Source: a bacterium (GTDB lineage: Bacteria; Patescibacteriota; Minisyncoccia; Moranbacterales; UBA2206). Taken from it: DNA of 64,000 nucleotides. Positions within the stretch are counted from its first letter, which is position 1, and each line of letters starts with the position of its first letter. The translations under genes and the position numbers were made by a program. The stretch covers positions 1,471 to 65,470 of the forward strand of contig JAYSLY010000007.1 in assembly GCA_043725085.1 (NCBI GenBank), written 5' to 3'. Shown here piece by piece: positions 1 to 64,000 of this stretch. A model generated the notes under the pieces. That model searched no databases. It was given only the letters and a program-made list of their open reading frames with translations, and had not been told where the DNA came from.

Positions 1-262
1 GTTTTTTCTGCAAATACTTCGCCAGCTCCTCATAATTTAAGCCCATTCTAATCGCATCAAAATCCAAATCTTCCGAAAACCGCTCAATGCCATAGGCAAA
101 GCGCAAACAAGTTCCGCCCAAAAACGCCAAGTGATTGCCATATTTGGAAGTATAGAGAATTTCCAAAATTTCTGATTGCAAATATTCCACCAAACAACGT
201 CTGGGATTATTGGGAATATTATTTCTTTTAATATAATCTTCCAAGAAATTTTTATCGAGCAT
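1..262 (-). CDS. AbiEii/AbiGii-family nucleotidyltransferase toxin, N-terminal part (gene runs off window start)
   Basis: Reverse strand from ATG (rc of cat at 260-262) reads MLDKNFLEDYIKRNNIP...HLAFLGGTCLRFAYGIERFSEDLDFD, the DUF1814/AbiEii N-terminal signature. Overlaps the upstream AbiEi gene by 11 nt. Confidence 0.65.
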   Translation of the reverse strand, partial: MLDKNFLEDYIKRNNIPNNPRRCLVEYLQSEILEILYTSKYGNHLAFLGGTCLRFAYGIERFSEDLDFDAIRMGLNYEELAKYLQKK

Positions 263-872
263 TTTTTTGATAGGCTAGCAAGCTTTCAATCAGCTTGGTC
301 ACTTTTTTGTCATTAAATAATTTTTTATACTCCCCAATTTTTTTCAAATCAAATTCAAACTCCTCATCAATCCGCAACTCCCGCCAAAAATTCTCCTGCG
401 CCACCAGCTTGTTTTTGTTGAGATAGAGATAATCCAAAATCGCCTTTTCCGGCGTGGCAATGTAAAAAGTCACATTTCTATCTTTTTGCATAACATACCC
501 GAAAAACAGACTACTTTTAATTTTTTGATAAGTAAAATTACCGAATTCATTTTCATAGGTAATGGTTTTTCTTGAAGTAACGGAAGTATAGGTGCCGGGA
601 ATATCGGGAATAATGCCATAATAGTTCAAAGCAAATTCCAAGCTCAAATAGGCCGGTGCATAGATTTTGGAAGCTAGTGACAATAAATTAATGTCATTTT
701 GAGCATTAGTCAAAAGATAGAGGCCTTTTCTAATTTTTTTGATATAGCCTTTCTTGGTCCAAAAAGCGATCTGAACAAGAATATTAGGCTCGGCAAAAAA
801 GATGTTTTTTGCTTCAATTGAGCTAAAAACAGGAAACCTAAGCATTTTTTTTTCGAACTCAAAAAATCGCAT
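252..872 (-). CDS. AbiEi-family type IV antitoxin (wHTH regulator)
   Basis: 206 aa. Contains ...KKGYIKKIRKGLYLL... and APAYLSLEFALNYYGIIPD, typical of AbiEi_4 antitoxins. Sits directly upstream of the AbiEii gene with overlap. Paralog of 10005-10577. Confidence 0.65.
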   Translation of the reverse strand: MRFFEFEKKMLRFPVFSSIEAKNIFFAEPNILVQIAFWTKKGYIKKIRKGLYLLTNAQNDINLLSLASKIYAPAYLSLEFALNYYGIIPDIPGTYTSVTSRKTITYENEFGNFTYQKIKSSLFFGYVMQKDRNVTFYIATPEKAILDYLYLNKNKLVAQENFWRELRIDEEFEFDLKKIGEYKKLFNDKKVTKLIESLLAYQKNAR

Positions 873-992
873 AGTTGTTTCTTTATATTAACATATATAA
901 TAATATCAAGAAACTTATATTTTGTCAACCCATTAACGTAATTCACCTATTTTGATGAATTATGTCATCAAATACAAAGCATGATAAAAAAA

Positions 993-1718
993 TTATTTTT
1001 TCTCCAACTCCACACTAATCCGCTTGGCGATAACTTCGCCGGCGTTGTTAGTGTAATTTCCCTCTTGAGAGATGTCTCGAAAGCCTAAGTTTTGGACAAT
1101 TTTGTGCGACGGCTTATCTTTTGGCACGTGCGCAATCAGCTTTTTGGCGCCAGAATTAATTTCTTCCGCCGTCACTTCTTGAAGAAAATTTTCTCCCACA
1201 TAGAATTTTTGGAGCAGCGGATCAATATTCATCGCGCCAAGATAGCGCTCGCCTTCCGACAAGGCCGCTCGCCCGTCAAATGTCGACGAGCGCACAAACC
1301 CGACCAGACTTCCGAGTGTTTTTTGCGACGCGCTGACATTTTCTTGGTCGAAATAGAGCAGATGAAATTTGGGATCATACGCTAGGTGTTTTTCAAAATC
1401 ACCGAGCAATCGCGCCAGATCTTCTTTAGATTTGTGCGCGTTAGCCGCCGCATACATCTCACGCAGTTTTTCTGTCAACGCCGAATCTTTTTTCAATTCT
1501 TCTTTTCCGACAGTCGTCAATTCCACACCCCCAATTTCTTCCAATTCTTGGACTTCACCGGCTTTTTTCGCCGCCACCAATAGCGAAGCCACCAAATCAA
1601 TTTCCGTGTGGCTCTTTTCCAAGTCAGTGAGAAGTTTTTGAATTTTATCTTCACTGGCTCGATCACCACTTTTCAACTCCGCGCTGAAATTGACAATAAT
1701 CTGATGTGCCCGCCGCAA
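993..1718 (-). CDS. hypothetical protein (241 aa) inside the TA islet
   Basis: Long ORF with coding-like composition. No motif recognised by eye. Confidence 0.45.
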   Translation of the reverse strand: MRRAHQIIVNFSAELKSGDRASEDKIQKLLTDLEKSHTEIDLVASLLVAAKKAGEVQELEEIGGVELTTVGKEELKKDSALTEKLREMYAAANAHKSKEDLARLLGDFEKHLAYDPKFHLLYFDQENVSASQKTLGSLVGFVRSSTFDGRAALSEGERYLGAMNIDPLLQKFYVGENFLQEVTAEEINSGAKKLIAHVPKDKPSHKIVQNLGFRDISQEGNYTNNAGEVIAKRISVELEKK

Positions 1719-1850
1719 TAGTTCCGTCCCTCCTGCCCGACTTATGCTTCGGGTCCGAGCGATTTTTGACCAGTATCATTGCTCGTAATGATTGACTGGC
1801 CGGAAAACTATTCCCAATGGACGAAGCGCTGATCCTTGGGGGTGATTTTT

Positions 1851-1869
1851 AATTCAACCGAAACAAAAG
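1851..1869. repeat. left arm of a 19-bp perfect inverted repeat flanking the MNT/HepT cassette
   Basis: aattcaaccgaaacaaaag. The exact reverse complement is at 2558-2576. Confidence 0.8.
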
Positions 1870-1921
1870 AAAAGCTATTTGGAAATTTGCTCTATAGGCA
1901 AATTTTTGCTATATTGAACTT

Positions 1922-2230
1922 ATGGATAAACTACTTGAAATCGAACAAAAACTAGTGGAAGCCATCCATAATGACCCGCACCGAGAAGATATGAAAAAAG
2001 TCTCTCTGTTCGGCTCCTATGTTTATGGCCAACCACGGGAAGATTCCGATGTGGATGTTTTGGTTGAATTTGAACCAAATGCGTCCATCGGGCTTTTTGA
2101 GTTTGTCAGAATTCAAAGAAGATTTTCCGAGTTTTCCGGAAAAAAAATTGACCTGCTCACGCCTTCCGCTCTGAGCAAATATTTTCGTGATGAAGTTCTT
2201 GCTAACGCCAAAACTATCTATGAAAAATGA
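1922..2230 (+). CDS. MNT-type minimal nucleotidyltransferase antitoxin
   Basis: 102 aa. LFGSYVYGQPREDSDVDVLVEF matches the GS...D.D nucleotidyltransferase motif. TTGCTC-17-TATATT promoter-like sequence at about 1885-1913. Confidence 0.75.
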   Translation: MDKLLEIEQKLVEAIHNDPHREDMKKVSLFGSYVYGQPREDSDVDVLVEFEPNASIGLFEFVRIQRRFSEFSGKKIDLLTPSALSKYFRDEVLANAKTIYEK

Positions 2231-2552
2231 CCAAGCTTTTCTCAAACATATTTAAGAATCCATCGAAGCCATAAATGAATCGCTTATTGGAATTTCTTAT
2301 GCGGAATTTTTAGAAAACAAACTACTCCTGAAAGCAATCGTGCGCGACTTGGAAATTATCGGCGAAGCGGCAAATAAAATCAGTTTGGAATTGCGCAACC
2401 TAAACCCGCAAATTCCTTGGCGAGATATGATTGATATGCGCAATGTCCTGATTCACGAATATTTTGGCGTCATTCCGGAAACAGTTTGGAAAACCTGTCA
2501 ACAAAATCTGCCTAAACTTAAGGAAGAAATTGACTTATTGCTCAGGCAATAA
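2220..2552 (+). pseudogene. HepT (DUF86/HEPN) toxin interrupted by an in-frame TAA at 2253-2255
   Basis: Frame from ATG 2220 reads MKNDQAFLKHI*ESIEAINESLIGISYAEFLENKLLLKAIVRDLEIIGEAANK...RNVLIHEY (Rx4HxY HEPN motif). The stop sits where Leu is expected (LKHI-L-ESIE), so a TTA to TAA change would account for it. The start overlaps the MNT stop by 11 nt. The ORF track shows only the GTG restart fragment 2340-2552. Confidence 0.6.
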
Positions 2553-2557
2553 TCCCC

Positions 2558-2576
2558 CTTTTGTTTCGGTTGAATT
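2558..2576. repeat. right arm of the 19-bp inverted repeat
   Basis: cttttgtttcggttgaatt is the exact reverse complement of 1851-1869. Confidence 0.8.
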
Positions 2577-2578
2577 GA

Positions 2579-2608
2579 CACTCGACTTTTTCAGTCGGGT
2601 GTTTTTTA
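2579..2608 (+). terminator. rho-independent terminator after HepT
   Basis: cactcgact-ttttc-agtcgggtg (9-bp stem, one mismatch) followed by tttttt. Confidence 0.55.
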
Positions 2609-3037
2609 ATTCCTATTTAATTGTCAATGAACTTTTTTGTGAATTAGCTCTTCTTTTCTAATTCACAAAAATGCCAGTGATACGGAGCATTCATGATGAA
2701 AGCTCCTTTTGATTTCCGAAGAAGAGAGATTTTGACGAAAAATCAACTTTTTTCTTATCACTAGCATTTTTCTAAAGATGATTGTTTTGAAATCATATTT
2801 AGCTCTCTTCTTCGACCACTGGAGCTTTCCGGTGATTTATCTTGACTGCGTAGTATATCATAATTTCACAGTTTTGTCTATATATCTTGTGCCATTTCTA
2901 GTGACATTGTCGTAAAACTCTTCAATTAAAACACTCTTTTGGCTTATATTCACTTGCATATTGTCATAATTAAAATTGACAATTATCTTATGGCGTGCTA
3001 GAATTAGGATATAAAACCTCTAAAAAACCAAAAAAAT

Positions 3038-3556
3038 ATGCCAAAAAATGAAAAACAAGCGCTAATTCCCGATGAGCGCATTATGAGCCGGATCTACTTT
3101 ATCCGCGGGGAAAAGGTAATGTTTGACCGAGATTTAGCCGAGCTTTATGGCGTGGAAACCAGAATACTTAAACAAGCAGTAAAAAGAAATTTGGACCGAT
3201 TTCCTTCAGATTTTATGTTTCAGCTGAATAAAAAAGAGCTTGAAATTTGGAGATCACAAATTGTGATGTCCAAAAGTGATAAGCAAGGATTGAGATGGCT
3301 ACCAATTGTTTTCACCGAACAAGGTGTCGCAATGCTTTCCGCTGTGCTCAAAAGCAAACGTGCTGTGGCAGTGAGCATTCAAATCGTGCGCACATTCGTG
3401 AAATTGCGCGAAATTTTGTCCACCCACACGAAACTACGCGAAAAAGTGGAACTGATGGAAGATAAATATGACAAGAGTTTCAAGGTGGTCTTTCAAATGA
3501 TCGCCAGACTGATGAAAGAAGACGCCCAGCCAAAAAAGCGCATTGGATTTTATTAG
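3038..3556 (+). CDS. ORF6N-domain protein (KilA-N-like, phage/defence-associated)
   Basis: SRIYFIRGEKVMFDRDLAELYGVETRILKQAVKRNLDRFPSDFMFQL is the characteristic ORF6N N-terminal block. Confidence 0.65.
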   Translation: MPKNEKQALIPDERIMSRIYFIRGEKVMFDRDLAELYGVETRILKQAVKRNLDRFPSDFMFQLNKKELEIWRSQIVMSKSDKQGLRWLPIVFTEQGVAMLSAVLKSKRAVAVSIQIVRTFVKLREILSTHTKLREKVELMEDKYDKSFKVVFQMIARLMKEDAQPKKRIGFY

Positions 3557-3563
3557 AACCCTT

Positions 3564-3598
3564 GGAGGCTCAACCTCCATAATGGAGGTTGAGCCTCC
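3564..3598 (+). terminator. perfect 17-bp palindrome 8 nt after the ORF6N stop (terminator or protein-binding site)
   Basis: ggaggctcaacctccat-a-atggaggttgagcctcc. Confidence 0.4.
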
Positions 3599-3625
3599 TT
3601 AAATAATTAGTTTTATACATTTACA

Positions 3626-4393
3626 ATGTTTATAGATCAGCTCCAAAAATTCGGCCTCACAAAAACCCAATCTGCTGTGCTGGATTGTCTGTTTGAACAT
3701 GGAGAAACCAAGGCCAGTGATGTGGCGAAAATCGCCAATCACCCTCGTGGAGTGGCCTACAAGGCTCTCGAGGAACTTCTAGCGTTTAACTTGGTGGAAA
3801 AAATCGAGAAAGAAAAAGAAGTGGCCAAATGGCGCGCCACCCATCCGCGTAATCTGGAAAAAATTTTGGAAAATAAAGAAGCCGAGCTCAGTCAAAACAA
3901 AAAAACGTTTGAAGACACGTTGCCCAGTCTCATTTCCAGCTACAACATTACACTCAATAAACCGGGCGTGAAATTCTATGAAGGCGCGGACGGAATGGAA
4001 AAAATTTTGGATGACACACTCAAAAGCCAAACGGAAATCTTGCTCTTCATCAACACCAATTCACTTGAAGCGGAGAGCTCCTTCAAGGAAATCAATGCGG
4101 AGTATAAGCGCAAGAGAAAATTCAAGGGTTTGAGAAAAAGAATTATCCGCACGGGAAAAAAGCCGGAAATAACTTTCGGAATATCTGATGATAAATATGA
4201 CGCGGTGACGGAAATCCGTTATTTGGAAAAAAATCTTTCCGCTTTCAAATCCAGCGTGCAAATTTATGACGGAAAAATTTCCTACCAAATTTTTGACCAA
4301 GGCAATGTCATTTCCATTCTGATTGAGGACAAAAATATCTATGAAATGAACAAGGCTTGGTTTGAGACGCTTTGGGAAATGGCGACTACATAA
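3626..4393 (+). CDS. TrmB-family HTH transcriptional regulator
   Basis: N-terminal LTKTQSAVLDCLFEHGETKASDVAKIANHPRGVAYKALEELL winged-HTH. C-terminal ...WFETLWEMA. Paralog of 8533-9267. Confidence 0.55.
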   Translation: MFIDQLQKFGLTKTQSAVLDCLFEHGETKASDVAKIANHPRGVAYKALEELLAFNLVEKIEKEKEVAKWRATHPRNLEKILENKEAELSQNKKTFEDTLPSLISSYNITLNKPGVKFYEGADGMEKILDDTLKSQTEILLFINTNSLEAESSFKEINAEYKRKRKFKGLRKRIIRTGKKPEITFGISDDKYDAVTEIRYLEKNLSAFKSSVQIYDGKISYQIFDQGNVISILIEDKNIYEMNKAWFETLWEMATT

Positions 4394-4443
4394 TTCTCTT
4401 TTTGTGCTATAATTAGCCTAATTTAAACCTTAAGTCAAACTTT

Positions 4444-7170
4444 ATGCCAGACACCAAGACCCAAAAACTAATTCTCATCGACGGCAATGCGATTATTCAT
4501 CGTTCCTATCACGCTCTCCCGCCGTTCACGACCAAAAAAGGCGAGCTGGTCAACGCTGTCTATGGCTTTGCTTCAACGGTGATTTCAATCATTGCCAAGT
4601 TTGAACCGGAATATATTATTGCAACTTTTGATCTCGCCGGGCCGACATTTCGTCATTTGGATTATGCCCAGTATAAGGCGACACGCGTCAAAGCCGATGA
4701 TGCGCTCTATGCGCAGATTCCTCGCGTCAAAGAAGTGGTGCGCGCTTTTGGTATTCCGATTTGCGAGGCCTCCGGTTTTGAAGCGGACGATGTGATTGGC
4801 ACGCTCGTCAAGAAAGTGGAAGAAAATAATCCTGAGTTGGAAATTATTATTGTAACGGGCGACATGGACACCTTGCAATTGGTGAGCGAAAAAACGAAAG
4901 TCTACACAATGCGCCGAGGGCTCACCGATTCCGCGCTCTATGGCAAAGCGGAAATATTTGAACGCTATTCGCTCGCACCGGAACAATTGATTGATTATAA
5001 GGGTCTGCGCGGTGATCCGTCGGACAACATTCCCGGCGTGAAAGGAATTGGCGAGAAAACCGCGATTGAACTTCTCAAAACCTATGGCACATTGGAAAAT
5101 GTTTATGCCCATTTAGGTGAGATTAAAAAAACATTGCAAGAAAAATTAGAGCACGATCGGATGATGGCTAAAAAAAGCAAAGAGCTCGCCACCATCTCGC
5201 GTGAGGCGCCGGTGGAGCTGGAGCTGGAAAAAGCCGTCACAAAAGATTATGACAAGCCAACACTTTTGGCTCTTTTTGACGAATTAAATTTCCACTCTCT
5301 CAAAAGAAGATTAGGACAGACGGAAAAAAATAATAGTGATCGCGATAAAAAAAATACTCCCAAAATTGATTCTGATGGGGTGAAAGATTTTAAATTTGAA
5401 ATTGCCGATGAAAAAAACAGTACGGAAATTTTGGAAGCAATTTCTGCGTCAAATGAAATTGCCATCAAATTGAAAACAGCCGGTGAGGCTAAGGAAAACA
5501 TAACGCTCCTTGGCGTGGCAGTTGCCTATAAAACCGGTCGCGTCGCCTATTTCGACCGCAATGACGCCGTTTTTGCCAAGCTAAAAACCATCCTGGAAGA
5601 TTCGCGAATTGCAAAGATCGGCTATGATTTGAAAAGTGATTTGAAAATTCTGTGGAAAAATGAAATAAATTTGACTGGCACATGTTTTGATATTCTCATT
5701 AGCAGCTATCTTTTGAACCCCGGTCGAAAAACCACCCTCCCTGAATTAGTCGCAGAATATCTAAACGAGGAACTTGCCGACGAGGCAAGAAAAGGTCAGT
5801 TGGGATTGGAAATTGAATCACTCGAAGAGATGGTTCAAAAAATTTCCGCCGTAGCTGACTATATTTTCAAACTGAAAAAAATCCACCAAACAGAAATCGA
5901 AAAAATCAGCGAAGCACAAATCAGGAATAATAATGAAAGCAAAAACACGCTTCGAGAGGTTTTTGCCAAACTGGAAATGCCGCTTGTGCCGGTCCTTGCC
6001 AAAATGGAAACTTTTGGAATCAAACTTGATACATTGATTTTCAGAGGAATTTCCAAAACGATCAGCGAACGAATTAAAAAACTAGAACAATCAATTTATA
6101 GCCTAAGCGGAGAAACTTTTAACATTGCCTCGCCCAAGCAACTGGCTAAAGTTTTGTTTGAAAAAATGCACATTCCCTCTGATGGAATTAAAAAAGGCAA
6201 GTCCGGCGTCATCTCCACCGCCTCAGCTGAGCTTGAAAAATTGAAAAATGAACACAAAATCGTGGAAAAAATTGAAGAGTTTCGCGAAATAACCAAGTTG
6301 AAAAATACCTATCTCGACACATTGCCGGAAATGGTCGACAAAGATTCTCGCCTCCACACCACGTTTAATCAAGCTATCGCTGCCACCGGCCGCCTTTCTT
6401 CATCTGATCCGAATTTGCAAAATATTCCCATTCGCACGGAACTCGGCCAACTCCTCCGTGTGGCTTTTGTCGCGCGTGGCGGCTGGAAACTGGTCAGCGC
6501 CGATTATTCCCAAATTGATTTGCGTGTCGTCGCTCATGTCAGTGGCGACAAAAAAATGATTGAACTGTTTGGCGCCGGCGAAGACATTCATCGCGCCACC
6601 GCCGCGGAGATTAACAAAATTCCCCTCTCGCAAGTTTCGCAAAAAATCCGGCGCACCGCCAAAGAACTCAATTTTGGCGTGATCTATGGCATGGGCACAT
6701 TCGGTTTTGCCTCACGCACCGGCATCTCCAGAGAAGACGCCAAAAAATTCATCGATGCCTATTTTGAACGCTTTCAAGGCGTGGCGAGCTATATGCAAAA
6801 AACCAAAGAATTTGCCAGAGAAAAAGGCTACGTCGAAACGGAAATCGGACGGCGAAGATATATCCCGGAAATTAATTCGCCCAATTTTCAAGTGCAAAGC
6901 GGCGCCGAACGAATGGCAATCAATATGCCGATTCAAGGTTTGTCATCAGACATCATGAAAATTGCCATGCTGCGAATCGACGAAGCGTTTGGAGCCGACT
7001 CGGAAGTGAAGATGCTCCTTCAAATCCATGACGAGATCATTTTGGAAGTCAAAGAAGAGCGCGCGAAAGTTGTGGCCGAAAAAATTAAAACCATTCTTGA
7101 GGATGCCTACACTTTGCGCGTCCCACTCGTCGCCAATGTGGAAATTGGAGATAATTGGGGGGAGATTTAG
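4444..7170 (+). CDS. polA: DNA polymerase I
   Basis: 908 aa. 5'-3' exonuclease N-terminus. Polymerase motifs RRTAKELNFGVIYGMGTFGFA and QIHDEIILEV. The central 3'-5' exo-like region lacks the canonical acidic motifs. Confidence 0.9.
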   Translation: MPDTKTQKLILIDGNAIIHRSYHALPPFTTKKGELVNAVYGFASTVISIIAKFEPEYIIATFDLAGPTFRHLDYAQYKATRVKADDALYAQIPRVKEVVRAFGIPICEASGFEADDVIGTLVKKVEENNPELEIIIVTGDMDTLQLVSEKTKVYTMRRGLTDSALYGKAEIFERYSLAPEQLIDYKGLRGDPSDNIPGVKGIGEKTAIELLKTYGTLENVYAHLGEIKKTLQEKLEHDRMMAKKSKELATISREAPVELELEKAVTKDYDKPTLLALFDELNFHSLKRRLGQTEKNNSDRDKKNTPKIDSDGVKDFKFEIADEKNSTEILEAISASNEIAIKLKTAGEAKENITLLGVAVAYKTGRVAYFDRNDAVFAKLKTILEDSRIAKIGYDLKSDLKILWKNEINLTGTCFDILISSYLLNPGRKTTLPELVAEYLNEELADEARKGQLGLEIESLEEMVQKISAVADYIFKLKKIHQTEIEKISEAQIRNNNESKNTLREVFAKLEMPLVPVLAKMETFGIKLDTLIFRGISKTISERIKKLEQSIYSLSGETFNIASPKQLAKVLFEKMHIPSDGIKKGKSGVISTASAELEKLKNEHKIVEKIEEFREITKLKNTYLDTLPEMVDKDSRLHTTFNQAIAATGRLSSSDPNLQNIPIRTELGQLLRVAFVARGGWKLVSADYSQIDLRVVAHVSGDKKMIELFGAGEDIHRATAAEINKIPLSQVSQKIRRTAKELNFGVIYGMGTFGFASRTGISREDAKKFIDAYFERFQGVASYMQKTKEFAREKGYVETEIGRRRYIPEINSPNFQVQSGAERMAINMPIQGLSSDIMKIAMLRIDEAFGADSEVKMLLQIHDEIILEVKEERAKVVAEKIKTILEDAYTLRVPLVANVEIGDNWGEI

Positions 7171-7196
7171 ATCTGTAAAAAAATAGTCATAGAAAA

Positions 7197-7233
7197 AAGG
7201 AGTTGTCGCATTGGACAGCTCCTTTTGAATTTT
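7197..7233 (+). terminator. rho-independent terminator after polA
   Basis: aaggagttgtc-gcattg-gacagctcctt (11-bp stem with a G-U pair) followed by ttgaatttt. Confidence 0.6.
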
Positions 7234-7251
7234 CCTACAAAAGAACTATTT

Positions 7252-7288
7252 GAGAGATAATCTTCCTCAAGGATTATCTCTTTTTATA
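7252..7288. terminator. second hairpin (10-bp stem) with T-tract, between the convergent polA and 7300 genes
   Basis: gagagataatc-ttcctcaag-gattatctct followed by ttttat. Confidence 0.45.
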
Positions 7289-7299
7289 TTGTCAACATT

Positions 7300-7599
7300 T
7301 TATCCTTCAAATTTTATTCCAAGATGAAAGATTCCCGCTTTTCCTGATTTTTGTTTTTCTATAAAAGTCACATAACCTTTCTTGATTTCATAGTTCCCCT
7401 TGGAAAGATTTACATTCTTTTTTAGAAAATAGAAGTGTCCCTCGTTTTTTTCGCAATATAATGATACTGATGGTTCTCTTGAATAGCCATCTTCAGAAAA
7501 TGGTTCAAAGCCGCCGAGCGCTTGCATAATAAAATGCGGTAAATGGCAAAATTGGGTAAATTGCCAATTTTCGGTAGCTGAACCAAAACTGATCCACAT
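7300..7599 (-). CDS. hypothetical protein (99 aa); may be the 3' part of a frameshifted gene that starts at 7769
   Basis: Overlaps 7422-7769 by 178 nt in another frame. Its sequence (WQFTQFCHLPHFIMQALGGFEPFSEDGY...) looks more globular than the overlapping tail. Confidence 0.35.
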   Translation of the reverse strand: MWISFGSATENWQFTQFCHLPHFIMQALGGFEPFSEDGYSREPSVSLYCEKNEGHFYFLKKNVNLSKGNYEIKKGYVTFIEKQKSGKAGIFHLGIKFEG

Positions 7600-7769
7600 A
7601 GAGATCCGTCATCCCCGATTTCAAGCTGACCAATTGCAGGATTGTCAAGATAAGCACAGGACAAAGTACCACAGACTTCGCTTTTATAAAAATCGGTTAG
7701 GGTAGTTCCCACAAAGCCGCTCAGATCAGCTGTTTGAAACACCACTCTTATCAAGTTGATTATTTTCAT
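7422..7769 (-). CDS. small hypothetical protein downstream of conserved 32-nt leader, copy 1 (possibly frameshifted into 7300-7599)
   Basis: aaggaga RBS then ATG at 7769. MKIINLIRVVFQTADLSGFVG... Confidence 0.4.
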   Translation of the reverse strand: MKIINLIRVVFQTADLSGFVGTTLTDFYKSEVCGTLSCAYLDNPAIGQLEIGDDGSLCGSVLVQLPKIGNLPNFAIYRILLCKRSAALNHFLKMAIQENHQYHYIAKKTRDTSIF

Positions 7770-7802
7770 ATCATTTCTCCTTTTTCAAAGTACCGTTTTT
7801 TT

Positions 7803-7834
7803 GTCTCCCCGAGAAACCGTTTTCTCAGCTTGAC
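7803..7834 (-). promoter_or_regulatory. conserved 32-nt leader/operator motif, copy 1
   Basis: Minus-strand reading: GTCAAGCTGAGAAAACGGTTTCTCGGGGAGAC. Contains the near-palindrome GAGAAAACGGTTTCTC. Identical to 8365-8396. Lies about 35 nt upstream of the ATG, followed by a shared cttt(g/a)aaaaaggagaa RBS region. Confidence 0.6.
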
Positions 7835-7938
7835 AATTTTTCCTCCATCTCAAGCCTCAAAACAATTCTGAAACTTGGGAAAAGGAGGCGAGCCGGATGC
7901 GATGATCATTGGTGGCTCGCCTTGAGACAAAGAATAAA

Positions 7939-8331
7939 TTAAGGAAAGATTTTGTACTTCTGATCAAACTTATGCGCAGCGTCAAGAAATCTTTTTTGTT
8001 CGCAGGATAATTCTTCATATCCAGAATCAAAGATTGATGATTTATCACGTTTTGTTTCTTCAAACCCCTTGAAATTAAAGGGATCCCCTTGCACTGTATA
8101 ACCTTCTTCTGTTATGACAAACATCCACAACGATTGAGATTTGTACAAAACACTGGATCCCGGGTCAAAAAGTTTAACTTTAACTTTTCGCCCTTCAGGA
8201 AGATCGTGATGTGAACCATTGGACACAAGCTCCTGACCCACAAATAATTCAAGTCCATTAAATCTTACTTTTAATAGACCGAAGCCTTCCTTTGACCTTT
8301 CGATTTCTTCAAAAGTATTTATTTCTTTCAT
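7939..8331 (-). CDS. small hypothetical protein (130 aa) downstream of conserved leader, copy 2
   Basis: aaaggagaa RBS then ATG at 8331. MKEINTFEEIERSKEGFGLLKV... No recognised domain. Confidence 0.5.
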   Translation of the reverse strand: MKEINTFEEIERSKEGFGLLKVRFNGLELFVGQELVSNGSHHDLPEGRKVKVKLFDPGSSVLYKSQSLWMFVITEEGYTVQGDPFNFKGFEETKRDKSSIFDSGYEELSCEQKRFLDAAHKFDQKYKIFP

Positions 8332-8364
8332 TTTCTATTCTCCTTTTTAAAGAACATTGTTTTC

Positions 8365-8396
8365 GTCTCCCCGAGAAACCGTTTTCTCAGCTTGAC
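8365..8396 (-). promoter_or_regulatory. conserved 32-nt leader/operator motif, copy 2
   Basis: Identical 32-mer to 7803-7834. Sits in the divergent region shared with the TrmB-like gene at 8533. Confidence 0.6.
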
Positions 8397-8449
8397 CCAA
8401 GAGTATAGCAGGTAAATTGTGTTTTGTCAACAGCAATCTTACGACAATA

Positions 8450-8478
8450 TTGACATCAGTCGAAAACTGCGCTATAAT
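8450..8478 (+). promoter_or_regulatory. sigma70-like promoter for the TrmB-like gene
   Basis: TTGACA (8450-8455), 17-nt spacer, TATAAT (8473-8478). Confidence 0.5.
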
Positions 8479-8532
8479 AGAGCCATAATAGTGGCTTTTA
8501 TCTACGATCGTAAGCCATAAACTGACAAAAAT

Positions 8533-9267
8533 ATGGAGCAAGAATTATCCCAACTCGGCCTCACACCCAACGAAATCAAGGTTTATCTCGTACTTTTGGA
8601 ATTGGGCGAAAATACGGTGGGACCACTGATCAAGAAACTCGGGATGCACCGCCAAGTCGCCTATGATGCGCTCGAAGGCCTCAAAGAGAGAAATATGGTG
8701 CTTAGTTCCACCAAAAACAACCGCCTGATCTTTCGCATCGCCAACCCGCAAAATATCCTGGACAATATTGAACAACAAAAAATGGTGGCCAATAATCTGA
8801 TGGGTGAAATCAATGACCGCTTGGCCGGACAGAAAAAGGGCCAAGAAATCCGGGTCTATGAAGGCGAAAAAGCCTATCGTGATTTCATCCGCCGGAGAAA
8901 TGACTTGCAACCGCCCAATACGACATACATGGTTATGAGCGGAATGAGTTTGATATATAAAGATATGATGACCAAAGGCAGAATCTATGAACGGATCAAT
9001 CGCATTCGCAAAAAAAACAATATCAACACAAAAATTTTGATGAATGACGCCCATAGAAATGAAGCGGAAAAACTTCAGCGCGTCAACTCAGAGATTCGCT
9101 TTCTGCCGGAAGGCTTCAATTCCCCCACTTCATTTGACATCTGGCATGATTCCATCTCGCTCATCTCACACGCCAACGGCGTCTTCTGCATCGAGATCAA
9201 GAACGACGATTTTCACCGGTCCTATTTGACCTATTTTGAGTTGCTTTGGCAGATGGCGAAAAAATAG
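8533..9267 (+). CDS. TrmB-family HTH transcriptional regulator
   Basis: LTPNEIKVYLVLLELGENTVGPLIKKLGMHRQVAYDALEGL wHTH. Ends ...YFELLWQMAKK. Its last 49 nt are duplicated at 10599-10647. Confidence 0.55.
   Translation: MEQELSQLGLTPNEIKVYLVLLELGENTVGPLIKKLGMHRQVAYDALEGLKERNMVLSSTKNNRLIFRIANPQNILDNIEQQKMVANNLMGEINDRLAGQKKGQEIRVYEGEKAYRDFIRRRNDLQPPNTTYMVMSGMSLIYKDMMTKGRIYERINRIRKKNNINTKILMNDAHRNEAEKLQRVNSEIRFLPEGFNSPTSFDIWHDSISLISHANGVFCIEIKNDDFHRSYLTYFELLWQMAKK
9219..9267 (+). repeat. direct repeat DR1 (49 bp), which is the 3' end of the TrmB-like gene
   Basis: gtcctatttgacctattttgagttgctttggcagatggcgaaaaaatag. Repeated with one mismatch at 10599-10647. Confidence 0.8.
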
Positions 9268-9337
9268 AGTTGACAACTTCCCTATTATATGATACGCTAT
9301 TATTATCAAATATGTTAATAATTAAGTATCATTAAAT

Positions 9338-10033
9338 ATGAACGAAACTCAACTAACCAACTACATCAAAGAATTCGGCATCGCGCGCGACCAGATTTTG
9401 CGCGAAGAAGCGGAGATGGAAATTTTATCCGAACTTTCCAAAAGCAAATTAAGCGCGAACTTGGTTTTTTATGGCGGAACGGCTTTGCGATTAGCTTATG
9501 GCTCCCCGCGCTTTTCCGAAGACCTTGATTTATTGGTGATAAAAAAAATTAGTTTTGCCGAATTTAAAAACTTTACCGCAAGTTTAATTAAAAATCACAC
9601 AAATTGGACACTGAAAGATCTCAAAGATAAGCGCCGGATGATATTCGCTCTGGTTAGTATTAATGATGAAAAATTAAAGCATGCGTTTTCCGTCAAAATC
9701 GAAGTACACAAGCCTGAGCGCAAACCAAAATTAGAAACTGAACTAGCACTCGTCAAAAGCCCACTAAGCATCGCCGAGCCATTACTTTTAGTTCCAACAC
9801 TTACGGAACTAAAACGACTGAAAGAATCTGCCTTGGCCGGAAGAAAAAAAGGTCGCGATATTTTTGACCTTTGGTATATCGCCAAAGCTCTGCGTGAAAA
9901 TTTCATTCTGCCAAAAAATTTACCAAAATATGGAAAAAAAGAATTTCAAAATGAACTGCAAGTATTTTTGCCAAAAAAATACTACCCGGTCATAACTCAA
10001 CTCTATGAACAATTTGGAAATAAAACTAAATAG
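9338..10033 (+). CDS. AbiEii/AbiGii-family nucleotidyltransferase toxin
   Basis: 231 aa. LVFYGGTALRLAYGSPRFSEDLDLLV nucleotidyltransferase signature. Confidence 0.7.
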   Translation: MNETQLTNYIKEFGIARDQILREEAEMEILSELSKSKLSANLVFYGGTALRLAYGSPRFSEDLDLLVIKKISFAEFKNFTASLIKNHTNWTLKDLKDKRRMIFALVSINDEKLKHAFSVKIEVHKPERKPKLETELALVKSPLSIAEPLLLVPTLTELKRLKESALAGRKKGRDIFDLWYIAKALRENFILPKNLPKYGKKEFQNELQVFLPKKYYPVITQLYEQFGNKTK

Positions 10034-10577
10034 AATCCCTAAAAGCTATTTTTCTTTTGCCGATGCCAGAAAAGTCGCCCGGTTGGATGATGCAAGTCTC
10101 CGTGTGGCAATCAGCCGCTTAGTTAAGGCTGGAAAAATAATCTCGCTAACCAAGGGCTATTATTGCCAAGATTTGGCCAAGCTAGATTTTCCCAGGCTAG
10201 CGCTGGAAATTTATGCGCCAAGTTATTTGTCCTTTGAATGGGTGCTTGGGCAAACCGGTATTTTGAGCCAAAAATCCTATGCCTTGACACTTGCAACCGC
10301 AAAACGCGCTCGTCAAATTGAAATCGCCGGCACAACTTTGATCTATCGCCATTTGCAAACAGATTTATTTTTTGGATATGAAATCAAAGATGGCTACCTA
10401 ATTGCGCAGCCGGAAAAAGCTTTTTTAGATCTCGCCTATCTGTCTCTCAACGGCTACGCGAAATTTGATGCGGAAGAAATGAACTTGACGCTACTTGATG
10501 AAAATAAAATAAAAAACTACTTGAAAAAGTTTGGGAGTAAACGATTGAATACATTGATAAACAACTTATTTGCATAG
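10005..10577 (+). CDS. AbiEi-family antitoxin, placed after the toxin (inverted order)
   Basis: 190 aa. LRVAISRLVKAGKIISLTKGYYC and LEIYAPSYLSFEWVLGQTGIL mirror 252-872. Overlaps AbiEii by 29 nt. Confidence 0.65.
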   Translation: MNNLEIKLNRIPKSYFSFADARKVARLDDASLRVAISRLVKAGKIISLTKGYYCQDLAKLDFPRLALEIYAPSYLSFEWVLGQTGILSQKSYALTLATAKRARQIEIAGTTLIYRHLQTDLFFGYEIKDGYLIAQPEKAFLDLAYLSLNGYAKFDAEEMNLTLLDENKIKNYLKKFGSKRLNTLINNLFA

Positions 10578-10598
10578 AAAAAACGCAAACTTTCGTAA

Positions 10599-10647
10599 GT
10601 CCTATCTGACCTATTTTGAGTTGCTTTGGCAGATGGCGAAAAAATAG
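10599..10647 (+). repeat. direct repeat DR2 (49 bp)
   Basis: gtcctatctgacctattttgagttgctttggcagatggcgaaaaaatag. One T/C mismatch versus DR1. Confidence 0.8.
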
Positions 10648-10783
10648 CTTTCAAACTAAACCTCGCTAATCACATCAAAGCCCTTGAAACTACCGGTAAT
10701 GGCCAGCCGATTACTTTTTTTGCCAAACCTCTTTCTTTAATCTTTCTGGCAATTTGGCAAGCCCCCCCCTGAATATCATCAAG

Positions 10784-10856
10784 TTGACAGTTTACTGTCA
10801 ACTGTCAACCAAATAGCAAGTATTGACAGGTGAGTCCTCACCAGTCAAGACTCACC
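10784..10856. promoter_or_regulatory. cluster of TTGACAG/CTGTCAA inverted repeats and a GGTGAGTC...GACTCACC palindrome about 150 bp upstream of mutM
   Basis: TTGACAGTttACTGTCAA CTGTCAA ... TTGACAGGTGAGTCctcaccagtcaaGACTCACC. Confidence 0.4.
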
Positions 10857-10985
10857 TCCACAATCCCGCCAACCCAATACATCAAACAAATATTCAACTG
10901 TCGACAAATTGTAAATAAAAGAAATAATAGTGCGAAAATTCTGTTTTTATGCTAGTCTTTTAAAAGCATTAACTTCATAAATATC

Positions 10986-11858
10986 ATGCCCGAACTACCC
11001 GAAGTCGAAACTATTGTCAGTGATTTGAACCGAAAAATCAAAGGCGCGCGCATTCTTTCTTTTTGGTCTGATTTTCCCAAAGCGATCAAAGGCATGGCAC
11101 TTCCGAAATTCAAGCGTGAAATGCAAGACAAAAAAATTATTCGCGCCGAGCGGGTGGGGAAAAATATTTTTCTCCATCTTTCCGGCGAAAAATCTTTGCA
11201 CATTCATTTGCGGATGACGGGGCATTTACTCATCAAAAAACAAGATACAAGATACAAAAAGCAAACAAAGGAAAATACAACTTTTTTTAACGAGAAAGTT
11301 AATCAATATATTCACCATGTTTGGCAATTGGATAAAGATCGCACTTTGGAATTTTCTGATTTGCGAAAGTTTGCAACGATGTGGCTAATGGATACTAAAA
11401 ATATTTCCGCCTATCTTGTTGACAAAAAAATCGGCATCGACGCGATGGATGAGAAGTTTACTTTGATCAAATTCAATGATTTACTTGACCTGAAGCCGGC
11501 CATGCCGATTGGCATATTCCTCCTTGATCAAAGCCTGATTTCGGGCATCGGCAACATCTATCGCAGTGAAATTTTATTTTCCGCCGGAGTTTTGCCTGAA
11601 CGCAAAAATGAAAGTCTCGACAAAAACGAACGCAAAAAAAATTTTCGTGAAATGAGAAGGATTCTAAAACTGGCCATCAAAATGCGCGGAACATCCGACA
11701 GCGATTACCGTGACTCAGCTGGCGCGCCGGGACATTTTCAAGAAGTTTTGAAAGTTTATCGTAAAACCGGAGCGCCTTGCCCAGATTGTTTTGGAAAAGT
11801 TCAGAGAAAAACTATGGCACAACGCAGTGTGTTTTTTTGCCCGAAGTGTCAGAAATAG
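10986..11858 (+). CDS. mutM: formamidopyrimidine-DNA glycosylase
   Basis: N-terminal MPELPEVE. C-terminal zinc finger CPDCFGKV...FFCPKCQK. Confidence 0.85.
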   Translation: MPELPEVETIVSDLNRKIKGARILSFWSDFPKAIKGMALPKFKREMQDKKIIRAERVGKNIFLHLSGEKSLHIHLRMTGHLLIKKQDTRYKKQTKENTTFFNEKVNQYIHHVWQLDKDRTLEFSDLRKFATMWLMDTKNISAYLVDKKIGIDAMDEKFTLIKFNDLLDLKPAMPIGIFLLDQSLISGIGNIYRSEILFSAGVLPERKNESLDKNERKKNFREMRRILKLAIKMRGTSDSDYRDSAGAPGHFQEVLKVYRKTGAPCPDCFGKVQRKTMAQRSVFFCPKCQK

Positions 11859-11966
11859 CCCCTTTTAGGAACATTCGGGAAATACAATATGGTCCTAATG
11901 TAATTAATTTAGATTATTTTTAGTAGTTCTATTCAATAGCATAAAAAGCTTTCGAGAAAAATAAGA

Positions 11967-11997
11967 GGCGGAAATTCTTGGTTCAAGAATTTCCGCC
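11967..11997 (-). terminator. terminator for the minus-strand Cys-rich operon
   Basis: ggcggaaattcttg-gttc-aagaatttccgcc (13-bp perfect stem). On the minus strand it is followed by tcttatttttctc. Confidence 0.55.
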
Positions 11998-12031
11998 CGA
12001 GATGATGATTTTGGCATAAGTCACCTCTCCG

Positions 12032-12205
12032 CTAATCCGAGGTAACTACAATCAAAAGAATCTCTTCTTTTTCTCCATACAACCGGCAATGCTCTGCCAG
12101 CTTTTTCGGGCTTTGAATGACAAACCCGTTGTACCGCGTACAAATGTTTTTGCCTAGATGTCTAGCAAAAATACTAAAACAACAATTGCTGCATGTTTTT
12201 TCCAT
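12032..12205 (-). CDS. small Cys-rich protein (57 aa), absent from the ORF track because it is under 60 aa
   Basis: aaggagg RBS then ATG. MEKTCSNCCFSIFARHLGKNICTRYNGFVIQSPKKLAEHCRLYGEKEEILLIVVTSD. Confidence 0.4.
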   Translation of the reverse strand: MEKTCSNCCFSIFARHLGKNICTRYNGFVIQSPKKLAEHCRLYGEKEEILLIVVTSD

Positions 12206-12246
12206 ACTATGCCCTATGCCTCCTTTTTTCTATGGCCATTGAAATG

Positions 12247-12444
12247 TTAGTTCTCGCCGTTCGCGCAAGAATGAACCTGTATTGCGACGGCTTTTTCTAC
12301 TCTCTCTCCAGCCTTCAAGCAATATACATCGCCACTGTTATTATCAGCATAGCAAAGCATATCGCAACACATACACTGAAGACAATTTTTTTCATCAAGA
12401 ATTGTTGCTCCCAAGAAATGCGCTACTTCAGCTGTCTTAATCAT
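12247..12444 (-). CDS. small Cys-rich protein (65 aa)
   Basis: gaggag RBS then ATG at 12444. MIKTAEVAHFLGATILDEKNCLQCMCCDMLCYADNNSGDVYCLKAGERVEKAVAIQVHSCANGEN. The ORF-track start at 12498 is an upstream extension. Confidence 0.5.
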   Translation of the reverse strand: MIKTAEVAHFLGATILDEKNCLQCMCCDMLCYADNNSGDVYCLKAGERVEKAVAIQVHSCANGEN

Positions 12445-12494
12445 TTTCTTCTCCTCTTTTAACAGGTTTAATAAGCTGGATTTTCTTTTTGCCG

Positions 12495-12899
12495 TCAATT
12501 GCTACAGCAAAAGACCTCTGCAACTTTGTCGATTTTCATTCTTTTGGAAGTAAAAGGACATTTGCCTTTATGCCCACAACTTTCACTTCCACACACTCTC
12601 TTAATAATTAAAAAACAGTTAGCAGATTTTCCGCAAATTGAACATAGCGCAACCCTATTTTCCTGTCTCCTACTTGGTGCATAAGTGAATACCCGCCGAG
12701 TTGGTTTTGGAGAATCACCAATGCTAATTTCTTGTTGTACGACATCCTCTTCGATTGGTTTTTTCCCCATTCTGCAGTGGGGATTTTTTTCAGATCCCAC
12801 CACAGTAACACCATACGTTTTGCATTGACCGTCCTTGTAATAGCGACAGTCGACACATCTTTCAACCACCTCTTCTTGGTTAAGAGAAATTTGTAGCAT
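12495..12899 (-). CDS. Cys-rich protein (134 aa) with multiple CxxC pairs, a putative metal-binding/zinc-ribbon protein
   Basis: aaggaggtgg RBS then ATG at 12899. CVDCRYYKDGQC, CSICGKSANC, CGSESCGHKGKC, FCC. Confidence 0.5.
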   Translation of the reverse strand: MLQISLNQEEVVERCVDCRYYKDGQCKTYGVTVVGSEKNPHCRMGKKPIEEDVVQQEISIGDSPKPTRRVFTYAPSRRQENRVALCSICGKSANCFLIIKRVCGSESCGHKGKCPFTSKRMKIDKVAEVFCCSN

Positions 12900-12965
12900 A
12901 TTTCCACCTCCTTTTGGCTGGGATAACATAAACTATTTGGATTAGAAACTACTAAATTGTTAAAG

Positions 12966-13004
12966 AAAAAACCGGCTCCCTTTCGAGACCGGCTTTGGTT
13001 TTTT
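12966..13004. other. imperfect hairpin with T-tract between the divergent Cys-rich operon and the DUF3048 gene
   Basis: aaaccggctc-cctttc-gagaccggcttt followed by ggtttttt. Confidence 0.3.
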
Positions 13005-13295
13005 AAAAATGATTTTTACTCGCGCTACATTATTTCATTTTCCAAAAACCAAAGCTGGCCAGGGGTAATCCCGGACAAATTAATGACGCGCTTGGTTGTT
13101 TTGAAAACAATATTATTCATGCGCTTAATATAGCACTTATCTAATTTTTGTCAATTATTCCCTTTCAAAAAAACGATTAATGCGCTCCGCCCTACTCCTT
13201 TCGGCATTGGGCTCATTTTGCATTAAAAGACTTCTCTTTCCCTATTTTTAATTTTTGATGTATAATGGGAAAGTAATTTTTAAACCTAAAACTCA

Positions 13296-14393
13296 ATGGA
13301 AAATAAGCGAAAAGTTATTATTGCTGTTATTGCAATAGTAATCATCATAGTCGGGGCCGTCGTCTGGTCCAAAAAGAAAGGTCAAGCATCAAAAAAACAA
13401 ATTGATATCAATCAAAAAATTGATACTTCCACTCCCAGAAACCCTGCCGATGTCAGCTATCTTTCCGGATTGCCTTGTGATGATAAAGCCAGAAGGGCTG
13501 TGGCAGTAATGCAACCGGCTGATGTCGCCGCTCGTCCCGCTTCCGGTTTTTCAGATGCTGATATGGTTTTTGAAATGCCTGTTATCACCGCTTCAATCAC
13601 TCGCCTTATGGGCGTTTACGTTTGCGGAAATCCTGAAGATGTCGGGTCAATGCGCAGTGCTCGTCATGATTTTCTCAACATTGCTGCCGGACTCGATGCC
13701 ATTTTTGTTCATTGGGGACGCTCCAATATCCAAAAATTCAGAGACGTCTTGGATGCAAAGACCTATGACGACATGAACTGCAACAATGACGGCGGTCGTT
13801 CTGCTGAACAATATTGCTATCGAAAAACCGGCATGGCCCGCGGAGTTGACACCGGCTATGCTAAATTTGCTACCCTTCTGGAAGGCGCCAAGGCTTTTGG
13901 GTATAACTTGCAAAATAAGTTTGTCGGCTACCCACACAAGGATGAAGCGCCGCTTGACCAAAGACCAAATGGCGGACATTTGCGTGTTGCTTTCGCAAAA
14001 CCCTATGACGCCACATATGACTATGACAAAGCCAGCAACTCCTATTTGCGTTCTTGGGGTGGAACAGCTGATACAGACAGGAATAATGGCAAGAGAATTG
14101 CCCCAAAGAATGTGGTAGTCCTAATTGCTCAATCTGATCAATTGGTTGAAGGAGAACAATATAATAATGTTCAGCTTGGTGATCCATGGTTTGATTCAGT
14201 TGATGCCGGCGAAGCGCATTACTATATGAACGGCACAGAGGCGACTGGCACTTGGAAAAAAGACAAATCTGATGCAAAAAACAAGCTTTTCTTCTATGAT
14301 GCTAGCGGACAAGAAGTGCAATTTGTTCCCGGACAAATCTGGGTAGAAATCCTTGAACCAGGCCAAAACCTAAAATGGGAAGTAGTTAACTAA
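13296..14393 (+). CDS. DUF3048-family membrane-anchored lipoprotein (YerB-like)
   Basis: N-terminal TM segment. SDADMVFEMPVITASITRLMGVY block typical of DUF3048. Confidence 0.55.
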   Translation: MENKRKVIIAVIAIVIIIVGAVVWSKKKGQASKKQIDINQKIDTSTPRNPADVSYLSGLPCDDKARRAVAVMQPADVAARPASGFSDADMVFEMPVITASITRLMGVYVCGNPEDVGSMRSARHDFLNIAAGLDAIFVHWGRSNIQKFRDVLDAKTYDDMNCNNDGGRSAEQYCYRKTGMARGVDTGYAKFATLLEGAKAFGYNLQNKFVGYPHKDEAPLDQRPNGGHLRVAFAKPYDATYDYDKASNSYLRSWGGTADTDRNNGKRIAPKNVVVLIAQSDQLVEGEQYNNVQLGDPWFDSVDAGEAHYYMNGTEATGTWKKDKSDAKNKLFFYDASGQEVQFVPGQIWVEILEPGQNLKWEVVN

Positions 14394-14426
14394 GCTCCCG
14401 CCTAAAGCAGTAACTGATGAAACTAT

Positions 14427-15401
14427 ATGCTTTTCTTTCTCTACGGCGAAGATAATTTCCAATCATACGAAAAAGTATTGGAGATAAAAAATAAGTTTTC
14501 TCTCAATGACAAATCCCGCGCGGGTTTGTCTTTGTTTGACGCAAAAGATTCAAAAGAAAGCGCACTAGAAAAAATCAAAGTCGCCCTTTCTGCTTCGGGA
14601 CTTTTTTCCTCAAAAAAATTAATTATCCTGCGACACGTCACTAGCGAATCGCCAAGCGATGAGCAGGCAAAAATCCTCAAATTCCTGAAGGAACGCACAG
14701 AAAAACTAAAAACCGACAATGATTCTGTTTTGATTTTTTGGGAAGCAGGGATTCCTCGAAAAAATAATGCGCTGTTTAAGTTTCTCTTGGAAAATTCAAA
14801 AAAACAAAATTTTGAAAAACTCGCCGGGCTAAAACTAAACCAATGGATTCTAAAAAAGCTTAAAGATATTGCGCCGGAAACGTCAATTTCCAACGATGCG
14901 CTGGAAAAATTAATCGCCTACGTGGGAAATGACACGGCACTGCTCACGCAAGAATTGAAAAAACTAACCAATTATTCCAACGCAGAAATAATTAGCGCCG
15001 AGACGGTTAATCTGCTCACAAAAGCCAATCTCGACAATAATATCTTTGAAACAATCGAGGCGCTCTCGGCTAATCAAAAGAAAAAAGCACTGGAACTCTT
15101 CCATCGCCATCTCGAAAATGGTGATGACCCATTCTACCTTTTCTCCATGTTCGTCTATCAATTTCGAAATCTCTTGCGCATTGCTTCACTCCAGGAAAAT
15201 GGAATTTTTAGTGAATTTGAAATTGCCAAACTCTCAAAACTCCATCCATTTGTCGTGAAAAAAAGTTTTCAACAAGCAAAAAATTTCGGTGAAAAAAAAC
15301 TGATCGCCATCCACAAAAAACTGGGCGCGCTAGACGCAAAAATCAAAACCGGGCAAGCGGAAATTAAACTAGCCTTGGATAAATTTATTGTGGAACTGTA
15401 G
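14427..15401 (+). CDS. holA: DNA polymerase III delta subunit
   Basis: MLFFLYGEDNF N-terminus. Length and helical C-terminal domain consistent with HolA. Confidence 0.7.
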   Translation: MLFFLYGEDNFQSYEKVLEIKNKFSLNDKSRAGLSLFDAKDSKESALEKIKVALSASGLFSSKKLIILRHVTSESPSDEQAKILKFLKERTEKLKTDNDSVLIFWEAGIPRKNNALFKFLLENSKKQNFEKLAGLKLNQWILKKLKDIAPETSISNDALEKLIAYVGNDTALLTQELKKLTNYSNAEIISAETVNLLTKANLDNNIFETIEALSANQKKKALELFHRHLENGDDPFYLFSMFVYQFRNLLRIASLQENGIFSEFEIAKLSKLHPFVVKKSFQQAKNFGEKKLIAIHKKLGALDAKIKTGQAEIKLALDKFIVEL

Positions 15402-15638
15402 CCACATACCCTCCTCTCCCCTCGGGAGAGGACCTGCCCGAAATGCAATCGTTGCAGGCGGGTGTCACGTACTCGTGACAGGTGAGGGAAAGGGCGTTTG
15501 ATGATTTGATAGTCGTTCTTATTTATACTAACCTCTATTTTATATCGCCCTTGCCCTCATCCGCCCTTCGGTTTTACCTTGCTGAAGCTTTAGCGTAAGC
15601 AGGCCACCTTCTCCCGAAGGGCGAAGGGGATATAGACA
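15402..15638. other. GC-rich structured intergenic segment (several hairpins plus a long imperfect helix); candidate small ncRNA or compound terminator
   Basis: Hairpins CCTCTCCCctcgGGAGAGG and GTCACGtactCGTGAC. Long-range pairing of tatatcgcccttgccctcatccgcccttcgg with ccgaagggcgaaggggatata. GC content clearly above the local background. Confidence 0.25.
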
Positions 15639-15672
15639 AAAACCATCCGAAGTTCTCGGATGGTTTTTTTAT
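15639..15672. terminator. bidirectional rho-independent terminator between convergent holA and rpsT
   Basis: ccatccga-agttc-tcggatgg flanked by aaaaa and ttttttt. Confidence 0.65.
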
Positions 15673-15690
15673 TTCAAAAAGTAAGTAAAA

Positions 15691-15963
15691 CTATTTCTTG
15701 GTTACCAGCGCTTTCACGGCCTTATTCAATCTGGATTTTCTTCGAGCAGCTGTGTTCTTGTGCAGCACATTTTTTTCTACTGCCTTGTCGAGAGCTTTGA
15801 TGGATTTCTTGAGATATTCTGTCGCTTTTTCTCCGTCGGCTTTCGCAAGAGCTTCCTTGGTATATTTTATTGCGCTTCTAAAGGCTCCTTTAATTTTACG
15901 GTTTTTCTCGGTCTTCCTTTCGGTCACCCGCATATACTTCTTAGCGGCTTTTTTGATTGGCAT
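15691..15963 (-). CDS. rpsT: 30S ribosomal protein S20
   Basis: 90 aa, basic. MPIKKAAKKYMRVTERKTEKNR... Confidence 0.85.
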   Translation of the reverse strand: MPIKKAAKKYMRVTERKTEKNRKIKGAFRSAIKYTKEALAKADGEKATEYLKKSIKALDKAVEKNVLHKNTAARRKSRLNKAVKALVTKK

Positions 15964-16005
15964 AAACTTTTTCTAAATTATTGATAAATTATGGTGCTGA
16001 GACAC

Positions 16006-16533
16006 TTAGATATTTTTAGCATGCTTTGGAGATTTTGGCAAGTTTTCCTCCTTTTTTACCAAAATAATCTTTCGCTTTTTCTCATCCATCCATTCAAATC
16101 CAAGCCAAATTGCCCGCCTTGGAATTATCTCTTTGATTTTATCCGCCCACTCAACAATGCAAATATTGCTTTCATCAGCAAGCATTTCTTCCCAGCCTAA
16201 ATTCAAAATGTCACCAGAACTAACCCGATACGCATCAAAGTGATATACTTTACGAATTCTACTATTCACCATTTTCTTATTATTGCTTGCCCCGTGTGAG
16301 CATAGCGATTTTACGGGGTCTCTTGTCTTGTACTCTTTCATCACCACAAAAGTCGGGCTAGTGTAGGGCTTTTGAGCTCCCAAACCTTCCAAAAGTCCTT
16401 GTGTGAAGGTGGTTTTTCCCGCACCAAGTTCGCCGGAAAGACAAATCACCTCACCGCCAGAAAGTTCCCGGGCAAGCAATTTCCCCAGCTTTTTTGTTTC
16501 AATGTGATTTTGCGTAATAAATTCTGTTTGCAT
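16006..16533 (-). CDS. tsaE: tRNA t6A37 threonylcarbamoyladenosine biosynthesis ATPase TsaE
   Basis: LSGELGAGKTTFTQGL P-loop in the YjeE-family context. Confidence 0.7.
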   Translation of the reverse strand: MQTEFITQNHIETKKLGKLLARELSGGEVICLSGELGAGKTTFTQGLLEGLGAQKPYTSPTFVVMKEYKTRDPVKSLCSHGASNNKKMVNSRIRKVYHFDAYRVSSGDILNLGWEEMLADESNICIVEWADKIKEIIPRRAIWLGFEWMDEKKRKIILVKKEENLPKSPKHAKNI

Positions 16534-16629
16534 TTTTCCAGTCTAGCGGATTTTTTTAATTTTGCAAAACCGTCTTTGTCGACTATAATAAAGCTACTAA
16601 AAATCGCTATGTTTTAATATTTTGTGCTT

Positions 16630-17331
16630 ATGAATATTGGTATTATCCTTGCTTCCGGCATCGGGAAAAGAATGGGAGCAGGAAAAAACAAGACGCTCGT
16701 GACGCTCGGAGGAAAACCGATTATTTTTTATGCCTTGTCAGTTTTTGAAAAATCAAAAGATATTGACGGCGTTGTACTAGTTGTTGGAGAAAAAGAAAAA
16801 AGCACCTTCCGGCAAATCGTTAAAAAATACAGATTTAGAAAAGTGCAAGGGATAATTTCTGGCGGGAAAGAGAGACAGGATTCAAGCTATGCCGGAATTG
16901 ATTTTATTGATAATTTCTTCGATAAGAAGAACAAAGGCGGAATGATCCTGCTCTTCCATAATGGTGCAAATCCTTTTGTGACCCCGGCAGAAATTAATCT
17001 TTGCATAGTCGAGACAAAAAAACGCGGAGCTTGTGCTGTCGCCCATAAAACCAAAGATACAATCCGAGAAGTTAATTCGCATGGACTTTCTGTTCAAGTG
17101 CTTGACAGATCAAAACTTTGGAATATGCAGACTCCACAAGCAATCCAATTAGCATTAGCAATAAGGGCGTTTCGAAAAGCCAGCATGGATAATTTTCTTG
17201 GAACAGATGATGTCAGTTTAGTGGAAAGATTGGGCAAAAAGGTGAAAATAGTCGAAGCTGCAAAAAATAATTTCAAACTGACCACACCACTGGACCTAGA
17301 ATTAGCAAAATTAATCTTAAAAAATACCTAA
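16630..17331 (+). CDS. ispD: 2-C-methyl-D-erythritol 4-phosphate cytidylyltransferase
   Basis: IILASGIGKRMG...K motif. An alternative GTG start lies at 16624. Confidence 0.8.
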   Translation: MNIGIILASGIGKRMGAGKNKTLVTLGGKPIIFYALSVFEKSKDIDGVVLVVGEKEKSTFRQIVKKYRFRKVQGIISGGKERQDSSYAGIDFIDNFFDKKNKGGMILLFHNGANPFVTPAEINLCIVETKKRGACAVAHKTKDTIREVNSHGLSVQVLDRSKLWNMQTPQAIQLALAIRAFRKASMDNFLGTDDVSLVERLGKKVKIVEAAKNNFKLTTPLDLELAKLILKNT

Positions 17332-17335
17332 TTAT

Positions 17336-17824
17336 ATGTTTAGAGTTGGATTAGGACAAGATTCTCATCGATTTTCTGATGATAAAAATAAAAAATTAGT
17401 TTTATGTGGAATAGAACTGGCAGGAGAATGTGGCCTGGAAGCTAATTCTGATGGAGACCTAGTCTTGCACGCTCTCTGCGCCGCAATCGAACAAGCGCTT
17501 GGCAGAGTTAATTTTTCAGTTTATGCTGATGAAATGTGCCAAAATGGTATCACCAATAGTCGGGAATACCTAAAAATAGCACTCTCTCATCTTAAGAAAG
17601 ATGGCTATATTATCAATAATTTAGGCGTATCGATCGAAGCCAAAAAACCCAAAATTTTGCCAATTGAAGATCGCCTAAGGACGAGCCTAGCTGAAATGCT
17701 TGGGCTGAAAAAAAACCGTATTGGAATCAATGCTACATCAGGAGAGGAGCTAACTGCGTTCGCTAGAGGCGAAGGGATTCAAGTTTTTGTAATTATTAGT
17801 CTGACCCGAAATGAAAAAAATTAG
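17336..17824 (+). CDS. ispF: 2-C-methyl-D-erythritol 2,4-cyclodiphosphate synthase
   Basis: FRVGLGQDSHRF metal-binding motif. Confidence 0.8.
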   Translation: MFRVGLGQDSHRFSDDKNKKLVLCGIELAGECGLEANSDGDLVLHALCAAIEQALGRVNFSVYADEMCQNGITNSREYLKIALSHLKKDGYIINNLGVSIEAKKPKILPIEDRLRTSLAEMLGLKKNRIGINATSGEELTAFARGEGIQVFVIISLTRNEKN

Positions 17825-18680
17825 AGCAAAATCGCCTGCCAAGCTAAATCTGACATTGGAAGTAACAGAAAGACTTTCCAACGGCTTCCACAAACTCCGC
17901 ACCATAGTGCTAAAAACAGAAAATCTATTCGATGAACTTGAATTCGTTTTTGATAAGAAAAAAACAGGGATCAAGATTACCTGTAATAATCCCGCCGTCC
18001 CAACAGATGAAAAAAATATCTGTTGGAAAATTACTGAACAATTTTTCCAAAAAACAGGAAAACGCATCGGGCTTGAGATACAAATTAAAAAAAATATTCC
18101 TCTGGCTTCCGGAATGGGCGGGGGCAGTTCGGATGGTGCGACAGTCCTCTTAGCGCTCAATCAATACTTTAAAAATTTATTACCCGAAAGAGAACTTATC
18201 GCACTGGCTGCAAAAGTGGGAAAAGACATTCCCTTGTTTTTTTCTAAAACGAGAGCAGTTAATATTACTGGCATGGGTGAAAAAATTAAACCACTAGAAA
18301 ATTTTCCGGGACTTAATATCCTAGTTATCAATCCGGCGGGAGAAATTTCTACTCCTTTGGCCTATAGCGAATTAGATCGGTCTTTGATTTTTATGAATGA
18401 CCCAAATAGAAAAAATATCTCTCAAAAATTTATCAAAAACAAATCAGACATTGAAAAAATGTGTTGTTATTTATATAATGATTTTTCTGTCATAGCAAAA
18501 AAGAAATATCCAGTCATAGAAACACTGGAAAAAACAATCATTTCCTTCGGAGCAATCGGGGCTTCTATTACAGGAAAGGGACCGACAGTTTTTGGAATTT
18601 TCCAAACAAAAAAAGCTGCACTGGAAACAAAAAAAATCCTCAAAAAATATTATCCAAAATTTTTCATCGAATTGGCTTAA
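17811..18680 (+). CDS. ispE: 4-diphosphocytidyl-2-C-methyl-D-erythritol kinase
   Basis: SPAKLNLTLEV...NGFHKL and GMGGGSSDGA GHMP-kinase motif. Overlaps ispF by 14 nt. Confidence 0.8.
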   Translation: MKKIRAKSPAKLNLTLEVTERLSNGFHKLRTIVLKTENLFDELEFVFDKKKTGIKITCNNPAVPTDEKNICWKITEQFFQKTGKRIGLEIQIKKNIPLASGMGGGSSDGATVLLALNQYFKNLLPERELIALAAKVGKDIPLFFSKTRAVNITGMGEKIKPLENFPGLNILVINPAGEISTPLAYSELDRSLIFMNDPNRKNISQKFIKNKSDIEKMCCYLYNDFSVIAKKKYPVIETLEKTIISFGAIGASITGKGPTVFGIFQTKKAALETKKILKKYYPKFFIELA

Positions 18681-18696
18681 ATTTTTAAAAAACTAT

Positions 18697-19749
18697 ATGC
18701 AAAAGTACAAATCCCGTGTCGTTAAAGTCGGTCCATATAAACTAGGCGGAAATAATCCGGTGCGTGTGCAATCAATGTGTAACACTGACACGCGCGATGT
18801 CGCATCGACAGTTACTCAAATTTTAGCATTGGAAAAGGCTGGTTGCGAAATTGTGCGCGTGGCCATTTTGGATATGGAAGCCGCGCAGGCTATTGGAAAA
18901 ATCAAAAAACAAATCCACATCCCACTGGTCGCTGACATTCACTTTGATCACAAGCTGGCGCTCGAAGTGATCGAGCAAGGGATTGATAAAGTACGCATCA
19001 ACCCGGGAAATATTGGCTCAGATGAAAATGTCCGTGCAGTTGTGACGGCTTGCAAGAAGAAAAAAATTCCGATCAGGATCGGCATCAACGGAGGATCATT
19101 GGAAAAAGAAATTTTGAAAAAATACAAAGGCAACGTAACAGCCCAAGGTATGGTCGAATCCGCTATGCGCCATATTAAAATTTTAGAAAAACATAAATTC
19201 AAAGATATTTTAGTTTCGCTGAAAGCCTCAGATATTGAACGAACGGTCGAAGCTTATCGCCTTTTGGCCAAAAAAGTTGACTATCCTCTGCACATCGGCG
19301 TCACAGAAGCTGGCACGATTTTCCGTGGCACAGTCATGTCATCCATTGGTCTCGGCATCTTGCTCTATGACGGCATCGGGGCAACACTACGCGTTTCGCT
19401 CACGGCCGATCCAATCGAAGAAATTCCAGTTGCCTGGGAAATTTTAAAATCACTAAAATTGAGAAAGAAAGGTGTTACCGTGACGAGTTGCCCGACTTGC
19501 GGACGCACGCAAATCGCACTCATTGACCTTGCCCAAAAAGTGGAGGCGGCAGTAAAAAATATCGATAAAGACATTCACATCGCTGTCATGGGTTGCGTGG
19601 TAAACGGTCCCGGCGAAGCACGCGAAGCAGACATCGGCGTGGCTGGTGGCAAAGGCATGGGCGCAATCTTTGCCAAAGGCAAAGTGATCAAATCAGTTAA
19701 AGAAAAAGATATTTTGAAAACGCTTTTGGAGGAAATTGATAAATTGTAA
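18697..19749 (+). CDS. ispG: 4-hydroxy-3-methylbut-2-enyl diphosphate synthase
   Basis: VGPYKLGGNNPVRVQSMCNTDTRD and CPTCGRT cluster ligands. Start chosen at ATG 18697, 17 nt after the ispE stop. The ORF-track start at 18592 overlaps ispE. Confidence 0.8.
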   Translation: MQKYKSRVVKVGPYKLGGNNPVRVQSMCNTDTRDVASTVTQILALEKAGCEIVRVAILDMEAAQAIGKIKKQIHIPLVADIHFDHKLALEVIEQGIDKVRINPGNIGSDENVRAVVTACKKKKIPIRIGINGGSLEKEILKKYKGNVTAQGMVESAMRHIKILEKHKFKDILVSLKASDIERTVEAYRLLAKKVDYPLHIGVTEAGTIFRGTVMSSIGLGILLYDGIGATLRVSLTADPIEEIPVAWEILKSLKLRKKGVTVTSCPTCGRTQIALIDLAQKVEAAVKNIDKDIHIAVMGCVVNGPGEAREADIGVAGGKGMGAIFAKGKVIKSVKEKDILKTLLEEIDKL

Positions 19750-19769
19750 TTATTATATTTTCTAACCCA

Positions 19770-19801
19770 CAAAAAGGCTCTCTTCAAATGGAGCTTTTTT
19801 T
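19770..19801 (+). terminator. weak hairpin with T-tract after ispG
   Basis: aaaaaggctc...gagcttttttt. Confidence 0.3.
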
Positions 19802-19914
19802 ATCTGGCCTAAAAAACCTAAAGTTGACCGATATTTGACACCCGCCAAAATCCTTGCTACCTTGGAATACTACCTGAAAACAAAAGTAGCTAAAACCTAA
19901 CTCTTTTTTTTCCT

Positions 19915-21042
19915 ATGAGCCTCATTCCGCAAGAACAATTCCGCAATTTCATCACTGATGCCAAAGATGTGCTCATTTTCATTCCCGAAAACCCGGGTTT
20001 TGACGCCATCGGCAGTGCTTTTGCACTGGCGTTTTTTTTGGAAAACAGACGCGTCTCCGCCACAATCGTTTCCGGGAAAAGATTAGCGGAAAATAAATTT
20101 GAATTCCTCCCCTGCCCGAAAAATATCGTTTCTGAAATTTCCGGCGCGCGCGAATTCGTCCTTTCTTTCGACACCAGTCGCAACAAAATTTCCGGCTTGC
20201 GCCAAGAAGTTATCGGCGACAAATTTAATGTCTATCTCACACCGGAAAAAGGTTCGATTGATCCGCGTGATTTTTCTTTTATTTTAGCTAAGTTCAAATA
20301 TGATTTAATTATTGTTTTGGATAGTCCTGATTTGGAATCCTTGGGACAAATCTACGTCAACAACTCTGATTTGTTTTTTGAAGTGCCGGTGATCAATATT
20401 GACCATCGCGGGAATAATGAAAATTTTGGTCAAATCAATCTGGTTGACATCACCGCTTCATCTTGCGCGGAAATCCTAAAACCGGTTTTGGAAAATATCG
20501 ACGTGACCAGTTTTGACAAAAACATTGCCACTTGCCTCATGGTAGGCATTATTGGTGCCACCGGAAATTTCCAAAAGAAAAATACCACCCCAAAATCCCT
20601 TTCAGCGGCGGCAGATTTGATGGACCGTGGCGCCGATCAGCAGGGCATCATTCGCTGGCTCTATAAAACACAGCCACTATCTATCTTAAAATTATTAGGT
20701 CGCGTGATGAGTAAACTTAGTTGGGAAGAAAAAAGCAAGCTTGTTTGGGCAAATTTGAGCCTAGAAGATTTCGTGCAAAGCCGCACAACGCCGGAAAACT
20801 TGCCTGTTATTTTGGAAAAGCTGCAAGAGAATTATAGCGATGGTCAAACGTTCATGATTCTCTATAACGACACACCCGGCAGCACTCTCGCGGTTTTGAA
20901 AACTGCCAATAATGAACTTTTGCAAAAAATCGCATTGCTTTTTGGAGCAGTTTCCAGTAATGATACATTGGAAATCAAAATTAACAGCAGTGATTTGATT
21001 TTGGCGGCGAAGACTATTCAAGGGAAAATCGAGAGCCTATAA
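19915..21042 (+). CDS. DHH-family phosphoesterase-like protein (NrnA-like) with a degenerate DHH motif (DHR)
   Basis: ENPGFDAIGSAFALAFFL (motif I with a single Asp), IIVLDSPD, NIDHRGNNENFG. Confidence 0.5.
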   Translation: MSLIPQEQFRNFITDAKDVLIFIPENPGFDAIGSAFALAFFLENRRVSATIVSGKRLAENKFEFLPCPKNIVSEISGAREFVLSFDTSRNKISGLRQEVIGDKFNVYLTPEKGSIDPRDFSFILAKFKYDLIIVLDSPDLESLGQIYVNNSDLFFEVPVINIDHRGNNENFGQINLVDITASSCAEILKPVLENIDVTSFDKNIATCLMVGIIGATGNFQKKNTTPKSLSAAADLMDRGADQQGIIRWLYKTQPLSILKLLGRVMSKLSWEEKSKLVWANLSLEDFVQSRTTPENLPVILEKLQENYSDGQTFMILYNDTPGSTLAVLKTANNELLQKIALLFGAVSSNDTLEIKINSSDLILAAKTIQGKIESL

Positions 21043-21063
21043 TAATTATCATCCTTTTTACAT

Positions 21064-21097
21064 AAACAGCTACACATTCGATAGCTGTTTTTTTGTT
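21064..21097 (+). terminator. rho-independent terminator after the DHH gene
   Basis: acagcta-cacattcga-tagctgt followed by ttttttt. Confidence 0.55.
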
Positions 21098-21160
21098 TTG
21101 GCTTTTTATGCTAGAATAGAGTCACAAAAATTAAAAGTTGCGCCCTAAATACAAAAAAAT

Positions 21161-24100
21161 ATGATCCAAATTACAAAGAAAACTGACGAGACAAAAAAAG
21201 AAACTGAGGCCATTTCCAGCAAATTAGTTTCCAAACTACAAAAGCAATCAGAAGAAGAACAAGTAGCTCAATTCGCGGCCAAGCTAGAGTTGCCCTATAT
21301 CGATACCAATATCGTCCCTGTTTCCATTGATAGTTTGAAATTAGTCGAGGAAAGCGACGCGCGAAAATTTAGCCTCGCTGTCATTCAAAAAAAGGCTAAA
21401 GTAGCTACCGTCGTAGTCACCGATCCAACCAGAGAGGATGTGCAGGAGTTTTTGAAGAATTTTTCCGAAAAATTTGGTTTCAAGGTAAAGCTTTTTGTTA
21501 TTTCCCCCTATAATCTTGAGCGGGTTTTGGAAAAATACAAAAAAATCGTCTTTACGGAAATCCTCGATCAACTAAGTCTCACAATTAAAGATGCGGAGCT
21601 TACTGATTTTAAATCAGCGCTTGAAAATTTACTCGTTCTCAAAGAAAGAATTAAAGAAATGCCGATCACGGAAGTGATGAATACGATTATGGCTGGAGCA
21701 TACACGCTTGGCGCTTCTGATGTGCACATTGAACCCGGAGAAAATGATTTTCGTTTGCGCTATCGTATTGACGGAGTTCTCCAAGATGTCGCTTTTTTTC
21801 CACTCAATATTCACAAGCGCATTGCCACTAGAATCAAAATGATGTCTGGCATGAAGCTTAATCTTGCAGACATGGCCCAAGATGGAACCTTTGAAATAAA
21901 CCTTGCCAACAAAACAATTGCTATCCGCGCTTCTTCCATTCCTGGCAATTATGGCGAATCGATTGTGATGCGGCTCCTTGATCCTGATTCCATTAATGTC
22001 AACATTGAAGAACTCGGTCTTCAGGGCCTAGCCTATGAAATTGTGCAAAAGCAAATTGAAGCGCCTAATGGCATGATTCTCACTACCGGACCAACCGGCT
22101 CGGGAAAAACCACAACACTCTATGCCATTATCAGCAAACTTAACACACCTGACAAAAAAATCATTACCATTGAAGACCCGATCGAATACCAACTTAAAGG
22201 CGTTTCCCAAACCCAAATCGAAAAAGCCCGCGGCTATACTTTTGCCACCGGCCTTCGCGCGATTGTTCGTCAGGACCCTGACATCATTTTGGTCGGTGAA
22301 ATCCGCGACGACGAGACAGCTGACATCGCCGTCAATTCCGCTCTCACAGGGCACCTCGTGCTTTCCACTTTTCACACCAACAGCGCCATAGCTTCAATTC
22401 CACGCCTCATTGAAATGGGCGTCAAACCTTCCTTTATCGCTCCGGCCGTAAATGCTATTATCGGTCAGCGTTTGGTGCGAAAACTTTGCTCTTGTCGAGA
22501 AGAATACGTCCCCGCCAGAGAAACAGTCGAGTCAATTAAAAAAATCCTTTCCATTATCTCCCCCCGCGCTAAGGTGGAAATTCCCAAAAATATCGACAAG
22601 CTCTATCGTCCAAAAGGTTGTCTCAAATGTGGAGGCACTGGCTACAAGGGTCGCATGGGCATCTTTGAGGTGCTCACGATCAGCCCGGAAACAGAAAAAA
22701 TGATTCTTGACCTCGCCGGTGAGACAGAAATCACCATGGCAGTGCTTGAAGAAGGCATGGTTACGATGCTTCAAGACGGAATTTTGAAAGCCGTGAGCGG
22801 CGTCACTTCCATTGATGAAGTGAAAAAAGTGACCGGGCAAGGAGAATTTTTGGAAGGTATCTATGAAAAGTTAATGGCTCAAACTCTCGGCAGCACGCTT
22901 CCGATTAAAAAAGAATTTTATGCTAAAACCTTGGGCAGCGTGGATGATTTTGCCAAAATGCAAACACTTCTCGCCGGGACGAAAATCGTTGACGCTATCA
23001 AAATTATTTTTTCCGCCGCGCAAATTTTAGGCGTAGGGGACATCCATATTGAACCGGAAAAAGAAGCAGTCAAAATCCGTTTTCGCATCGATGGAATCCT
23101 CCAAACTATTGCTTCACTTCCTCTCACAGAATACACAACCTTCCTCGGACAGATAAAAATGCTCAGTGGTGTCAAAACAGAAGCGCGCCAGGGCGTGATT
23201 GATAGTCGTTTTAGTATTACGTTTGACGACGAACTGACTGAACTCAAGGAAAAATCCGTTGATATTCGTGTTTCCATAATCTTGGGCGGCTTTGGCGAAA
23301 CAGTCGTGATGCGCCTTTTGAGCAAATCATCTGTCGAACTCAATTTGGATAAGCTGGGAATTCGCAAACAAAATTTGGAGAAAATCAAACATGAAATTTC
23401 AAAACCCAACGGCGTCGTGCTCAACACCGGACCAACCGGCTCAGGAAAAACCACCACGCTTTATGCAATTTTAAACCTGATCAAAAAGCCGGAAATTAAA
23501 ATCATCACAGTGGAAGATCCGATTGAATACCAAATGGAAGGCATTTTGCAAACTCCGGTCAGTGAAAAAGACGGCTATACTTTTTCCACCGCTCTGCGCG
23601 CCCTTCTGCGTCAAAATCCGGATATTATGATGATTGGTGAAATCCGTGACAATGAAACGGCGCAGATCGCCGTCCAAGCCGCGCTTACCGGGCATTTGGT
23701 ACTCTCAACACTTCATACAAACAACGCTTCTGGCGCCGTCGCCAGAATGCTCAATATGGGAGTCAAGCCGGAGGACATCGTTTCCGGCGTGAACGCCTTT
23801 ATCGCCCAACGCCTCGTGCGCACACTTTGCGAATGCAAAACTAAAGTTGCTCCGACTGAAGAAGAAAAACAAAAAATTGAAAAAGTCCTAAAAACTATCA
23901 GTCCAAAGGCCGGCGTAGAAATTCCGCAAATATCAGAAGTCTGCAAACCAAACGGCTGCAATAAATGTAACCACATTGGCTATAAAGGTCGCACAACCAT
24001 CAGTGAAATATTTTTGCTTTCCCGTGAAATCCAAGAAGCCGTCATGCACAATGCTGTCACATCAGAACTCAATCAAAAAGCCACTTCCGAAGGAATGATC

Positions 24101-24181
24101 TCAATGGCCCAAGACGGTGTTCTAAAAGTTTTGGAAGGCGAAACAACACTTGAGGAGGTGGAGCGGGTTACTGAAATATAG
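21161..24181 (+). CDS. tandem-duplicated PilB/GspE-family type II/IV secretion ATPase (two complete ATPase units in one 1006-aa polypeptide)
   Basis: Two Walker A sites TGPTGSGKTTTLYA, near nt 22090 and 23430. Two tetracysteine motifs (CSC...CLKCGG and CEC...CNKCNH). GspE N-terminal domain on the first unit only. Confidence 0.75.
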   Translation: MIQITKKTDETKKETEAISSKLVSKLQKQSEEEQVAQFAAKLELPYIDTNIVPVSIDSLKLVEESDARKFSLAVIQKKAKVATVVVTDPTREDVQEFLKNFSEKFGFKVKLFVISPYNLERVLEKYKKIVFTEILDQLSLTIKDAELTDFKSALENLLVLKERIKEMPITEVMNTIMAGAYTLGASDVHIEPGENDFRLRYRIDGVLQDVAFFPLNIHKRIATRIKMMSGMKLNLADMAQDGTFEINLANKTIAIRASSIPGNYGESIVMRLLDPDSINVNIEELGLQGLAYEIVQKQIEAPNGMILTTGPTGSGKTTTLYAIISKLNTPDKKIITIEDPIEYQLKGVSQTQIEKARGYTFATGLRAIVRQDPDIILVGEIRDDETADIAVNSALTGHLVLSTFHTNSAIASIPRLIEMGVKPSFIAPAVNAIIGQRLVRKLCSCREEYVPARETVESIKKILSIISPRAKVEIPKNIDKLYRPKGCLKCGGTGYKGRMGIFEVLTISPETEKMILDLAGETEITMAVLEEGMVTMLQDGILKAVSGVTSIDEVKKVTGQGEFLEGIYEKLMAQTLGSTLPIKKEFYAKTLGSVDDFAKMQTLLAGTKIVDAIKIIFSAAQILGVGDIHIEPEKEAVKIRFRIDGILQTIASLPLTEYTTFLGQIKMLSGVKTEARQGVIDSRFSITFDDELTELKEKSVDIRVSIILGGFGETVVMRLLSKSSVELNLDKLGIRKQNLEKIKHEISKPNGVVLNTGPTGSGKTTTLYAILNLIKKPEIKIITVEDPIEYQMEGILQTPVSEKDGYTFSTALRALLRQNPDIMMIGEIRDNETAQIAVQAALTGHLVLSTLHTNNASGAVARMLNMGVKPEDIVSGVNAFIAQRLVRTLCECKTKVAPTEEEKQKIEKVLKTISPKAGVEIPQISEVCKPNGCNKCNHIGYKGRTTISEIFLLSREIQEAVMHNAVTSELNQKATSEGMISMAQDGVLKVLEGETTLEEVERVTEI

Positions 24182-24391
24182 TAATAATCTGCAGGCAAAA
24201 ATCTCGAACTAGGAGCCCAAGAAAAGAAACAAAATCGAGGTATAGCGCAGATAATTTACTAAGAGCAAATTACCCACCCTACCCATATCTTGAAAGAAGT
24301 TTCCCATATTGATGACAAAAGATAGAAGCCACCAATTGCCTGCAATTTACTGCTTGCCAATGCCAATATATTAAAAAACATAAAAACACTG

Positions 24392-24425
24392 ACTCCCAAA
24401 TTTAGCACATCTTGGGAGTTTTGTC
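24392..24425 (+). terminator. rho-independent terminator after the PilB fusion
   Basis: actcccaa-12 nt-ttgggagt followed by tttt. Confidence 0.5.
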
Positions 24426-24448
24426 AAATAGGTGTATAATAGTGCTAT

Positions 24449-25447
24449 ATGATTACCAACTCTCACGAACAAACTGAAGATTTGAATCTGGACAACACCC
24501 TTCGTCCGCAAAGCTTTGCGGAATATGTCGGGCAGGAAAAAGTCAAAAAAAATCTCGATATTCTCATTCAAGCGGCCAAAAAACGCCAAGAGCAGATTGA
24601 GCATGTTTTGCTCTATGGCCCGGCGGGCCTCGGGAAAACAACGCTTGCCAACATTATCGCCAAAGAGTTGGGCGTGAGCATCAAAACCACGTCCGGCCCG
24701 GCGATTGAACGCGTGGGTGATTTTGGTTCCATCCTCACCAATTTGCAAGATGGCGATATTTTGTTTATCGATGAAATTCATCGCTTAAATAAATCTATTG
24801 AGGAAGTGCTTTACCCGGCAATGGAGGATTTTAAGCTTGATATTGTGATTGGCAAAGGCCCATCGGCACGCACCATCCAACTTGATTTGCCAAAATTTAC
24901 TCTAATTGGCGCAACAACCAAGCTTGGCTCCCTTTCCAATCCACTGCGCAATCGCTTTGGCGCCATCCATCGCCTGGAATTCTATGAAAATGGTGAGATT
25001 GAAAGAATCCTTCGCCGTTCCGGAAAAATTCTCGAAGTTCCAATGCAAGATGATGGACTGGCAGAAATTGCCAAATGTGCCCGTTGCACTCCGCGCGTGG
25101 CCAATCGACTTTTGAAACGCGTGCGGGATTTTTCACAAATCAAAAACTATCCGACAATTGATAGCGCGCGAGCCAGAGAAGCGCTTGAGATGATTGATGT
25201 GGATGAGCTTGGGCTTGAACCGGCCGACAAGCATATTTTGCGTACGATCATTGAAAAATTTGGTGGCGGCCCCGTGGGACTTTCCACTGTTGCTGCAGCC
25301 ACTAGCGAGGAAATCAAGACGATCGAAGATGTCTATGAGCCCTATCTCTTGCAAATCGGTTTTCTCACCCGTACTCCGCGTGGACGCGTTGCAACTGAAT
25401 CAGCCTACAAGCACTTAGGCATCAAATTTCCCGAAAAAACTAATTAA
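24449..25447 (+). CDS. ruvB: Holliday junction branch-migration helicase RuvB
   Basis: [31 protein letters not shown]. Confidence 0.9.
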
Positions 25448-25470
25448 GTTAATTATTTATCCGTTAAACT

Positions 25471-25710
25471 ATGCTTACTGTCATTTATGCGATCTATGCG
25501 TTGATTTTTTTGATGAACATTCTTTTTGCTTTTTTCATCATCTACCATCTAGTTGCCTATTCAATCAATTCCCACTTCAGCCATATTATGGTTGTTTTTT
25601 TTGGCATAATCTCCGCCATCCTGATTCTTTCTAATTTTTTTCTGTTTTTAGCTGTCGACTGGAAAACAATTCTTGCGAGTGTTTTTTCTAATAATTCTAA
25701 TCCTTTCTAA
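25471..25710 (+). CDS. small hydrophobic membrane protein (79 aa)
   Basis: Two predicted TM helices. Tightly packed between ruvB and the next gene. Confidence 0.4.
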   Translation: MLTVIYAIYALIFLMNILFAFFIIYHLVAYSINSHFSHIMVVFFGIISAILILSNFFLFLAVDWKTILASVFSNNSNPF

Positions 25711-25716
25711 AAAAAA

Positions 25717-26304
25717 ATGGAAAACTTCAATCAATTTCATTTCAAGGGCCAAAAACCGGGCGAAGAGATTTTGATGGTCATTCATCGTCATTGGTTTGAT
25801 ATTTTGACTCAATTTTTGATTATCCTCACTATGCTTTTGCTCCTTTTTAGCAGCCTCATCATCACACCCCTCATTTTTCCCGCGATGATAACCGGTGCCA
25901 ACTCAATGCTGCTTTCTTTTTTGCAAAATCTTTTTCTGCTCATCACCTGGATGCTTTTTTTTGTTATCTGGATCGATTATTACTTTGATGTTTGGATTGT
26001 CACCAATGAACGCATCGTTGATATTGATCAAAAGGGGCTTTTTTCGCGCGAAGTCAGTGAGCTGGAACTGGAAAAAATTCAAGATGTGTCCGTTGAAGTG
26101 CTGGGTATGCTTCCTACTTTTCTCAACTATGGAAATCTCTATGTCCAAACGGCCGGCGAAAAGGAGCGTTTCATTTTTATGCACGTGCCAAATCCCTATG
26201 CTATCAAAGATTTGGTGATGAACTTGCAAAAAACTTATGAAAAAAAGGAAGCGCAGGATTTGGGCGAAGTCATTCGCAAAGAAATTCATGAGGAACTGCA
26301 ATAG
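25717..26304 (+). CDS. membrane protein with a bacterial PH-like (YdbS/YdbT-type) domain
   Basis: FHFKGQKPGEEILMVIHRHWFDIL followed by two TM helices. Confidence 0.45.
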   Translation: MENFNQFHFKGQKPGEEILMVIHRHWFDILTQFLIILTMLLLLFSSLIITPLIFPAMITGANSMLLSFLQNLFLLITWMLFFVIWIDYYFDVWIVTNERIVDIDQKGLFSREVSELELEKIQDVSVEVLGMLPTFLNYGNLYVQTAGEKERFIFMHVPNPYAIKDLVMNLQKTYEKKEAQDLGEVIRKEIHEELQ

Positions 26305-26332
26305 TTTTTAGTTTTTCGATATAAAATGAAGG

Positions 26333-28399
26333 GTGAAAAATGAAAATATAAAAACAAAAATAAGTTTGTTTATATTCTTGCTTTTTTTAGCGGTGGCGTT
26401 TTTTTGTTTTGAGAAAAAATGTCTAGCCGAAAATAATGCCTTAGCCATCACAGAAATCATGTACTCCCCAACTGAAAATGAAGCTGGAGAAAAAGTAGAA
26501 TGGCTTGAATTATATGCCAATGCCGACAAAAATTTCATCTTGGGCTCAAACAAGCAACTAAAAAATTTTTATTTCTGCACAAAAAAAGGTTCCTCGGATA
26601 GCTCCTGTGCTGATAGTTCACATATTTTTGCAACATACGCTATCGATAGCAGTCTAGATATTAAAAAGGGTGATTTTATTATTGCAACAAAAAACCCGGA
26701 TGCTTTCAAAAATATCCCCGACGTCAAGATAATCAAAACATCTTCATCTTTCAATTTACTCTCTGATGAAAATGCCTTTATTGCTTACAGCGAAGACAAT
26801 AAAACCACTTGGAAAGAGCCGCTTAAATATGCTGAATTTTTTAGTAAAAAAGTTGCTGGATTTTCTTTAGAAAGAATTGATTTTAATAAAGATAATTCAA
26901 ACAGCAATTGGCAGGAAAGTTTTTGCCTTGGCGGATCCCTTGGTAAAGGAAGTACTCAACAAAAAGACTGCCCAAAAATTGAACCACTGCCACCCATTAA
27001 GCCGACAAGTAGCACCTATACTGGGAAGATAAAAATCAACGAAATTTTGCCGGCACCAAAAACCAAAAATGAGGAGAAAGAGTTTGTTGAACTGAAAAAT
27101 ATCTCGGATGAGAAGATTGATCTTTTTGGAATGTGGATTGAGGATGAAAAAAATCACAAAGTTTATTTCCCCGACGAAAAAATAGATCCCGGCAAACTCT
27201 ATTTTCTAGAAGGAAATTTCGAACTGAATAACACCACTCCCGACACAGCATTCCTCGTTGCCAAAAACGGCACCAAGGAAAAGCCAATTGATTCTGTACG
27301 CTATGAAAAACCCAAATATGACTACGCCTACGCCTGGAACGGCTCCGCTTGGCAATGGACAAGTAAAATTACCAAGGGAACAGAAAACGAATTTGATGAA
27401 ATACTTTCAGGAAAAATCAAAAAAGACAAAACAATCTATGCCGGAATATATGCCAACTTTGAAGTAAGGGCTGATGCTAAGGCTGAGCATTTCACTTGGG
27501 ATTTTGGCGACTCTCACAAGAGCTACCTCAAAAAAACTCGGCATAAATATGAAAAGGCCGGCACATATGATGCCACACTCAAAATCGCAGGGGAAGGTGA
27601 GGATAACTTACTCAGCTTTACCGTTGCAGTGGAAAAATATGGCAAAGCCAAGGTGCGCATCGTTTCACTCTCGCCCAATCCCAAAGGCCGTGACAGCGAA
27701 AACGAATGGATTGAAATTTTTAATAGCACCGAAAAGAAAATTAATCTCAAAAACTGGAGCGTTGCCACCGGCGCAAAAAATCTCTACAATCACCCGATCA
27801 CTAAAAATTTTATTTTCAAAGCCGGGGAGCAAAAAAAATTAACGCGCGATTTTTGCGCTTTTTCGCTGGGAAACAAACAAGCCAAAATTGAGTTGCGCTA
27901 TCCTAACGGAAAAGTGGCGGATAAAGTTAGATATGATCATGGAAATTCAATTTTAGAAGATGAACTGTATCAAAAAGAAGATAATATCTGGCAATGGACG
28001 GGAGGAACGCAAAAGACTCCAAAAGAAAATCAAACTGACACAGAGGCTGAAACACCAACTGAACCAGAAATCATCCTGGCAGATAGCGCACCAAAAAACG
28101 AGACCGATGAATCAAAAAAAGAGAATGTCGATTTTGATTTATCTGCTTTGGGGAAATATAGCGAGAATCCGACTTGGAGTGCCAAACAAAAAACACAAAC
28201 GATTTTACTTTTCGCCAACTCAAATATCAATCCCAAAAAATTTCTCGCAAAAAATCAAGGACAAGTTTTGGGGATTTTAACTGTGAAATATCCACAAACT
28301 GCCATGCCTTCAAAAAATTCTCGACAAGCATTGTTTTCATTGAAATATTTTTGGAAAATTATTAATCAAAAAATTAATTCATTTTTGAATAAATCATAA
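26333..28399 (+). CDS. secreted protein with three lamin-tail-domain (LTD) repeats and a PKD domain
   Basis: Signal peptide. ITEIMYSPTENEAGEKVEWLELYN, KINEILPAPKT...EFVELKN, SLSPNPKGRDSENEWIEIFN. PKD-like WDFGDSHKS...GTYDATL. Confidence 0.6.
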   Translation: MKNENIKTKISLFIFLLFLAVAFFCFEKKCLAENNALAITEIMYSPTENEAGEKVEWLELYANADKNFILGSNKQLKNFYFCTKKGSSDSSCADSSHIFATYAIDSSLDIKKGDFIIATKNPDAFKNIPDVKIIKTSSSFNLLSDENAFIAYSEDNKTTWKEPLKYAEFFSKKVAGFSLERIDFNKDNSNSNWQESFCLGGSLGKGSTQQKDCPKIEPLPPIKPTSSTYTGKIKINEILPAPKTKNEEKEFVELKNISDEKIDLFGMWIEDEKNHKVYFPDEKIDPGKLYFLEGNFELNNTTPDTAFLVAKNGTKEKPIDSVRYEKPKYDYAYAWNGSAWQWTSKITKGTENEFDEILSGKIKKDKTIYAGIYANFEVRADAKAEHFTWDFGDSHKSYLKKTRHKYEKAGTYDATLKIAGEGEDNLLSFTVAVEKYGKAKVRIVSLSPNPKGRDSENEWIEIFNSTEKKINLKNWSVATGAKNLYNHPITKNFIFKAGEQKKLTRDFCAFSLGNKQAKIELRYPNGKVADKVRYDHGNSILEDELYQKEDNIWQWTGGTQKTPKENQTDTEAETPTEPEIILADSAPKNETDESKKENVDFDLSALGKYSENPTWSAKQKTQTILLFANSNINPKKFLAKNQGQVLGILTVKYPQTAMPSKNSRQALFSLKYFWKIINQKINSFLNKS

Positions 28400-28510
28400 T
28401 CCACAGGGAACAAAGATAAAAATTATTTTTCCAAATAATTTTTTTCTTGAATTTCCCCCATCAAAGTGCTAAGCTTGCATTATACTAGATACTAAATACC
28501 ATATACTATT

Positions 28511-29224
28511 ATGTCAGGACACTCACACTGGGCAGGAATAAAGCAAAGAAAAGGCGTCAATGACGCTAAGCGCGGCAAAATTTTCACTAAATTTGGAAAA
28601 CTAGTGACCATTGCCGCAAGAGACGGCGGCGGAAAAATTGAAAGTAATTTTCAATTGCGTATGGCGGTTGACCGCGCGCGCGAGATGAATATGCCCAAGG
28701 AAAACATTGAACGAGCAATCAAGCGTGGCACAGGCGAGATCAAGGGCGCGATGATTGAAGAAGTACTCTATGAAGCGGTTGGACCAGGAGAGTTGATGAT
28801 CCTCATTTCTTGCACAACCGACAACAAAAACCGCACGGTTTCAGAAGTCAAAACCATTCTCACGAAAAATAATTCAAAGCTGGGAGAAAAAGGCAGCGCG
28901 ATGTGGAATTTTGAACAAGTTGGCAGCATCAGTGTTGATTTAGAAAATAAAGACGCGGACGAACTGGAAATGTTCGCCATTGAAGCTGGAGCCAAAGACA
29001 CGATCATCGAAGAAGGTTTGCTAAACATTATCACCGAAACAAAAGATTTTGCCCGTGTGCGTGAAAGCCTCTCAAAAGAAAATCTAAAAATTCTTGATTC
29101 GGGCCTGATTTATCTACCCAAAACAACCATCGCAACTGGCGAAAAAACCCGCGAAAGCTATGAAAATCTCATGGAACTGCTGGATGACCATGATGATGTG
29201 AGTGAAATTTATAGTAATCTATAA
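28511..29224 (+). CDS. yebC: YebC/PmpR-family transcriptional regulator
   Basis: MSGHSHWAGIKQRKG... Confidence 0.85.
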   Translation: MSGHSHWAGIKQRKGVNDAKRGKIFTKFGKLVTIAARDGGGKIESNFQLRMAVDRAREMNMPKENIERAIKRGTGEIKGAMIEEVLYEAVGPGELMILISCTTDNKNRTVSEVKTILTKNNSKLGEKGSAMWNFEQVGSISVDLENKDADELEMFAIEAGAKDTIIEEGLLNIITETKDFARVRESLSKENLKILDSGLIYLPKTTIATGEKTRESYENLMELLDDHDDVSEIYSNL

Positions 29225-29226
29225 TT

Positions 29227-29736
29227 ATGAAAATCCTCGGCATTGACCCTGGCACTGCCACCACTGGCTGGGCAATTATTGAAGTTAAAGGCGACAAACT
29301 CCTGCCTTTGGCTTATGGCCACATCAGCACGGAAAAAACCCATTCTGATGATGAGCGTATTTTGGAGATTTCGGATGATTTAGCAAAAATAATTCAAAAA
29401 CACAAACCGTCTGAAGCGGCAATTGAAAGCCTTTTTTTCTTCAAAAACCAAAAAACCGTCATCCAAGTGGCTCAATCTCGTGGCGCGATTCTCTTGACAT
29501 TAGGCCAAAATAGTGTTAAGGTGTTTAGTTATACTCCGCTCCAAGTCAAGCAAGCCCTCACAGGCTATGGCCGGGCGGAAAAAAAACAAATGCAACAGAT
29601 GATTAAGAGCGTTTTGCACCTAAGTTGCATCCCTAAGCCCGATGACACCGCTGACGCACTGGCTATTGCCGTGTGTCATGCCAATAGTCGTGCCATAATT
29701 AGCCTAAAATCAACTTCGCTCAACCTCCCCTGCTAA
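29227..29736 (+). CDS. ruvC: Holliday junction resolvase RuvC
   Basis: MKILGIDPGTATTGWAIIE. Confidence 0.85.
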   Translation: MKILGIDPGTATTGWAIIEVKGDKLLPLAYGHISTEKTHSDDERILEISDDLAKIIQKHKPSEAAIESLFFFKNQKTVIQVAQSRGAILLTLGQNSVKVFSYTPLQVKQALTGYGRAEKKQMQQMIKSVLHLSCIPKPDDTADALAIAVCHANSRAIISLKSTSLNLPC

Positions 29737-29779
29737 AGCTACGGCGGGTCAAGAGCTATGTCGTATCAAAGAAAAAATT

Positions 29780-30445
29780 ATGAATGAAATTAATTTTAGC
29801 GTTAGTCCTATTTTGACATTTTTTCTCAATGAAGGAGTGCCGTTTGAAACAATCAAGCTAATCCTCATACTTCCAATTATTGCTACGCTCATCGCCTTCT
29901 TGCGCCAAGTAGTTGGAATCAAGGCTTTTGGCATCTACACTCCACTCTTAGTCACCTTTGCCTTTTTGGCAACTGACGGTTTGAAGTACGGTCTTTTGAT
30001 TTTTGCAATGATTATTCTTATTGGCATGCTGATGCGTATTGCGCTCAAATCCTTCCGCCTGCTCTATCTTCCGCGTGTAGCCATCATGCTCACTGTCGTA
30101 GCGCTTTCTATTCTGGTGATTTTGGCAATTAGTGGCAGTCTCAAGAGAACAGGCCTTGCCTCTGTTTCCATCTTCCCTATTCTCATTATGATTACTCTCG
30201 TGGAAAAATTCATCGCAGTGCAAATTGAAAAAGGTGACCGCGCCGCGATACTTCTTGCCACAGAGACCTTGATTATTTCGATCTTAGGCTTTTACATCGC
30301 TAGTTGGGAAACACTCATCCATTTTATTGCTTTTTATCCTTGGATTATTCTTCTCACTATTCCTTTTAATATTCTTTTGGGCAAATGGACGGGACTTCGC
30401 CTGAGTGAATATTTGCGTTTTGGGGAGATTATAAAAAGAAGCTAA
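29780..30445 (+). CDS. 7-TM membrane protein (7TM module of the alpha-L-glutamate-ligase-related cassette, without a transglutaminase-like domain)
   Basis: Seven hydrophobic helices in 221 aa. Lies 3 nt upstream of the ligase gene. Confidence 0.45.
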   Translation: MNEINFSVSPILTFFLNEGVPFETIKLILILPIIATLIAFLRQVVGIKAFGIYTPLLVTFAFLATDGLKYGLLIFAMIILIGMLMRIALKSFRLLYLPRVAIMLTVVALSILVILAISGSLKRTGLASVSIFPILIMITLVEKFIAVQIEKGDRAAILLATETLIISILGFYIASWETLIHFIAFYPWIILLTIPFNILLGKWTGLRLSEYLRFGEIIKRS

Positions 30446-30448
30446 GTT

Positions 30449-31882
30449 ATGTTTGAATTTACTAAAAAAAAATTTGCCTATTTGCCCTCTAGGCAGGCAC
30501 GTGGAATTTTAGGGATGAACTCCAGAAATTTGGACTACATCCGTCCCTATAATCGTACTCGCGCCAAACGCCTTGCGGACAACAAGCTGCTTAGCAAGAG
30601 GATTCTTAAAAAAAATGATATTGCTGTTCCAGCGCTCATTTCTCAAATCAAAACCCTGGAAGATTTGGATAATTTTGATTGGCAAAAATTACCGGATAGT
30701 TTTGTTTTGAAACCTAATCGCGGTTTTGGCGGCGAAGGCATTATCGTTGTTTATGGCAGAAAAAAGCACCGAGACGATGCGTGGGTAAAAGCCGATGGAT
30801 CAATTATCACAATTGATGATCTCAAGAATCACACCAGAAATATCTTAGACGGTTCATATTCTTTGTCCGGCATTCCCGACACGGCTTTTTTTGAGGAACG
30901 CTTGAAACTTTTGAAACTTTTCAAACCATACGCCTTTAAGGGCATCCCCGATATTCGTATCATCGTTTTTAATAAGATGCCGATTATGGCGATGCTTCGA
31001 CTTCCCACCAGAGAATCAAATGGAAAGGCTAACCTCGCGCAAGGGGCAATTGGCGTGGGAATCGACCTCGCCTCCGGCGTTACCACAACGGCGGTTTTGG
31101 GCAAACAAAAAATCATCGAATATCTTCCCGGCACAAGACTCTTACTCTCCGGTATTAAAATTCCCTATTGGCTGGATATCTTAAATTTAGCTGTTCGCTC
31201 ACAAGAAATTTCCGGTCTGGGGTTTCTTGGTGTAGACGTAGCAATCGATAAAGAGCGTGGGCCGGTCATCCTAGAGCTCAATGCTCGCCCGGGCTTGGCT
31301 ATTCAAATCGCCAATCTCGACGGGCTGAAATGGCGACTCAAGAAAGCCGCTGGCATTAAAATTAAAACGGCAAAAAAGGGCATCCGCGTCGGCATGGATC
31401 TTTTCGGAGGAGAAATCGAAGAAGAATTGGAGGAAATTTCCGGAAAAAAAGTGATCGGCACCGTCGAAAAAGTGAAGCTGCTTGGCAAAGACGGAAAAGA
31501 AATTGAAGTGGAGGCGAGAATCGATACCGGTGCAGGAATCTCGGCAATAGATAAGAAGCTAGCTCAAGAACTGGGCTTTAGTGAAGCAGTTAAACTATGG
31601 GAAGACCTTCATCTTGACAAAGTCTTTGACGAAGAAGAAATCAAAACGCTTAGCCAAAATGAAACATGGAAAAAGCTGGAAAAACACCCGGATATTGTCG
31701 GGGTAGCTAAAACTTTTTCTTCTCATGGCGCTACTTATCGGATTGAAATCAAGCTTTCAATAATTTTAGATAATCAAGAGATTGCTTCCAAACTTTCCAT
31801 TGCTAATCGTGAAGGATTAACTTATCCGGTTTTGGTTGGAAGGCGCGACTTAAGAAAATATTTAATTGATACAAGCAAATGA
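30449..31882 (+). CDS. alpha-L-glutamate-ligase-related ATP-grasp enzyme fused to a C-terminal retropepsin-like (RimB / 'putative ATP-dependent zinc protease' family) domain
   Basis: N-terminal ILGMNSRNLDYIRPYNRTRAKRLADNKLLSK. C-terminal domain with IDTGAGISAI (D-T-G-A). Confidence 0.55.
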   Translation: MFEFTKKKFAYLPSRQARGILGMNSRNLDYIRPYNRTRAKRLADNKLLSKRILKKNDIAVPALISQIKTLEDLDNFDWQKLPDSFVLKPNRGFGGEGIIVVYGRKKHRDDAWVKADGSIITIDDLKNHTRNILDGSYSLSGIPDTAFFEERLKLLKLFKPYAFKGIPDIRIIVFNKMPIMAMLRLPTRESNGKANLAQGAIGVGIDLASGVTTTAVLGKQKIIEYLPGTRLLLSGIKIPYWLDILNLAVRSQEISGLGFLGVDVAIDKERGPVILELNARPGLAIQIANLDGLKWRLKKAAGIKIKTAKKGIRVGMDLFGGEIEEELEEISGKKVIGTVEKVKLLGKDGKEIEVEARIDTGAGISAIDKKLAQELGFSEAVKLWEDLHLDKVFDEEEIKTLSQNETWKKLEKHPDIVGVAKTFSSHGATYRIEIKLSIILDNQEIASKLSIANREGLTYPVLVGRRDLRKYLIDTSK

Positions 31883-32787
31883 AAACGATTTTAACCCTAT
31901 ACAGTCAACCGTTTCCGCAAACAATGCTCAAAGTTTCAGAAGATTTTTATGCTTACGCAAATAAAAATGGACTAATAATTTGCCGGGGTTTTATCATAGA
32001 CTTTGACCCTAAAAAGGGCGCCTTCAAAAAGGCGCTGTTCTTTGAGAATAAAAAATGGATTTGGGAAAAAAACATTAAACCGGATTTCATCCACGATCGT
32101 TCATTACATTACCAAAAAGAGCCAAATCTTTCTTTAAAAAAAATCATTGAAGCAACTTTTCCTTTTTTCAATCACATCGAACTAAGCGAGATAATGACTA
32201 ATAAATGGAGTACCTATAAAAACTTTAAAAAATATTCTCCCAAATTAGTCAAAATTGAAAAAGAATCCGACCTAAAAAAACTCGCCCTACTTTCTTCAAA
32301 CAGAATTATTCTCAAGCCCATTCACGGCTCTGGCGGAATGGGCATTAAAATAGTTGCAAAAAATAGTCCGACAGAAATGCCATATCCCTTTCTTGCCCAA
32401 GAATTAATTGAAACTAATGGCTACAAGAACTGGGCTTTGGGAGCTCACGACTTTCGAGTCATGGTAATTAATGAACGCCCCTTCCACTCATTCTTAAGAA
32501 TCCCTCCTCAAGGTAAACTAATCGCCAATCTTGCTCAAGGAGGCAAAATAAAACTAATTAATCTAAAAGAGCTGCCAGACAGCATTCATACTATTTTAAA
32601 GTACGCTTCTAAAAAATTTGCTAGATTCGAAAAAAAAATGTATGCGATTGACTTCATCTTTGACAAAAATGAACGCCCATGGATAATTGAACTAAACTCT
32701 CGTCCAGGAATCGCACTGGAAAAAGAAGAATTGCCTGTTCGAATCGATTATTATAATAATTTGATAAATTTTTATCTAAGCTTATGA
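31879..32787 (+). CDS. ATP-grasp family ligase
   Basis: KPIHGSGGMGI, DFRVMVINERP, RIPPQGKLIANLAQGG. ATGA overlap with the upstream gene. Confidence 0.5.
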   Translation: MKTILTLYSQPFPQTMLKVSEDFYAYANKNGLIICRGFIIDFDPKKGAFKKALFFENKKWIWEKNIKPDFIHDRSLHYQKEPNLSLKKIIEATFPFFNHIELSEIMTNKWSTYKNFKKYSPKLVKIEKESDLKKLALLSSNRIILKPIHGSGGMGIKIVAKNSPTEMPYPFLAQELIETNGYKNWALGAHDFRVMVINERPFHSFLRIPPQGKLIANLAQGGKIKLINLKELPDSIHTILKYASKKFARFEKKMYAIDFIFDKNERPWIIELNSRPGIALEKEELPVRIDYYNNLINFYLSL

Positions 32788-33695
32788 AAATCTGCGTAAT
32801 ATCTTCTCATTTTGGCTTGCATGCGCCGACGAGAATAATAGAGGAGGGCAAAAAACGAGGGCACGAAATGCACCTAACAACCTGGGAAGACTTACGCATT
32901 GACATTTCAAACGATCATTTTTATCTTGGAGATGAACAAAAATCCCTAAGCGAATTTGATGCTATCATTCCTCGTAGTGACCGCTATAACCTACGATTAT
33001 CCCCGCAAAAAAGAGTAACGAAAAATATGAATACGCTCTTTAGATTGACACTCGAATATGCCAGAAAAAATAATATTTTCTTTCTAAATAGTGTTTATTT
33101 TTCTTCTTACCAGAGTCTAGATAAGATGGCGCAACAGTTTTTTTTCTTCCAAAACAATTTGCCCGGGATCAACACGTCTTACTTTTCTTCTCCTGAAAAT
33201 TTTGAAAAGAAATTAAAAACTTTCCCCATTGTTGCCAAGGTCGCTGAAGGTAGTACTGGCACTAGCGTGTTCAAATTAAATAACCCGACTGAACTGGCAT
33301 CCTTCATTGATGATCGCAATACTGATGGAAGTTTTTTCATTTTTCAAAAATTCCACAAAATAAAAAATGACTACCGCGTACTAGTTGTCGGAAAAAAAGT
33401 CTTAGGCATAATGAAGCGCTTGCCAAAAAATGGAGAATGGCGAACCAATTTTTCCCTGGGAGGAGATGTATTAGCAGAAAAAAATGATCCGGAAATGATA
33501 AAGCTATCCTTAGATATAGCAAAAAAAATGGGTTTTGATTATGTTGGCATTGATCTGCTTAAAGACGGCGGTCGTTTGCACATTATTGAGACCAACTCAC
33601 TGCCCCAATTTAAGGGCTTCGAGAAAGCCTTCCCAAAAATTAACGTTGCCCAAGAATTAATTAAATTGGTTGAAAAAAACGCAACTAAAAAATAA
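32784..33695 (+). CDS. RimK-type ATP-grasp ligase
   Basis: DYRVLVVGKKVLGIMKRLPKNGEWRTNFSLGG matches the RimK motif. ATGA overlap with the upstream gene. Confidence 0.55.
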   Translation: MKICVISSHFGLHAPTRIIEEGKKRGHEMHLTTWEDLRIDISNDHFYLGDEQKSLSEFDAIIPRSDRYNLRLSPQKRVTKNMNTLFRLTLEYARKNNIFFLNSVYFSSYQSLDKMAQQFFFFQNNLPGINTSYFSSPENFEKKLKTFPIVAKVAEGSTGTSVFKLNNPTELASFIDDRNTDGSFFIFQKFHKIKNDYRVLVVGKKVLGIMKRLPKNGEWRTNFSLGGDVLAEKNDPEMIKLSLDIAKKMGFDYVGIDLLKDGGRLHIIETNSLPQFKGFEKAFPKINVAQELIKLVEKNATKK

Positions 33696-33787
33696 ACTGC
33701 CGATCAATATCTCCTTGATACTTCACCCAAAAAATGCTAAACTGCATACTAGCTTTAGTTTAGGCCTAATTAGTCTAATCTTATTTT

Positions 33788-36370
33788 ATGCAAAATATTT
33801 TTTCTCCCAAACTGCCCAAAACTTTCGCTCCACACAAATCACACTGGTGGAGACGAAAATGGAATTGGAAATTTCTTTTTAAGCTTTTTGGCATTGGGGC
33901 TAGTATTGTTCTTCTTTTAATCATTGGCGTTTTTGCCTATTTTTTCAAAGACCTGCCGGATCCTGGCAAAATCAATAACCGCTTCATTCCTGAATCAACC
34001 AAGATCTATGACCGAACAGGCACGCATCTGCTCTATGACGTTCATGGCGAAGAAAAAAGAACCCAGATTGATTTTACCCAGATGCCCGATGTCTTGAAAT
34101 ATGCCACGATCAGCCTGGAAGACCAAGACTTCTACAGCCATCACGGCATCAAGCTTACCTCCATTATCCGCTCGGTGCTAAATGACATTATCCACCTCGG
34201 CAAAGCACAAGGAGGATCAACCATTACCCAGCAGTTTGTTAAAAACTCCCTTCTTTCTAATGAAAAAACCTTAATCAGAAAGGTCAAGGAAGTAATTCTT
34301 TCCCTCGAATTGGAGACAAAGTTTTCCAAAAATGAGATCCTGGCGATGTACCTCAATGAAATTCCCTATGGCTCCAACGCCTATGGAGTTGAAGCGGCGG
34401 CTCAGACATTTTTTGGAAAATCCGCCAAAGACCTCACCCTTGATGAAGCAGCCACCATCGCCGCTCTTCCTCAAGCCACAACATACTACTCCCCTTATGG
34501 CTCGCACACTGACGCTCTCATCGGAAGAAGGGATTACGCGCTAAAAACCATGGCAAAACTTGGATATATCACACAAGATCAAGCCACTGAAGCGATAAAC
34601 ACCCCGACTCTCGCCAAAATAAACCCCCAAAAAGACATAATCGCCGCGCCACATTTTGTGATGTATATCAAAGATTATCTGCAACAAAAATATGGCGACC
34701 AAGCCGTGGAACAGGGTGGTCTTAAGGTTTATACCACCCTCGATTGGGACAAACAGCAGCTAGCGGAAAAAGTTGTGAAAGATGGCGCAACAAAAAATAC
34801 CACCACCTACAAAGCTGCCAATGCCGGACTTGTGGCAATGGACCCTAAAACCGGACAAGTTTTGGCGATGGTTGGTTCTAAGGACTATTTTGCCCCAAGC
34901 GAACCAGCTGGCTGCATTCCGGGGAAAAGCTGCGTTTTCGAGCCAAATGTTAATGTTGCTACCTCGCTCCTTCAGCCAGGTTCCTCTTTTAAGCCCTATG
35001 TCTATCTGACAGCTTTTGAAAAAGGCTTCACTCCGGAAACAAACATTTGGGATGTTGACACAAACTTTAGCACTGATGATGGCAAAACCTATGACCCTAA
35101 AAATTATGACGGAAAAAATTCCGGCCTCATGCAGATGAAAGATGCCCTCGCCAGATCGCTTAACGTTCCAGCCGTAAAAACGCTCTATTTAGCCGGGGTA
35201 AAAGAATCAATCAACACCGCAAAAAGCATGGGCATCACCACTCTCAATGATCCCAATCGTTACGGGCTATCGCTTGTGCTTGGCGGCGGCGAAGTAAAAC
35301 TCCTTGATCATGTTAATGCCTTTTCTACCTTTGCCACTGACGGAATTCACCACCCAACAACAGCAATCTTGCGCATTGAAGATAGCAAAGGAACTGTTTT
35401 GGAAAAATACAACGATAACCCGGGAGAAAAAGTGATTGATGAAAAATATATCGCCATGATTGATTACATCATGTCCACCAATAGCCTGCGTGCACCGGTT
35501 TTTGGCGACAAAAACCCTCTGAGCTTTGATGACCGCTCTGTCGCTGCCAAAACTGGAACGACAAATGATTGGCGTGATGGTTGGACAATGGGCTATACTC
35601 CGTCACTCGCGGTCGGTGTTTGGGCAGGCAACAATGACCATTCTACTATGAAGCAAGGAGCGGATGGAATTTTCGTGGCTGCTCCAATTTGGCGCGCCTT
35701 TATGGATGAAGCCCTAAAAAACACCAACAAAGAATCTTTCCCTGAATACAAACAAGAAGACACAGGGAAAGACGTGCTTGACGGAAAATTAAGCATGAAA
35801 CAAGAATTAAAGGTTTGTAAAATTCCCGGGGGGAATAAATACTGCTTAGCTAGCTCAGCTTGTCCAGACAAAGAAGTGGATAAGAAAAAGTTCTCTGATG
35901 TTCATAGTATTCTCTATTATGTGAATAAAGATGATCCCCGTGGTGACGCCCCATCGGACCCCAAAAGCGATCCGCAATTTTCCAATTGGGAGACTGGAGT
36001 CAAAAATTGGCTAAAAGACAACGGCTATTCCTCAGATGGCGCCCCTCAAGATGAATGCAAGGAAAAAGATTTTTCAAAATACAAACTTAGTATTGATAGT
36101 ATTTCCCCAACTGATGGCACAACCATCACATCCTCTTCCTTTTCCATTTCAACCAAACTCTCCGCCCCTTATGGTGTCAAAAAAGTAACAATTAGTGTTA
36201 ATGGTAACGAAATTGCCTCTGGTGGCAACGATTCATTGAGCACAACTTACACAATTCCAAGCGATAAATATAGCTCCAGCTTAGAAATCAAAGTTGACGC
36301 CACAGATAACAATGGCAATTCTGATTCAAAAAGCATCAACGTAAACACAAATATTTCTGCGACGCCGTAA
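33788..36370 (+). CDS. class A penicillin-binding protein (glycosyltransferase + transpeptidase) with a C-terminal Ig-like extension
   Basis: EDQDFYSHHGI, GGSTITQQ, SSFKP, KTGT. Confidence 0.85.
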   Translation: MQNIFSPKLPKTFAPHKSHWWRRKWNWKFLFKLFGIGASIVLLLIIGVFAYFFKDLPDPGKINNRFIPESTKIYDRTGTHLLYDVHGEEKRTQIDFTQMPDVLKYATISLEDQDFYSHHGIKLTSIIRSVLNDIIHLGKAQGGSTITQQFVKNSLLSNEKTLIRKVKEVILSLELETKFSKNEILAMYLNEIPYGSNAYGVEAAAQTFFGKSAKDLTLDEAATIAALPQATTYYSPYGSHTDALIGRRDYALKTMAKLGYITQDQATEAINTPTLAKINPQKDIIAAPHFVMYIKDYLQQKYGDQAVEQGGLKVYTTLDWDKQQLAEKVVKDGATKNTTTYKAANAGLVAMDPKTGQVLAMVGSKDYFAPSEPAGCIPGKSCVFEPNVNVATSLLQPGSSFKPYVYLTAFEKGFTPETNIWDVDTNFSTDDGKTYDPKNYDGKNSGLMQMKDALARSLNVPAVKTLYLAGVKESINTAKSMGITTLNDPNRYGLSLVLGGGEVKLLDHVNAFSTFATDGIHHPTTAILRIEDSKGTVLEKYNDNPGEKVIDEKYIAMIDYIMSTNSLRAPVFGDKNPLSFDDRSVAAKTGTTNDWRDGWTMGYTPSLAVGVWAGNNDHSTMKQGADGIFVAAPIWRAFMDEALKNTNKESFPEYKQEDTGKDVLDGKLSMKQELKVCKIPGGNKYCLASSACPDKEVDKKKFSDVHSILYYVNKDDPRGDAPSDPKSDPQFSNWETGVKNWLKDNGYSSDGAPQDECKEKDFSKYKLSIDSISPTDGTTITSSSFSISTKLSAPYGVKKVTISVNGNEIASGGNDSLSTTYTIPSDKYSSSLEIKVDATDNNGNSDSKSINVNTNISATP

Positions 36371-36372
36371 GA

Positions 36373-36654
36373 TTATTTCATTTTAATATTCTCCACCCCA
36401 TCTTCCCCAAGCTCTTCGTTTATTTTCTGAATAATTCGCGCTTTATTTGTCCAAAGTTCGGCCGACCAAGCGCTGTTTTGAGCCCTGACAAATAAGATTC
36501 GCTTGGCAAAATAGTCTGGAGTAAATTTAGATTTACCAATTTGGCCAAATTCTTCTTCAATCACCTTTTTGAACACAAAAAAAACAGTCTTGTCATCAAG
36601 GATCTGTTTTTTTTGTAATTTCCTGCCACTTAAAATATCTCCAAGCGCCTTCAT
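36373..36654 (-). CDS. DUF721 (DciA-like) protein
   Basis: LFVRAQNSAWSAELWTNKARIIQKINEELG. Position immediately downstream of dnaN. Confidence 0.55.
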   Translation of the reverse strand: MKALGDILSGRKLQKKQILDDKTVFFVFKKVIEEEFGQIGKSKFTPDYFAKRILFVRAQNSAWSAELWTNKARIIQKINEELGEDGVENIKMK

Positions 36655-36665
36655 ATTTTTAACCT

Positions 36666-37826
36666 CTAATTCTTTATTGGCATAATAATATAGGTAAAAT
36701 CAGCCAAAACCTCTTTTGTGCCCTCAGAAAATTCGCGAATTGCCACTGGAGAGGAATCACTATTGGCCAGCAATGCTAATTTATTTGTCGTCACCACATT
36801 AATCCCGTCCACTAAATATTTCAAGTTAAAAACAATTTCTTGAGACTCACCTTGAACCTCAAAATTGATTTGTGTGGAGTTTTCACCCACCTCTGCACTC
36901 TTAGTGTCAACCAAGATATTTTTTCCTTCTGCGTCAATTTTTAAAACAACTTCGCTGGATTTATTATTCACAAAAACCCCGGCAATTTTTAGAGCATTTT
37001 GCAGGACTTTTCTATCCCCAATAATAGTTGTTTTATAACTCTCCGGCATAATGTGTTTATATTCCGGATATTTCCCATTAATAAGCCGTGAAACTATTTT
37101 TATTCCATCCAACTCAAAAAAAATCTGACCCTCTTCAATAAATACTTTCACCGTATTATCTTCTGAATTATTAGAAATAATGCGATTTAACTCAGAAAGT
37201 GTGCTGATTGGCACGATAATATTTTTAGTTTTTTCCCTAAACTCCAAATATTTTTCACTATTCACCTCATTTTCCCCTATTTTTAAAATATATTCAGAAA
37301 GTCTAAAACCATCTGTCGCCGCAAAAAATAACTCCTTTTCTCCAAAAACAATATTCATTCCGGTCAATTCTTGTCTTGCTTCATTATGCGCAACAGCAAT
37401 AAGAATTTTAGAGAAAATATCTTTCAACTTACTAATTCCAATATTTAGGATAAATTCAGTGTTTTTTTGTGGAATTAAAGGAAAATCTTCCGCAGAAAAA
37501 CCCTTAATCATCGCTTTTGTAGAGCCATTTTTTATCTTTAGGTTTTGATCTATTACCTCAATATCCATATTTTCCCCTTCAGTTAAATTAGCAGAGAAAC
37601 TACTTAAAAGCCTCGCAGGAATCGTAATTCTCCCCTCCTCTTCCACTTTCGCGCCAATTTTCACTTCAATTCCAATTTCCAAGTTTGTGGCAGATATTTT
37701 CAAATAACCCTTATTCGCTTCTAAGAGGATGTTGTTTAAAATTGGCAATGTATTTTGCTTAGAAACAATTCTTTCTGAATTGATAATCGCTTTTTTAAAG
37801 TTATCCTGAGTGCAAATTAATTTCAT
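36666..37826 (-). CDS. dnaN: DNA polymerase III beta sliding clamp
   Basis: MKLICTQDNFKKAIINSERIVSKQNTLPILNNILLEA. Confidence 0.9.
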   Translation of the reverse strand: MKLICTQDNFKKAIINSERIVSKQNTLPILNNILLEANKGYLKISATNLEIGIEVKIGAKVEEEGRITIPARLLSSFSANLTEGENMDIEVIDQNLKIKNGSTKAMIKGFSAEDFPLIPQKNTEFILNIGISKLKDIFSKILIAVAHNEARQELTGMNIVFGEKELFFAATDGFRLSEYILKIGENEVNSEKYLEFREKTKNIIVPISTLSELNRIISNNSEDNTVKVFIEEGQIFFELDGIKIVSRLINGKYPEYKHIMPESYKTTIIGDRKVLQNALKIAGVFVNNKSSEVVLKIDAEGKNILVDTKSAEVGENSTQINFEVQGESQEIVFNLKYLVDGINVVTTNKLALLANSDSSPVAIREFSEGTKEVLADFTYIIMPIKN

Positions 37827-38104
37827 AGTATTATTATTTTATTAATTAATTATAAAGAAACTTATTACTATTATTATAAATTAAACTTTTGTGGATAATT
37901 GAGATATAGAGCTAAGATGAGGGATAAATAGTGGAGATAATCTGTGGATAACCCTCATCTGAGTTGCTGGATAAACCATTAGTGTTATTGGGTTGGTGAG
38001 GAAAAGCTTTTGGCTTACTAAGATAATAAACAGGAAAAACTTATAATTAAGCAGGGTTTTTAGCCTCTTTACAACACCTTATCCACAACTTATACGCATT
38101 TAAC
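37827..38104. other. candidate oriC: an AT-rich unwinding region plus three perfect and several degenerate DnaA boxes between dnaA and dnaN
   Basis: TGTGGATAA at 37890-37898 and 37943-37951. TTATCCACA at 38079-38087. Degenerate TGGAGATAA and TGGATAAAC. AT tract 37827-37885. Confidence 0.6.
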
Positions 38105-39490
38105 CTAATCTATCTTATATAATTGTTCGCGAATCTGGCTAATTTCTTCTGATAATTTCTCATCGCTCATAAGACTTTTGGAAATTTTTTCAAAAGCATG
38201 GATGGCGGTGGTGTGATCGCGACCACCTAATTTCTCTCCTATTCCAGGGTAAGAAAATTGAAGCTCGCTGCGCATAAGGTACATAGCAACTTGTCGAGGC
38301 CGTACAACTTCTTTTTTGCGATTTTTTAGAACTAAATCCTCGAGGGTGATGTCATAGAATGAAGAAATAGCTTTTAATATTTGCTTGTACGTGATACCTT
38401 TCTTTTTTCCGCTGGAAATTAATTCAGAGAGTTGGTTTCTAGTAAAATCAAGCGTAATCTCCTTTTTAGTGAGTTGGGCTGAAACAATTAGTCGGTTAAG
38501 CGCACCTTCTAGTTCGCGAATATTGTTTTTGATGTTTGCGGCAATAAAATTAAGCGCTTCTTGGCTGATTTCCAGATTTTCATCGGCGACTTTCTTTTGG
38601 AGGATGGCAATTCTTGTTTCAAGATCGGGTTTAGAAACATCAGCAATCATCCCACCCTCAAAACGTGAGCGCAATCTTTCTTCAAGGATTTGGATTGCTT
38701 TTGGCGGGCGATCACTACTAAGCACGATTTGTTTATTGAGTTGATAGAGGTAGTTGAAAATATGGAAAAATTCTTCTTGGGTTTTTTCTTTGCCGGAAAT
38801 AAACTGGATATCATCGATAATTAGGATGTCAATTTTTTGATAGTATTCCTTAAATTCATTGATTTTTTGTTCCTGGAGGGAGTTGATTAGCTCCGTGGTA
38901 AACCTTTCTGAGGTGATGTATTTTACCTTGTAATTAGGATCTTTGCGCAAGATTTCATTGCCAATAGATTGGATTAGGTGGGTTTTCCCAAGACCAACTC
39001 CACCATAAATGAAGAGGGGGTTGTAGATTTTACCTAAATTTTGAGAAACAGCCACGCAGGCCGCATGAGCAAGCTCATTATTTCCACCAACAATGAAATT
39101 TTCAAAAACGTATTTGGGGTTAAGATTATTTTCGAGGTTTACTGTGAAAGTTTTCCTTTCTTGGTTTTTTGGATTATTATAATTTTGCGGGGCAACAATT
39201 GCGTCTACCATCGGCTCTCTCCTCAACGGCCTAAGTGGTTCTTTTGGCGTGGCAATCACACAAGAAACTGTTTTTATATTCGAATCAATGTTTTTAAGTG
39301 CTTTTAGGATATAGGCGTTGTATTTGTTTTCCAGCCATTCTTTAGCAAAGCCATTGGGCACACTAATAATAATAACCCCGTCAATATTAGAAATAATCTC
39401 GGTATTTTTAAACCAAGTGATAAAATTCGCCTTAGAAATGAAAAGCTCTATTTCACTGAGGGCTGTTTGCCAAAGTTCTTCGCTCTGCAT
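38105..39490 (-). CDS. dnaA: chromosomal replication initiator DnaA
   Basis: NPLFIYGGVGLGKTHLIQSIGNE plus a C-terminal HTH. Confidence 0.9.
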   Translation of the reverse strand: MQSEELWQTALSEIELFISKANFITWFKNTEIISNIDGVIIISVPNGFAKEWLENKYNAYILKALKNIDSNIKTVSCVIATPKEPLRPLRREPMVDAIVAPQNYNNPKNQERKTFTVNLENNLNPKYVFENFIVGGNNELAHAACVAVSQNLGKIYNPLFIYGGVGLGKTHLIQSIGNEILRKDPNYKVKYITSERFTTELINSLQEQKINEFKEYYQKIDILIIDDIQFISGKEKTQEEFFHIFNYLYQLNKQIVLSSDRPPKAIQILEERLRSRFEGGMIADVSKPDLETRIAILQKKVADENLEISQEALNFIAANIKNNIRELEGALNRLIVSAQLTKKEITLDFTRNQLSELISSGKKKGITYKQILKAISSFYDITLEDLVLKNRKKEVVRPRQVAMYLMRSELQFSYPGIGEKLGGRDHTTAIHAFEKISKSLMSDEKLSEEISQIREQLYKID

Positions 39491-39850
39491 TTTTTTAATA
39501 ATAAAAAAGGGTTAATAAGAGATTATTTTCTTAAAATAATCTAAAAACAATTTTTTGTTTTTGTATATTGAGAAAAGTATAGCACGGGAGAAGGCGGCGG
39601 AACATTGCAAAAAAGAGAGTAACTTGTTGATAAACTGTGAATATGCTTTAAAGCTAATACAAAAACCCTAAAAAAGCAAGTGCTGGGCGCGGTGTGTTTG
39701 GGCAAAAGTGAGCAATGAGGGACTTGTATTTCGGGTTTTTTTGAGAGGCTTATGCGCAAGTCTTACAAAAAGGCTTTTTAATTGACTTTTTCTTGAATAA
39801 TTGATAAGCTTTCAATTGGTTAGTTATAAATAGTTTAACTTGCAAAATAA

Positions 39851-39988
39851 ATGAGCGTAACATATAAACCCAAGAGTATTAAAAGAAAAAGAAGCCACGG
39901 ATTTATTGAAAGAAACAGCACTGCTTCAGGCCGAAATGTGCTAAAAGCCAGAAGAAGAAAGGGTCGCGCTAAGTTGACAACTGTTTAA
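39851..39988 (+). CDS. rpmH: 50S ribosomal protein L34 (45 aa, absent from the ORF track)
   Basis: [45 protein letters not shown]. Confidence 0.8.
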
Positions 39989-40011
39989 GTTTTAATCTTT
40001 CAAAACTGACA

Positions 40012-40374
40012 ATGTTGCCAAAAAAGAACAGGATTAGAAAAAATGCTGATTTTGGGGTAATTTGTCGCTATGGCAAGACACTTTCTTGTGGTAAAATTAG
40101 TTTGAAGCTTAAAAAGAATGATTTGGGCCTAATAAGGCTTGGGATATCGGTGGGTGTGAAGTTTTCCCCTCGGGCAGTGGATCGGAATCGAATAAAGCGC
40201 CAAATCAGAGAGTTTTTTCGCCTAAACCTGGAAAGAATGGAAACGGGCTGGGATATTGTGGTGATTGTGCAAAAAGGTGCGAATGAAGCGGGAAATTTTC
40301 TAGTAGAATTAGAAAAGGGTCTCGCAAGAAGCGGTGTAATTAACAACTTATCCCCAACTGCAAAAAACAGCTAG
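40012..40374 (+). CDS. rnpA: RNase P protein component
   Basis: RNRIKRQIRE motif. Confidence 0.8.
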   Translation: MLPKKNRIRKNADFGVICRYGKTLSCGKISLKLKKNDLGLIRLGISVGVKFSPRAVDRNRIKRQIREFFRLNLERMETGWDIVVIVQKGANEAGNFLVELEKGLARSGVINNLSPTAKNS

Positions 40375-40385
40375 GGCAAACAAAA

Positions 40386-41183
40386 ATGGCATTTTTATTC
40401 AATGAATTTGTGTATCAGCCAATTTATAATTTGCTGATTTTTACCTACAACATTATTCCCTTGCATGATTTTGGTATAGCGATTATTCTGGTTACTGTGC
40501 TGATAAAACTGCTTCTCATTCCGCTTAGCCGCAAACAAATTGAATCACAAAAGAAAATGCAGGAATTGCAGCCAAAAATAAAGGCAATTCAGGATAAATA
40601 TAAAAACGACAAAGAAAAACAGAGCCGAGCGCTCATGGAGTTTTATAAGGAAAATAAGGCCAATCCTTTCTCGGGATGTCTGCCAATGGTTTTCCAATTA
40701 ATTTTTTTGATTGCAATCTATCGGGTACTCTTTAATATTTCCAAAAACGGTCTCATAGTGAGTGGTAGTGATTTATATTTATTCATGCATAATCCCGGCC
40801 AAATTAACCACCTTTTTTTGGGACTGATTGATCTTTCGAGTATCGTAGATTTTAAAAATTTTAGCGCGGGAAATATCGCGCATATCGTCCTTGTGGTGAT
40901 GGCCGCCGGAGCGCAGTATGTTCAAACAAAGATGCTTATGGCGACGAAAAGCCGCAAAGATGGGGAAGCTAAGTCAAGCAAGGAAGGAAAAGAACAAGAT
41001 TTTGCACAAATTATGTCAAAGCAAATGCTCTATCTTGCGCCCATTATGACACTATTTATTGGAATTAAGTTTCCTGCCGGACTCGCGCTCTATTGGTTGG
41101 TTTCGACTCTGTTTATGATTGCGCAGCAAGACTATCTGGAAAAGCTGAAAAACACTACTGTTGTTACAGTGCCTAAATTGTAA
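40386..41183 (+). CDS. yidC: membrane protein insertase YidC
   Basis: GCLPMVFQLIFLIAIY and the conserved rpmH-rnpA-yidC-jag order. Confidence 0.8.
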   Translation: MAFLFNEFVYQPIYNLLIFTYNIIPLHDFGIAIILVTVLIKLLLIPLSRKQIESQKKMQELQPKIKAIQDKYKNDKEKQSRALMEFYKENKANPFSGCLPMVFQLIFLIAIYRVLFNISKNGLIVSGSDLYLFMHNPGQINHLFLGLIDLSSIVDFKNFSAGNIAHIVLVVMAAGAQYVQTKMLMATKSRKDGEAKSSKEGKEQDFAQIMSKQMLYLAPIMTLFIGIKFPAGLALYWLVSTLFMIAQQDYLEKLKNTTVVTVPKL

Positions 41184-41239
41184 ATTTTAAATAAAACCCG
41201 CGTGTTAGCGCTAGGCATAGAAAGTTAGTTAGCGGACAG

Positions 41240-41731
41240 ATGGGTGAATTAAATCAGATGGAAAGAGAAATGTTGGAAAAAGAAATTACAACAATCGTCG
41301 AAGAGTTGCTTGTGAAAATGGGCTTTGCTGCCACAATTGAAATTAAAGATGGCCAGGAAGAGGGCAAGGATGCGATTATTTATAATATTAAAACCGAGGA
41401 CTCTAATTTTTTAATCGGGCAATATGGAATGAATCTGCAATCATTGCAGCATATTGTACGGGTGATTATTCGAAAGCGCCTTCTTGAGCCGGTTAATTTT
41501 ATCCTGGATGTCAACTCCTATCGTCAAGAAAAAAATGATTCAATTGTGCGTTTGGCGAAAAACTTAGCTCAAGAGGCGGTTATGGAAAAGAGAGACGTTG
41601 TGATGCGACCAATGACTGCCTATGAACGGAGAATCGTGCACATGGAACTTTCCAAAGACGATCGTATTAAAACAGAAAGTATTGGCGAGGGCGAAAATCG
41701 CCGAATTATGATAAAGCCATTAGAGCAATAA
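41240..41731 (+). CDS. jag: Jag/KhpB KH+R3H RNA-binding protein
   Basis: Jag_N, then a KH domain, then the R3H motif PMTAYERRIVHMEL. Confidence 0.75.
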   Translation: MGELNQMEREMLEKEITTIVEELLVKMGFAATIEIKDGQEEGKDAIIYNIKTEDSNFLIGQYGMNLQSLQHIVRVIIRKRLLEPVNFILDVNSYRQEKNDSIVRLAKNLAQEAVMEKRDVVMRPMTAYERRIVHMELSKDDRIKTESIGEGENRRIMIKPLEQ

Positions 41732-41732
41732 T

Positions 41733-41752
41733 TTCAAATTTCAAATTTATTT
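41733..41752. repeat. AT-rich palindromic repeat family (copy A)
   Basis: tttcaaatttcaaattta. Related to the repeats at 55010, 56900, 58070 and 58508. Confidence 0.4.
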
Positions 41753-41755
41753 CTT

Positions 41756-43207
41756 ATGGTTATTGCCAGAAAAATAGCCTACAACGTGCTTGTTAGCAGT
41801 ATTTCCAAGATACTTTCTACTGCGCTTGCACTTGCCGCAATTGGCTTTATCACCCGCTATTTAGGCAAGGGAGGTTTTGGTGATTATGCGACAGTTCTGG
41901 CTTTTCTTTCTTTTTTCTCTGCTGTTTCCGATTTTGGTCTTTATCAATTCTCAACGCGCGAGATTTCCCGTCCTGGGGCGGATGAAGAGGAAATCATGGC
42001 AAACGCCTTTTCAATGCGGATCATTTCCTCCCTGGCAATCTTTCTCCTTTCTTTCCTTATAATCATCTTTTTGCCCTATTCGCAGGAAGTGAAATATGGA
42101 ATCATAATTATTGCCGCGTCCCTCATCTTTTCTTCCAGTTATCAGATCCTAAACGGGGTTTTTCAAAAAAACCTTGCGATGGACAAAGTGGCCATTTCAG
42201 AGCTTTTGGGGAAAGTCGTTCAATTGGCAATTGTGATTCTAGCGGTCAAGTTGAGGCTAAGTTTTGCTTGGATTATTACCTCGTTGCTTTTTAATATGCT
42301 AGTTAGTTTTTTTCTGGTTTATTTTTGGTCTAAGAAATATATCAAGGTGCGACTAGCCTTTAATTTCTCCTATTGGAAAAAGTTCCTTTTAGAATCCTAT
42401 CCGATTGGAATTATGTCGATTGTGGTTTTTGTTTATTTCAAGGTTGATACAATCCTTTTGTCTATTATGAAAAGCAATGCTGATGTGGGGATTTATAATG
42501 TTGCCTATAAGGTGTTGGAAAACATTTCCTTTTTCCCTTCTATGATTGTGGGGCTAATCTTTCCGATTATTTCACAACATATTTTTAGCGATGAAAAACG
42601 GTTTTTTGATATTTCCAATAAAACTTTCAAGGTTTTTGTGCTTCTTGCGGTGCCGCTTGTTGTTGGCACACTTTTTCTTTCCAATGGCCTTATCTATCTG
42701 ATTGGTGGCGCGGGATTTGGCGAATCAGCTCTTGTTCTTCGCATTCTTGTTTTTGCAATGGCGGCGATATTTTTCAGTAATCTTTTTAATGCCATCTTGA
42801 TTGCAGGAAATTTGCAAAAAAAATTAATGTATGTGTTGTCGGCGGCGGCAATTTTTAATGTGCTGGCGAACTTGGCCCTAATCCCCCTCTTTTCCTATGT
42901 GGCAGCCGCGGCAACCTCATTTGTTACCGAGGCTTTTGTGGCAATCGCGGCGGGCTATCTCGTTTTCAAGCGATTAAACTATTTCCCGCGAGTGGAGAAG
43001 GTCACAAGGATTTTGCTTTCCGGAGTGGTGATGGCGGGATTTTTGTTTGTTTTTCGTGCGAGCAACTTCTATCTCTTAGGCTTTGGCAGCGTTTGTGTCT
43101 ATATTTTGGCGCTGTGGGCATTTCAAGCAGTGGAAGCCGCTGAAATAACCACTATAATTAGCAAAAAAGGCGTGGAAGAATATGAAAAGCCAATTTCCGA
43201 AAGTTAA
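41756..43207 (+). CDS. polysaccharide/oligosaccharide flippase (Wzx/MOP-family polytopic membrane protein)
   Basis: 483 aa with about 12-14 TM helices. Confidence 0.6.
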   Translation: MVIARKIAYNVLVSSISKILSTALALAAIGFITRYLGKGGFGDYATVLAFLSFFSAVSDFGLYQFSTREISRPGADEEEIMANAFSMRIISSLAIFLLSFLIIIFLPYSQEVKYGIIIIAASLIFSSSYQILNGVFQKNLAMDKVAISELLGKVVQLAIVILAVKLRLSFAWIITSLLFNMLVSFFLVYFWSKKYIKVRLAFNFSYWKKFLLESYPIGIMSIVVFVYFKVDTILLSIMKSNADVGIYNVAYKVLENISFFPSMIVGLIFPIISQHIFSDEKRFFDISNKTFKVFVLLAVPLVVGTLFLSNGLIYLIGGAGFGESALVLRILVFAMAAIFFSNLFNAILIAGNLQKKLMYVLSAAAIFNVLANLALIPLFSYVAAAATSFVTEAFVAIAAGYLVFKRLNYFPRVEKVTRILLSGVVMAGFLFVFRASNFYLLGFGSVCVYILALWAFQAVEAAEITTIISKKGVEEYEKPISES

Positions 43208-44054
43208 TATTGTTGTTCTGAATTATAATGGTCGGGATTGTCTAAAAAAATGCCTAACCAGTCTTTTTTGTTTGGACTATCCTAACTTTGAGGTGGTTGT
43301 GGTGGATAATAATTCACAAGACGGCTCGCTTGAACTGGCAAAGCTTAATTTTTCTCGCGCCACTTTCATCAAAAATGAGCAAAACCTGGGATTTTCGGCG
43401 GGAAACAATGTGGGGATAAAATATTCCCTGGAAAAGATGGCGGATTTCGTGCTTCTCCTAAACAACGATACGGAGGTAGAAAAAGATTTTCTAAGCCAGC
43501 TCATTAGGAGCGCGCAAGCGAATGAGCGGGTGGGGATTTTGAGCCCGCTGGTTTTTGGGGGTAATGGGAAGCACGTTTGGTTTTCTGGCGGAAAAATTGA
43601 TTGGTTGCGCATGAAAACCGAACATACGCAAAAACTGATCGAAAGTGATTTTGCGGAGAGTGATTTTATTTCTGGTTGCGCGATGCTAGTGCGCGCGGAA
43701 GTGTTTGCCAAGGCGGGTCTCTTGGATGAAGACTTTTTTCTATATTGGGAGGATGTGGATTTTAGTGTTAGGGCGAAAAAAGCCGGCTTCTCTCTTTTAG
43801 TTGTGGCTGGTTCTCACGTGCGCCACTTTGAAAAAAGTGAAAATATGCAGAAAAACAAGGTTTATTGGCTGGTGCTTTCCGGGCTGATTTTTTTTGATAA
43901 AAACGCTTCAGGAATGTGGCGCTGGTGGATTTTTGCCTTTGTGCTTTTGCGTAAGCTAAAAAATTGGAGAGATGTCCGAACAAGAGGGACTGAAATAGAT
44001 TTGTCCGTAAAAAAAGCGTATGGTGATTTTAAAAAACTAAAATGCGAGAAATAA
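43182..44054 (+). CDS. family-2 glycosyltransferase
   Basis: VNIVVLNYNGRDCLKKCL...VDNNSQDGS. Confidence 0.7.
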   Translation: MKSQFPKVNIVVLNYNGRDCLKKCLTSLFCLDYPNFEVVVVDNNSQDGSLELAKLNFSRATFIKNEQNLGFSAGNNVGIKYSLEKMADFVLLLNNDTEVEKDFLSQLIRSAQANERVGILSPLVFGGNGKHVWFSGGKIDWLRMKTEHTQKLIESDFAESDFISGCAMLVRAEVFAKAGLLDEDFFLYWEDVDFSVRAKKAGFSLLVVAGSHVRHFEKSENMQKNKVYWLVLSGLIFFDKNASGMWRWWIFAFVLLRKLKNWRDVRTRGTEIDLSVKKAYGDFKKLKCEK

Positions 44055-44830
44055 AGCTTTCGATAATTATTGTAAATTATGAAAGCCGAGATTATTTGGA
44101 AAAATGCTTGGCTTCTATTTTCGCGAAAATTGACCCTAGTGTACCGTTTGAGGTGATTGTAGTCAATAACAGTGCGAAAGAAACATTGAATGGGCTAGTG
44201 AGTCTTTTTGAAGGAATAAAGATTGTTCAAAACCCGCGCAACAGTGGTTTTGGCAGCGCGAATAACATGGGCGCAAAAGTGGCCAGTGGCGAGATTCTTT
44301 TTTTTCTCAACCCTGACACGGAAATTATTTCTCAAAACATCACTCAGGTGCTTAGGGAGTTTGAAAATAATCCAACCTTAGGAATTTTGGGTAGCAGGCT
44401 TATGGAGTCAAGCGAAAAGGTTCAAAAATGGAGCGCTGGAGAGCGAATTTCTCTTTGGAGCATTTTGAGAAATAATATGCGAAAAACCAAAGAGGAAAAA
44501 TCTTGGCAAAGTCTGGCAAGGGCGGAGGTGTTTTGGGTGGCGGGAACGGCCTTGTTTATTCGTCGAGCACTATTTTCGCGACTGAAGGGCTTTGATGAAA
44601 TTTTTTTTACTTATTTTGAAGATGTGGATCTTTGCAATCGCGCACACACGCTTAGCCAAAAAGTGGTCTATTTTCCCGAATTTTCTGTTTTGCATCATGG
44701 TGGGAGGAGTTTTCTGGAAAAAAAAGAACAAAAGAAAAGATATTATGCGTCCCAAGACTATTATTTTGAGAAACATTTTAATTGTTTTTGGGCAACAGCT
44801 TTAAAAATATTGCGATTTTTTAGTTTTTAA
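44042..44830 (+). CDS. family-2 glycosyltransferase
   Basis: LSIIIVNYESRDYLEKCL...VNNSAKE. Confidence 0.7.
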   Translation: MREIKLSIIIVNYESRDYLEKCLASIFAKIDPSVPFEVIVVNNSAKETLNGLVSLFEGIKIVQNPRNSGFGSANNMGAKVASGEILFFLNPDTEIISQNITQVLREFENNPTLGILGSRLMESSEKVQKWSAGERISLWSILRNNMRKTKEEKSWQSLARAEVFWVAGTALFIRRALFSRLKGFDEIFFTYFEDVDLCNRAHTLSQKVVYFPEFSVLHHGGRSFLEKKEQKKRYYASQDYYFEKHFNCFWATALKILRFFSF

Positions 44831-44833
44831 TAA

Positions 44834-46081
44834 ATGTTATTCAAGTTAATTTTAATTTTTTGTGCCTATCTGCCTTTTCAGATTGCACTTAACCCAGGTG
44901 CGGGAGTAGATTTGGCGAGCTCGCGGGTTTTTATCCTGCTTGCATTTTTTGCGTGGTTAGTGGGTAGTTTGAAAAGGAAAAAGCTAAGTATCCAAAATAG
45001 CAGAACGAATTTTTTTCTGGCGAGTTTTCTTTTTTTGAGTCTTTTCTCTGTGGTGGTTTCCAAAAACAGTGATTGGTCGATAAGAAAACTGTTATTTTTA
45101 TTTTCTGTTTTTCCGCTATATTTCGTGATAGCGGATCTTGTTTCTACGAAAGAAAGAATGTTGAAATTGGTTAAGTATTTGGTTTGGGGCGGGTTTTTTG
45201 TGGCGGCTCTTGGCATAGTTCAATTTGCCTCTCAGTTTATTTTTGGTCTTGAGAGGACATATCAATTTTGGGCCAATTATGTTTCTCCGCTTTTCTTGGG
45301 CCAAAATGTGACCCAAGCCGTGCTTAAAAACCCCAGCTGGCTTGTTAATATTTCCGGATCAACATATCTTCGCTCTATTGCGACATTTCCTGACCCGCAT
45401 ATGCTATCGTTTTTTTTGGGTATGCTTTTGCCGTTTGCCTTGGGATTGTTCCTTGTCTCAAAAAAGAAAATCTACCTATTTGTGTCTTTTGTGATATTAT
45501 TGGCGGATTTGCTGACTTTTTCACGTGGGGGATATTTAGGATTGTTTTCCGGTGGACTGGTCGCGCTAATATTACTTTTAGGTAAAATGAAAAAAAGGCA
45601 TAAGCTGGGCGTGGTTGCCTTTGCTTTTGTTTTGACCGGACTTTTGTTGGTTCCTGGGCCAATCTCTCAGCGGTTTTTCTCTAGCTTTAATTGGAAAGAG
45701 GGCTCTAATCAAGGCCGAATTGAAACTTGGAAAAAAGCCAGTGAAGTTATTTTGAAGCATCCATTGCTCGGAGTCGGTATTGGCAACTACCCGCTTGAAA
45801 TTAGCGCAACAGCAGATTATCGTGATCCAATTTATGCGCATAGTAATTATTTGGACATTGCGGCGGAAACTGGTATTCTCAGTCTTTTGGCTTGGTTAGG
45901 TTTTTTGGGCTCTCTGTTTTTCACGTTTATCAAAAGAAAGGATTTTATGTTTTTTTGTGCCGCGATAAGCATCGTTATCTTTTCTGCTCATTCCTTGGTG
46001 GAAACATCGATTTATTCTCCGGTAGTTTTGGCGCTATTTCTAATCATTGCCGGATTTGTTCGTTTGGCGAAAAACAGATGA
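44834..46081 (+). CDS. O-antigen ligase/polymerase (Wzy-like) membrane protein
   Basis: Polytopic. FSRGGYLG region typical of the Wzy_C family. Confidence 0.5.
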   Translation: MLFKLILIFCAYLPFQIALNPGAGVDLASSRVFILLAFFAWLVGSLKRKKLSIQNSRTNFFLASFLFLSLFSVVVSKNSDWSIRKLLFLFSVFPLYFVIADLVSTKERMLKLVKYLVWGGFFVAALGIVQFASQFIFGLERTYQFWANYVSPLFLGQNVTQAVLKNPSWLVNISGSTYLRSIATFPDPHMLSFFLGMLLPFALGLFLVSKKKIYLFVSFVILLADLLTFSRGGYLGLFSGGLVALILLLGKMKKRHKLGVVAFAFVLTGLLLVPGPISQRFFSSFNWKEGSNQGRIETWKKASEVILKHPLLGVGIGNYPLEISATADYRDPIYAHSNYLDIAAETGILSLLAWLGFLGSLFFTFIKRKDFMFFCAAISIVIFSAHSLVETSIYSPVVLALFLIIAGFVRLAKNR

Positions 46082-47223
46082 AAAAAATATTTAGACTGGA
46101 AAACTTAATCTATCTGACTATTTTTGCACTGCCAGTGTATCTTTGGCGGTTTAGTTTTTTCAACATGCTGGATATTTTGCTGGGCGGGTGTATTATTGGC
46201 GGACTACTCATTTATCATAAAAAATTTTCCCCTAAGACATTTTTTGATAAATATAGGGCGATCATTTTTTCTGCCGGGCTTATTCTTGCGGGTTTGGTTA
46301 TTTCGGTTCTTTGGAATAAGAATTATGCGGTAGGTTTCGGGATAGTTAAAAGCTGGTTTCTATTGCCAGTCCTTTTTTCTATGGTTGTTGGCGGTGTGAT
46401 TGAAAAAGAGAGGCTTAGGAATATTTTTTTCGCCTACTATTTGAGCGCTTTTTTGGTGGCATTGATTTCTTTGGCCTATTATTTTTCAGGAATGGTGACT
46501 TTCGATTTGCGGCTTCAAGGTTTTTTCAATTCGCCAAACTATTTGGCAATGTATTTGGCGCCGGCAATTTTTATCGGCTGGTCTTTGTTTCAAGAGACTG
46601 CGTTAAAAAGAAAACCACTATTTGTTTTTTTGGCGCTAGTGATTTTTCTTGCGCTTTATCTGACCCGTTCTTATGCCACTTGGCTGGCTCTTTTTGGCGC
46701 GCTTGTTTTTGTTTTCGTGTTGGAAAAAAAGCTGAATTGGAAAAAAGCGCTCGCTACGTTGCTTTTTTTGTGCGCACTGTTTTTTTCGCAGATGGGGGAA
46801 AAGAAATTAACTGATCTTTTAAGTTTTAATGAACGCTCTTCCTTGGAATCTCGCATAATGATTTGGCGTTCAGCGGAAAAGATGCTGGAGAATAGCTGGC
46901 TTTTGGGAATTGGCGCTGGTAATTTTCAAACAAAATATTTGGAAAATCAGAAATATTTTTCGCCATATCTAGAGTGGGCTGTTGCGCATCCGCACAATCT
47001 CTATCTGACTTTTTGGCTTTATGGAGGAATTTTTGGTGCGGCTGGCTTTTTTGCGCTTATCTATTTTTGGTTTTTGGGCATTTTGCGCACACAAAAAAAT
47101 TCCCAACTCAGATTCATCGGGCTGGGAATTATGGGCTATATCTTGCTTTGTGGACTAGTAGACACAACTTATTTCAAAAACGATTTGGCAGTCGTGTTTT
47201 GGCTCTTATTTGTACTTCTTTAA
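46078..47223 (+). CDS. second Wzy-like O-antigen ligase-family membrane protein
   Basis: Start ATG 46078 overlaps the upstream stop (ATGA). MKKIFRLENLIYLTIFALPVYLW. The ORF-track start at 45892 is an overlapping extension. Confidence 0.5.
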   Translation: MKKIFRLENLIYLTIFALPVYLWRFSFFNMLDILLGGCIIGGLLIYHKKFSPKTFFDKYRAIIFSAGLILAGLVISVLWNKNYAVGFGIVKSWFLLPVLFSMVVGGVIEKERLRNIFFAYYLSAFLVALISLAYYFSGMVTFDLRLQGFFNSPNYLAMYLAPAIFIGWSLFQETALKRKPLFVFLALVIFLALYLTRSYATWLALFGALVFVFVLEKKLNWKKALATLLFLCALFFSQMGEKKLTDLLSFNERSSLESRIMIWRSAEKMLENSWLLGIGAGNFQTKYLENQKYFSPYLEWAVAHPHNLYLTFWLYGGIFGAAGFFALIYFWFLGILRTQKNSQLRFIGLGIMGYILLCGLVDTTYFKNDLAVVFWLLFVLL

Positions 47224-47245
47224 AAGATCCCGGGAGTGATTAGGC

Positions 47246-48394
47246 TTAGAGGGTTATGCGATAGAGTTTTCCGTCTATTCTGTTTGTGAAAAACAAAATA
47301 CTTTCGTTAATGTCCAGAAAGGGATTTGCCGCGTCATATTTTTCGGTGATTTTATTTAAATCAATGATGCGATTTTTTTCTCCGGTGGTTGTGTTAATTT
47401 TCCAAAATGTATCGGTAGTGTGGAATTTTTCTTGGTCGTAGTCATTTGGCATGATGGCAGACGCGGGGACTTCTCCGGGCATTGCGCAATAAACAGTCAC
47501 ATTATCCTTGGCCCATGTGCATTTGGAGGTAAGTGAGGGAAAATCGAGATTCTTAAATTCACCGCCATTGGAATTGATCGTGGCAAGTTGGATTTTTGTG
47601 GAGCCTTTAGTGTCGGAATAGCTGACAAGAGCCATTGTTCCATCTTTATTCCAAAGATAGTCTGCTCCGAAAATGCCTTTTAGAAGGCTTTTTTCTTCCC
47701 CGCCAATTAGGGGAACTGATTTTAGGGTGGTTTCAAAGAAAGAATCGGGCTTGTTCCAAAAAGAAACTAAGCTACTTTTCGGGATTTGCGCAATCGAAAC
47801 ATTGCGAAAATCGATATCAGCCAATTTTGTCCAATTGGTTCCGTCCGGATCAGAGATGTTTAGGGTTCTTTTTTTGGTGGCAGCGTCGTAGTATTTGTAG
47901 AAAATACGGTTACTGCTATTTTGCCAGGCGATTTCGTCTACATTTTTCTTAAGCGGTGTGCTTTGTAGCGTGGTGTAGTCGTAGGAATAAAACTTTGTCG
48001 CTCCGGCACTCATAAATTTTGTGATTACTTTATTTTTGTCCGGTGACCACGAAACATCAGAAATCCCAATTAGCTCTTTGTCGGAAAAGGTTCTTTTGTT
48101 GTTGCCATCAAAATCAATCTGGTAGACTCGCCCGCTATTTTTGGAATAATATTTGATAGCATCACTGCCGCTGGCAAGTGTCGGGGAAAGCACGGCTTCA
48201 TCGGAAATGGCGGTTATGGGGTCGGTGCTGACCTTTGGTGGAATCTGGGGAGCGACAATTGTCGGAGCTTTTATTTCCGGGGCCTGAGCGACTTCCGTTG
48301 GTTTTCTAAACGCTAAATTATAGACACCAAAAAACAGCAGTGCAACGCAAAAAAGCGCAAGAGAAATAAAAAAGATTTTTTTGTTGAGAGGCAT
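47246..48394 (-). CDS. membrane-anchored beta-propeller (TolB-like) repeat protein
   Basis: N-terminal TM helix. Repeated D..G.....F motifs. Confidence 0.4.
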   Translation of the reverse strand: MPLNKKIFFISLALFCVALLFFGVYNLAFRKPTEVAQAPEIKAPTIVAPQIPPKVSTDPITAISDEAVLSPTLASGSDAIKYYSKNSGRVYQIDFDGNNKRTFSDKELIGISDVSWSPDKNKVITKFMSAGATKFYSYDYTTLQSTPLKKNVDEIAWQNSSNRIFYKYYDAATKKRTLNISDPDGTNWTKLADIDFRNVSIAQIPKSSLVSFWNKPDSFFETTLKSVPLIGGEEKSLLKGIFGADYLWNKDGTMALVSYSDTKGSTKIQLATINSNGGEFKNLDFPSLTSKCTWAKDNVTVYCAMPGEVPASAIMPNDYDQEKFHTTDTFWKINTTTGEKNRIIDLNKITEKYDAANPFLDINESILFFTNRIDGKLYRITL

Positions 48395-48412
48395 GGATTA
48401 GATTAGTTTAAT

Positions 48413-49279
48413 TTAATATCCTCGTTGACAATTATTGGTGCTGACATGCACATGATTTGCTTCACTTGACTCATCTTTGATGGATTTGTCTGATATGCCA
48501 CATTCTTTGGCAGCAGTCGTTATGTTTCCGACAGTTAAGCCTGTTGTGGTGGAAATGTCGACTGCTTCTGATTTTCCTCCGGCCACACCTCCATAATGGC
48601 AAGAACCTTTTTCGTGAGCACATGGCGGTTTGGCGTAGCCGGTGCCGCTGCACTTATCTAGTCCAGCGCTATCTGAAATGGAATTGATGGTCATTTTTGA
48701 TCCGAGCTTGTTTCTCAGACAAACAATGAGTGTTTGCAAAGAAGAAGACGCATCGCCCATTTGAGAATCAATGCCTGATTGAAATTTGAAATTTTCTTTG
48801 GAATAGCCGGATATTGGCGCTTCAGTGGAGGGAGTCAGGGAGCCAACGGATGAGCTGGTGGTTGAGCAAGAAAAGCTGGTCCAGCTTTTTCCTTCAATGC
48901 CAAAGGCACCTTTATCGCCTTCTTTTTTAGCGGAAAATACCCAAAAAACAGTGTTGATAATGAGCCAGGCACCAAGCATTAAGGAAAATCCAATCACAAC
49001 ACTTTGGATAAAACCTTTGGCTTTTGTGGCAAAAGTAGGGTCACCGGAGGAAACGACATACATGATGCCGGCGATGGATATGCCGGTTATGGAAATGGTT
49101 ACAATTATTTTCATTCCCCAATTGATGAGACCTTGAATTCCGATGAGAAAATGACAAAGCGTGCATGGGTCGGTTGCGCCAAGGCCGCAAGGAACGAGTC
49201 CACTGGCGGCATTAGCTTGAGAAAAGGTAAGAAGGAAAAGAGAGAAGCTGAAAAATAGAAAGAGGATTTTTTTTAGCAT
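48413..49279 (-). CDS. secreted protein with pilin-like topology (signal peptide + two hydrophobic helices) fused to a LAS-type (M15/M23-like) metallopeptidase-like C-terminal domain
   Basis: N-terminal LVPCGLGATDPCTLCHFLIGIQGLINWGMKIIVTISITGISIAGIMYVV. C-terminal SCHYGGVA...AVDI and ANHVHVS (SxHxxGxA..D and HxH). Confidence 0.4.
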   Translation of the reverse strand: MLKKILFLFFSFSLFLLTFSQANAASGLVPCGLGATDPCTLCHFLIGIQGLINWGMKIIVTISITGISIAGIMYVVSSGDPTFATKAKGFIQSVVIGFSLMLGAWLIINTVFWVFSAKKEGDKGAFGIEGKSWTSFSCSTTSSSVGSLTPSTEAPISGYSKENFKFQSGIDSQMGDASSSLQTLIVCLRNKLGSKMTINSISDSAGLDKCSGTGYAKPPCAHEKGSCHYGGVAGGKSEAVDISTTTGLTVGNITTAAKECGISDKSIKDESSEANHVHVSTNNCQRGY

Positions 49280-49291
49280 AAAATTTTTTAA

Positions 49292-49741
49292 TTATCTGGG
49301 AAAAGCTTTTCCGTTGGGGCAAAAGCTGAGACCAAATTCTTGCCCGGCTAAATTATCATTGGCGAAACTGGAAACACGCAGGGAAACATTTAGTGAGCAG
49401 GCTTGGTTTTGGGTTATGTTGAGTAATTGCAAGAAAGCCGCTTCCGCCTTTATTCTGGCTGATGTAATATCTGCGCCTTTAATGTCAATCAGAAAACTTC
49501 TATCTTTGGTGCCAAAATCAAAATAGACGATATCATAGTCGGAAGTGCTTTGCGCTAGTGTATCTTGCGGAGACAATTTTTTCGCTTCAGGTGTCGTTTT
49601 TATGTTGTTGATTGGAAGGCTGCCCTGGGTGGTTTGGACTGAAATAGTTGCTCCTTCCTTGGGAAAAAACACAGAATAAAGCCAATAAGAGGCAATAATA
49701 ATTAGCACGATACCAACAATGACGTAGATATTTTTTTTCAT
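49292..49741 (-). CDS. small membrane-anchored secreted protein (149 aa)
   Basis: Single N-terminal TM helix. Confidence 0.4.
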   Translation of the reverse strand: MKKNIYVIVGIVLIIIASYWLYSVFFPKEGATISVQTTQGSLPINNIKTTPEAKKLSPQDTLAQSTSDYDIVYFDFGTKDRSFLIDIKGADITSARIKAEAAFLQLLNITQNQACSLNVSLRVSSFANDNLAGQEFGLSFCPNGKAFPR

Positions 49742-49771
49742 AGCAGTAAGGTTATAATTTAATTTTTTTGT

Positions 49772-50869
49772 TTATAGCCCGCATTTATTGGCTGTGTTTA
49801 CCCAAGGGCTTGTATTGGAACCATTAGAGCCACTACTTGGCAAGTTGCAAGCGGCTGTGATGTTCATTTGACCATTTTTCAGTTTATTAAGACATTCTGT
49901 GTATTTTGCCATGTCCTTAACTTCGCAATCGCGCTTTTTGCAATAGGATAATCCGCTAGAATTAGTGACTGTTTCCAGGCAGGTGCCTTGAGGTCCACTA
50001 CCATTTACAGTGAAAATATCAGATCCTTTGCATCCGATAGATCCAGCGCTCGTGATCATATTTATTTGAAATAAGCCAATTGAAAATGCGTTTCCATCTT
50101 TGCATCTGTCAGTGCAATTGTCTGTGGTACTCGCGCATTTATTTGGGTTTCCATTCGATTCGACACTGCAAATTTTTGACATTTTTTCAGCATTTGATCC
50201 AAAGCAACCAGTTTGCAGATTAGTTATGGTGCAATCTCCCCCGGGTACTGGTGTGCAAGTTCCTGTACTGGTTCCGTTATTGCCAGTATTGCTACTACTA
50301 TTACTACCAGTAGTGTCATAGTTATTACCGCCGATTTGCACTAGAGCGGGGTTGATTGTATAGAGAAGGATGTATGACGTGAGAGCGAGGATTACTCCGG
50401 CAATCGCATCAACGATGTAGCCCTTGGCAGTGCCCATTGTGCTGGTATTTCCGCCACTTGTGATATACATGAAAGCACCGATAGAGATCATAAGCATAGC
50501 GGCGATGCCAACGGTCCAGAGGCCAAACTGATAAAGTTGCAAAATATATGCGGTACTATCCCCGGTTTTAGGGAATCCGGGAATTGCTTCCATGGGGACA
50601 TAGGGGAAGGCTTGTTGTGGTTGGTTTTGTGTTGTAGTTGCTGGCTTCTGGTATTGTTTGCATCCAGAGATAGTGGCACATGTCCCTGTTGTTTTTGAGC
50701 TATACCCAGATTGGCAACCAGTGGAAGAATTGCTATCAATGCAAACATCTCCAGTGCTAGGAACGCAACACCAGGGAGTGCTTGATTCTGCATAAGCATT
50801 TTTGACTAGAAAAAAATCAAAAAGTAAAACCGCAGCCAGGATTAAGGATAATTTTAGGTTATTTTTCAT
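49772..50869 (-). CDS. secreted protein with pilin-like two-helix segment fused to a lytic transglycosylase (SLT/VirB1-like) domain
   Basis: Signal peptide and a Cys-rich region. Hydrophobic pair AYILQLYQFGLWTVGIAAMLMISIGAFMYI...GVILALTSYILLY. SLT motifs CSVESNGNPN and AFSIGLFQINMITSAG. Confidence 0.5.
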   Translation of the reverse strand: MKNNLKLSLILAAVLLFDFFLVKNAYAESSTPWCCVPSTGDVCIDSNSSTGCQSGYSSKTTGTCATISGCKQYQKPATTTQNQPQQAFPYVPMEAIPGFPKTGDSTAYILQLYQFGLWTVGIAAMLMISIGAFMYITSGGNTSTMGTAKGYIVDAIAGVILALTSYILLYTINPALVQIGGNNYDTTGSNSSSNTGNNGTSTGTCTPVPGGDCTITNLQTGCFGSNAEKMSKICSVESNGNPNKCASTTDNCTDRCKDGNAFSIGLFQINMITSAGSIGCKGSDIFTVNGSGPQGTCLETVTNSSGLSYCKKRDCEVKDMAKYTECLNKLKNGQMNITAACNLPSSGSNGSNTSPWVNTANKCGL

Positions 50870-50884
50870 TTATATATCTCTGTT

Positions 50885-53761
50885 TTAAAATTCATCGAAC
50901 GTTCTTTTTGGTAGCACGAAAAAAATGATTTTTATGGCGAGAATGATAGCGAGTCCGGAAAGGGCCATGCGGAAAAGAAAGGCGAAATAGCTGGGGATGC
51001 CGGAAGAAACAGTCGCAAGAACTTTTCCGGGTGAAGTTTCTTTTTGAGAAAGCGTTGTGTCATTGCTTACCATTTCAATTTCAATGTTATGCGTCAATTT
51101 CTTCTCATAGAATTCATTATAGGTGACATCCCAATATTTGTTAAGCATTTGGCGCATCGAGTTGGTGGGTGTGAAGGTGGTGGAGAGAGAGATGATATAT
51201 TTTTCACCAACATTTTTTGGCGGAAGGGTTAATCTTCCAAAGTGCGCCGTGTCAATCATGTATCCATAGTTCCTGGCATTGTCGGCGTTGATAGTTGTGC
51301 CATCAATATTCCATTGATAGGGACAATTTGATGATTGACCGGCAGTGTCATTGAAATTTTCTGTTCCAACTGTTCCGGAAAAGACAGGTGTTAGCACTAT
51401 ATTATTTCCCGTTCGTGCCTGAAAACTTGTGTCGCTGTGATCAGGATAGGACGTGTTGTTGAAATCTTTATATTCCCCCAAAACTAAACCGAGACAAGTT
51501 GGCTTGCCCGAAGTGTCCTGGTTATCCTTTCCTTCCGGCACAATTTTTACGTCCGGCGATGAGATTTTGAAAACTTTGCTTAGATCGATTCTTTTTCCGG
51601 TTGTTTTGTTGAGTGCGGACAGGCTGATATTATATTGATCACCAATGTTTTTTAGGACAGGAAAATAGATGGTAGTTCCTGTTTTGCCACTAGCATCAAA
51701 ACAGTCTTTGAAATGTTCGTCAGCGCAAGTCAATGGCGCTCCGTCAACTGTCCAAAGAAAATCAGTGTAGGTTGGGTTTGCTGCAGTTCCATTGTCAATT
51801 TTCATTCCAATCAGTTCATCTTTTGCTACTTCGCAGACTGCTGCTGGCACCGGGCTAGTTGTTATTGAGCCATCGGATTTTTTTTCCGGTATGTCTGCAA
51901 GGCATCTTTCATCACTGGTTCCGCTGGCGTTAATTTCTGCGGTAGGCGTTGCATCGGATTGATTGAGGTAGACAAGGCCTGCTGTATAAACCTTAATATA
52001 TTCTCCGGAGGAAGAAATTGGCGTGGTGATGTCGGCGTGACCTTCTCTTTCCGCTCCTCCTCCGGCGAGAGTTTCTTTTACAGTCACTTTTACTTTGAGA
52101 TATTTTTTCGGGCTTGGGAAATTTAAATTGAATTTAAGTGTATTAATCCCCAATCCGGAGGTTTGCGTGGATCCATCTAGGGCAGTTTTTGGAAGTGGAT
52201 TTCCCCAGTCGTCCGGATTTGCTTCATCGCTGGCATAAACTTCCCATGTGTAGCTGAGGTAGGCGGCGTTGTTGGCGTTAGGAACTGAAGCGGTGAGGCT
52301 GAGCGTATCACCGTTTTTACTGGAAGAGGTATCGTTGATTGGATTTTCCGGTAAATATTTGAGTGAAACGTCAAGTTTTTCTTTCGCGCCTCCTCCCTCG
52401 GTGGGTGTTACGAGATTTTCATAAAGACAATCATTCAAGTTATTAATATCAAAATTAGTCATTTTGATTGACTTGTATTCATCGGCTCCTGAGCAGCCGG
52501 TAGTGCCACTTTCCAGTTCGCTCGGAGAGCAGGTGTGGCTTGTGATTGTTTCATTCAGTTGAGTCTCGCTCAGTAATTGTGGGTCTGTACCGACATAGGT
52601 CACGACAGTGTGGATGGTGGTAGTTGTTCTGATTGTGGCATTGTCATTAACTTGGTTTGTGTTAGGAGCAATATCCTCAACTGTTTTTGTGGAAATGGTT
52701 GTGGTGTAGTCTGTGGCGGCGGGAGGCGGAACGCTTGTGCTTCCGGAAATTGCTTTTGTGTTTGGGTAGGTCGTGGTGGTGTCTTCGGTTGTTTTTGGAT
52801 AATCGGAATTACCTGTGCCTGCTTTGATATTATTTTTGTCGCCACATGTATTTTTAGTGAATGCCCACATAGTTTCATAGGATGAGTCAGATATTTGGGT
52901 TGGTTGAATTGAAACGCCTTCTACGGCAACGCCGACCTGATCTCCTGCCGAATAGGAAAAGGAAAAAACATTTTCACCTAAGCCAACAATATTGGCTTCA
53001 TCGGGATGGCCTGTTCCGGCCGTGTCTTTATTTTTTGGATTAGTGTGCCAAAATTTTTCCTCGTTAGCGTCAAATTCATTATCACCGGTTGTATGTCCGG
53101 GAGCGTTGGGGAAAAGATGGTGGCACGCTATTTCATTGTCATCGCCACTTTTAACATCATGCACGAAGCAGTGTTCTTTTTTACCTCGTTGGTCATCTCC
53201 GCCAAAAGGGGCACTGTATCCATCATTGTCAGTGTCACTGGAGTAATCGGCGTTTTGCCAGTCGAAATCATTACTAGCCAGTATTCGCATAGCTTTCATT
53301 TTGTAGTCTTCGATATCAACCTCACCGTCTCCATTGAGATCACAGGCCTTAAAATCATCACTTTTTTTGTAGTCAGAAGTGTATTTGTCGTGGTCTAGTT
53401 TGTCATCAAAGCATCTGGCGCTTTTGATATACCACGTGAAATAGAGGTTTTCCGGCATATTCATGAAGTAGGATGGCGTGGTGGTGACAGTCACTTTTTC
53501 CCCCGGCACTGGGTCGACCGGATCAAAGGTGAGTGAAACAGTGGGGGGCGTGACTTTTTTTCTGGCAACATTGACTGATTTCATCGTGTTTTGTATCTCG
53601 TCTTTGTTGACACCAAAAGCGCCCATGACGGTGTCCATAAGCGCCATTGGATTACCCAAGGCAACGCCCAATAGATCGGCGTGAGCCGGCGCGGCGGTCA
53701 GTGAAAAAATATTGATGATAACCAAAAAAGTGATTATGGCTTTTTTAATTCTTGTTTTCAT
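50885..53761 (-). CDS. large (~958 aa) surface protein with a signal peptide, acidic Ca-binding-like repeats and a C-terminal TM anchor
   Basis: Start at the ATG giving MKTRIKKAIITFLVIINIFSLTAAPAHA. DLNGDGEVDIEDY and DTDNDGYSAPFGGDD repeats. C-terminal LSGLAIILAIKIIFFVL. The ORF-track start at 53899 is an upstream extension. Confidence 0.5.
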   Translation of the reverse strand: MKTRIKKAIITFLVIINIFSLTAAPAHADLLGVALGNPMALMDTVMGAFGVNKDEIQNTMKSVNVARKKVTPPTVSLTFDPVDPVPGEKVTVTTTPSYFMNMPENLYFTWYIKSARCFDDKLDHDKYTSDYKKSDDFKACDLNGDGEVDIEDYKMKAMRILASNDFDWQNADYSSDTDNDGYSAPFGGDDQRGKKEHCFVHDVKSGDDNEIACHHLFPNAPGHTTGDNEFDANEEKFWHTNPKNKDTAGTGHPDEANIVGLGENVFSFSYSAGDQVGVAVEGVSIQPTQISDSSYETMWAFTKNTCGDKNNIKAGTGNSDYPKTTEDTTTTYPNTKAISGSTSVPPPAATDYTTTISTKTVEDIAPNTNQVNDNATIRTTTTIHTVVTYVGTDPQLLSETQLNETITSHTCSPSELESGTTGCSGADEYKSIKMTNFDINNLNDCLYENLVTPTEGGGAKEKLDVSLKYLPENPINDTSSSKNGDTLSLTASVPNANNAAYLSYTWEVYASDEANPDDWGNPLPKTALDGSTQTSGLGINTLKFNLNFPSPKKYLKVKVTVKETLAGGGAEREGHADITTPISSSGEYIKVYTAGLVYLNQSDATPTAEINASGTSDERCLADIPEKKSDGSITTSPVPAAVCEVAKDELIGMKIDNGTAANPTYTDFLWTVDGAPLTCADEHFKDCFDASGKTGTTIYFPVLKNIGDQYNISLSALNKTTGKRIDLSKVFKISSPDVKIVPEGKDNQDTSGKPTCLGLVLGEYKDFNNTSYPDHSDTSFQARTGNNIVLTPVFSGTVGTENFNDTAGQSSNCPYQWNIDGTTINADNARNYGYMIDTAHFGRLTLPPKNVGEKYIISLSTTFTPTNSMRQMLNKYWDVTYNEFYEKKLTHNIEIEMVSNDTTLSQKETSPGKVLATVSSGIPSYFAFLFRMALSGLAIILAIKIIFFVLPKRTFDEF

Positions 53762-54420
53762 TTCGTAAGATAAATAATATACGCGTCTAGGAATATTATA
53801 ACAAAAATACTCATAAAATACGAATAGAAAAATGATTTTGTTTTGTAGGCAAGAAATCCTGCGGTGACTGAGAGTAGGACAAGTGAGGCTGATTGCCAAG
53901 AAAGGGCTTTAGTAAAAAAAAGTAGCGTGAAAAATAGAATTGCTTGCACAGCAATTGCCCAATGTTTGAATTTTTTTTGCAAAACAGAAAGGAGAAAGCC
54001 TTGGAAGAAAAAACTGGAAGCAAAAACTGTGAAATTGACGATTAATAATTCATAGGCTAAAAATAGCCAAAAATTGTTTTTTATGTAATCTGATAATGTG
54101 TAGTTAGCCTTAAATTGGGTGTAATTTAGCATTAAATACAGTAAAAAAAGTGTAAAAAGTGCGGTGATTGCTCCCCAAGCCAGAGAAGTTATTGGATTTT
54201 TCAGATTGCAGCCAAAATCGGCGAGATCTTTTTTCAGAATAATTTTTACATAAGCAATCGGGAGAAGAATGAGAAAAAATAAGTTTTTTGTGATAGTTTG
54301 TACGGAGTTTTGGGTGGGAAAAACAGCGCTGGAGAAAAGACAAATGAGCGCCAGACCAAAACCGACCAGCAGTTCTTGGTTATCTTTCAAAAAATTTCGT
54401 GGTGTTTTTTGGCGGTACAT
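53758..54420 (-). CDS. polytopic membrane protein, possibly a CPBP/Abi-family-like intramembrane protease with degenerate motifs
   Basis: Six to seven TM helices. YELLIVN...FQGFLL and FKHWAIAVQ. Confidence 0.3.
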   Translation of the reverse strand: MYRQKTPRNFLKDNQELLVGFGLALICLFSSAVFPTQNSVQTITKNLFFLILLPIAYVKIILKKDLADFGCNLKNPITSLAWGAITALFTLFLLYLMLNYTQFKANYTLSDYIKNNFWLFLAYELLIVNFTVFASSFFFQGFLLSVLQKKFKHWAIAVQAILFFTLLFFTKALSWQSASLVLLSVTAGFLAYKTKSFFYSYFMSIFVIIFLDAYIIYLTK

Positions 54421-54436
54421 ATAAGTTAATGCTGCG

Positions 54437-55006
54437 CTAGTCTTGGTAGGCGTAGGCAGCTGTCATTCGGGCGGCTTCTCTTTGTTCTTCTGCGGCGGCT
54501 TCTCTTCTGTTTTTTAGGATTAAAATAAAAATAACAAATGTCGTGATTGTTTCCAGGGGAAGAAAGTCTATGATAGGCAGCATTTCAAGAACGGTGCCGG
54601 CAATGAGAACTTTCCATTTATCAGGAGTAAAAATACTTTTTATCATGGATCTTTTCTTGCTTTGGCGCAACCCGGCACCGCAAAGAAGCATAGCCGCCCA
54701 GGTAATAATTCCGGCCATAAAGGCTGTAACTACGCCAAGAAGCTGTAGGCCAGGAACGGCATTTGCGACAAAATCGACAATGTCTTTCAGGAGAGAGCTC
54801 ATTATGGCAATGGCAAAAAAGAAATCTGTGAGCTGGATAAATTTTCTAAGATGTTCGGTGTCGGTAACTTCGGCTTCTCTGGCGATTTCATTGGCTAGTT
54901 TTCCTAGACTCTTTTTTTGCTTATTAACTTCAAGCTCTCTCTTTTTTTCTGCATCAGCCGCTCTTTGCGCCTCTAGGCGTTGTTGGTTTTCTTCTTCTTT
55001 TGACAT
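54437..55006 (-). CDS. membrane protein with a charged coiled-coil N-terminus (possible T4SS accessory component)
   Basis: N-terminal EENQQRLEAQRAADAEKKRELE, then three TM helices. Confidence 0.35.
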   Translation of the reverse strand: MSKEEENQQRLEAQRAADAEKKRELEVNKQKKSLGKLANEIAREAEVTDTEHLRKFIQLTDFFFAIAIMSSLLKDIVDFVANAVPGLQLLGVVTAFMAGIITWAAMLLCGAGLRQSKKRSMIKSIFTPDKWKVLIAGTVLEMLPIIDFLPLETITTFVIFILILKNRREAAAEEQREAARMTAAYAYQD

Positions 55007-55009
55007 ATC

Positions 55010-55045
55010 GCATAATTTGAAATTTCAAATTTCAAATTTAAAATT
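55010..55045. repeat. AT-rich palindromic repeat (copy B)
   Basis: aatttgaaatttcaaatttcaaatttaaaatt immediately upstream of the ATG at 55006. Confidence 0.45.
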
Positions 55046-55052
55046 ATGGAGC

Positions 55053-56897
55053 TTATTCTTCCTCGCTAAATTCCTTCTTTGCCCTTTCGATGTCTAGCAG
55101 TTGCGACGGGTCGGTAGTGATGATTTGATCTTCAGAATAGGACGCAACGACTTTGATGGCGACGTGATTTGTGCCGGCAAAAAAGATGCCCTCTCCCACG
55201 TTGCTTTCGAGGAGCAAGAATTTTTCTTGATCAGTGAGATAGAATGTGTCAGAAATCACATCAATTCCGGCCGGCGATTGCTTGAGCAGGAGCTGCAAAG
55301 ACGAGTTGGTCACAATCGCTTTGCCATAGCGAGAAGAAAGAAAGTCGTTCACATCTTGTGTGATGGTGGTGAGTCCGGTGAAATATTTTCGGCAGCGCTT
55401 GGCGATACCAAAAAGGAAAGAAGCGGCGTCTTCATATTTCATCATTACCCAAGCTTCATCAACCAAAACTAGGCGCTTTTTCATGTTGGTGCGCATTTCA
55501 TTCCAGATAAATTGCAAGATGGTGTACATAGCAACCGGACGCAATTCCTCTTCCATATCGCGGATATTAAACACCACCAGCTGATTATCAACTTTAATGT
55601 TAGTGGCGTGATTGAGAAATCCGGCGAAAATTCCTTCGGTGTATTTTTCCAGGCGAACAGCCAAAACCTCTCCGCCGTCCAGGCTGCGCAAGACTTGATA
55701 GAGGTCGGACATTGTTGGGAAAGAATCTTTGCTTAAAGCATTTAAATCCGCTTCCGCAGTGATGTCTCTAATTGAATAAGTTTCGTGGATTGCTCGATCC
55801 AAAACAGAATCTTCTTCCGGAGTGATTGATCCGAGCATGATGTGGAGTAGTCCCAGGAGATTGGCAATGTTATTGCGCAAAATATCTTCCGGGTCATCAT
55901 CTTCTCCGACATGCGGCAGGTCAAAAGGATTGAGATGGTTGGTCGAATTGAGGGAAATCTTGATGAAAGTTCCTTCAACAGTGTCGCAGAGGTGACGGTA
56001 TTCATTTTCCGGGTCGATAATGATGACATCAGTGCCTACCATCATCGAACGCAAAACTTCCAACTTGACGGTATAACTTTTTCCCGCTCCAGACTTGGCA
56101 AAAACTACCATGTTAGCATTTTCCATTCCAAAACGGTCGAAAATAATCAAGCTGTTATTGTGGCGGTTAATGCCATAGAGGATTCCTGTATTAGATGAAA
56201 GAGTGGAAGAGACAAAAGGAAAGGTGGTGGAAAGCGGTGAGCTATTCATGTTTGTTCCCACGTCTAACTCGTCGTTGGCAAGGGGTAACGATGAGTTGAA
56301 GCCTTGTTCTGATTTGAAAACAGCCGGTTTGACATAGACTAATTGGGCTTCCAAAATAGCCTCAATGCTTTTTATGTTTTTCGTAACCGCTTCTTCGCTA
56401 TCGCCATAGGCGGTGATGTAGAGGGAAAAACGAAAAAATTTTTCTGTGCCTTGTTGCAGCTTATCTCTGAGTTCATCAATATCTTGTTGAGCGGTTTCCA
56501 GAGCGGGGTCTCTGATGAGGCCTTTGGTTTGTTCGATTTGAATCTGTGATTCAACTTGAGTGGCGCTTTTTTTCAAAGTTTTCAAAATATCATAGGTATC
56601 GACCGGATGAATAAACATGGAGATGTCAATCGGCATATCGATATTTATAATGGGAGAAAACCAATTACTGTGCAAATAGCGCGGATAGGCGATGATGAAG
56701 ATGGTTTGCGCAATCGTTTCTCCGATGCGAATCGATTTCGGCATAATTCTGATTGCGGCGGGAGCGATGATGTCGTTGAGCTTGGCCAGCCCTTCTTGAT
56801 AATATTTTTCCGATTCCAAAACCTCGTCTTGCGGTTTTGCGACTTTTTTTGCGGGAGCGGTTAGGCCCTCATCTTTTTTAGCGAATAAATTTAGCAT
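55053..56897 (-). CDS. virB4: VirB4/TraE-family type IV secretion ATPase (ATPase portion)
   Basis: AYPRYLHSNWFSPIINIDMPID. Walker A VVFAKSGAGKSYTV. Walker B region LVLVDEAW. Confidence 0.8.
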   Translation of the reverse strand: MLNLFAKKDEGLTAPAKKVAKPQDEVLESEKYYQEGLAKLNDIIAPAAIRIMPKSIRIGETIAQTIFIIAYPRYLHSNWFSPIINIDMPIDISMFIHPVDTYDILKTLKKSATQVESQIQIEQTKGLIRDPALETAQQDIDELRDKLQQGTEKFFRFSLYITAYGDSEEAVTKNIKSIEAILEAQLVYVKPAVFKSEQGFNSSLPLANDELDVGTNMNSSPLSTTFPFVSSTLSSNTGILYGINRHNNSLIIFDRFGMENANMVVFAKSGAGKSYTVKLEVLRSMMVGTDVIIIDPENEYRHLCDTVEGTFIKISLNSTNHLNPFDLPHVGEDDDPEDILRNNIANLLGLLHIMLGSITPEEDSVLDRAIHETYSIRDITAEADLNALSKDSFPTMSDLYQVLRSLDGGEVLAVRLEKYTEGIFAGFLNHATNIKVDNQLVVFNIRDMEEELRPVAMYTILQFIWNEMRTNMKKRLVLVDEAWVMMKYEDAASFLFGIAKRCRKYFTGLTTITQDVNDFLSSRYGKAIVTNSSLQLLLKQSPAGIDVISDTFYLTDQEKFLLLESNVGEGIFFAGTNHVAIKVVASYSEDQIITTDPSQLLDIERAKKEFSEEE

Positions 56898-56899
56898 GT

Positions 56900-56972
56900 A
56901 ATTGTGAATTTGAAATTTGAAGTTTTAAATTTAAAATGAAATCGAAATTACTAAATTTTAAATTGAAAATTT
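56900..56972. repeat. AT-rich palindromic repeat (copy C) forming the 75-nt gap that splits VirB4
   Basis: gaatttgaaatttgaagttttaaatttaaaatgaaatcgaaattactaaattttaaattgaaaatt. Confidence 0.45.
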
Positions 56973-57659
56973 TCATTTGAGTTCCATCTTCTCCGTATCG
57001 ATATAGCCTTTAGTGTCGAAGATGGTCGGATTGTAGGCATTAAACAGCAGTTCAATCAGCTCGGGGGTTTTCAGGGGAATGATTTTGACGCCAATGCCGG
57101 AAAGTCCGGCGGTGAGGTGATCGACTCTTTGATAAAGTTGGCTTTTGTATGTTTCAAATGTTTCTCTTTTTTCCAGGATGCTTCTTTTGGGATTCAGCAT
57201 GTTGGAAAGATTGCTCAGAAAACTTCTGTCTTGATTTTCCATGGGAGAAAATGGCACGACTATGTAGAAAGTTTTGTCCATAATGTCAGACATGGAGACC
57301 AATTGGGTGATAAAATTTTTATATTCTGAAATTTGCAAACGCATCAGTTCAGTTTTTTGTTGTTTTTCTTTGGTAGTTAGAAAATCAATATAGGTGTCGA
57401 TGTTCAATTTCCGTGAGCTAATAAGAACTTGCATCGGAAAGTCAACTGAGTTGAGGAAATTTTGATATTGGCTGATGATAGCTTCTTGTTCATCGGTGGC
57501 CTTGAGTTCAAAATTGATCGCGGAAACAGCTAAAACTGCCCTCATCGAGCCGTTTTTAAGCACAATCACATCTTCTTTGACTTCTGCCACATCAAGATAT
57601 TGCTGGGTCGGCGAAGCGGCGGATTGTTTGGCGAGCTTTTGAGAATATAGTTTTTCCAT
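56973..57659 (-). CDS. VirB4 N-terminal domain (CagE/TrbE/VirB family) encoded as a separate ORF
   Basis: QYLDVAEVKEDVIVLKNGSMRAVLAVSAINFELKATDEQEAIISQYQNFLNSV aligns with the canonical VirB4 N-terminus (IVLLEDGSIMSIARIDGVAFELEEIEMRNARCRAFNTLMRNI). Confidence 0.6.
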   Translation of the reverse strand: MEKLYSQKLAKQSAASPTQQYLDVAEVKEDVIVLKNGSMRAVLAVSAINFELKATDEQEAIISQYQNFLNSVDFPMQVLISSRKLNIDTYIDFLTTKEKQQKTELMRLQISEYKNFITQLVSMSDIMDKTFYIVVPFSPMENQDRSFLSNLSNMLNPKRSILEKRETFETYKSQLYQRVDHLTAGLSGIGVKIIPLKTPELIELLFNAYNPTIFDTKGYIDTEKMELK

Positions 57660-57665
57660 TGATTT

Positions 57666-58067
57666 TTATTTTTTCCTTATGTCTAATAATTGCGAAATAT
57701 CAGCGACTTTTTGAGCGTCAAATTTCTTTTTTGTAACGACTGAAGCCGCATTTTCTTTTTTGTCGATGGTGGTTTTTTGAATTTTTTCCGTGACGCGGCG
57801 CCAGATATACATTTTTGGACGAGTAGCAAAAAGGACTGAGGAAAGAATGAATTTAATCAGCGGTTGGTTGTAGGGGCGATAAAAGGCCAATGCTCCAAAA
57901 ATGACGGCGATGATAATGGCGGAAAGAATGAAAGCGGATTGGTCGAGTGTTCCATAGCAAATCAAAAGCACAACTCCTCCGGCGGCTAACCAGCCAAGTT
58001 GTCTGGCGGTCAGCGGACCGACGATTTTGTCTTCAATATCGATAAATTGGGGGACGTTGAAAATCAT
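57666..58067 (-). CDS. PrgI-family (VirB3-like) small membrane protein
   Basis: NVPQFIDIEDKIVGPLTARQLGWLAAGGVV followed by two TM helices. Confidence 0.55.
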   Translation of the reverse strand: MIFNVPQFIDIEDKIVGPLTARQLGWLAAGGVVLLICYGTLDQSAFILSAIIIAVIFGALAFYRPYNQPLIKFILSSVLFATRPKMYIWRRVTEKIQKTTIDKKENAASVVTKKKFDAQKVADISQLLDIRKK

Positions 58068-58069
58068 GA

Positions 58070-58128
58070 ATTTGAAATTTAAAATTAGAAATTTGAAATG
58101 AAATTTTAATTTCTAAATTTAAAACTGT
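58070..58128. repeat. AT-rich palindromic repeat (copy D)
   Basis: gaatttgaaatttaaaattagaaatttgaaatgaaattttaatttctaaatttaaaa. Confidence 0.45.
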
Positions 58129-58130
58129 GT

Positions 58131-58505
58131 CTATTGGGTTTCTTTGTTTTCTTTCAGTGTCAGGGCTATTTTTGAAAATATCAATGTTAGTTCTTGTGCT
58201 TCTTTCCAGAGTTTTCTGCCTTCTTCTTTGTGTTCAGGATTGGATTTTGCAAGGAGTTCTAGCCAATATTTTGTTTCTTTGCACTCCTTTTTGCAGATAT
58301 AGATCTTATTGTGGAAATCCTTTTTTGAGCTTGCTCCGTTAGCTTCGCAGTAATTCGCGCCTATGCTGGTCGCAGAACGAACCAGTTGGCTCATCAGTGG
58401 AGTGTTTGTGATGTCTCTGCTTAATTTTTTAATAAAAACAATTACCTCTTCACTAAACTTCAGAGTTCTGGACTCTAAATCATACTTTTCCGAATTTTTT
58501 GTCAT
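58131..58505 (-). CDS. four-helix-bundle protein (TIGR02436-type, formerly '23S rRNA intervening-sequence protein')
   Basis: SATSIGANYCEANGASSKKDFHNKIYICKKECKETKYWLELL. Confidence 0.6.
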   Translation of the reverse strand: MTKNSEKYDLESRTLKFSEEVIVFIKKLSRDITNTPLMSQLVRSATSIGANYCEANGASSKKDFHNKIYICKKECKETKYWLELLAKSNPEHKEEGRKLWKEAQELTLIFSKIALTLKENKETQ

Positions 58506-58507
58506 TT

Positions 58508-58545
58508 AATAATTTAAATTTTGATATTGATTTAAAATTTCAAAT
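58508..58545. repeat. AT-rich palindromic repeat (copy E)
   Basis: aatttaaattttgatattgatttaaaatttcaaatttaaaatt. Confidence 0.4.
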
Positions 58546-59718
58546 TTAAAATTGGTCATTGTTCTTTAAGTCTACCACATTTTTTGGCATTGGTCTTGGG
58601 GTGGAATAATTAATTCTGGCAATTGGCGTGGGAGCGGGATAATTTTTTTGAAGCGGCTTTGGAATTTCCGGTGATTTTTCCGTGGAGAATGTTTGGGGTG
58701 ATGAAAATTTAATATTCTCTGCCGTGTTTCCATTTCTCAAGGCTTCTTTTTGGGGCAAATCTCTTCTCCAGGCGGCAATTCTTTCCTCGTCAGTTTGAAA
58801 TCTTTGCTGGCCTCCCGAAATGGTTTGTCTTGTTGGGTAGTTTCCTTGGCCTCTTTGGATTTCTGCCGGCTCGAAATTATTGCGAGTGGCACCTGGATTC
58901 ATTGTTGGTCTTTGCGGAATTTCTCTTTTTTCCGGTGCGGCAAAAACAACTTGCTTGGTGTTACCGTTGATTGAGATTGGTGTTTTTTCTTCAAATGATT
59001 TGAGAATGGCAGTTAGTTTTTCGCGGTCTTGACTGGAAAGCGGTCGGCCATTTTCACTTTTGAAAAGATAGTTTCCGCGTACAATCGGATCATGATTGCT
59101 GATGCCAACGGTGAAAGTGTAGTCAGAAAGCCAGTTTTTGATTGACGGACGCACCGGTTCGGGGAAAACCTTGAGTTTGATGTGATTTGAAGTGATGAGC
59201 TGCTCGCCTAGTTCAGGATATTTTTCTAAGGCAAGTTCGATTGGCATATTTTCCAATTGAGATTGCTGTTTTCTTATTATTTCATCTTCTGCTCTTTTTT
59301 CTTTTATTTTCTCTCTTTCTTCTTCTAAAATCCATGGCTCTAGCTCTAAAACTTTTTTCCAGGCCTCGCTTTCGGAAATCAGTGGGTTGGATTTCTTGTT
59401 GGACCATTCTTCCAGTAAGCTTAGTGAATCTTTGAAAAAATCAGGAAAACGGGCAAAAATTCGTTGGTTTATTTCATAGGCAATGCCAAAAATAACCTGT
59501 TCTGGTTGTTTTAGATCCTTGGCGATTATCGCAGGGTAATCCTTTAGTTTTAATTCGCCGATAAAAATGAGTGCGATTGGGTAGGATAATGTTTTTATTA
59601 CTTCTTCGCTTAATCCATAGATAAAACAGGTCTTTTCAATTTCATATCGTGGCGCATCAGATATAATAAATTCTCTCAGTGTATTTGGTAATTTATTTCT
59701 TTTTTCTAAATAGCTCAT
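58546..59718 (-). CDS. hypothetical protein with a Pro/Gln-rich C-terminal tail (390 aa)
   Basis: Long ORF with no recognised domain. Embedded in the T4SS-like cluster. Confidence 0.45.
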   Translation of the reverse strand: MSYLEKRNKLPNTLREFIISDAPRYEIEKTCFIYGLSEEVIKTLSYPIALIFIGELKLKDYPAIIAKDLKQPEQVIFGIAYEINQRIFARFPDFFKDSLSLLEEWSNKKSNPLISESEAWKKVLELEPWILEEEREKIKEKRAEDEIIRKQQSQLENMPIELALEKYPELGEQLITSNHIKLKVFPEPVRPSIKNWLSDYTFTVGISNHDPIVRGNYLFKSENGRPLSSQDREKLTAILKSFEEKTPISINGNTKQVVFAAPEKREIPQRPTMNPGATRNNFEPAEIQRGQGNYPTRQTISGGQQRFQTDEERIAAWRRDLPQKEALRNGNTAENIKFSSPQTFSTEKSPEIPKPLQKNYPAPTPIARINYSTPRPMPKNVVDLKNNDQF

Positions 59719-59732
59719 AACAAAGGGTGCTT

Positions 59733-61658
59733 TTAATTGTGAATATGCATTAGATCATGGTCTCTGCCTGCTAGGCGAGAAATATTTTGTGCTGTTGGAC
59801 TATTTTGTTGCGTGTTTTGCATTTGATGATTTAACTCTCTTTGTGCGGCTTCATCATCCATGTTTAAGACAATATTTTTGTATCTGTTCGTTCTTATGTT
59901 ATTGGCAATATCATCAGCGTAGTTTGTTATTGTGTTTGTGCTCATTCTTTTTGCCGTATCCTTGTCTAAGCGACTTATTATTTGTGTTCTCGAATCTTGG
60001 TCACCAGTTATTGATCCGTGGAATCCGCCAATTTGGGCAAAATGGGCCATTTGGACATTTCTATTTATTCTAAGTTGTTCAGGAGAGAGATTTGGATCAG
60101 CTGCATTAAGATTGGCAAAATTTCCAGCAATAGCTGCTAGAGAGGCGTCAATATTGTTTCCATGTGCAACGCTTTTGCCTCTAAGATCTTCAAGATCTTT
60201 GTTTGAAATAGCTTGTTCTTGAAAGGCCATTTGCATAAAATTTGTGTTTCCTAGTGTGTTGGCACTGAGTTTTTTTGCGTCGAATTGGTTACTCCTCATA
60301 TGACTTTGCATCATTTCTTGCCAGCGCGCAGGGTCTGTTATGTGAGAAAAAGCCGCAACTGGATCGTAGGTCTTGACTTTATTGACTAATTGCATAAACA
60401 CCTGGCTAGTTTCTCCAAAAGCAGCTCTAACGTTATTTAAATCATTTTGTGTGGTCGCTCCAAGCTCAGCTAAGCGCTGAATGGCAGCTGCTCTTTCGTA
60501 TTGCGTTCCATTTGCTGCGATTCTTCTTAAATCAGCCTCAGAAGTATTATCAATATTAAGTCTTTCTTTTGTCTCCTTGATTCTTTTTAGTTGAGTCTGG
60601 TCAATGACATTTGGCACTGCGAATGGACCACTTCCGGCAATACGAGCTTCTCTTTCAGCTTGTCTGTCTGATCCAAGCAGTCCACTTTTTTTCCAATTAG
60701 TCCATTTTTGCTGGATTCCTCCTGGTACGCCAGTTTTTTTAGCGGCCCACCAAGCAGTCCTATGCGGTGCATTTCCAACCCACTTCATCATCTTTGTTCC
60801 CTGCCCCACTACCATACTGGCTCCGGCGATGCCGGAGCTTTGGGCTCTTTCGATGCCGATCCAAAGGATAACCAGCGGGAGAACAAAAAAAGAAATGGAT
60901 GAAACTGAGCTGCTCAAGGTGCCTCCATCGGCGGATAGTTTCAGGCCACCGGCGGAATCGGCTACGGCTATCATCATGCGATTAGCCAAAACCAGCATAA
61001 AAATCATAATCGGTCCGGCAAAACAATATTTCATAAATTCTTTCCACCAGCCACTGGCGGCGTTTGCCAGGTCTGTGCCGGGTAGAGTTGAGCCCAAAAA
61101 AGCAATCGGAGAGAAGATGATGAAAATAGTCAGGGCGATTGTTCTAATCACCAAAAGAACGGCAATTGTGAGCATGGTGATGGCAAACATGAAGGTGAAG
61201 ATAACAGCGGCGAGGAGAAAATAGGAGTCTGCTGTTTTCCCTTCGGCTCCATTGATTATGCCAAGTATGCCACTTTTTTCAACAATATTCCAAAATGAGC
61301 CATCTCCGCCAAGTTGATTGAGAAAGCCATACATGAAAATGTTGGACATGTCGATGATGAAACGGGCAATGGGGTAACTGAAATTGACCAAAAGAGCCAT
61401 AATAATCAGATTGATCAAGACCTTTTTATAGTTATAGTTCGTGCTGGCTTGAAAAATTGTGGCAAAAGCGGAAAACAGCAAAATCATGATAAGAGTTGTG
61501 TTGAAAAAATCACGCACAAAACGCCACATCGTGTAGACGGTCGGGTTGTCCATGACAGCGGTCATGTGTGATGGCACGATAATCCATTTGAAAAGGTTAT
61601 CGGCTGAGTAAAGTAGCGCACCGTCAAGTTTTAGAATAAGTCGAAGTATGTCGTCCAT
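59733..61658 (-). CDS. VirB6/TrbL-like polytopic T4SS membrane protein with a C-terminal soluble domain
   Basis: Six to seven TM helices in the N-terminal 400 aa, then a hydrophilic ~250-aa tail. Confidence 0.5.
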   Translation of the reverse strand: MDDILRLILKLDGALLYSADNLFKWIIVPSHMTAVMDNPTVYTMWRFVRDFFNTTLIMILLFSAFATIFQASTNYNYKKVLINLIIMALLVNFSYPIARFIIDMSNIFMYGFLNQLGGDGSFWNIVEKSGILGIINGAEGKTADSYFLLAAVIFTFMFAITMLTIAVLLVIRTIALTIFIIFSPIAFLGSTLPGTDLANAASGWWKEFMKYCFAGPIMIFMLVLANRMMIAVADSAGGLKLSADGGTLSSSVSSISFFVLPLVILWIGIERAQSSGIAGASMVVGQGTKMMKWVGNAPHRTAWWAAKKTGVPGGIQQKWTNWKKSGLLGSDRQAEREARIAGSGPFAVPNVIDQTQLKRIKETKERLNIDNTSEADLRRIAANGTQYERAAAIQRLAELGATTQNDLNNVRAAFGETSQVFMQLVNKVKTYDPVAAFSHITDPARWQEMMQSHMRSNQFDAKKLSANTLGNTNFMQMAFQEQAISNKDLEDLRGKSVAHGNNIDASLAAIAGNFANLNAADPNLSPEQLRINRNVQMAHFAQIGGFHGSITGDQDSRTQIISRLDKDTAKRMSTNTITNYADDIANNIRTNRYKNIVLNMDDEAAQRELNHQMQNTQQNSPTAQNISRLAGRDHDLMHIHN

Positions 61659-62707
61659 TATTTTTTATACAATGCTCCCGGGCCGTAGGCATTAACCTTT
61701 TTATTGACTTGTTGAACCGCTTTGTCGGTAACCTTGTTTACCTCGCGGTTCACCGCATTTTCCACTCCGGAAACAGTTTTACTTATTGCGCCGGAAATTG
61801 CCTTAGAAACAGTAGCGGCGACTAGCTCTCCAATACTTGTTGCGCTAGACATTGCCAAATTAGGCAAGTTATCAACATTCGCTTGCATTTGTTCAAAAAG
61901 GATGCCCGGTTTTTCCACTATCCCATTGACCTTTTCACTAATAAAGCCCGAATTGGAAGTAGCTTCTGTGGTGGCAACAGTTTGTTCTTGCTTTAGATTA
62001 TCTTGGTATATTTGGTCAACTTTCTCTTTAACAGCGGTTGGCTCTCCGTTGTCTATGTAGTCCGCGTAATTATTTATCATGGCAACAGTCGGACTGGTTA
62101 GTCCTTCGGGGAGTGTGAACAGTTCGCCTGGATCACCAGCGTAGGCTTGCCATTCCGGCGGATCGATGACTTTGATTTGGAGCATGTCACTGAGTCTTTG
62201 TTGGTAGCTTGATTCATCGGCATAAAGATCGGTTGCGTCTCCCAAAACCGCTTCTTTGCCAAAACCTTCTCCGGCAACCGTGCTGGCGCCCAAAACTGAA
62301 TTGGAGGCTTTTTTGTAGCTCGCACTGCCACGCCCGGACATTGCTCGACTGATGTAGTCATTGGCATAGCGTTGAGCATTTCTGGTTGGGTTGTCAATCA
62401 GATAGTCTTGCCAGTTAGTGATGAATCTGGCGCCATTTGAGGTTGTGCCGGAAATAAACCTGTCCATTTGTTTGGAAAGCATTTTGATGGCCGCTTGTTT
62501 CAAGGAACCCATAATCATGCCTTTAATTTGAGCGGAAATTTCTTCCATGCCTTGCTTCATTACTGCCGCCATCGGCTCTAGCCAGGCGTTTGCCGGTTTT
62601 GTGAAAATTGGAAAGCAGGAAAAAGATAGTGCAAAAAGTAGGACAAAAAAAATTTTTTTGCAAAAAGAAAATTTTTGTTTTTTTGGATTTTCTGGCATGG
62701 GTTTCAT
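61658..62707 (-). CDS. secreted hypothetical protein (signal peptide; possible T4SS periplasmic/surface component)
   Basis: N-terminal hydrophobic leader. Ala/Ser/Thr-rich. Confidence 0.4.
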   Translation of the reverse strand: MKPMPENPKKQKFSFCKKIFFVLLFALSFSCFPIFTKPANAWLEPMAAVMKQGMEEISAQIKGMIMGSLKQAAIKMLSKQMDRFISGTTSNGARFITNWQDYLIDNPTRNAQRYANDYISRAMSGRGSASYKKASNSVLGASTVAGEGFGKEAVLGDATDLYADESSYQQRLSDMLQIKVIDPPEWQAYAGDPGELFTLPEGLTSPTVAMINNYADYIDNGEPTAVKEKVDQIYQDNLKQEQTVATTEATSNSGFISEKVNGIVEKPGILFEQMQANVDNLPNLAMSSATSIGELVAATVSKAISGAISKTVSGVENAVNREVNKVTDKAVQQVNKKVNAYGPGALYKK

Positions 62708-62715
62708 GTTTTTTG

Positions 62716-62796
62716 TAGAGGCGAGGCATTGCCTCGACTAGAAAATAATGAACAAGGTGTAAACCAACGATACCTAGACGAGGCACTGCCTCGTCT
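62716..62796. promoter_or_regulatory. two near-identical GC-rich palindromes (CGAGGCAyTGCCTCG cores) about 52 bp apart in the intergenic region
   Basis: gtagaggcgaggcattgcctcgactag (62715-62741) and tagacgaggcactgcctcgtcta (62775-62797). Confidence 0.5.
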
Positions 62797-63900
62797 CTAC
62801 GGATTTGTTGTCGTGTCAGTTGTTGCGCTTGTTGTGGTAGTAGCGGCATTTAGCAAAGAGTTCAATTCATCTGAACTTTTTGGCGCGTCAATGCCGAAAC
62901 CCTCCAGTTTTTTCTGGACCGTTGCATCGTAGGTTAGGCCATATTCGGAAATTTTACTTTCAGCTTCAATGGAAAAATCAGAAAGAGCGGTGATAAATCC
63001 TTGTATTTTTGAAAGATTGGCGATTGAGCCCATCGGATCTTCTGGGTTAGATTGCAAAAGATTGCCCAAGTTTTCGGAATACATGGAAAAACGCAGAGCT
63101 TTAATGTGGATGGAAACCAGATCCTGGGGCACTTCAACCGCACGCAACTGCTCGACCACTTTCTTTTGACCGGTCATCAGGTCTTGCAAACCGGAAGCGC
63201 TCTGTGTTGTTATGGCGGTGGTGATTGTGCTTGTGAGCGTGGAAAACAGCTTGGTCGCGTCGGGGATTTTTGTGATTGGTTGGGGAGAATTGCTGGTGAG
63301 GATGTAGGCCATGGCGGAGAGATAGTCGAGGCAATCTTCTTTTTTCTTAGCCTTAGCTTTGTCGGCACTGAGATTTCCGTAATTTTGTTTTTTTATCTTG
63401 ATATCTTTTTCATTAACCTCAGGAAGATCATTGTCAGAAATGGTGCTCGGGGTCATTGTCTGATCAACTAATGTTTGCACGTCATCAAGAGAGACTTGCT
63501 TGTTGTCCGTAGTTGATTTTACGGCGAGGTCATTTATTTTTTGAGCAATATCGGTGGTGAGATTTTTTTGTGAAGCGTCGCCGAGCACTGCGCTATTTGG
63601 ATCGCTTGTCGTTCTTGTTCCGGTAAATCCCGGCAACTTGTCTCCCGGCGCTTTTTTCAAGGGGTCATAGCCACTCCTCACTTCGGCTCCATCGGAATAG
63701 CCATCGCCGTCTGTGTCAGGATTGTGCGGATCCGTACCATAAATTTTTTCTTCTTCATCGGAAAGGCCGTCTTGGTCGCTGTCCAAAAAAATGCTCTTAG
63801 TTCCAGCGGAAGTATTTTCGGCGCGCACATAAAAAGCGAAACTCAAAACAAGTAAGCTCGCGAGAACGAAAAAAGAGAGGCTAATATTTTTTATTTTCAT
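62797..63900 (-). CDS. secreted protein with thrombospondin-type-3-like Ca-binding repeats
   Basis: Signal peptide. DSDQDGLSDEEE, DPHNPDTDGDGYSDGAEV. Confidence 0.45.
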   Translation of the reverse strand: MKIKNISLSFFVLASLLVLSFAFYVRAENTSAGTKSIFLDSDQDGLSDEEEKIYGTDPHNPDTDGDGYSDGAEVRSGYDPLKKAPGDKLPGFTGTRTTSDPNSAVLGDASQKNLTTDIAQKINDLAVKSTTDNKQVSLDDVQTLVDQTMTPSTISDNDLPEVNEKDIKIKKQNYGNLSADKAKAKKKEDCLDYLSAMAYILTSNSPQPITKIPDATKLFSTLTSTITTAITTQSASGLQDLMTGQKKVVEQLRAVEVPQDLVSIHIKALRFSMYSENLGNLLQSNPEDPMGSIANLSKIQGFITALSDFSIEAESKISEYGLTYDATVQKKLEGFGIDAPKSSDELNSLLNAATTTTSATTDTTTNP

Positions 63901-64000
63901 ACAATAAAATTATACCATAATAACTATCAATCTGTGAAGGACTTGCGACTTTATTTTTTTTGTTTGGTTTGGTATGCTTAGGCTATGAAGAAAATGACAA

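Follow-up and report, generated by a model that had tools for sequence, protein, structure and literature searches.

Small cysteine-rich genes behind a conserved attenuator-like leader form a clade-specific cassette in a CPR genome

We found that three small cysteine-rich genes (A, B and C; Table 1), encoded on the minus strand of a 64,000-nt window (the whole stretch of DNA that was analysed) from a Candidatus Moraniibacteriota (CPR) chromosome, lie behind a conserved leader of ~165 nt, which precedes every cassette of this kind and is absent from an earlier, sequence-only reading of this DNA. Comparison with related loci indicates that A-B-C is a local variant of a cassette that is clade-specific, positionally fixed and fast-evolving. 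To judge from its predicted architecture, the leader looks like a transcription attenuator, with the operon probably expressed by regulated read-through. The three genes are real, and we lean towards the view that they are transcribed together, that their products are cytoplasmic mini-proteins and that the cassette is gated by this leader.

Table 1 Features of the operon and its leader, in window coordinates and in order of transcription (promoter, helices and terminators as predicted)
Feature	Position	Strand	Description
Promoter	13127..13154	-	TTGACA (13154-13149), 16-nt spacer, extended -10 TGCTATATT (13135-13127)
Leaderless leader ORF, 31 codons	13025..13120	-	MNNIVFKTTKRVINLSGITPGQLWFLENEIM; ATG exactly 6 nt past the -10
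Attenuator segment 1	13088..13107	-	Pairs with segment 2
Inner hairpin	13057..13076	-	Loop with invariant GAUUA, the same in 10/10 loci
Attenuator segment 2	13035..13058	-	Partner of segment 1 or of segment 3; at the 3' end of the leader ORF
Attenuator segment 3	12985..13012	-	With segment 2, antiterminator; with segment 4, terminator
Attenuator terminator	12966..12995	-	AAGCCGGUCUC-GAAA-GGGAGCCGG, then UUUUUU
TT[G/A]ACAA heptamer	12957..12963	-	Just past the U-run; conserved in 10/10 loci
Gene A	12495..12899	-	134 aa, 12 Cys; RBS at 12904-12914, AAAGGAGGTGG 6 nt 5' of the ATG
Gene B	12247..12444	-	65 aa, 7 Cys; RBS AAGAGGAG at 12448-12458
Gene C	12032..12205	-	57 aa, 5 Cys; RBS AAAGGAGG at 12212-12226, 13 nt 5' of the gene start
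Intrinsic terminator closing the operon	11956..11998	-	15-pair stem (7 G-C), 3-nt loop, T-rich tail CTTATTTTT

The three minus-strand genes and ribosome-binding sites (RBSs) proposed by the sequence-only reading are borne out by their open reading frames, the RBSs themselves, their Cys enrichment and positional homologues in relatives. The Cys counts given there hold for B and C, at seven and five, while that of A has to be lowered from 13 to 12. Cys accounts for 9.0% of A, 10.8% of B and 8.8% of C, compared with 0.85% in the long ORFs of the window and 3.1% expected from random codons of the same composition; for the three combined, P is 2e-6 relative to random codons and 1e-17 relative to the proteome rate. 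In public annotation, gene A starts at 12929 (144 aa, P0001); this start has no RBS, and the first residues of the annotated product are the translated RBS of the start at 12899. Gene C and the upstream 31-codon ORF are both missing from public protein collections. The operon closes at a terminator of its own in the place previously assigned to it, with a hairpin (11998-11966) whose stem has 15 bp and not the 13 bp described for 11967-11997. The remarks made on the surroundings also stand: the N-termini, judged by reading the sequences, include no obvious signal peptide, and no radical-SAM or other maturase was found within ~10 kb on each side. The neighbouring genes are polA, TrmB, AbiE, fpg, DUF3048, holA, S20, tsaE and isp genes.

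In an index of 5.8 billion proteins, A and B are singletons and C does not occur; word-indexed homology searches matched A and B to themselves only and C to nothing. Such isolation would suit minus-strand ORFs that arose by chance, the real feature being non-coding or the plus-strand ORF at 12193-12462, which the sequence-only reading had itself raised as a competing gene. We consider this extremely improbable. Relatives carry the minus-strand genes as positional homologues with invariant Cys, synonymous codon variation and RBSs, whereas none of the related loci yields a homologue of the plus-strand ORF; judged from these alignments, the chance reading is already refuted at the level of comparative genomics.

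All the proteins have a Cys4 module in common, in which a CxxC motif is followed 7–17 residues on by a lone Cys and 15–17 residues further by another. Its cysteines are C5, C8, C22 and C40 in C, the invariant C21, C24, C42 and C60 in B, and, in the N-domain of A, C15-x2-C18-x7-C26-x15-C42. The C-domain of A comes in addition to this module and has six Cys and one His (C86-x2-C89-x5-C95-x7-C103-x4-C108-x5-C114-P). Positional homologues of A, B and C are 30–56% identical to each of them. For A, an exhaustive phmmer search returned only P0003, P0004 and P0006 (E 2e-11 to 6e-4), whose genes occupy the same genomic position as A and are divergent from DUF3048; the orthologue in locus L054 is 56% identical over the C-domain (pairwise E 2e-18). 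In the same locus the orthologue of B, there too the second gene of its operon, shows 38% identity (pairwise E 4e-9), and the B family as a whole keeps C21, C24, Y41-C42, H58 and C60 invariant. Homologues of C were found by tblastn in L002, L003, L004 and L048 (E 3e-8 to 6e-6). A seven-member alignment of this family has C5, C8, F13, C22, A37 and C40 invariant, with synonymous codons for these residues across copies, and a GGAGG-type RBS precedes all five copies examined (window, L002, L003, L048 and L053). The C family also aligns with a further family, D, across all four Cys (hhalign E 1e-4). A scan of the JGI metagenome collection contributed one additional short contig, and sample SRR22198310 contains an identical contig (L001). 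The C-family alignment proved too divergent for pattern scans.

From these invariant Cys patterns, which no significant database match accompanies, we infer that the most likely occupant of each Cys4 module is a metal ion or iron-sulfur cluster. The sequence-only reading had proposed metal (Zn/Fe-S) binding and had named zinc-ribbon, rubredoxin-like and anti-sigma-like folds; the binding is plausible in view of the invariant Cys4 patterns and a ferredoxin-type spacing in B, whereas we find no support for the named folds. Neither A, B and C nor the proteins of relatives had a significant match in Pfam, NCBIfam, PHROGs or PADLOC, the best sub-threshold family matches being DUF7168 (E 0.16), SCO4226 (E 0.017, falling well short of its cutoff) and phrog_30899 (E 0.051). 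PDB profile searches with five family profiles and with B alone likewise returned nothing significant; a match of family D to follitropin-beta (E 0.07) was judged a coincidence of Cys pattern. AlphaFold2 models were unusable, with a pLDDT of 33 for A (from a four-sequence alignment) and 48 for C (modelled alone).

Proteins of the zinc-ribbon or rubredoxin-like class have two CxxC knuckles (often CPxCG) that jointly give four ligands. C, B and the N-domain of A combine one CxxC with two single Cys and have no second knuckle, a CxxCG knuckle occurs solely in the C-domain of A, and the best zinc-finger profile match (zf_C2H2_13, for P0004) has a non-significant E of 0.12. ZAS-type anti-sigma factors carry an HxxxCxxC zinc motif in their anti-sigma domain and are encoded beside an ECF sigma gene. 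This motif is absent from A, B and C as read from their sequences, and the neighbouring genes include no sigma factor.

Proteins so small and rich in Cys might also be exported, as RiPP precursors, bacteriocin-like peptides or disulfide-rich effectors, in which case the 31-residue leader ORF could itself be a precursor; in four relatives, moreover, the cassette is followed by a gene for a DUF2207 membrane protein. RiPP precursors of the sactipeptide, ranthipeptide and SCIFF types, however, adjoin their maturase, usually together with a protease or exporter, and here none of the genes within ~10 kb encodes a radical-SAM enzyme, cyclodehydratase, protease or ABC exporter. The N-termini, again as read from the sequences, are unlike signal peptides, and the invariant Cys stand in a fixed four-ligand pattern with conserved hydrophobic residues, as is typical of a folded metal site. 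We regard export as very improbable.

The cassette has a fixed site between fpg and the DUF3048 gene. Among the 37 loci containing fpg, 34 have it within 300 nt of a DUF3048 match, and in most relatives fpg directly adjoins the DUF3048 gene with no cassette in between. The cassette separates the two genes in one Moraniibacteriota clade only. There it consists of two to five small Cys-rich genes whose contents turn over quickly, with A-B-C in the window and A-B-D-C as the fullest form elsewhere; a DUF2207 membrane protein and DUF1653 are sometimes found 3' of it. Both gene content and sequence change much faster within the cassette than in the flanking core genes. In one locus (L055), an insertion with RadC and Phd-domain genes parts DUF3048 from the leader, and the leader is still joined to the Cys operon.

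This rapid turnover at a single site, next to a HolA that is 64–83% identical, could mean that the site is a genomic hot spot and the cassette its accessory or mobile cargo (serving, for example, defence, anti-defence or host interaction under diversifying selection) and not a set of housekeeping metalloproteins. Its absence from most relatives and the toxin-antitoxin or defence genes close by, namely AbiEii/AbiEi in the window and the RadC/Phd insertion in L055, are consistent with such an origin. Against it, the GC content of the cassette equals that of its surroundings, the ORF lists of cassette loci showed no sign of an integrase or of repeats, and leader and position are stably inherited across the clade. 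PADLOC and PHROGs gave no match. The same was true of 50,697 phage records searched by tblastn with A and C, and of IMG/VR scanned with a profile of the A C-domain, a D-family profile and a DNA pattern of the leader. We consider mobile cargo unlikely. A literature search on Cys-rich or zinc-finger small proteins of CPR/Moranbacteria returned nothing relevant.

The leader occurs in one copy per locus, always 5' of a cassette, and its nucleotides are 71–81% identical among eight close loci, whereas the cargo proteins share 30–56% identity or are absent. The predicted promoter carries a TG extension and agrees with the consensus at 11 of 12 positions, a level reached by the promoters of all ten related loci; the consensus used is that of sigma-70, from which CPR promoters may differ. 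The leader ORF is open in all ten loci, with lengths of 29–32 codons. Its start keeps an invariant spacing of 6 nt from the -10 across the eight close loci, its stop always falls in the loop between segments 2 and 3, and every indel among these eight loci is a multiple of three. A conserved micro-protein was nevertheless rejected as the main reading: variation is 0.206, 0.207 and 0.218 at codon positions 1, 2 and 3, so that the periodicity test reveals no selection at the protein level, and two loci (L005 and L006) change the frame of the ORF but keep its nucleotides. The codons include no run for a single amino acid that could serve as a regulatory signal. Rfam 15 yielded 0 matches at gathering thresholds in the whole window and, at relaxed thresholds in the region 12900-13300, only hairpin matches at chance level (E 0.24 or higher). 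No tRNA or tmRNA genes were found.

Three mutually exclusive helices (1:2, 2:3 and 3:4) are predicted in all ten loci. When sub-sequences were folded with RNAfold, helix 1:2 reached -19.1 kcal/mol in the window and -12 to -26 kcal/mol across the ten loci, with 82% of cells paired. The 2:3 hairpin of ~24 bp, which is also the RNAalifold consensus, has -22.2 kcal/mol in the window and -16 to -27 kcal/mol across loci. For the attenuator terminator the value is -13.7 kcal/mol in the window; its hairpin and U-run are present in ten of ten loci, 92% of cells are paired and three pairs show compensatory changes. The sequences are so close that covariation in these helices is weak: helix 1:2 did no better than shuffles, and the terminator stood at 23/500. 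Segment 2 is nearly invariant in its nucleotides even where the reading frame differs. The stem of the GAUUA hairpin reads CCGGG/CCUGG in the window and CCAGUC/GACUGG in L005 and L006.

This arrangement resembles a short-ORF attenuator. A promoter and a translatable short ORF precede the genes, the ORF lies over the early segments of the predicted exclusive helices, and helix 3:4 runs into a U-run; no regulatory codons or arrest sequence were found that would explain the signal. Between the attenuator terminator and the first Cys gene, none of the ten loci has a second promoter that is comparable or that has a usable -10. Since no second promoter is visible, we infer that the operon is probably expressed by read-through. 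Transcription would begin at the near-consensus promoter, a ribosome would translate the leaderless ORF of ~30 codons, and the leader RNA would form helix 1:2, the antiterminator 2:3 or the terminator 3:4 with its U-run. With the ribosome at the stop codon, or with no translation, the terminator would form; a ribosome held on segment 1 would instead lead to the 2:3 helix, and the polymerase would continue into A-B-C. Transcripts that read through would end at the 11998-11966 terminator. The opposite route is also open, in which a factor on the GAUUA hairpin would favour helix 1:2 and with it termination.

In its full form, that opposite route would have a trans-acting factor, possibly A as an autoregulator, bind the GAUUA hairpin, stabilise helix 1:2 and favour the terminator, the short ORF being incidental. 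The loop is invariant while its stem differs between subgroups, A is basic (pI 8.9), and the ORF shows neither selection at the protein level nor a regulatory codon run, all of which would suit a protein-mediated attenuator. An incidental ORF would, however, sit awkwardly with an AUG exactly 6 nt past the -10 in the eight close loci, with an open frame whose stop always lies in the 2:3 loop, and with indels of these loci that are all in multiples of three; furthermore, the cargo proteins vary too much for any of them to be an obvious match to an invariant RNA site. We regard such control by a bound factor as possible but doubtful.

As CPR promoters may differ from the sigma-70 consensus, an unrecognised second promoter is possible. 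The upstream element, which has a complete promoter, ORF and terminator, could then be a stand-alone gene for a small protein or small RNA, and the Cys operon could start from a non-consensus promoter of its own. The conserved TT[G/A]ACAA heptamer, which resembles a -35 element and lies directly past the U-run, might be part of it, and the open ORF with its in-frame indels in the eight close loci would befit a gene. No usable -10 follows the heptamer in any locus, however, and in L005 and L006 the RBS starts ~24 nt after it. Segments 1 to 3 would be redundant for a simple terminator, yet they hold the most conserved nucleotides; the peptide lacks codon-position periodicity and shifts frame in L005 and L006; and the element always accompanies a Cys gene. 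We entertain a stand-alone gene as a possibility without favouring it.

Read-through from a translated leader, our preferred reading, can be extended to a wider scheme that we put forward only tentatively and hold to be rather unlikely as a whole. The locus might be a CPR-specific module in which a leaderless short-ORF attenuator senses the state of the ribosome and switches on hypervariable Cys4 mini-proteins with new metal or Fe-S folds. The state sensed could be translation stress, host nutrient supply or an antibiotic, and the domains A-N, A'-N, A-C, A'-C, B, C and D would be shuffled between species, which hints at an arms race or a role in host interaction and not at housekeeping.

CPR (Patescibacteria) genomes are small and rich in unannotated genes, and very little is known about the regulation of their transcription. 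The locus provides a cheap and testable example, with a near-consensus promoter, a leaderless short ORF, a predicted four-segment attenuator and orphan Cys-rich mini-proteins. If the read-through model is true, it would be among the first cis-regulatory RNA mechanisms described for the CPR radiation and would hint at a condition in which these Cys-rich proteins are needed. If Fe-S or zinc binding through the CxxC-C-C pattern is true, the cassette would hold several new small metalloprotein families. If neither is true, what remains is a group of clustered hypothetical genes specific to this lineage, with C unannotated in public records.

Among known proteins, the haloarchaeal C(P)XCG zinc-finger micro-proteins (HVO_0758 and others of Haloferax volcanii, Brz of Halobacterium) have regulatory or stress roles, and most of them bind zinc while some do not (PMC11241148, PMC6562870, PMC10716476, PMC2253796). 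Like the proteins described here, they are cytoplasmic, shorter than 70 aa and often lineage-specific, with four Cys as their sole recognisable feature. They differ in having two knuckles, in contrast to the single CxxC and two isolated Cys of C, B, D and the A N-domain. Their genes, moreover, are archaeal and scattered, whereas those described here are grouped in an operon of a CPR bacterium, with one leader for all. The searches revealed no sequence similarity.

Ferredoxin-type [4Fe-4S] domains, such as those of RnfC, HycB and the monocluster ferredoxins of ~60 aa, carry the motif CxxCxxCxxxCP. Beyond its family invariants, B of the window comes close to this motif, with ILDEKN-C21-x2-C24-x2-C27-x3-C31 and two distal Cys within 65 aa. 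It departs from it in having Tyr in place of Pro after the last Cys, and Pfam returned no Fer4 match at E up to 10. Orthologues of B lack C27 and C31, the position of C27 being His in L054 and Lys in L053. The best PDB alignments of B and its family are to the 4Fe-4S domains of HycB3/4, RnfC and 6cz7_B, at E values of 0.05 to 4 that are not significant. HiPIPs, which are periplasmic proteins of phototrophs and other proteobacteria, have the pattern C-x2-C-x8-16-C-x10-13-C and are similar in small size, in the order of their Cys (CxxC and two single Cys) and approximately in spacing; unlike them, the proteins here have no Tat signal, no Pfam match and a longer last spacer of 15–17 residues.

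Metallothioneins contain ~15–30% Cys in CxC/CC clusters and few aromatic residues. With the bacterial SmtA/BmtA, A, B and C share small size, richness in Cys, a cytoplasmic location and fast evolution, but they have just 9–11% Cys and belong to families in which Phe, Tyr and Trp are conserved. The conservation of aromatic and hydrophobic residues, together with the fixed four-ligand pattern, speaks for a structural or redox site and not for a multi-metal thiolate cluster.

For the leader, the closest systems are the leader-peptide attenuators of the trp, his, thr and leu operons and the antibiotic-responsive short-ORF attenuators of Firmicutes. Unlike in these classical cases, the ORF here is leaderless, with its AUG at the predicted transcription start; it extends over segments 1 and 2, stops in the 2:3 loop and lacks any stretch of codons for a single amino acid. 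The host belongs to the CPR, the element matches no Rfam family, and the operon behind it serves neither biosynthesis nor any known resistance. What the leader has in common with them is the series of promoter, short ORF and four segments (predicted to pair as 1:2, 2:3 and 3:4 with a U-run), followed by the operon, and short-ORF leaders have been the subject of attenuator surveys (PMC2965389, PMC5314783).

The three minus-strand genes, A, B and C, lie where a sequence-only reading had placed them, each behind an RBS. Its cysteine counts hold for B (7) and C (5), whereas A has 12 cysteines rather than 13, and the operon does end in its own terminator, with a longer stem than the 13 bp it had proposed. 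Neither the 50-nt gap between A and B nor the 41-nt gap between B and C has a credible terminator. Cysteine makes up 9–11% of A, B and C (pI 8.9, 4.8 and 8.3), compared with 0.85% for long ORFs across the window and 3.1% in a random-codon model (combined P = 1e-17 and 2e-6, respectively). In the public record, A begins at 12929 and has 144 aa; we rejected this start, which lacks an RBS and whose added residues are a translation of the RBS that serves the 12899 start. Public protein collections do not contain gene C.

Word-indexed searches of 5.8 billion proteins returned no match beyond the queries themselves. An exhaustive phmmer search with A found three distant relatives, two matching its C-terminal domain (P0003, E = 2e-11; P0004, E = 1e-5) and one its N-terminal domain (P0006, E = 6e-4). 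All three genes occupy A's position, running divergently from a DUF3048 gene, with further small cysteine-rich ORFs downstream. Scanning the DUF3048 protein against 185,579 species genomes yielded 51 loci. Among the 37 with fpg, this gene lies ≤300 nt from the DUF3048 match in 34, leaving no space for such a gene set, and 1.3–3.6 kb are inserted between the two in the other three (L002, L003 and L048). In these three and in L004, a contig without an fpg match whose C homologue is the same as that of L003, tblastn detected homologues of C (E = 3e-8 to 6e-6). The C family (n = 7) has invariant C5, C8, F13, C22, A37 and C40, and the B family C21, C24, Y41-C42, H58 and C60. Locus L054 has a B orthologue (pairwise E = 4e-9) and an A orthologue that is full-length, with both domains, once its start is moved to an ATG behind an RBS. 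Five C copies were examined (window, L002, L003, L048 and L053): their invariant residues use differing synonymous codons (TGC/TGT, TTT/TTC, GCA/GCC/GCG), and all five sit behind a GGAGG-type RBS. The plus-strand ORF 12193-12462, which the earlier reading had weighed as the possible real gene, has a counterpart in no related locus, and the minus-strand ORFs, whose absence from relatives would have spoken against them, have homologues at these loci. On these comparisons of position, invariant residues, codons and RBSs, A, B and C are genuine genes.

Features of the window and of related loci (window positions, except for the membrane protein genes)
Feature	Locus	Position	Strand	Description
Gene A	window	12899..12495	minus	134 aa; GGAGG-type RBS
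Gene B	window	12444..12247	minus	65 aa; GGAGG-type RBS
Gene C	window	12205..12032	minus	57 aa; GGAGG-type RBS
Operon-end intrinsic terminator	window	11998-11966	minus	strong; 15 pairs, T-rich tail
Leader, whole	window	12948-13159	minus	~165 nt; promoter, 31-codon ORF, predicted terminator/antiterminator helices
Leader promoter	window	13154-13127	minus	TTGACA-16-TGCTATATT
Leader ORF	window	13120-13025	minus	open for 29-32 codons across loci (31 in window)
Helix 1:2	window		minus	-19 kcal/mol (predicted)
Helix 2:3	window		minus	about 24 bp, -22 kcal/mol (predicted)
Helix 3:4	window		minus	-14 kcal/mol (predicted), then UUUUUU at 12971-12966
TT[G/A]ACAA heptamer	window	12957-12963	minus	directly 3' of the attenuator-like U-run; kept in 10/10 loci
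Extra ~45 nt	window	13165-13215		divergent DUF3048/leader intergenic region; lacking in five relatives; on minus strand, GC-rich stretch, then T7 run
AbiEii/AbiEi	window	9338-10577	plus	overlapping genes just upstream of fpg
ORF6N-domain protein and two TrmB-family regulators	window	3038-3556, 3626-4393, 8533-9267	plus	
ORFs without family match	window	7422-7769, 7939-8331	minus	between polA and second TrmB gene
1006-aa protein	window	21161-24181	plus	two T2SSE (PilB-like secretion ATPase) stretches, weak Toprim match
Cysteine-rich ORF	window	52577-52885	plus	102 aa, 16 Cys
Cassette	window			A-B-C
Cassette	L054			A-B-D-C, then DUF2207-type membrane protein gene (cut at contig end)
Cassette	L053			A'-B-D-(another Cys ORF)-C
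Cassette	L048			A'-D-C, then DUF2207 and DUF1653
Cassette	L003			A'-C, then DUF2207 and DUF1653
Cassette	L002			A with C-domain only, another Cys ORF, C, then DUF1653
Cassette	L055			A with N-domain only, D, two further Cys ORFs, then DUF2207
Cassette	L005			A' alone
Cassette	L007			C-like gene immediately 3' of leader
Membrane protein	L003	3232-4947		
Membrane protein	L048	3022-4827		
Membrane protein	L054	6351-8135		
Membrane protein	L055	5058-6776		
RadC and PhdYeFM genes	L055	2409-3856		inserted between DUF3048 and leader

The window, with 40.6% GC, is part of the chromosome of a Candidatus Moraniibacteriota (Patescibacteria/CPR) bacterium, and the operon has the same composition as its surroundings. 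Its neighbours are housekeeping genes (polA, fpg, the DUF3048 gene, holA, S20, tsaE and ispD/F/E/G), an AbiEii/AbiEi pair and two TrmB regulators; none is a maturase, exporter or sigma factor. The pair, in which AbiEii is the nucleotidyltransferase toxin, is a type IV toxin-antitoxin or abortive-infection system, and AbiEii also occurs in L002. Elsewhere in the window, the 1006-aa T2SSE protein has an unusual length for its family, and a scan for cysteine patterns returned the ORF at 52577-52885, most likely spurious because it lies antisense within a 1004-aa gene (53899-50885, minus).

Comparison of the related loci shows a clade-specific cassette, of which the window operon is one version: a set of small cysteine-rich genes between the DUF3048 gene and fpg that includes a further family, D, in relatives. 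Its first gene is modular, with two kinds of N-domain (A-N, A'-N) and of C-domain (A-C, A'-C) in varying combinations; P0004, for example, joins A'-N to A-C. The flanking HolA is 64–83% identical across cassette loci, as opposed to 30–56% for cargo proteins, where these are present at all, so that placement is stable and evolution fast. In four relatives, a same-strand gene after the cassette encodes a membrane protein of 570–600 aa ending in a poly-Gly tail and Trp, the L055 copy being a called 572-aa gene with a DUF2207 Pfam match and that of L054 a called 595-aa gene. A DUF1653 protein often comes next; the window lacks both. In L055, the insertion of a RadC gene and one for a 243-aa PhdYeFM-antitoxin-domain protein suggests that the site is an insertion hot spot.

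Families C, D and B and the A N-domain have a common layout: CxxC, a lone cysteine 7–17 residues on and a fourth ligand after another 15–17. The C and D families align across all four cysteines (hhalign E = 1e-4), and B and A-N have the pattern alone in common. The A C-domain reads C-x2-CG-x4-CF-x-II-x-R-x-CG-x2-SCGH-x1-2-KCPF, with six cysteines and one histidine in 30 residues. In the window's B, ILDEKN-C-x2-C-x2-C-x3-C has the spacing of a ferredoxin [4Fe-4S] site, and in the PDB, B and its family align best with 4Fe-4S domains (HycB3/4, RnfC; E = 0.05–4); the motif has no proline, and its third and fourth cysteines are missing in orthologues. No cassette protein gave a significant match to Pfam, NCBIfam, PHROGs, PADLOC or PDB profiles, and AlphaFold2 gave no usable model of A or C. 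As the earlier reading held, A, B and C have no signal-peptide-like N-terminus, judged by eye. They represent orphan families of a well-known type, the small Cys4 protein. From the invariant four-ligand pattern, we infer that each Cys4 module probably holds a metal ion or Fe-S cluster.

Aligning the DUF3048-to-A intergenic regions revealed a leader far more conserved than the genes downstream (71–81% nucleotide identity in eight close loci; L005 and L006 keep a recognisable version). Its near-consensus promoter matches 11 of 12 sigma-70 positions in every locus, although CPR promoters may differ. In the eight close loci, the leader ATG falls exactly 6 nt past the -10, implying a leaderless mRNA. 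The alternative helices 1:2, 2:3 and 3:4 are each predicted in 10/10 loci, with the ORF's stop codon in the loop of 2:3 at every one. Indels within the ORF are all multiples of three in the close loci, which argues for translation; substitutions are even across codon positions (0.206, 0.207 and 0.218), and L005 and L006 change frame in the second half while keeping the nucleotides, both of which argue against selection on the peptide. Our reading is that selection acts on the RNA and on translation itself, not on the peptide, as expected of a leader ORF. The closeness of the sequences makes covariation statistics weak: three compensatory pairs fall in the terminator helix (23/500 shuffles), and helix 1:2 does no better than shuffles. 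Between the U-run and the first cysteine-rich gene, no promoter with a usable -10 occurs in any locus, and no matching -10 lies downstream of the TT[G/A]ACAA heptamer. The two genes inserted in L055 part the leader from DUF3048, not from the cysteine-rich operon. The leader matches no Rfam family and is absent from IMG/VR.

RNA polymerase would start at about 13120 and a ribosome would load on the 5'-terminal AUG. By the established logic of a trp-type attenuator, this ribosome, on reaching the stop codon, would cover segment 2, so that 3:4 pairs and transcription stops at about 12966; with no translation, helix 1:2 would form first and again allow the terminator. A ribosome held on segment 1 (codons about 5–11) would instead permit helix 2:3 and read-through into A-B-C. 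The inner hairpin, with an invariant GAUUA loop on a stem that differs between subgroups, could also bind a protein factor; this would favour helix 1:2 and termination, opposite to ribosome holding. Candidate signals include translation stress and nutrient limitation, with autoregulation by a cargo protein a further candidate. A, B and C would fold in the cytoplasm around metal or Fe-S centres.

The sequence-only reading was thus correct in its observation and broadly right in its cautious view of possible metal-binding proteins, but missed both cassette and leader. What appears new is that Cys4 proteins, whose function we infer, are encoded by a cassette that keeps its position and evolves fast, behind a conserved attenuator-like leader outside Rfam, in a CPR bacterium. 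If true, read-through control and a new metalloprotein fold would heighten its interest.

ZAS anti-sigma factors, RiPP precursors and metallothioneins were considered and rejected, a defining feature of each being missing in A, B and C. Among proteins, haloarchaeal zinc-finger micro-proteins of the C(P)XCG type are nearest in kind; they are defined by a double knuckle (PMC11241148, PMC6562870, PMC10716476, PMC2253796) that the cassette proteins lack. The cysteine spacing of B resembles the ferredoxin type and that of the Cys4 module the HiPIP type, with no significant match backing membership in either. The leader, as judged from sequence and predicted helices, fits the structural definition of leader-peptide attenuators. 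Unlike the known ones, it is leaderless, lacks a run of regulatory codons and precedes a different cargo.

What the first reader, a model, noticed from the sequence alone, without database searches (positions are those of the whole stretch)
29780..33695. Four-gene operon: 7TM membrane protein plus three consecutive ATP-grasp ligases, the first fused to a retropepsin-like (RimB-type) domain
The genes are translationally coupled: a 3-nt gap at 30445/30449, and ATGA stop/start overlaps at 31879-31882 and 32784-32787.
- Gene 1 has seven predicted TM helices. It lacks the transglutaminase-like domain that usually rides on this 7TM module.
- Gene 2 opens with ILGMNSRNLDYIRPYN, the alpha-L-glutamate-ligase-related ATP-grasp family. 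It ends in a ~140-aa domain carrying IDTGAG, a D-T-G-A aspartic-protease signature.
- Gene 3 is an ATP-grasp enzyme (KPIHGSGGMGI, DFRVMVIN).
- Gene 4 carries the RimK motif DYRVLVVG...GEWRTNFSLGG.

RimK adds poly-Glu tails to ribosomal protein S6, and RimB-like proteins modulate it. The 7TM/ligase/RimB-like cassette is known from genome context only, and its function is unknown.

This variant, with three ligases and a ligase-protease fusion, looks like an uncharacterised system. It could build or trim an amino-acid or peptide tail on a protein or membrane-associated substrate.
Basis: partly seen in the sequence, partly recalled or inferred. Interest (0 to 1): 0.75.

Follow-up and report, generated by a model that had tools for sequence, protein, structure and literature searches.

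The report
Compact Rlo-like ligase–protease membrane module
A candidate-phyla-radiation (Moranbacteria-like) bacterium carries a stripped-down, fused version of the recently described Rlo system: a seven-helix membrane protein, an amino-acid ligase welded to a retrovirus-type protease, and two extra ligases. It probably builds and trims an acidic peptide chain at the membrane, and what that chain is attached to is unknown.

Summary
The fusion's C-terminal domain has a retropepsin fold. Its closest solved structures are RloA2 and DUF785, and the DTG motif and Glu-binding arginines are intact.

The interpretation needs two corrections.
- The cassette is no longer known from context only. It is the RloABC system of Pseudomonas (2025): RloA cleaves poly-Glu, and loss of RloB or RloC suppresses loss of RloA.
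- The conserved unit is the two-gene core (7TM + fusion), adjacent in 52 of 52 Patescibacteria loci. Genes 3 and 4 belong to a lineage-variable array of 0-3 accessory ATP-grasp ligases, mixed elsewhere with glycosyltransferases, YdjC, MATCAP, GNAT and Mur-ligase-like genes. Some of these are fused to the core in other lineages.

Most likely it is a membrane-docked, template-free ligase/peptidase machine that makes and trims an acidic peptide on an unknown, probably envelope-related acceptor. It is a new variant of a known kind and is uncharacterised in CPR bacteria. Interest is moderate.

The parts
29780..30445 (+). Gene 1: stand-alone 7TM membrane protein (RloB-like 7TM module without the periplasmic inactive-transglutaminase domain). 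Predicted topology is N-out/C-in, with a conserved cytoplasmic C-terminal helix G-x-R-x-x-E-x-x-R-F.
   Evidence: PF14402 E=3.7e-33; NF052267 RloB positions 312-507 only. Hydropathy and charge bias. AF2 secondary structure shows 7 long helices, but pLDDT is only 52.9. Orthologues are 71-94% identical and all ~215-224 aa. P32, G46, G71, P187, E210, R213 and F214 are invariant in 55 sequences, including proteobacterial 7TM-ATP-grasp fusions.
30449..31882 (+). Gene 2: fusion protein, an RloC-type ATP-grasp ligase followed by a retropepsin-like aspartic peptidase. No signal peptide or TM segment, so it is cytoplasmic.
   Evidence: More than 120 clusters at >=66% identity in Moranbacteria. 54 genome loci at 42-79% identity.
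30491..31354 (+). ATP-grasp domain of gene 2 (residues ~15-302; PF14397 / TIGR02291 type). K88, D168, R170, N195, D263, E276 and N278 are invariant.
   Evidence: PF14397 229 bits; TIGR02291 303.6 bits. Residue conservation is 55/55.
31403..31447 (+). Invariant acidic segment FGGEIEEELEEISGK (residues 319-333) between the ligase and protease domains.
   Evidence: Identical in all 55 orthologues down to 42% overall identity, apart from I/V/L, S/T and K/R at three positions. The wider family keeps an amphipathic pattern LFGGE-[IV]-E-x-E-[ILV]-E-x-[IL]-[ST]-G-K. pLDDT <50 in the isolated-domain model.
31451..31861 (+). Retropepsin-like (RloA/DUF785-type, PF05618) domain of gene 2 (residues ~335-471). 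Catalytic D359 lies in DTGA (nt 31523-31534). R357, R431 and R454 correspond to the poly-Glu-binding K46, R114 and R137 of RloA. The motif VGRRD is at residues 463-467.
31879..32787 (+). Gene 3: divergent accessory ATP-grasp ligase with no specific family (YheCD/ATPgrasp_ST/RimK-like). It shares the K-x-x-A-N-L-A-Q-G-G motif with gene 2; the Mg/ATP residues (K, D, E, N) are present.
   Evidence: Orthologue cluster found in 16 of 54 loci.
32784..33695 (+). Gene 4: RimK-family accessory ATP-grasp ligase (Rimk_N + RimK domains). It scores below the RimK-family and S6-ligase equivalog cut-offs.
   Evidence: PF08443 4.5e-27; PF18030 1e-9; TIGR00768 129.6 (cut-off 143.4); PRK10446 72.5 (cut-off 331). 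Best PDB match is Pseudomonas RimK 7qys, 1.2e-21, with motifs aligned. Orthologue cluster found in 20 of 54 loci.

Best explanation
This is the Patescibacteria version of the Rlo (RloB-RloC-RloA) module, reduced and fused.

- The 7TM protein is the membrane subunit. It has lost the extracytoplasmic inactive-transglutaminase domain.
- The RloC-type ATP-grasp ligase docks on it at the cytoplasmic face. It extends the carboxyl end of an acceptor with amino acids through acyl-phosphate chemistry, most likely an alpha-linked, Glu-rich acidic chain.
- The retropepsin domain is fused in cis. It would dimerise and cut such acidic chains, setting their length, recycling them or generating primers.
- Genes 3 and 4 are accessory ligases. 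They add priming or further residues and differ between lineages, so the product is lineage-specific.
- The acceptor is unknown. Context points to an envelope-associated glycan or peptide rather than the ribosome.

Shown: gene structure, domain identities, intact catalytic residues, retropepsin fold, strict 7TM-fusion linkage, and Rosetta-stone fusions.

Inferred by homology: Glu-type ligation and cleavage of acidic chains.

Inferred from Pseudomonas genetics: the ligase and 7TM make something that must be trimmed.

Speculative: the nature of the acceptor, export by the 7TM protein, and the roles of genes 3 and 4.
For: - Domain assignments and near-threshold TIGR02291 membership.
- 7TM + fusion are adjacent in 52/52 loci that have upstream DNA, across 42-79% identity.
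- 7TM-ATP-grasp single-chain fusions exist (P0252; P0261, the latter with a transglutaminase core), which places the ligase at the cytoplasmic C-terminus of the 7TM. The family-wide invariant C-terminal motif E210/R213/F214 lies exactly there.
- Retropepsin fold, closest to RloA2 and DUF785.
- D359-T-G is invariant. The counterparts of the RloA poly-Glu-coordinating K46, R114 and R137 are retained: K/R in 55/55, R/K in 53/55 and R in 51/55 (residue roles from PMC12239564).
- All ATP/Mg residues of the ligase are invariant. Genes 3 and 4 keep the K/D/E/N set.
- RloA and RimB cleave poly-Glu; deletion of rloB or rloC suppresses the triple rloA deletion (PMC12239564). The RimBK hybrid is an active protease, and RimB stimulates RimK (PMC11957791).
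- 44 of 52 loci have 1-3 accessory ATP-grasp genes directly after the fusion gene.
- An accessory ~500-aa ATP-grasp, a YdjC and a MATCAP that are neighbours in some loci are fused to the core protein in others.
- The tight coupling is unusual for this window.
Against: - No biochemical data exist for any member of the PF14397/TIGR02291 ligase family. Glu specificity is by analogy only.
- The product of RloBC is unknown even in Pseudomonas.
- In Pseudomonas the protease is secreted, whereas here it must be cytoplasmic, so the logic of the pathway may differ.
- The 7TM model was too poor (pLDDT 52.9) to say whether it is a transporter.
- Orthologues of genes 3 and 4 are absent from many loci. The variable region also picks up unrelated genes (AbiEii toxin, CDF transporter, S41 protease), so some neighbours may be passengers.
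- Conserved synteny yebC-ruvC-[module]-PBP1a near the origin could partly reflect genome architecture rather than function.
Confidence: 0.5

Rival explanations
1. A RimK/RimB-type ribosome-modification system. [quoted passage not shown] The 7TM protein would only regulate or localise the enzymes.
For: - Gene 4 has Rimk_N + RimK domains, and its best solved relative is Pseudomonas RimK.
- The protease domain is cytoplasmic, like RimB.
- RimB-RimK hybrids exist (PMC11957791).
Against: - Gene 4 scores 72.5 bits against the S6-ligase equivalog cut-off of 331, and falls below the RimK-family cut-off.
- The gene-4 type is missing from 34 of 54 loci, while the 7TM + fusion core is always present.
- The fused ligase is RloC-type, not RimK-type.
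- The invariant partner is a membrane protein.
- rpsF is not in the window, so its C-terminus could not be checked.
Confidence: 0.12
2. A sugar-linked pathway. The ligases amidate a sugar carboxylate or amine of an envelope glycopolymer or peptidoglycan precursor with amino acids (teichuronopeptide-like or capsule-like decoration). The 7TM protein acts as the flippase or scaffold.
For: - Pfam calls the ligase family 'sugar-transfer associated'.
- The variable region holds GT4 and GT2 glycosyltransferases, a YdjC carbohydrate deacetylase, a GNAT and a Mur-ligase-like gene.
- YdjC is fused to the core protein in P0123.
- PBP1a lies downstream in about 38 loci.
- Rlo mutants in Pseudomonas and Shewanella have envelope phenotypes.
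Against: - This window has no glycosyltransferase or YdjC gene in the operon.
- The retained Glu-binding arginines and the peptidase partners (retropepsin, MATCAP) point to a peptide chain rather than a single amino acid on a sugar.
- Adjacency to PBP1a may be synteny only.
Confidence: 0.2
3. Only genes 1 and 2 form a system. Genes 3 and 4 are functionally unrelated ATP-grasp enzymes that sit in an insertion-prone gap between the core and PBP1a.
For: - Content of the gap is variable, including obviously unrelated genes: AbiEii, a cation-efflux protein and tyrS.
- Gene-3-type and gene-4-type genes are only 25-57% identical to their counterparts in other loci.
Against: - ATGA start/stop overlaps link gene 2 to gene 3 and gene 3 to gene 4, and they are unique in the window.
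- 44/52 loci place 1-3 ATP-grasp genes immediately after the fusion gene on the same strand.
- One accessory ligase type is fused to the core in P0148 (E~1e-90).
Confidence: 0.1
4. A cytosolic small-molecule pathway: glutamylation of a cofactor or synthesis of an acidic osmolyte or oligopeptide, as with MptN, CofF or N-acetylglutaminylglutamine synthetase. This would fit the osmotic phenotype of Rlo mutants.
For: - RimK-family members do glutamylate cofactors. There are weak sub-threshold hits to MptN, CofF and LysX.
- Rlo is named for osmotic-stress tolerance.
Against: - All those hits are far below their cut-offs.
- The obligate membrane partner and the endopeptidase domain, which in RloA needs at least 8 Glu, do not fit a small-molecule product.
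- The operon has no precursor-peptide ORF and no space for one.
Confidence: 0.06

Closest known systems
RloABC operon of Pseudomonas aeruginosa / P. fluorescens (Lormand et al., mBio 2025, PMC12239564; structures 9g58, 9g59)
   Same: The same three modules occur together: a PF14402 7TM protein, a TIGR02291/PF14397-type ATP-grasp ligase, and a PF05618 retropepsin-like peptidase with DTG and the conserved basic residues that bind poly-Glu. The protease domain's nearest solved structures are RloA2 and DUF785.
   Different: - The 7TM protein lacks the periplasmic inactive-transglutaminase domain.
- The peptidase has no signal peptide. It is fused to the C-terminus of the ligase, so it is cytoplasmic rather than secreted.
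- Gene order is 7TM, ligase-protease.
- One to three extra ATP-grasp ligases follow.
- The host is a Patescibacterium, whereas RloB was reported as 96% proteobacterial.
RimABK / RimBK (RimK poly-alpha-L-glutamate ligase with the RimB retropepsin; hybrid DP2392 of Desulfotalea psychrophila; PMC11957791, PMC4741518)
   Same: A cytoplasmic ATP-grasp Glu ligase is paired, or fused, with a retropepsin that cuts poly-Glu. Gene 4 belongs to the RimK family. This gives a precedent that a ligase-protease hybrid is catalytically active.
   Different: - Domain order is reversed: here ligase then protease, in RimBK protease then ligase.
- The fused ligase is RloC-type, not RimK-type.
- There is an obligate 7TM partner.
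- Gene 4 does not reach the S6-ligase equivalog score.
- The S6 substrate is untested.
Tubulin tyrosine ligase (TTL, an ATP-grasp) and the MATCAP carboxypeptidase cycle (e.g. PMC13269789)
   Same: A ligase and a peptidase act antagonistically on an acidic C-terminal tail. Relatives of gene 2 carry a MATCAP (PF08014) domain, and gene 3 has a weak TTL-family hit.
   Different: That cycle is a eukaryotic cytoskeletal system. In this window the peptidase is a retropepsin, not MATCAP. This is an analogy of logic, not membership.
Cyanophycin synthetase CphA1 (ATP-grasp + Mur-ligase-like + cryptic hydrolytic primer-generating site; PMC9262961)
   Same: It is a template-free polyamino-acid synthetase that combines an ATP-grasp ligase with an in-cis hydrolase that cuts the polymer into primers. 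Some related loci add a Mur-ligase-like gene.
   Different: There is no sequence relationship beyond the ATP-grasp superfamily. The hydrolase fold is different, and CphA1 has no membrane partner.

Membership tests
RloABC system | RloB-type 7TM module (PF14402) | tested here: met
   E=3.7e-33, 115.5 bits against a cut-off of 25.
RloABC system | N-terminal periplasmic inactive transglutaminase domain on RloB | tested here: not met
   The protein is 221 aa and matches only positions 312-507 of the RloB model. The upstream gene ends 43 nt before the start codon. All close orthologues are 215-224 aa.
RloABC system | RloC-type ATP-grasp (alpha-L-glutamate-ligase-like, TIGR02291 / PF14397) | tested here: inconclusive
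   PF14397 scores 229 bits (cut-off 31.4), clearly met. TIGR02291 scores 303.6 bits against a cut-off of 314.2, just below. That RloC itself belongs to these models was not checked directly.
RloABC system | RloA-type retropepsin with DTG and basic substrate-channel residues | tested here: met
RloABC system | Protease is secreted (N-terminal signal peptide) | tested here: not met
   The domain is C-terminal to a cytoplasmic ligase. There is no hydrophobic segment in gene 2: maximum 19-residue hydropathy is 1.4.
RloABC system | Role in hypo-osmotic tolerance, cell shape and antibiotic tolerance | not testable with these tools
   Requires genetics in the organism or a surrogate host.
RimK (ribosomal protein S6--L-glutamate ligase) | Score above the equivalog or family cut-off | tested here: not met
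   Gene 4: PRK10446 72.5 bits against 331; TIGR00768 129.6 against 143.4. Genes 2 and 3 score far lower.
RimK (ribosomal protein S6--L-glutamate ligase) | Pre-ATP-grasp + RimK ATP-grasp domains with the K, D-x-R, R-x-N and D/E/N residues | tested here: met
   Gene 4: PF18030 + PF08443. Motifs align to Pseudomonas RimK 7qys.
RimK (ribosomal protein S6--L-glutamate ligase) | S6 substrate ending in Glu-Glu | not testable with these tools
   rpsF is not in the window.
RimBK hybrid | N-terminal RimB domain fused to a C-terminal RimK | tested here: not met
   The order here is ligase (residues 15-302) then protease (335-471), and the ligase is PF14397-type (PMC11957791).
Clan AA retropepsin-like peptidases (PF05618/DUF785 branch) | Retropepsin fold with hydrophobic-hydrophobic-D-T/S-G-A and a C-terminal hydrophobic-G-R-D/N motif | tested here: met
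Clan AA retropepsin-like peptidases (PF05618/DUF785 branch) | Active as a homodimer, each chain giving one Asp | not tested
Anti-phage defence systems (PADLOC) | Any of the four proteins matches a defence model | tested here: not met
   No hits at E<=0.01.

The most novel reading that the evidence does not exclude
The 7TM + ligase-protease core, together with its lineage-variable train of ATP-grasp ligases (and glycosyltransferase, YdjC, MATCAP and Mur-ligase-like add-ons), is a template-free assembly line. It builds a lineage-specific acidic peptide or glycopeptide that the 7TM protein delivers to the cell surface of CPR bacteria. This would be a previously unrecognised envelope polymer of these episymbionts, diversifying like a surface antigen. 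A sub-variant of this reading is that the invariant EIEEELEE segment is a self-cleavage or pseudo-substrate site, so that the enzyme matures or is regulated like a retroviral polyprotein.
Probability: 0.2. Interest if true: 0.75.

Novelty: new variant of a known kind. Interest (0 to 1): 0.5.

Why it matters
The molecular product of the Rlo system is still unknown, even though it affects osmotic tolerance, cell shape, biofilm formation and antibiotic tolerance in Pseudomonas. The CPR variant offers natural experiments that narrow the possibilities.
- The protease can work in the cytoplasm, in cis with the ligase.
- The extracytoplasmic transglutaminase domain is dispensable.
- The retropepsin can be replaced by a MATCAP carboxypeptidase.
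- The core recruits extra ligases and sugar-modifying enzymes.

The two core genes are also retained, at 60-90% identity, next to the replication origin in very small genomes. This argues for an important role in organisms whose envelope biology is almost unexplored. A soluble single-chain ligase-protease is a convenient target for biochemistry.

Tried and rejected
- **AF2 model of the 7TM protein.** Mean pLDDT was 52.9 with a shallow alignment (71-94% identity), too poor for a fold search, so none was run.
- **Sequence search of the gene-2 ligase domain against the PDB.** No hit at E<=1e-3. The family profile found only a marginal Ddl match at 0.0036.
- **rpsF in the window.** Absent, so the S6-tail test was impossible. 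The only acidic-tailed ORF is a VirB4/TraG-like ATPase.
- **Rfam scan of the whole window.** Nothing found.
- **PADLOC.** Nothing found.
- **Iyer et al. 2009 (PMC3268129).** This paper first described these ATP-grasp contexts, but it is not held. What I say about it rests on citations in other papers and on my own memory.
- **Cluster look-up for the source organism.** It gave no name. The Moranbacteria assignment rests on the names of the closest homologues.
- **The acidic linker as a poly-Glu cleavage site.** I considered this and kept it only as a speculation. The wider family conserves the hydrophobic spacing more than the acidity, and RloA needs at least 8 uninterrupted Glu.
- **Promoter and terminator scan.** Uninformative: consensus-like sites occur throughout, and there is no clear terminator inside the operon.

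Full report
**1. Observation**

The junctions read TAA-GTT-ATG and two ATGA overlaps. In a greedy gene set for the window (59 genes, 46 same-strand neighbour pairs), these are the only two 4-nt overlaps. Only 10 of the 46 pairs are closer than 11 nt, so three tight junctions in a row are not the genome's default. No convincing terminator lies inside the block.

The closest homologues are all named Candidatus Moranbacteria, Moraniibacteriota or Patescibacteria. The window runs ruvB, a bPH_2 membrane protein, an LTD+PKD protein, yebC, ruvC, the four genes, PBP1a, then dciA-dnaN-dnaA on the other strand. The cumulative GC-skew minimum is near 38 kb. The locus is therefore about 4 kb from the replication origin.

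**2. What the four proteins are**

Gene 1 (221 aa):
- It matches PF14402 (E=3.7e-33) and only the last 196 positions of the NCBIfam RloB model. The transglutaminase part is absent and there is no space for it.
- Hydropathy, charge bias (12 K/R inside against 4 outside for an N-out/C-in topology) and the helices of a low-confidence AF2 model all fit seven TM helices followed by a cytoplasmic amphipathic helix.

Gene 2 (477 aa):
- Residues 26-299 are a PF14397 ATP-grasp (E=7e-68). TIGR02291 'alpha-L-glutamate ligase-like' scores 303.6 bits, just under its cut-off of 314.2.
- Residues 335-471 match PF05618 (30.3 bits, cut-off 27) and the RloA3 model (1.2e-9).
- It has no hydrophobic segment, so it is cytoplasmic.

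Gene 3 is an ATP-grasp with no specific family; its best hits are YheCD 4e-13, ATPgrasp_ST 4e-10 and RimK 1e-7.

Gene 4 has the Rimk_N and RimK domains. Its best solved relative is Pseudomonas RimK (7qys, 1.2e-21). It still falls below the RimK-family cut-off (129.6 against 143.4) and far below the S6-ligase equivalog cut-off (72.5 against 331).

All three ligases keep the ATP-binding Lys, the D-x-R motif and the D/E/N magnesium ligands (alignments; for gene 2).

**3. The decisive fold test**

An AF2 model of residues 318-477 has mean pLDDT 83.9; only the first 18 residues are disordered.
- Foldseek against the PDB returns 42 hits at E<=1e-3. Every one is a retropepsin-type protease: Ddi1 RVP, RloA 9g58, RloA2 9g59, Lpg0085/DUF785 2pma, Rickettsia APRc, or a retroviral protease.
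- A family profile finds RloA (8.8e-6) and RloA2 (2.3e-4) as the only solved sequence relatives of this domain.

In the residue-level alignment to RloA, the DTGA motifs coincide. The three conserved basic residues that the Rlo paper shows are needed for poly-Glu binding and cleavage (K46, R114, R137) correspond to R357, R431 and R454 of gene 2.

Across 55 orthologues:
- D359 and G361 are invariant.
- Position 357 is always K or R.
- Position 431 is R or K in 53.
- Position 454 is R in 51.

The domain is therefore a predicted active retropepsin built for acidic substrates.

**4. What is already known**

The 7TM/ATP-grasp/retropepsin cassette is the RloABC operon of Pseudomonas (PMC12239564).
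- RloA proteases are secreted retropepsins that cleave runs of at least 8 Glu.
- The triple rloA mutant is sensitive to hypo-osmotic conditions, misshapen and biofilm-defective.
- Deleting rloB (7TM with inactive transglutaminase) or rloC (ATP-grasp) suppresses these defects.
- The product of RloBC is unknown.

The related cytoplasmic RimK/RimB pair makes and trims poly-alpha-Glu on ribosomal protein S6. A natural RimB-RimK hybrid is proteolytically active (PMC11957791).

No paper that I could find treats the Patescibacteria form.

**5. Comparative genomics**

Fusion distribution. The fusion has more than 120 clusters at >=66% identity. An exhaustive HMMER search of 1.84 billion representatives gives 433 proteins at E<=1e-30. 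Dozens of these are 50%-identity clusters of the same ~470-aa architecture.

The conserved core. In 54 species-level genomes (42-79% identity), the 7TM gene lies immediately upstream of the fusion gene in all 52 loci that contain upstream DNA. ruvC precedes it in 48 loci, and PBP1a follows within a few kb in about 38. The 7TM protein is the most conserved component, up to 90% identical where the fusion is 74% and the gene-4 type 29%.

The variable region. Between the fusion gene and PBP1a the content varies.
- Directly after the fusion gene, 21 loci have one ATP-grasp gene, 15 have two (as in this window), 8 have three and 8 have none.
- These ligases fall into more than ten sequence clusters. 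The gene-3 type occurs in 16 loci and the gene-4 type in 20.
- Only L012 has close counterparts of both genes 3 and 4 in the same order (50% and 57% identity).
- Other genes in the gap are GT4 and GT2 glycosyltransferases, a Mur-ligase-like protein, YdjC, a MATCAP-like peptidase and a GNAT. There are also clear passengers such as an AbiEii toxin, a cation-efflux protein and tyrS.

**6. Rosetta-stone fusions**

Elsewhere, the core domains are found joined in single proteins.
- The 7TM module is fused N-terminally to the ATP-grasp (P0252; P0261, the latter with a transglutaminase core).
- The ligase-retropepsin protein is extended by a MATCAP metallocarboxypeptidase (about 800 aa, many clusters), by a second ATP-grasp (P0148), or by YdjC (P0123).
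- The extra ATP-grasp of P0148 is a full-length homologue (E~1e-90) of the ~500-aa accessory ligase that follows the fusion gene in loci L033-L046.
- The YdjC of P0123 matches the third downstream gene of L008 (42% identity), and the MATCAP matches a gene in L005.

These fusions argue that at least part of the variable array works with the core.

In many MATCAP-bearing proteins the retropepsin motif has decayed (IDTSRR, INLNQA, IDPGQE). This looks like displacement of one peptidase by another, which implies that a peptidase activity is an essential half of the module.

The 7TM family's only universally invariant residues outside glycines and prolines lie in the cytoplasmic C-terminal helix (E210, R213, F214), at exactly the point where the ligase is attached in the fusions.

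**7. Mechanism**

Putting this together, I read the locus as a compact Rlo-like machine.
- The 7TM protein holds the RloC-type ligase at the inner face of the membrane.
- The ligase adds amino acids, most likely Glu by analogy with RimK and given the specificity of the attached protease, to a carboxyl terminus.
- The in-cis retropepsin, as a dimer, cuts the acidic chain. This would control its length or recycle or prime it, as RimB stimulates RimK and as the cryptic hydrolase of cyanophycin synthetase makes primers (PMC9262961).
- Genes 3 and 4 add priming or further residues and give lineage-specific products.

The TTL/MATCAP cycle on tubulin tails (PMC13269789) is an analogy for a ligase and a peptidase working against each other on an acidic C-terminus.

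How firm each step is:
- Shown: the anatomy, conservation, fold and residues.
- Inferred: the chemistry.
- Speculative: the acceptor and any export.

The envelope is favoured over the ribosome as the target. The reasons are the obligate membrane partner, the sugar-enzyme associations and the envelope phenotypes of Rlo mutants in Pseudomonas and Shewanella. A RimK-like action of gene 4 on S6 cannot be excluded, because rpsF lies outside the window.

**8. Noted feature: the acidic inter-domain segment**

The segment FGGEIEEELEE[IVL][ST]G[KR] between the two domains is identical in all 55 orthologues, even at 42% overall identity. This makes it the best-conserved stretch of the protein.

More distant relatives keep the spacing of its hydrophobic residues more than its acidity. 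A structured amphipathic helix is therefore the conservative reading. A pseudo-substrate or self-cleavage site for the Glu-directed protease is an attractive but untested alternative.

**9. Verdict**

This is a new variant of a known kind. It differs from RloABC in having a transglutaminase-less 7TM protein, a ligase-protease fusion in the opposite order to RimBK, a cytoplasmic protease, and accessory ligases. It is widespread in Moranbacteria and neighbouring Patescibacteria, and nobody has studied it.

Interest is moderate (0.5). It is not a surprise in kind, but it is a useful handle on the unknown product of the Rlo system and on CPR envelope biology.

Noticed in passing
window 31403-31447 (gene 2 residues 319-333): The acidic inter-domain segment FGGEIEEELEEISGK is invariant in all 55 orthologues down to 42% overall identity, making it better conserved than either catalytic domain. 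It may be a docking helix, a pseudo-substrate or a self-cleavage site for the Glu-directed protease.
   Followed up: partly
related proteins P0128, P0135, P0141, P0143, P0152, P0156, P0158, P0160, P0165 (one search hits, ~780-815 aa): Relatives of gene 2 carry a C-terminal MATCAP (PF08014) metallocarboxypeptidase domain. In many of them the retropepsin DTG motif has decayed (IDTSRR, INLNQA, IDPGQE), which suggests one peptidase has displaced the other within the same scaffold.
   Followed up: partly
window 36373-39490 (- strand) and GC-skew profile: dciA (36373-36654), dnaN (36666-37826) and dnaA (38105-39490) lie just downstream, and the cumulative GC skew reaches its minimum near 38 kb. The replication origin is therefore next to the locus. 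The synteny yebC-ruvC-[module]-PBP1a is conserved across Patescibacteria.
   Followed up: partly
window 21161-24181 (+): A 1006-aa protein contains two tandem T2SSE (PilB/GspE-type) secretion ATPase modules in one chain (PF00437, two stretches, E=5.5e-227).
   Followed up: no
window 26333-28399 (+): A 688-aa predicted surface protein has two lamin-tail domains and a PKD domain. Parts of it recur upstream of yebC in many of the related loci.
   Followed up: no
window 50885-56897 (- strand): A 1004-aa ORF with no Pfam match (50885-53899) lies near a VirB4/TraG-like P-loop ATPase (55053-56897) that ends in ...KKEFSEEE. This is the only acidic C-terminal tail among the window's ORFs. The region may encode a type-IV-secretion or competence-like apparatus.
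   Followed up: no
L005 12444-13163; L026 10779-13357; L033-L053 downstream genes: The gap between the fusion gene and PBP1a also collects clearly unrelated genes in other genomes: an AbiEii toxin, an S41 protease, a cation-efflux protein, and tyrS on the opposite strand. It behaves as an insertion-tolerant site, which is a caution for guilt-by-association arguments.
   Followed up: partly
window 1-64000: No Rfam family reaches its gathering score anywhere in the 64 kb. That means no tRNA, rRNA, riboswitch or RNase P/tmRNA gene in this stretch.
   Followed up: no
window 32017-32036 (inside gene 3): A G+C-rich 8-bp-stem hairpin (GGCGCCTT-CAAA-AAGGCGCT) scores as terminator-like on both strands within the coding region of gene 3. 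It is probably coincidental.
   Followed up: no

Follow-up and report, generated by a model that had tools for sequence, protein, structure and literature searches.

The window, a stretch of DNA of 64,000 nt, derives from a Moranbacteria-like CPR bacterium and includes part of a T4SS operon, whose genes are all co-oriented and separated by short gaps, as judged from Pfam and NCBIfam matches and the gene order in locus L001. Five AT-rich repeat arrays, termed R1 to R5, are found in the window, four of them inside this operon. The genes and arrays under consideration are as follows.

54437-59718, minus strand: host operon segment, with a 390-aa ORF, PrgI, a TraC-like N-domain ORF, a VirB4-like ATPase and a 189-aa ORF
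58506-58556, minus strand: R4, proposed 5' arm of a cassette, an AAATTTN array together with the segment AAATCAATATC; it starts at the 390-aa gene's stop codon and ends at the four-helix-bundle ATG
58131-58505, minus strand: four-helix-bundle/23S_rRNA_IVP gene, matching PF05635, TIGR02436 and PDB 2rld
58068-58130, minus strand: R3, proposed 3' arm of the cassette, occupying the gap that separates the four-helix-bundle stop codon from the PrgI ATG
57666-58067, minus strand: PrgI (Pfam/NCBIfam matches)
56973-57659, minus strand: TraC-like N-domain ORF (Pfam/NCBIfam matches)
56898-56972, minus strand: R2, gene-less and apparently partly decayed, separating the ORFs of the TraC-like N-domain and the VirB4 ATPase
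55053-56897, minus strand: VirB4-like ATPase (Pfam/NCBIfam matches)
55007-55052, minus strand: R1, a short array (about 4.6 units) in the gap from the VirB4 ATPase to the 189-aa ORF
41729-41755, plus strand: R5, mini-array with 2.7 units, flanked by jag/khpB and a polysaccharide-biosynthesis (flippase-like) gene

At all five sites, the self-complementary heptamer AAATTTN is repeated in tandem in degenerate form, and each array fills an intercistronic gap between co-oriented ORFs (41732-41755, 55007-55052, 56898-56972, 58068-58130 and 58506-58545). Tandem Repeats Finder calls period-7 repeats at 41730-41748, 55014-55045, 56900-56937, 56952-56973, 58069-58124 and 58530-58553, with 2.7-8.3 head-to-tail copies across the five sites, as in the STRR/LSSR class of bacterial repeats. 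As in that class, too, the arrays are mainly intergenic (five of five in the window) and occupy several loci per genome, with seven arrays in 15.8 kb in L002. The longest perfect runs in the window comprise 2-3 units and the units are otherwise degenerate; a phase-variable contingency repeat, which is marked by a long run of perfect units, was therefore rejected.

An earlier note on this DNA had described the repeats as a family built on a 20-mer that is a perfect palindrome. A search with this 20-mer at up to 3 mismatches returned 11 matches, every one at the reported sites, against 0.20 expected, and none of 100 shuffles reached 11 matches, which confirms the family, its sequence and its coordinates. 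The exact 20-mer AAATTTGAAATTTCAAATTT, however, is absent; the best copies, at 55013 and 55020, have one mismatch each, and the palindromy arises because the self-complementary hexamer AAATTT and one spacer base repeat in tandem. The primary feature is a 7-nt tandem repeat rather than a single dyad site. The weak copy described after jag is present, but at 41729-41748, slightly to the left of the 41733-41752 given for it, and because R5 sits by jag/khpB the array family is not confined to the T4SS. Likewise, the copies do lie in gaps before genes, as had been claimed, but not always before a gene of the T4SS cluster: the gene downstream of the copy at 58508-58545 encodes the four-helix-bundle protein, which is not a T4SS component. 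The motif does not occur at similar density in the other gaps of the window, as 14 of its 60 gaps contain four of the five arrays (hypergeometric P = 0.009).

Genomes whose VirB4 is 93-95% identical carry arrays of other lengths or sequence at the orthologous gaps, or none. Arrays of differing length occupy the matching gaps in L002, L208 and L204 and are partly present in L206, L209 and L202, while they are absent from L210, L211, L003, L005 and L004; the orthologous gaps of L210 and L211 are 25, 4, 25 and 11 bp long and array-free. The R2 gap measures 75, 122, 121, 108 and 61 bp in the window, L002, L204, L209 and L206, respectively, and 25 bp without an array in L210. R2 is missing in L210, L211, L004 and the majority of other loci, whose gaps measure 0-30 bp, and the R2 copies of L209 and L204 differ by a 14-nt (two-unit) gap. 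The R1 gap measures 46, 44, 45 and 147 bp in the window, L002, L202 and L204, respectively, and L206, L209 and L210 have no array there. The length and sequence variation at orthologous sites that characterizes STRR and LSSR repeats is thus found at both gaps. The slot of the four-helix-bundle gene is empty of a gene in L206, L202, L209, L210 and L003 and is occupied by a GIY-YIG gene in L002 and L208; because the slot in L206 has an array without a gene, the arrays may be older than the gene. The copies are dispensable and quickly turned over among close relatives, and therefore act as selfish or neutral DNA, not as a regulator site.

The four-helix-bundle gene itself matches PF05635 (E = 1.2e-19), TIGR02436 (88.6 bits; cut-off 24) and PDB 2rld (E = 4e-15), is 87% identical to the gene in the matching slot of L204 and lies on the strand of the operon, in the sense orientation that S23p ORFs have in IVSs. 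It is bracketed by a 41-nt inverted repeat, in which R4 is 76% complementary to 58083-58123. In L204 and L002, the gene-less copies are colinear with R4 over their left half, and R3 closely resembles the right half of the gene-less R2 in the same two loci (TTTTAAATTTAGnAATT..ATTTCATTTCAAATTTCTAATTT). Since the R3 and R4 flanks, once joined, are colinear with the gene-less R2 of L204 and L002, the ORF is placed at the tip of the hairpin. The copies also have non-periodic segments in common (AAATCAATAT..., TTTAGnAATT..ATTTCATTTC), their colinearity extending over about 110 nt. Because AAATTT is self-complementary, any two AAATTT arrays look inverted, so the evidence for inverted arms in AAATTTN arrays leans mostly on this colinearity and on other lineages with non-palindromic units, in which the inverted repeats enclosing the ORF are clear.

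Predicted folding differs among the copies. The closing stem of the cassette comprises 10-13 bp in the MFE and centroid folds, its z is not significant and its complementarity is inflated by the self-complementary units; across the whole 503-nt cassette z is -0.27, and this closing stem is all that the minimum-energy fold has. R3 forms a local hairpin of -8.9 kcal/mol (z = -1.95) and R1 one of -9.3 kcal/mol (z = -1.8), R2 of the window folds weakly (-6.3 kcal/mol, z = -0.7), and neither R5 (0 kcal/mol) nor R4 forms a stable structure. The gene-less R2 orthologues are predicted to be hairpins of 108-122 nt, with -29.1 kcal/mol in L204 (z = -3.9), -21.2 in L002 (z = -3.2) and -20.7 in L209 (z = -3.0), and 0-2 of 200 shuffles fold equally well. 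These three are the only long R2 orthologues, and they contain no compensatory pairs, leaving covariation unsupported. No mobility enzyme, target-site duplication or pair of empty and filled sites at identical sequence resolution was found for the cassette; although the arms are inverted, where they end is not definable within pure A/T repeats, and no target duplication can be recognised there. In Correia elements, the terminal repeats are well defined and 26 bp long, and a TA target is duplicated. A Correia-like MITE with a transposase-encoding parent was rejected for the window, where the only cargo is the four-helix-bundle protein and the cluster ORFs scanned include no transposase.

The association is general in CPR T4SS loci. 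Of 14 four-helix-bundle genes, 11 reach a flank inverted-repeat score of at least 17, compared with a 99th percentile of 16.7 among 822 other genes (Mann-Whitney P = 2e-7), and 12 of 21 small cargo genes have short-period arrays in both flanks versus 35 of 783 other genes (Fisher P = 7.5e-11). The cargo genes are co-oriented with the operon in 21 of 23 cases and lie at most 2.6 kb upstream of VirB4 in 19 of 23 (P = 9e-12). In 62.5 kb of CPR intergenic DNA, 31 period-7 arrays are observed versus 0.2 in shuffles, and their units are lineage-specific.

A similar arrangement occurs in other phyla. Tandem repeats adjoin 12 of 12 plasmid four-helix-bundle genes of cultured isolates, as judged by eye from unscored flanks. 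In 118 kb of wider context from cyanobacterial plasmids, each of the five four-helix-bundle genes is flanked on either side by period-7 arrays at most 63 nt away; the units on the two sides are reverse complements in four of these five, and the Planktothrix flanks are composite. The same 118 kb contains gene-less inverted array pairs, 70-143 nt apart, and 9 of its 13 strong period-7 arrays abut a four-helix-bundle gene. Heptamer arrays bracket such genes on plasmids of Nostoc, Planktothrix, Aulosira and Euhalothece, and inverted flanks with non-palindromic units are found at four-helix-bundle genes in CPR loci as well as in Nostoc, Aulosira and Euhalothece. AAATTT(G/C) arrays are present in many phyla, some of them in frame within essential genes; AT-only arrays are found in genomes of 58-66% GC, and AAATTTN arrays flank groES, trmD and other unrelated genes. 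A four-helix-bundle match was obtained at 3 of 120 loci with AAATTTN arrays elsewhere, two of the three being judged adjacent. As most AAATTTN arrays in other phyla have no four-helix-bundle neighbour, arrays can exist apart from the cassette.

The closest known counterpart is the IVS of 23S rRNA genes in Coxiella burnetii and Leptospira (PMC4990558). In Coxiella, a 28-bp inverted-repeat stem cut by RNase III carries an S23p ORF in its loop, and 2-3 tandem GACAGAT heptamers precede the ORF, their number depending on the strain (PMC4990558). CPR rRNA insertions also encode 23S_rRNA_IVP and are mostly found at the top or base of stem-loops (PMC11270868). The window cassette and the 23S IVSs share PF05635/TIGR02436 cargo in sense orientation to the host transcript, an ORF between inverted repeats that in the window is proposed to lie in a stem loop, tandem heptamers of variable number directly upstream, a patchy distribution among close relatives and a base composition AT-richer than that of the host. 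They differ in that the 23S IVSs are inserted in helix 9, 25 or 45 of 23S rRNA, whereas the window cassette lies in a T4SS intercistronic gap, has arms that are almost wholly degenerate heptamers and pair weakly in the window, and is accompanied by gene-less copies in neighbouring gaps. 23S IVSs are cut out by RNase III and the ends are not rejoined. No rRNA or other Rfam family was found in the window. Judged from its sequence, the arrangement matches the IVS design but appears here in a protein-coding operon and not in an rRNA gene.

The arrays themselves resemble the STRR heptamers of heterocystous cyanobacteria and heptanucleotide LSSRs (Mazel 1990 and Mrazek 2007, as cited in PMC4692102 and PMC4679880) in their 7-nt unit, 3-10 copies, intergenic position, many loci, lineage-specific units and length variation, but the window unit AAATTTN is self-complementary. 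The TAACTGA repeats of marine Beggiatoaceae, for which translational regulation was proposed, are also heptamers (2-6 copies) a few nt from start codons in gaps without Shine-Dalgarno sequences, are scattered over phyla and occasionally lie in ORFs (PMC4679880). In contrast to the window arrays, they are not self-complementary and mostly have a single orientation, and no cargo gene or hairpin architecture is described for them. A functional analogue of the gene-less copies is provided by Correia/NEMIS and similar miniature elements, hairpin repeats of about 100 nt between co-transcribed genes; in Neisseria they can be subject to RNase III binding, cleavage or protection and can create promoters (PMC2649163). 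They have no sequence relation to the window copies, whose arms are tandem heptamers with no known target duplication or parent transposase. The link of heptamer arrays to four-helix-bundle genes and their inverted-arm layout were absent from the literature searched.

Based on these comparisons, we propose that the five sites are probably a labile, selfish IVS-like hairpin cassette with four-helix-bundle cargo plus its gene-less remnants. A lineage-specific family of AT-rich hairpin elements may have colonised the gaps between cistrons. In the one complete copy, two arrays would be the inverted arms, with a promoter-less four-helix-bundle gene, co-oriented with the T4SS, at the tip, and the remaining copies would be gene-less, partly decayed forms of the same hairpin. 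The copies would be transcribed in the operon mRNA, fold as A-U stem-loops at stop/start junctions and, by analogy with the Coxiella IVS, be likely substrates of the double-strand-specific RNase III, whose cuts would either break up or stabilise parts of the polycistronic RNA and free the cargo mRNA. Array length may shift by slippage in 7-nt steps. Copies right before start codons may be tolerated because A/U-rich sequence suits a genome-wide, Shine-Dalgarno-independent initiation. Of the earlier suggestion that the repeats are translation-initiation or RNA-processing elements, the processing part survives as an effect that may be expected of hairpin-forming copies built like the rRNA IVSs cut by RNase III (PMC4990558), whereas the translation part is not specific to the arrays.

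Slippage could also account for the arrays as a whole, as plain simple-sequence repeats that grew in place on AT-rich gaps as neutral filler unlinked to the four-helix-bundle gene. The large excess of period-7 arrays in CPR intergenic DNA, the differences in array length between relatives and the L206 array without a cargo gene are all consistent with such an origin, and heptamers, a favoured unit, are known to be in excess in bacteria (Mrazek 2007, as cited in PMC4679880 and PMC4692102). We consider it unlikely, however, given the non-periodic segments shared colinearly among copies and the mutually inverted flanks of four-helix-bundle genes even where units are non-palindromic. Moreover, local slippage fails to explain AT-only arrays that occur in GC-rich genomes and in frame in essential genes.

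It is less likely still that the arrays are A/U-rich, unstructured landing pads for genes without Shine-Dalgarno sequences, to which ribosomal protein S1 or a cold-shock-type protein would bind. The arrays stop 0-8 nt short of start codons in a genome whose gene leaders, as sampled in the window, are 42% A and 33% T, and the TAACTGA repeats provide a precedent hypothesis. The same genes in close relatives, however, are preceded by ordinary array-free, A-rich gaps of 4-25 nt, 55 of the 60 window gaps are array-free, arrays lie within ORFs in other genomes, and self-complementary arrays would increase structure. Replacement of Shine-Dalgarno sequences by the arrays, as the earlier note had it, is equally non-specific: Shine-Dalgarno-like 4-mers precede 8 of 58 genes versus 12% for random 17-mers, and because this is the random rate the whole genome appears Shine-Dalgarno-poor with A/U-rich leaders, and array-less orthologues also have no such sequence.

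The arrays might instead be outward or antisense promoters of a Correia-like miniature mobile element, firing against the operon from TTGAAA-N16/17-TAAAAT. Of the seven best promoter-like matches across 10.5 kb, three do lie inside arrays, all on the plus strand (55017-55044, 56910-56937 and 58057-58085) and each matching 10 of 12 positions, but consensus matches in pure A/T sequence are weak evidence, 33 sites were found versus 19.6 by chance, and the arrays of relatives have other spacer bases, which makes this reading very unlikely. Integron-like recombination sites, with hairpin repeats flanking promoter-less small genes exchanged as single-stranded DNA, are highly improbable. Such exchange would fit the slot between conserved outer arrays, where the window and L204 have a four-helix-bundle gene, L002 and L208 a GIY-YIG gene and L206 none, and the co-oriented cargo clustered upstream of VirB4, but a scan of 20 cluster ORFs revealed no integrase or recombinase domain, no attC-like GTTRRRY core was seen in the arms by inspection, and the GIY-YIG gene has its own, different inverted repeat and therefore points to nested insertion, not exchange. 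Equally improbable are operators of a dimeric regulator (or nucleoid protein) coordinating T4SS expression, as the earlier note had suggested from the dyad symmetry and the several copies in one operon, and as the heptad repeats that bind regulators in the Vibrio cholerae ctxAB promoter might recall: the palindrome is not conserved in place and sequence, with L003, L005, L210, L211 and the majority of 80 loci having none or another one, the arrays vary in length and are intercistronic and away from the best sense-strand promoter match of the operon (63938-63909), no DNA-binding regulator domain was found by Pfam scan among 20 neighbouring ORFs (nine of which have no Pfam match), one copy is followed by a cargo gene that is not part of the T4SS and another is found beyond the cluster, and unrelated genes are flanked elsewhere. 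The absence from orthologous operons largely refutes the idea.

The IVS-like cassette reading can be extended, speculatively and with low probability, to the heptamer arrays known in bacteria since 1990 (STRR, LSSR). These may largely be inverted arms or gene-less relics of a single pan-bacterial class of IVS-like cassettes, with four-helix-bundle cargo connected with Avd of diversity-generating retroelements, situated at hairpin tips in rRNA genes and between cistrons, with a hot spot at prgI/virB4 of CPR T4SS loci, and with the protein or a partner enzyme making or maintaining the arrays. Such a class, if real, would also account for the AAATTT(G/C) tracts seen in many phyla and in frame in essential genes.

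All five repeat sites of the earlier note are present in the sequence. With up to three mismatches allowed, its 20-mer was matched 11 times in the window, every time at these sites (0.20 matches expected by chance), and Tandem Repeats Finder resolves the sites as imperfect tandem repeats with a period of 7 and the unit AAATTTN in 2.7 to 8.3 copies. The 20-mer had been described as a perfect palindrome; its dyad symmetry stands, because the self-complementary hexamer AAATTT is repeated with G or C spacers, but the exact 20-mer is absent from the window. Each array takes up an entire gap between co-oriented ORFs, running from the stop codon of one to the start codon of the next. The arrays are clustered: of the window's 60 gaps, a set of 14 contains four of the five (P = 0.009). 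The cluster on the minus strand is a T4SS of the Gram-positive/CPR type whose closest homologues are those of Candidatus Moranbacteria/Moraniibacteriota, and the gene at 58131-58505, between two arrays, is not part of the T4SS.

Arrays of the window and genes of the T4SS cluster
41729-41755: array R5
55007-55052: array R1
55053-57659, minus strand: VirB4/TraC-like ATPase as two same-frame ORFs, a TraC-like N-domain (228 aa) and an ATPase (614 aa)
56898-56972: array R2
57666-58067, minus strand: PrgI
58068-58130: array R3
58131-58505, minus strand: four-helix-bundle gene (23S_rRNA_IVP/S23p family, PF05635/TIGR02436)
58506-58556: array R4
minus strand, same cluster: a TrbL-like protein and a pilin-like protein

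The two VirB4 ORFs share a frame with four stop codons between them. That the 75-bp repeat R2 had split a once-intact virB4 was considered and rejected, because the two-ORF form is ancestral across relatives: all related loci have a two-gene VirB4, including those with a gap of 0-25 bp, and the best 120 homologues are all 587-628 aa long. Judged by these comparisons, the two-ORF VirB4 is the ancestral two-gene form in this CPR group and no pseudogene. Heptamer arrays with units other than AAATTTN exist in the window genome too, such as (ATACTAN) x 3.9 at 28482-28508, directly 5' of the ATG at 28511.

The T4SS gaps were compared in 80 metagenomic loci with VirB4 identities of 55-95% and through eight targeted look-ups. 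In most relatives the corresponding gaps are 0-30 bp long, and in L210 and L211, whose VirB4 proteins are 93-94% identical, they measure 25/4/25/11/9 bp and are without arrays. In the closest clade, AAATTTN arrays of differing lengths occupy the same four gaps in L002, L208 and L204 and part of the gaps in L206, L209 and L202, while L003 and L005 carry different elements there. Array length may shift by slippage in 7-nt steps, the copies of L209 and L204 differing by a 14-nt alignment gap. The variability and absence of the arrays in the nearest relatives mean that they are dispensable as well as labile. A second palindromic repeat family, which is GC-rich (CTTCTCCCGAAGGGCGAAGGGGA, then ATATAAATAAAACC in relatives' copies), was also noticed.

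Copies of the GC-rich palindromic family
L002:7006-7191, L003:7928-8000, L005:1960-2158, L204:3796-3908 and L204:7282-7530: filling other T4SS gaps
window 15604-15630: single copy outside the T4SS cluster

The AAATTTN arrays are established as intercistronic tandem heptamers that are labile among relatives, and this lability bears on the functions that had been suggested for them. The view that they replace Shine-Dalgarno (SD) sequences describes nothing specific to the arrays, the whole genome being SD-poor, with an SD-like 4-mer before 8 of 58 window genes (the random rate) and leaders of 42% A and 33% T, and lability further argues against an obligatory initiation signal. Antisense promoters are a minor alternative: promoter-like TTGAAA-N16/17-TAAAAT matches lie inside three arrays, but on the strand antisense to the operon. 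An operator for a dimeric regulator, which would be expected to be conserved, is not supported by arrays that close relatives dispense with.

What lies between the 390-aa gene and PrgI differs from genome to genome.

Slot contents, 390-aa gene to PrgI
window and L204: array, four-helix-bundle gene and array; proteins 87% identical
L002 and L208: a GIY-YIG gene, with a different inverted repeat of its own, enclosed by those same outer arrays
L206: a single array of 44 bp without a gene
L210: 25 bp

Gene-loaded and gene-less copies are colinear: the window's two cassette flanks, when joined, align with the gene-less copy between TraC-N and VirB4 in L204 and L002, and the alignment takes in non-periodic segments, so that the four-helix-bundle ORF is placed at the tip of a hairpin. 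A repeat search of the window likewise returned an inverted repeat of 41 nt, 76% complementary, that brackets this ORF. On sequence grounds, arrays with and without cargo are one element family. The gene-less copies of relatives are predicted to form long A-U hairpins (-29.1, -21.2 and -20.7 kcal/mol; z = -3.9, -3.2 and -3.0), and the window's own copies are shorter and weaker (z = -1.8 for R1, -1.95 for R3 and -0.7 for R2); folding gave no structure for R4 and R5. RNAalifold, applied to the three long orthologues only, chose another register and gave no compensatory pairs. No Rfam family was matched anywhere in the window. We propose that the copies form part of the operon transcript, fold as A-U stems, may be processed by RNase III as rRNA intervening sequences (IVSs) are, and would be tolerated because translation in this genome starts without requiring an SD. 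By analogy with those IVSs, an RNA-processing role of the arrays is plausible. Reading the element as a cassette explains both the presence of a non-T4SS gene inside the operon and gaps that are inflated relative to relatives. The result also does away with an attractive but mistaken regulatory interpretation of the window.

Both components have precedents. Heptamers are over-represented among bacterial long simple-sequence repeats, for which slippage has been proposed (Mrazek 2007, as represented in PMC4679880 and PMC4692102); other examples are the STRR of Calothrix and GGGAATC of Xanthomonas (PMC4679880, PMC4692102), as well as TAACTGA 5' of start codons in Beggiatoaceae, where translational control was proposed (PMC4679880). 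The closest precedent for a heptamer and four-helix-bundle cassette is the Coxiella 23S IVS, in which a 28-bp inverted repeat forms a stem, cut by RNase III, with an S23p ORF in its loop; two or three GACAGAT heptamers, varying in number among strains, precede the ORF (PMC4990558). Insertions in CPR rRNA, which lie mostly at the top or base of stem-loops, likewise contain 23S_rRNA_IVP genes (PMC11270868). Literature searches of incomplete coverage, by exact string and keyword, did not find AAATTT(G/C) arrays described for bacteria, nor any link of STRR or heptamer arrays to four-helix-bundle genes beyond the Coxiella IVS heptamers. The feature combines known kinds, heptamer repeats and IVS-type four-helix-bundle cassettes, in a new setting.

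Two independent data sets show a statistical association between small cargo genes and inverted short-period arrays. The first is the CPR T4SS loci. Their 62.5 kb of intergenic DNA contains 31 period-7 arrays, compared with 0.2 in shuffles; periods 8, 9 and 14 are likewise in excess, with lineage-specific units. Fourteen four-helix-bundle genes were found in these loci by jackhmmer, all co-oriented with the operon, and 11 exceed, in the inverted-repeat score of their flanks, the 99th percentile calculated for 822 other genes (P = 2e-7), several with non-palindromic units, e.g., GATTTTAGATTGATGAT / ATCATCAATCTAAAATC in L058. GxxExxY (PDDEXK_3; TIGR04256) and GIY-YIG genes behave similarly. When TIGR02436, TIGR04256 and GIY-YIG genes of loci L002-L081 and L202-L211 were counted together as cargo, 19 of 23 ended in the 2.6 kb immediately upstream of the VirB4 ATPase gene, although this zone accounts for just 16.9% of the sequence (P = 9e-12). 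Of the 23, 21 were co-oriented with the operon; arrays are present on both sides of 12/21 cargo genes vs. 35/783 other genes (P = 7.5e-11). Small, promoter-less cargo genes with very divergent proteins accumulate around prgI in CPR T4SS operons, which could reflect a hot spot for insertion or an accessory function. Several different four-helix-bundle genes occur within one locus. Vertical orthology of those in the prgI slot is unlikely, as their proteins are 18-61% identical across loci, which suggests repeated insertion rather than inheritance from a single ancestor.

The second data set consists of plasmids of cultured isolates outside CPR. A tblastn search of PLSDB with the window protein returned 29 records, mainly from Nostocales, the others including Planktothrix, Euhalothece, two Bacteroidota, a Treponema and Chlorohelix. 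Short tandem repeats adjoin the four-helix-bundle gene in all 12 plasmid regions inspected, as judged by eye and without a tool score.

Heptamer arms around plasmid four-helix-bundle genes
Nostoc flagelliforme: clear inverted arms, ATTCGTA / TTACGAA and AATTCAA / TTTGAAT
Aulosira: clear inverted arms
Euhalothece: clear inverted arms, CCAGTTA / ACTGGTC, 12.6 copies
Planktothrix: heptamer arms, composite arrays on both sides

The repeats of the two sides are in direct rather than inverted orientation in Bernardetia and Treponema. Several plasmid four-helix-bundle genes are intra-operonic, lying between the genes for an RND adaptor and a permease, for a helicase and a methylase, or between cas2 and cas1. 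In 118 kb of wider context, period-7 arrays lie no more than 63 nt away on both sides of 5/5 four-helix-bundle genes, and 9 of the 13 strong period-7 arrays abut a gene of this kind (tallied by hand from the table). In the cyanobacterial plasmid loci L224-L227 (Nostoc flagelliforme, Planktothrix, Aulosira and Euhalothece), classical cyanobacterial heptamer arrays, among them AATCCCC, AATTCAA and ATTCGTA, bracket four-helix-bundle genes as inverted arms, and gene-less inverted array pairs, 70-143 nt apart, also occur in the 118-kb context near the bracketed genes. The AATCCCC unit is a rotation of the STRR1 unit CCCCAAT. Two widespread and unexplained features, tandem heptamers and the many genes for four-helix-bundle "IVS proteins", appear joined here in a single physical unit, both in metagenomes of CPR and in cyanobacterial isolates. 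The broader implication would be that they are one phenomenon; if general, this would bear on the excess of 7-nt repeats in bacteria and on the function of the four-helix-bundle family.

The heptamer motif is not specific to the T4SS. A scan of species-representative genomes for AAATTTNAAATTTNAAATTT gave at least 120 stretches, whose taxonomic counts are a sample and not a census; the matches listed come from many phyla, including loci of 58-66% GC, and many are plain intergenic arrays beside housekeeping genes. About a quarter of the matches listed form inverted pairs 14-110 nt apart, that of L158 with a predicted fold of -32.6 kcal/mol (z = -8.1). In other phyla, paired arrays enclose housekeeping ORFs, e.g., groES, trmD and a tRNA-editing protein. 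AAATTTN arrays were rejected as universal markers of four-helix-bundle genes, such a gene being found in only 3 of the 120 matches listed (two judged adjacent). Of the 120, 33 are located 90 nt or more inside long ORFs and encode inserts of the KFQISNF / KFEISNL / KILNLKF type; Pfam domain matches span the insert in UvrC, RecJ, MnmA and LpxK, and Pfam confirms the insert-containing LeuS ORF.

In-frame AAATTT(G/C) arrays in housekeeping genes (UvrC, RecJ, MnmA, LpxK, LeuS and others) of the heptamer-pattern loci L083-L200, examples
L188:4451-6391
L168:3420-5381
L200:3501-4565
L161:4480-5535
L133:715-3192

The same AT-only tracts are present in genomes with 58-66% GC, and they look inserted rather than grown in place. 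For annotation, cassettes split operons and heptamer tracts in ORFs give odd peptide inserts. At L177:6600-6750, L094:20-200 and L116:6380-6520, neighbouring heptamer arrays shift into each other unit by unit (in L177, CCAAATT, TCAGATT, TCAAATT, TCTCATT and TCTATT), which looks as if mutation had occurred during array extension.

Two other features of the window were observed. An identical 32-nt leader, GTCAAGCTGAGAAAACGGTTTCTCGGGGAGAC, precedes two adjacent small genes on the minus strand (7422-7769 and 7939-8331) at 7770-7830 and 8332-8392, followed each time by an AAAGGAG SD-like motif that is rare in this genome; it has no Rfam match and may be an unrecognised cis-regulatory RNA. The region 36666-40374 looks like a replication-origin region, with a change in the sign of GC skew near 38 kb and AT-rich gaps at 37827-38104 and 39491-40011.

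Genes of the origin-like region
within 36666-40374, minus strand: 461-aa and 386-aa ORFs at the positions expected for dnaA and dnaN (by position alone)
plus strand: 120-aa and 265-aa ORFs, possibly rnpA and yidC (by position alone)
plus strand, after the 265-aa ORF: jag, by domain matches (R3H and KH domains)
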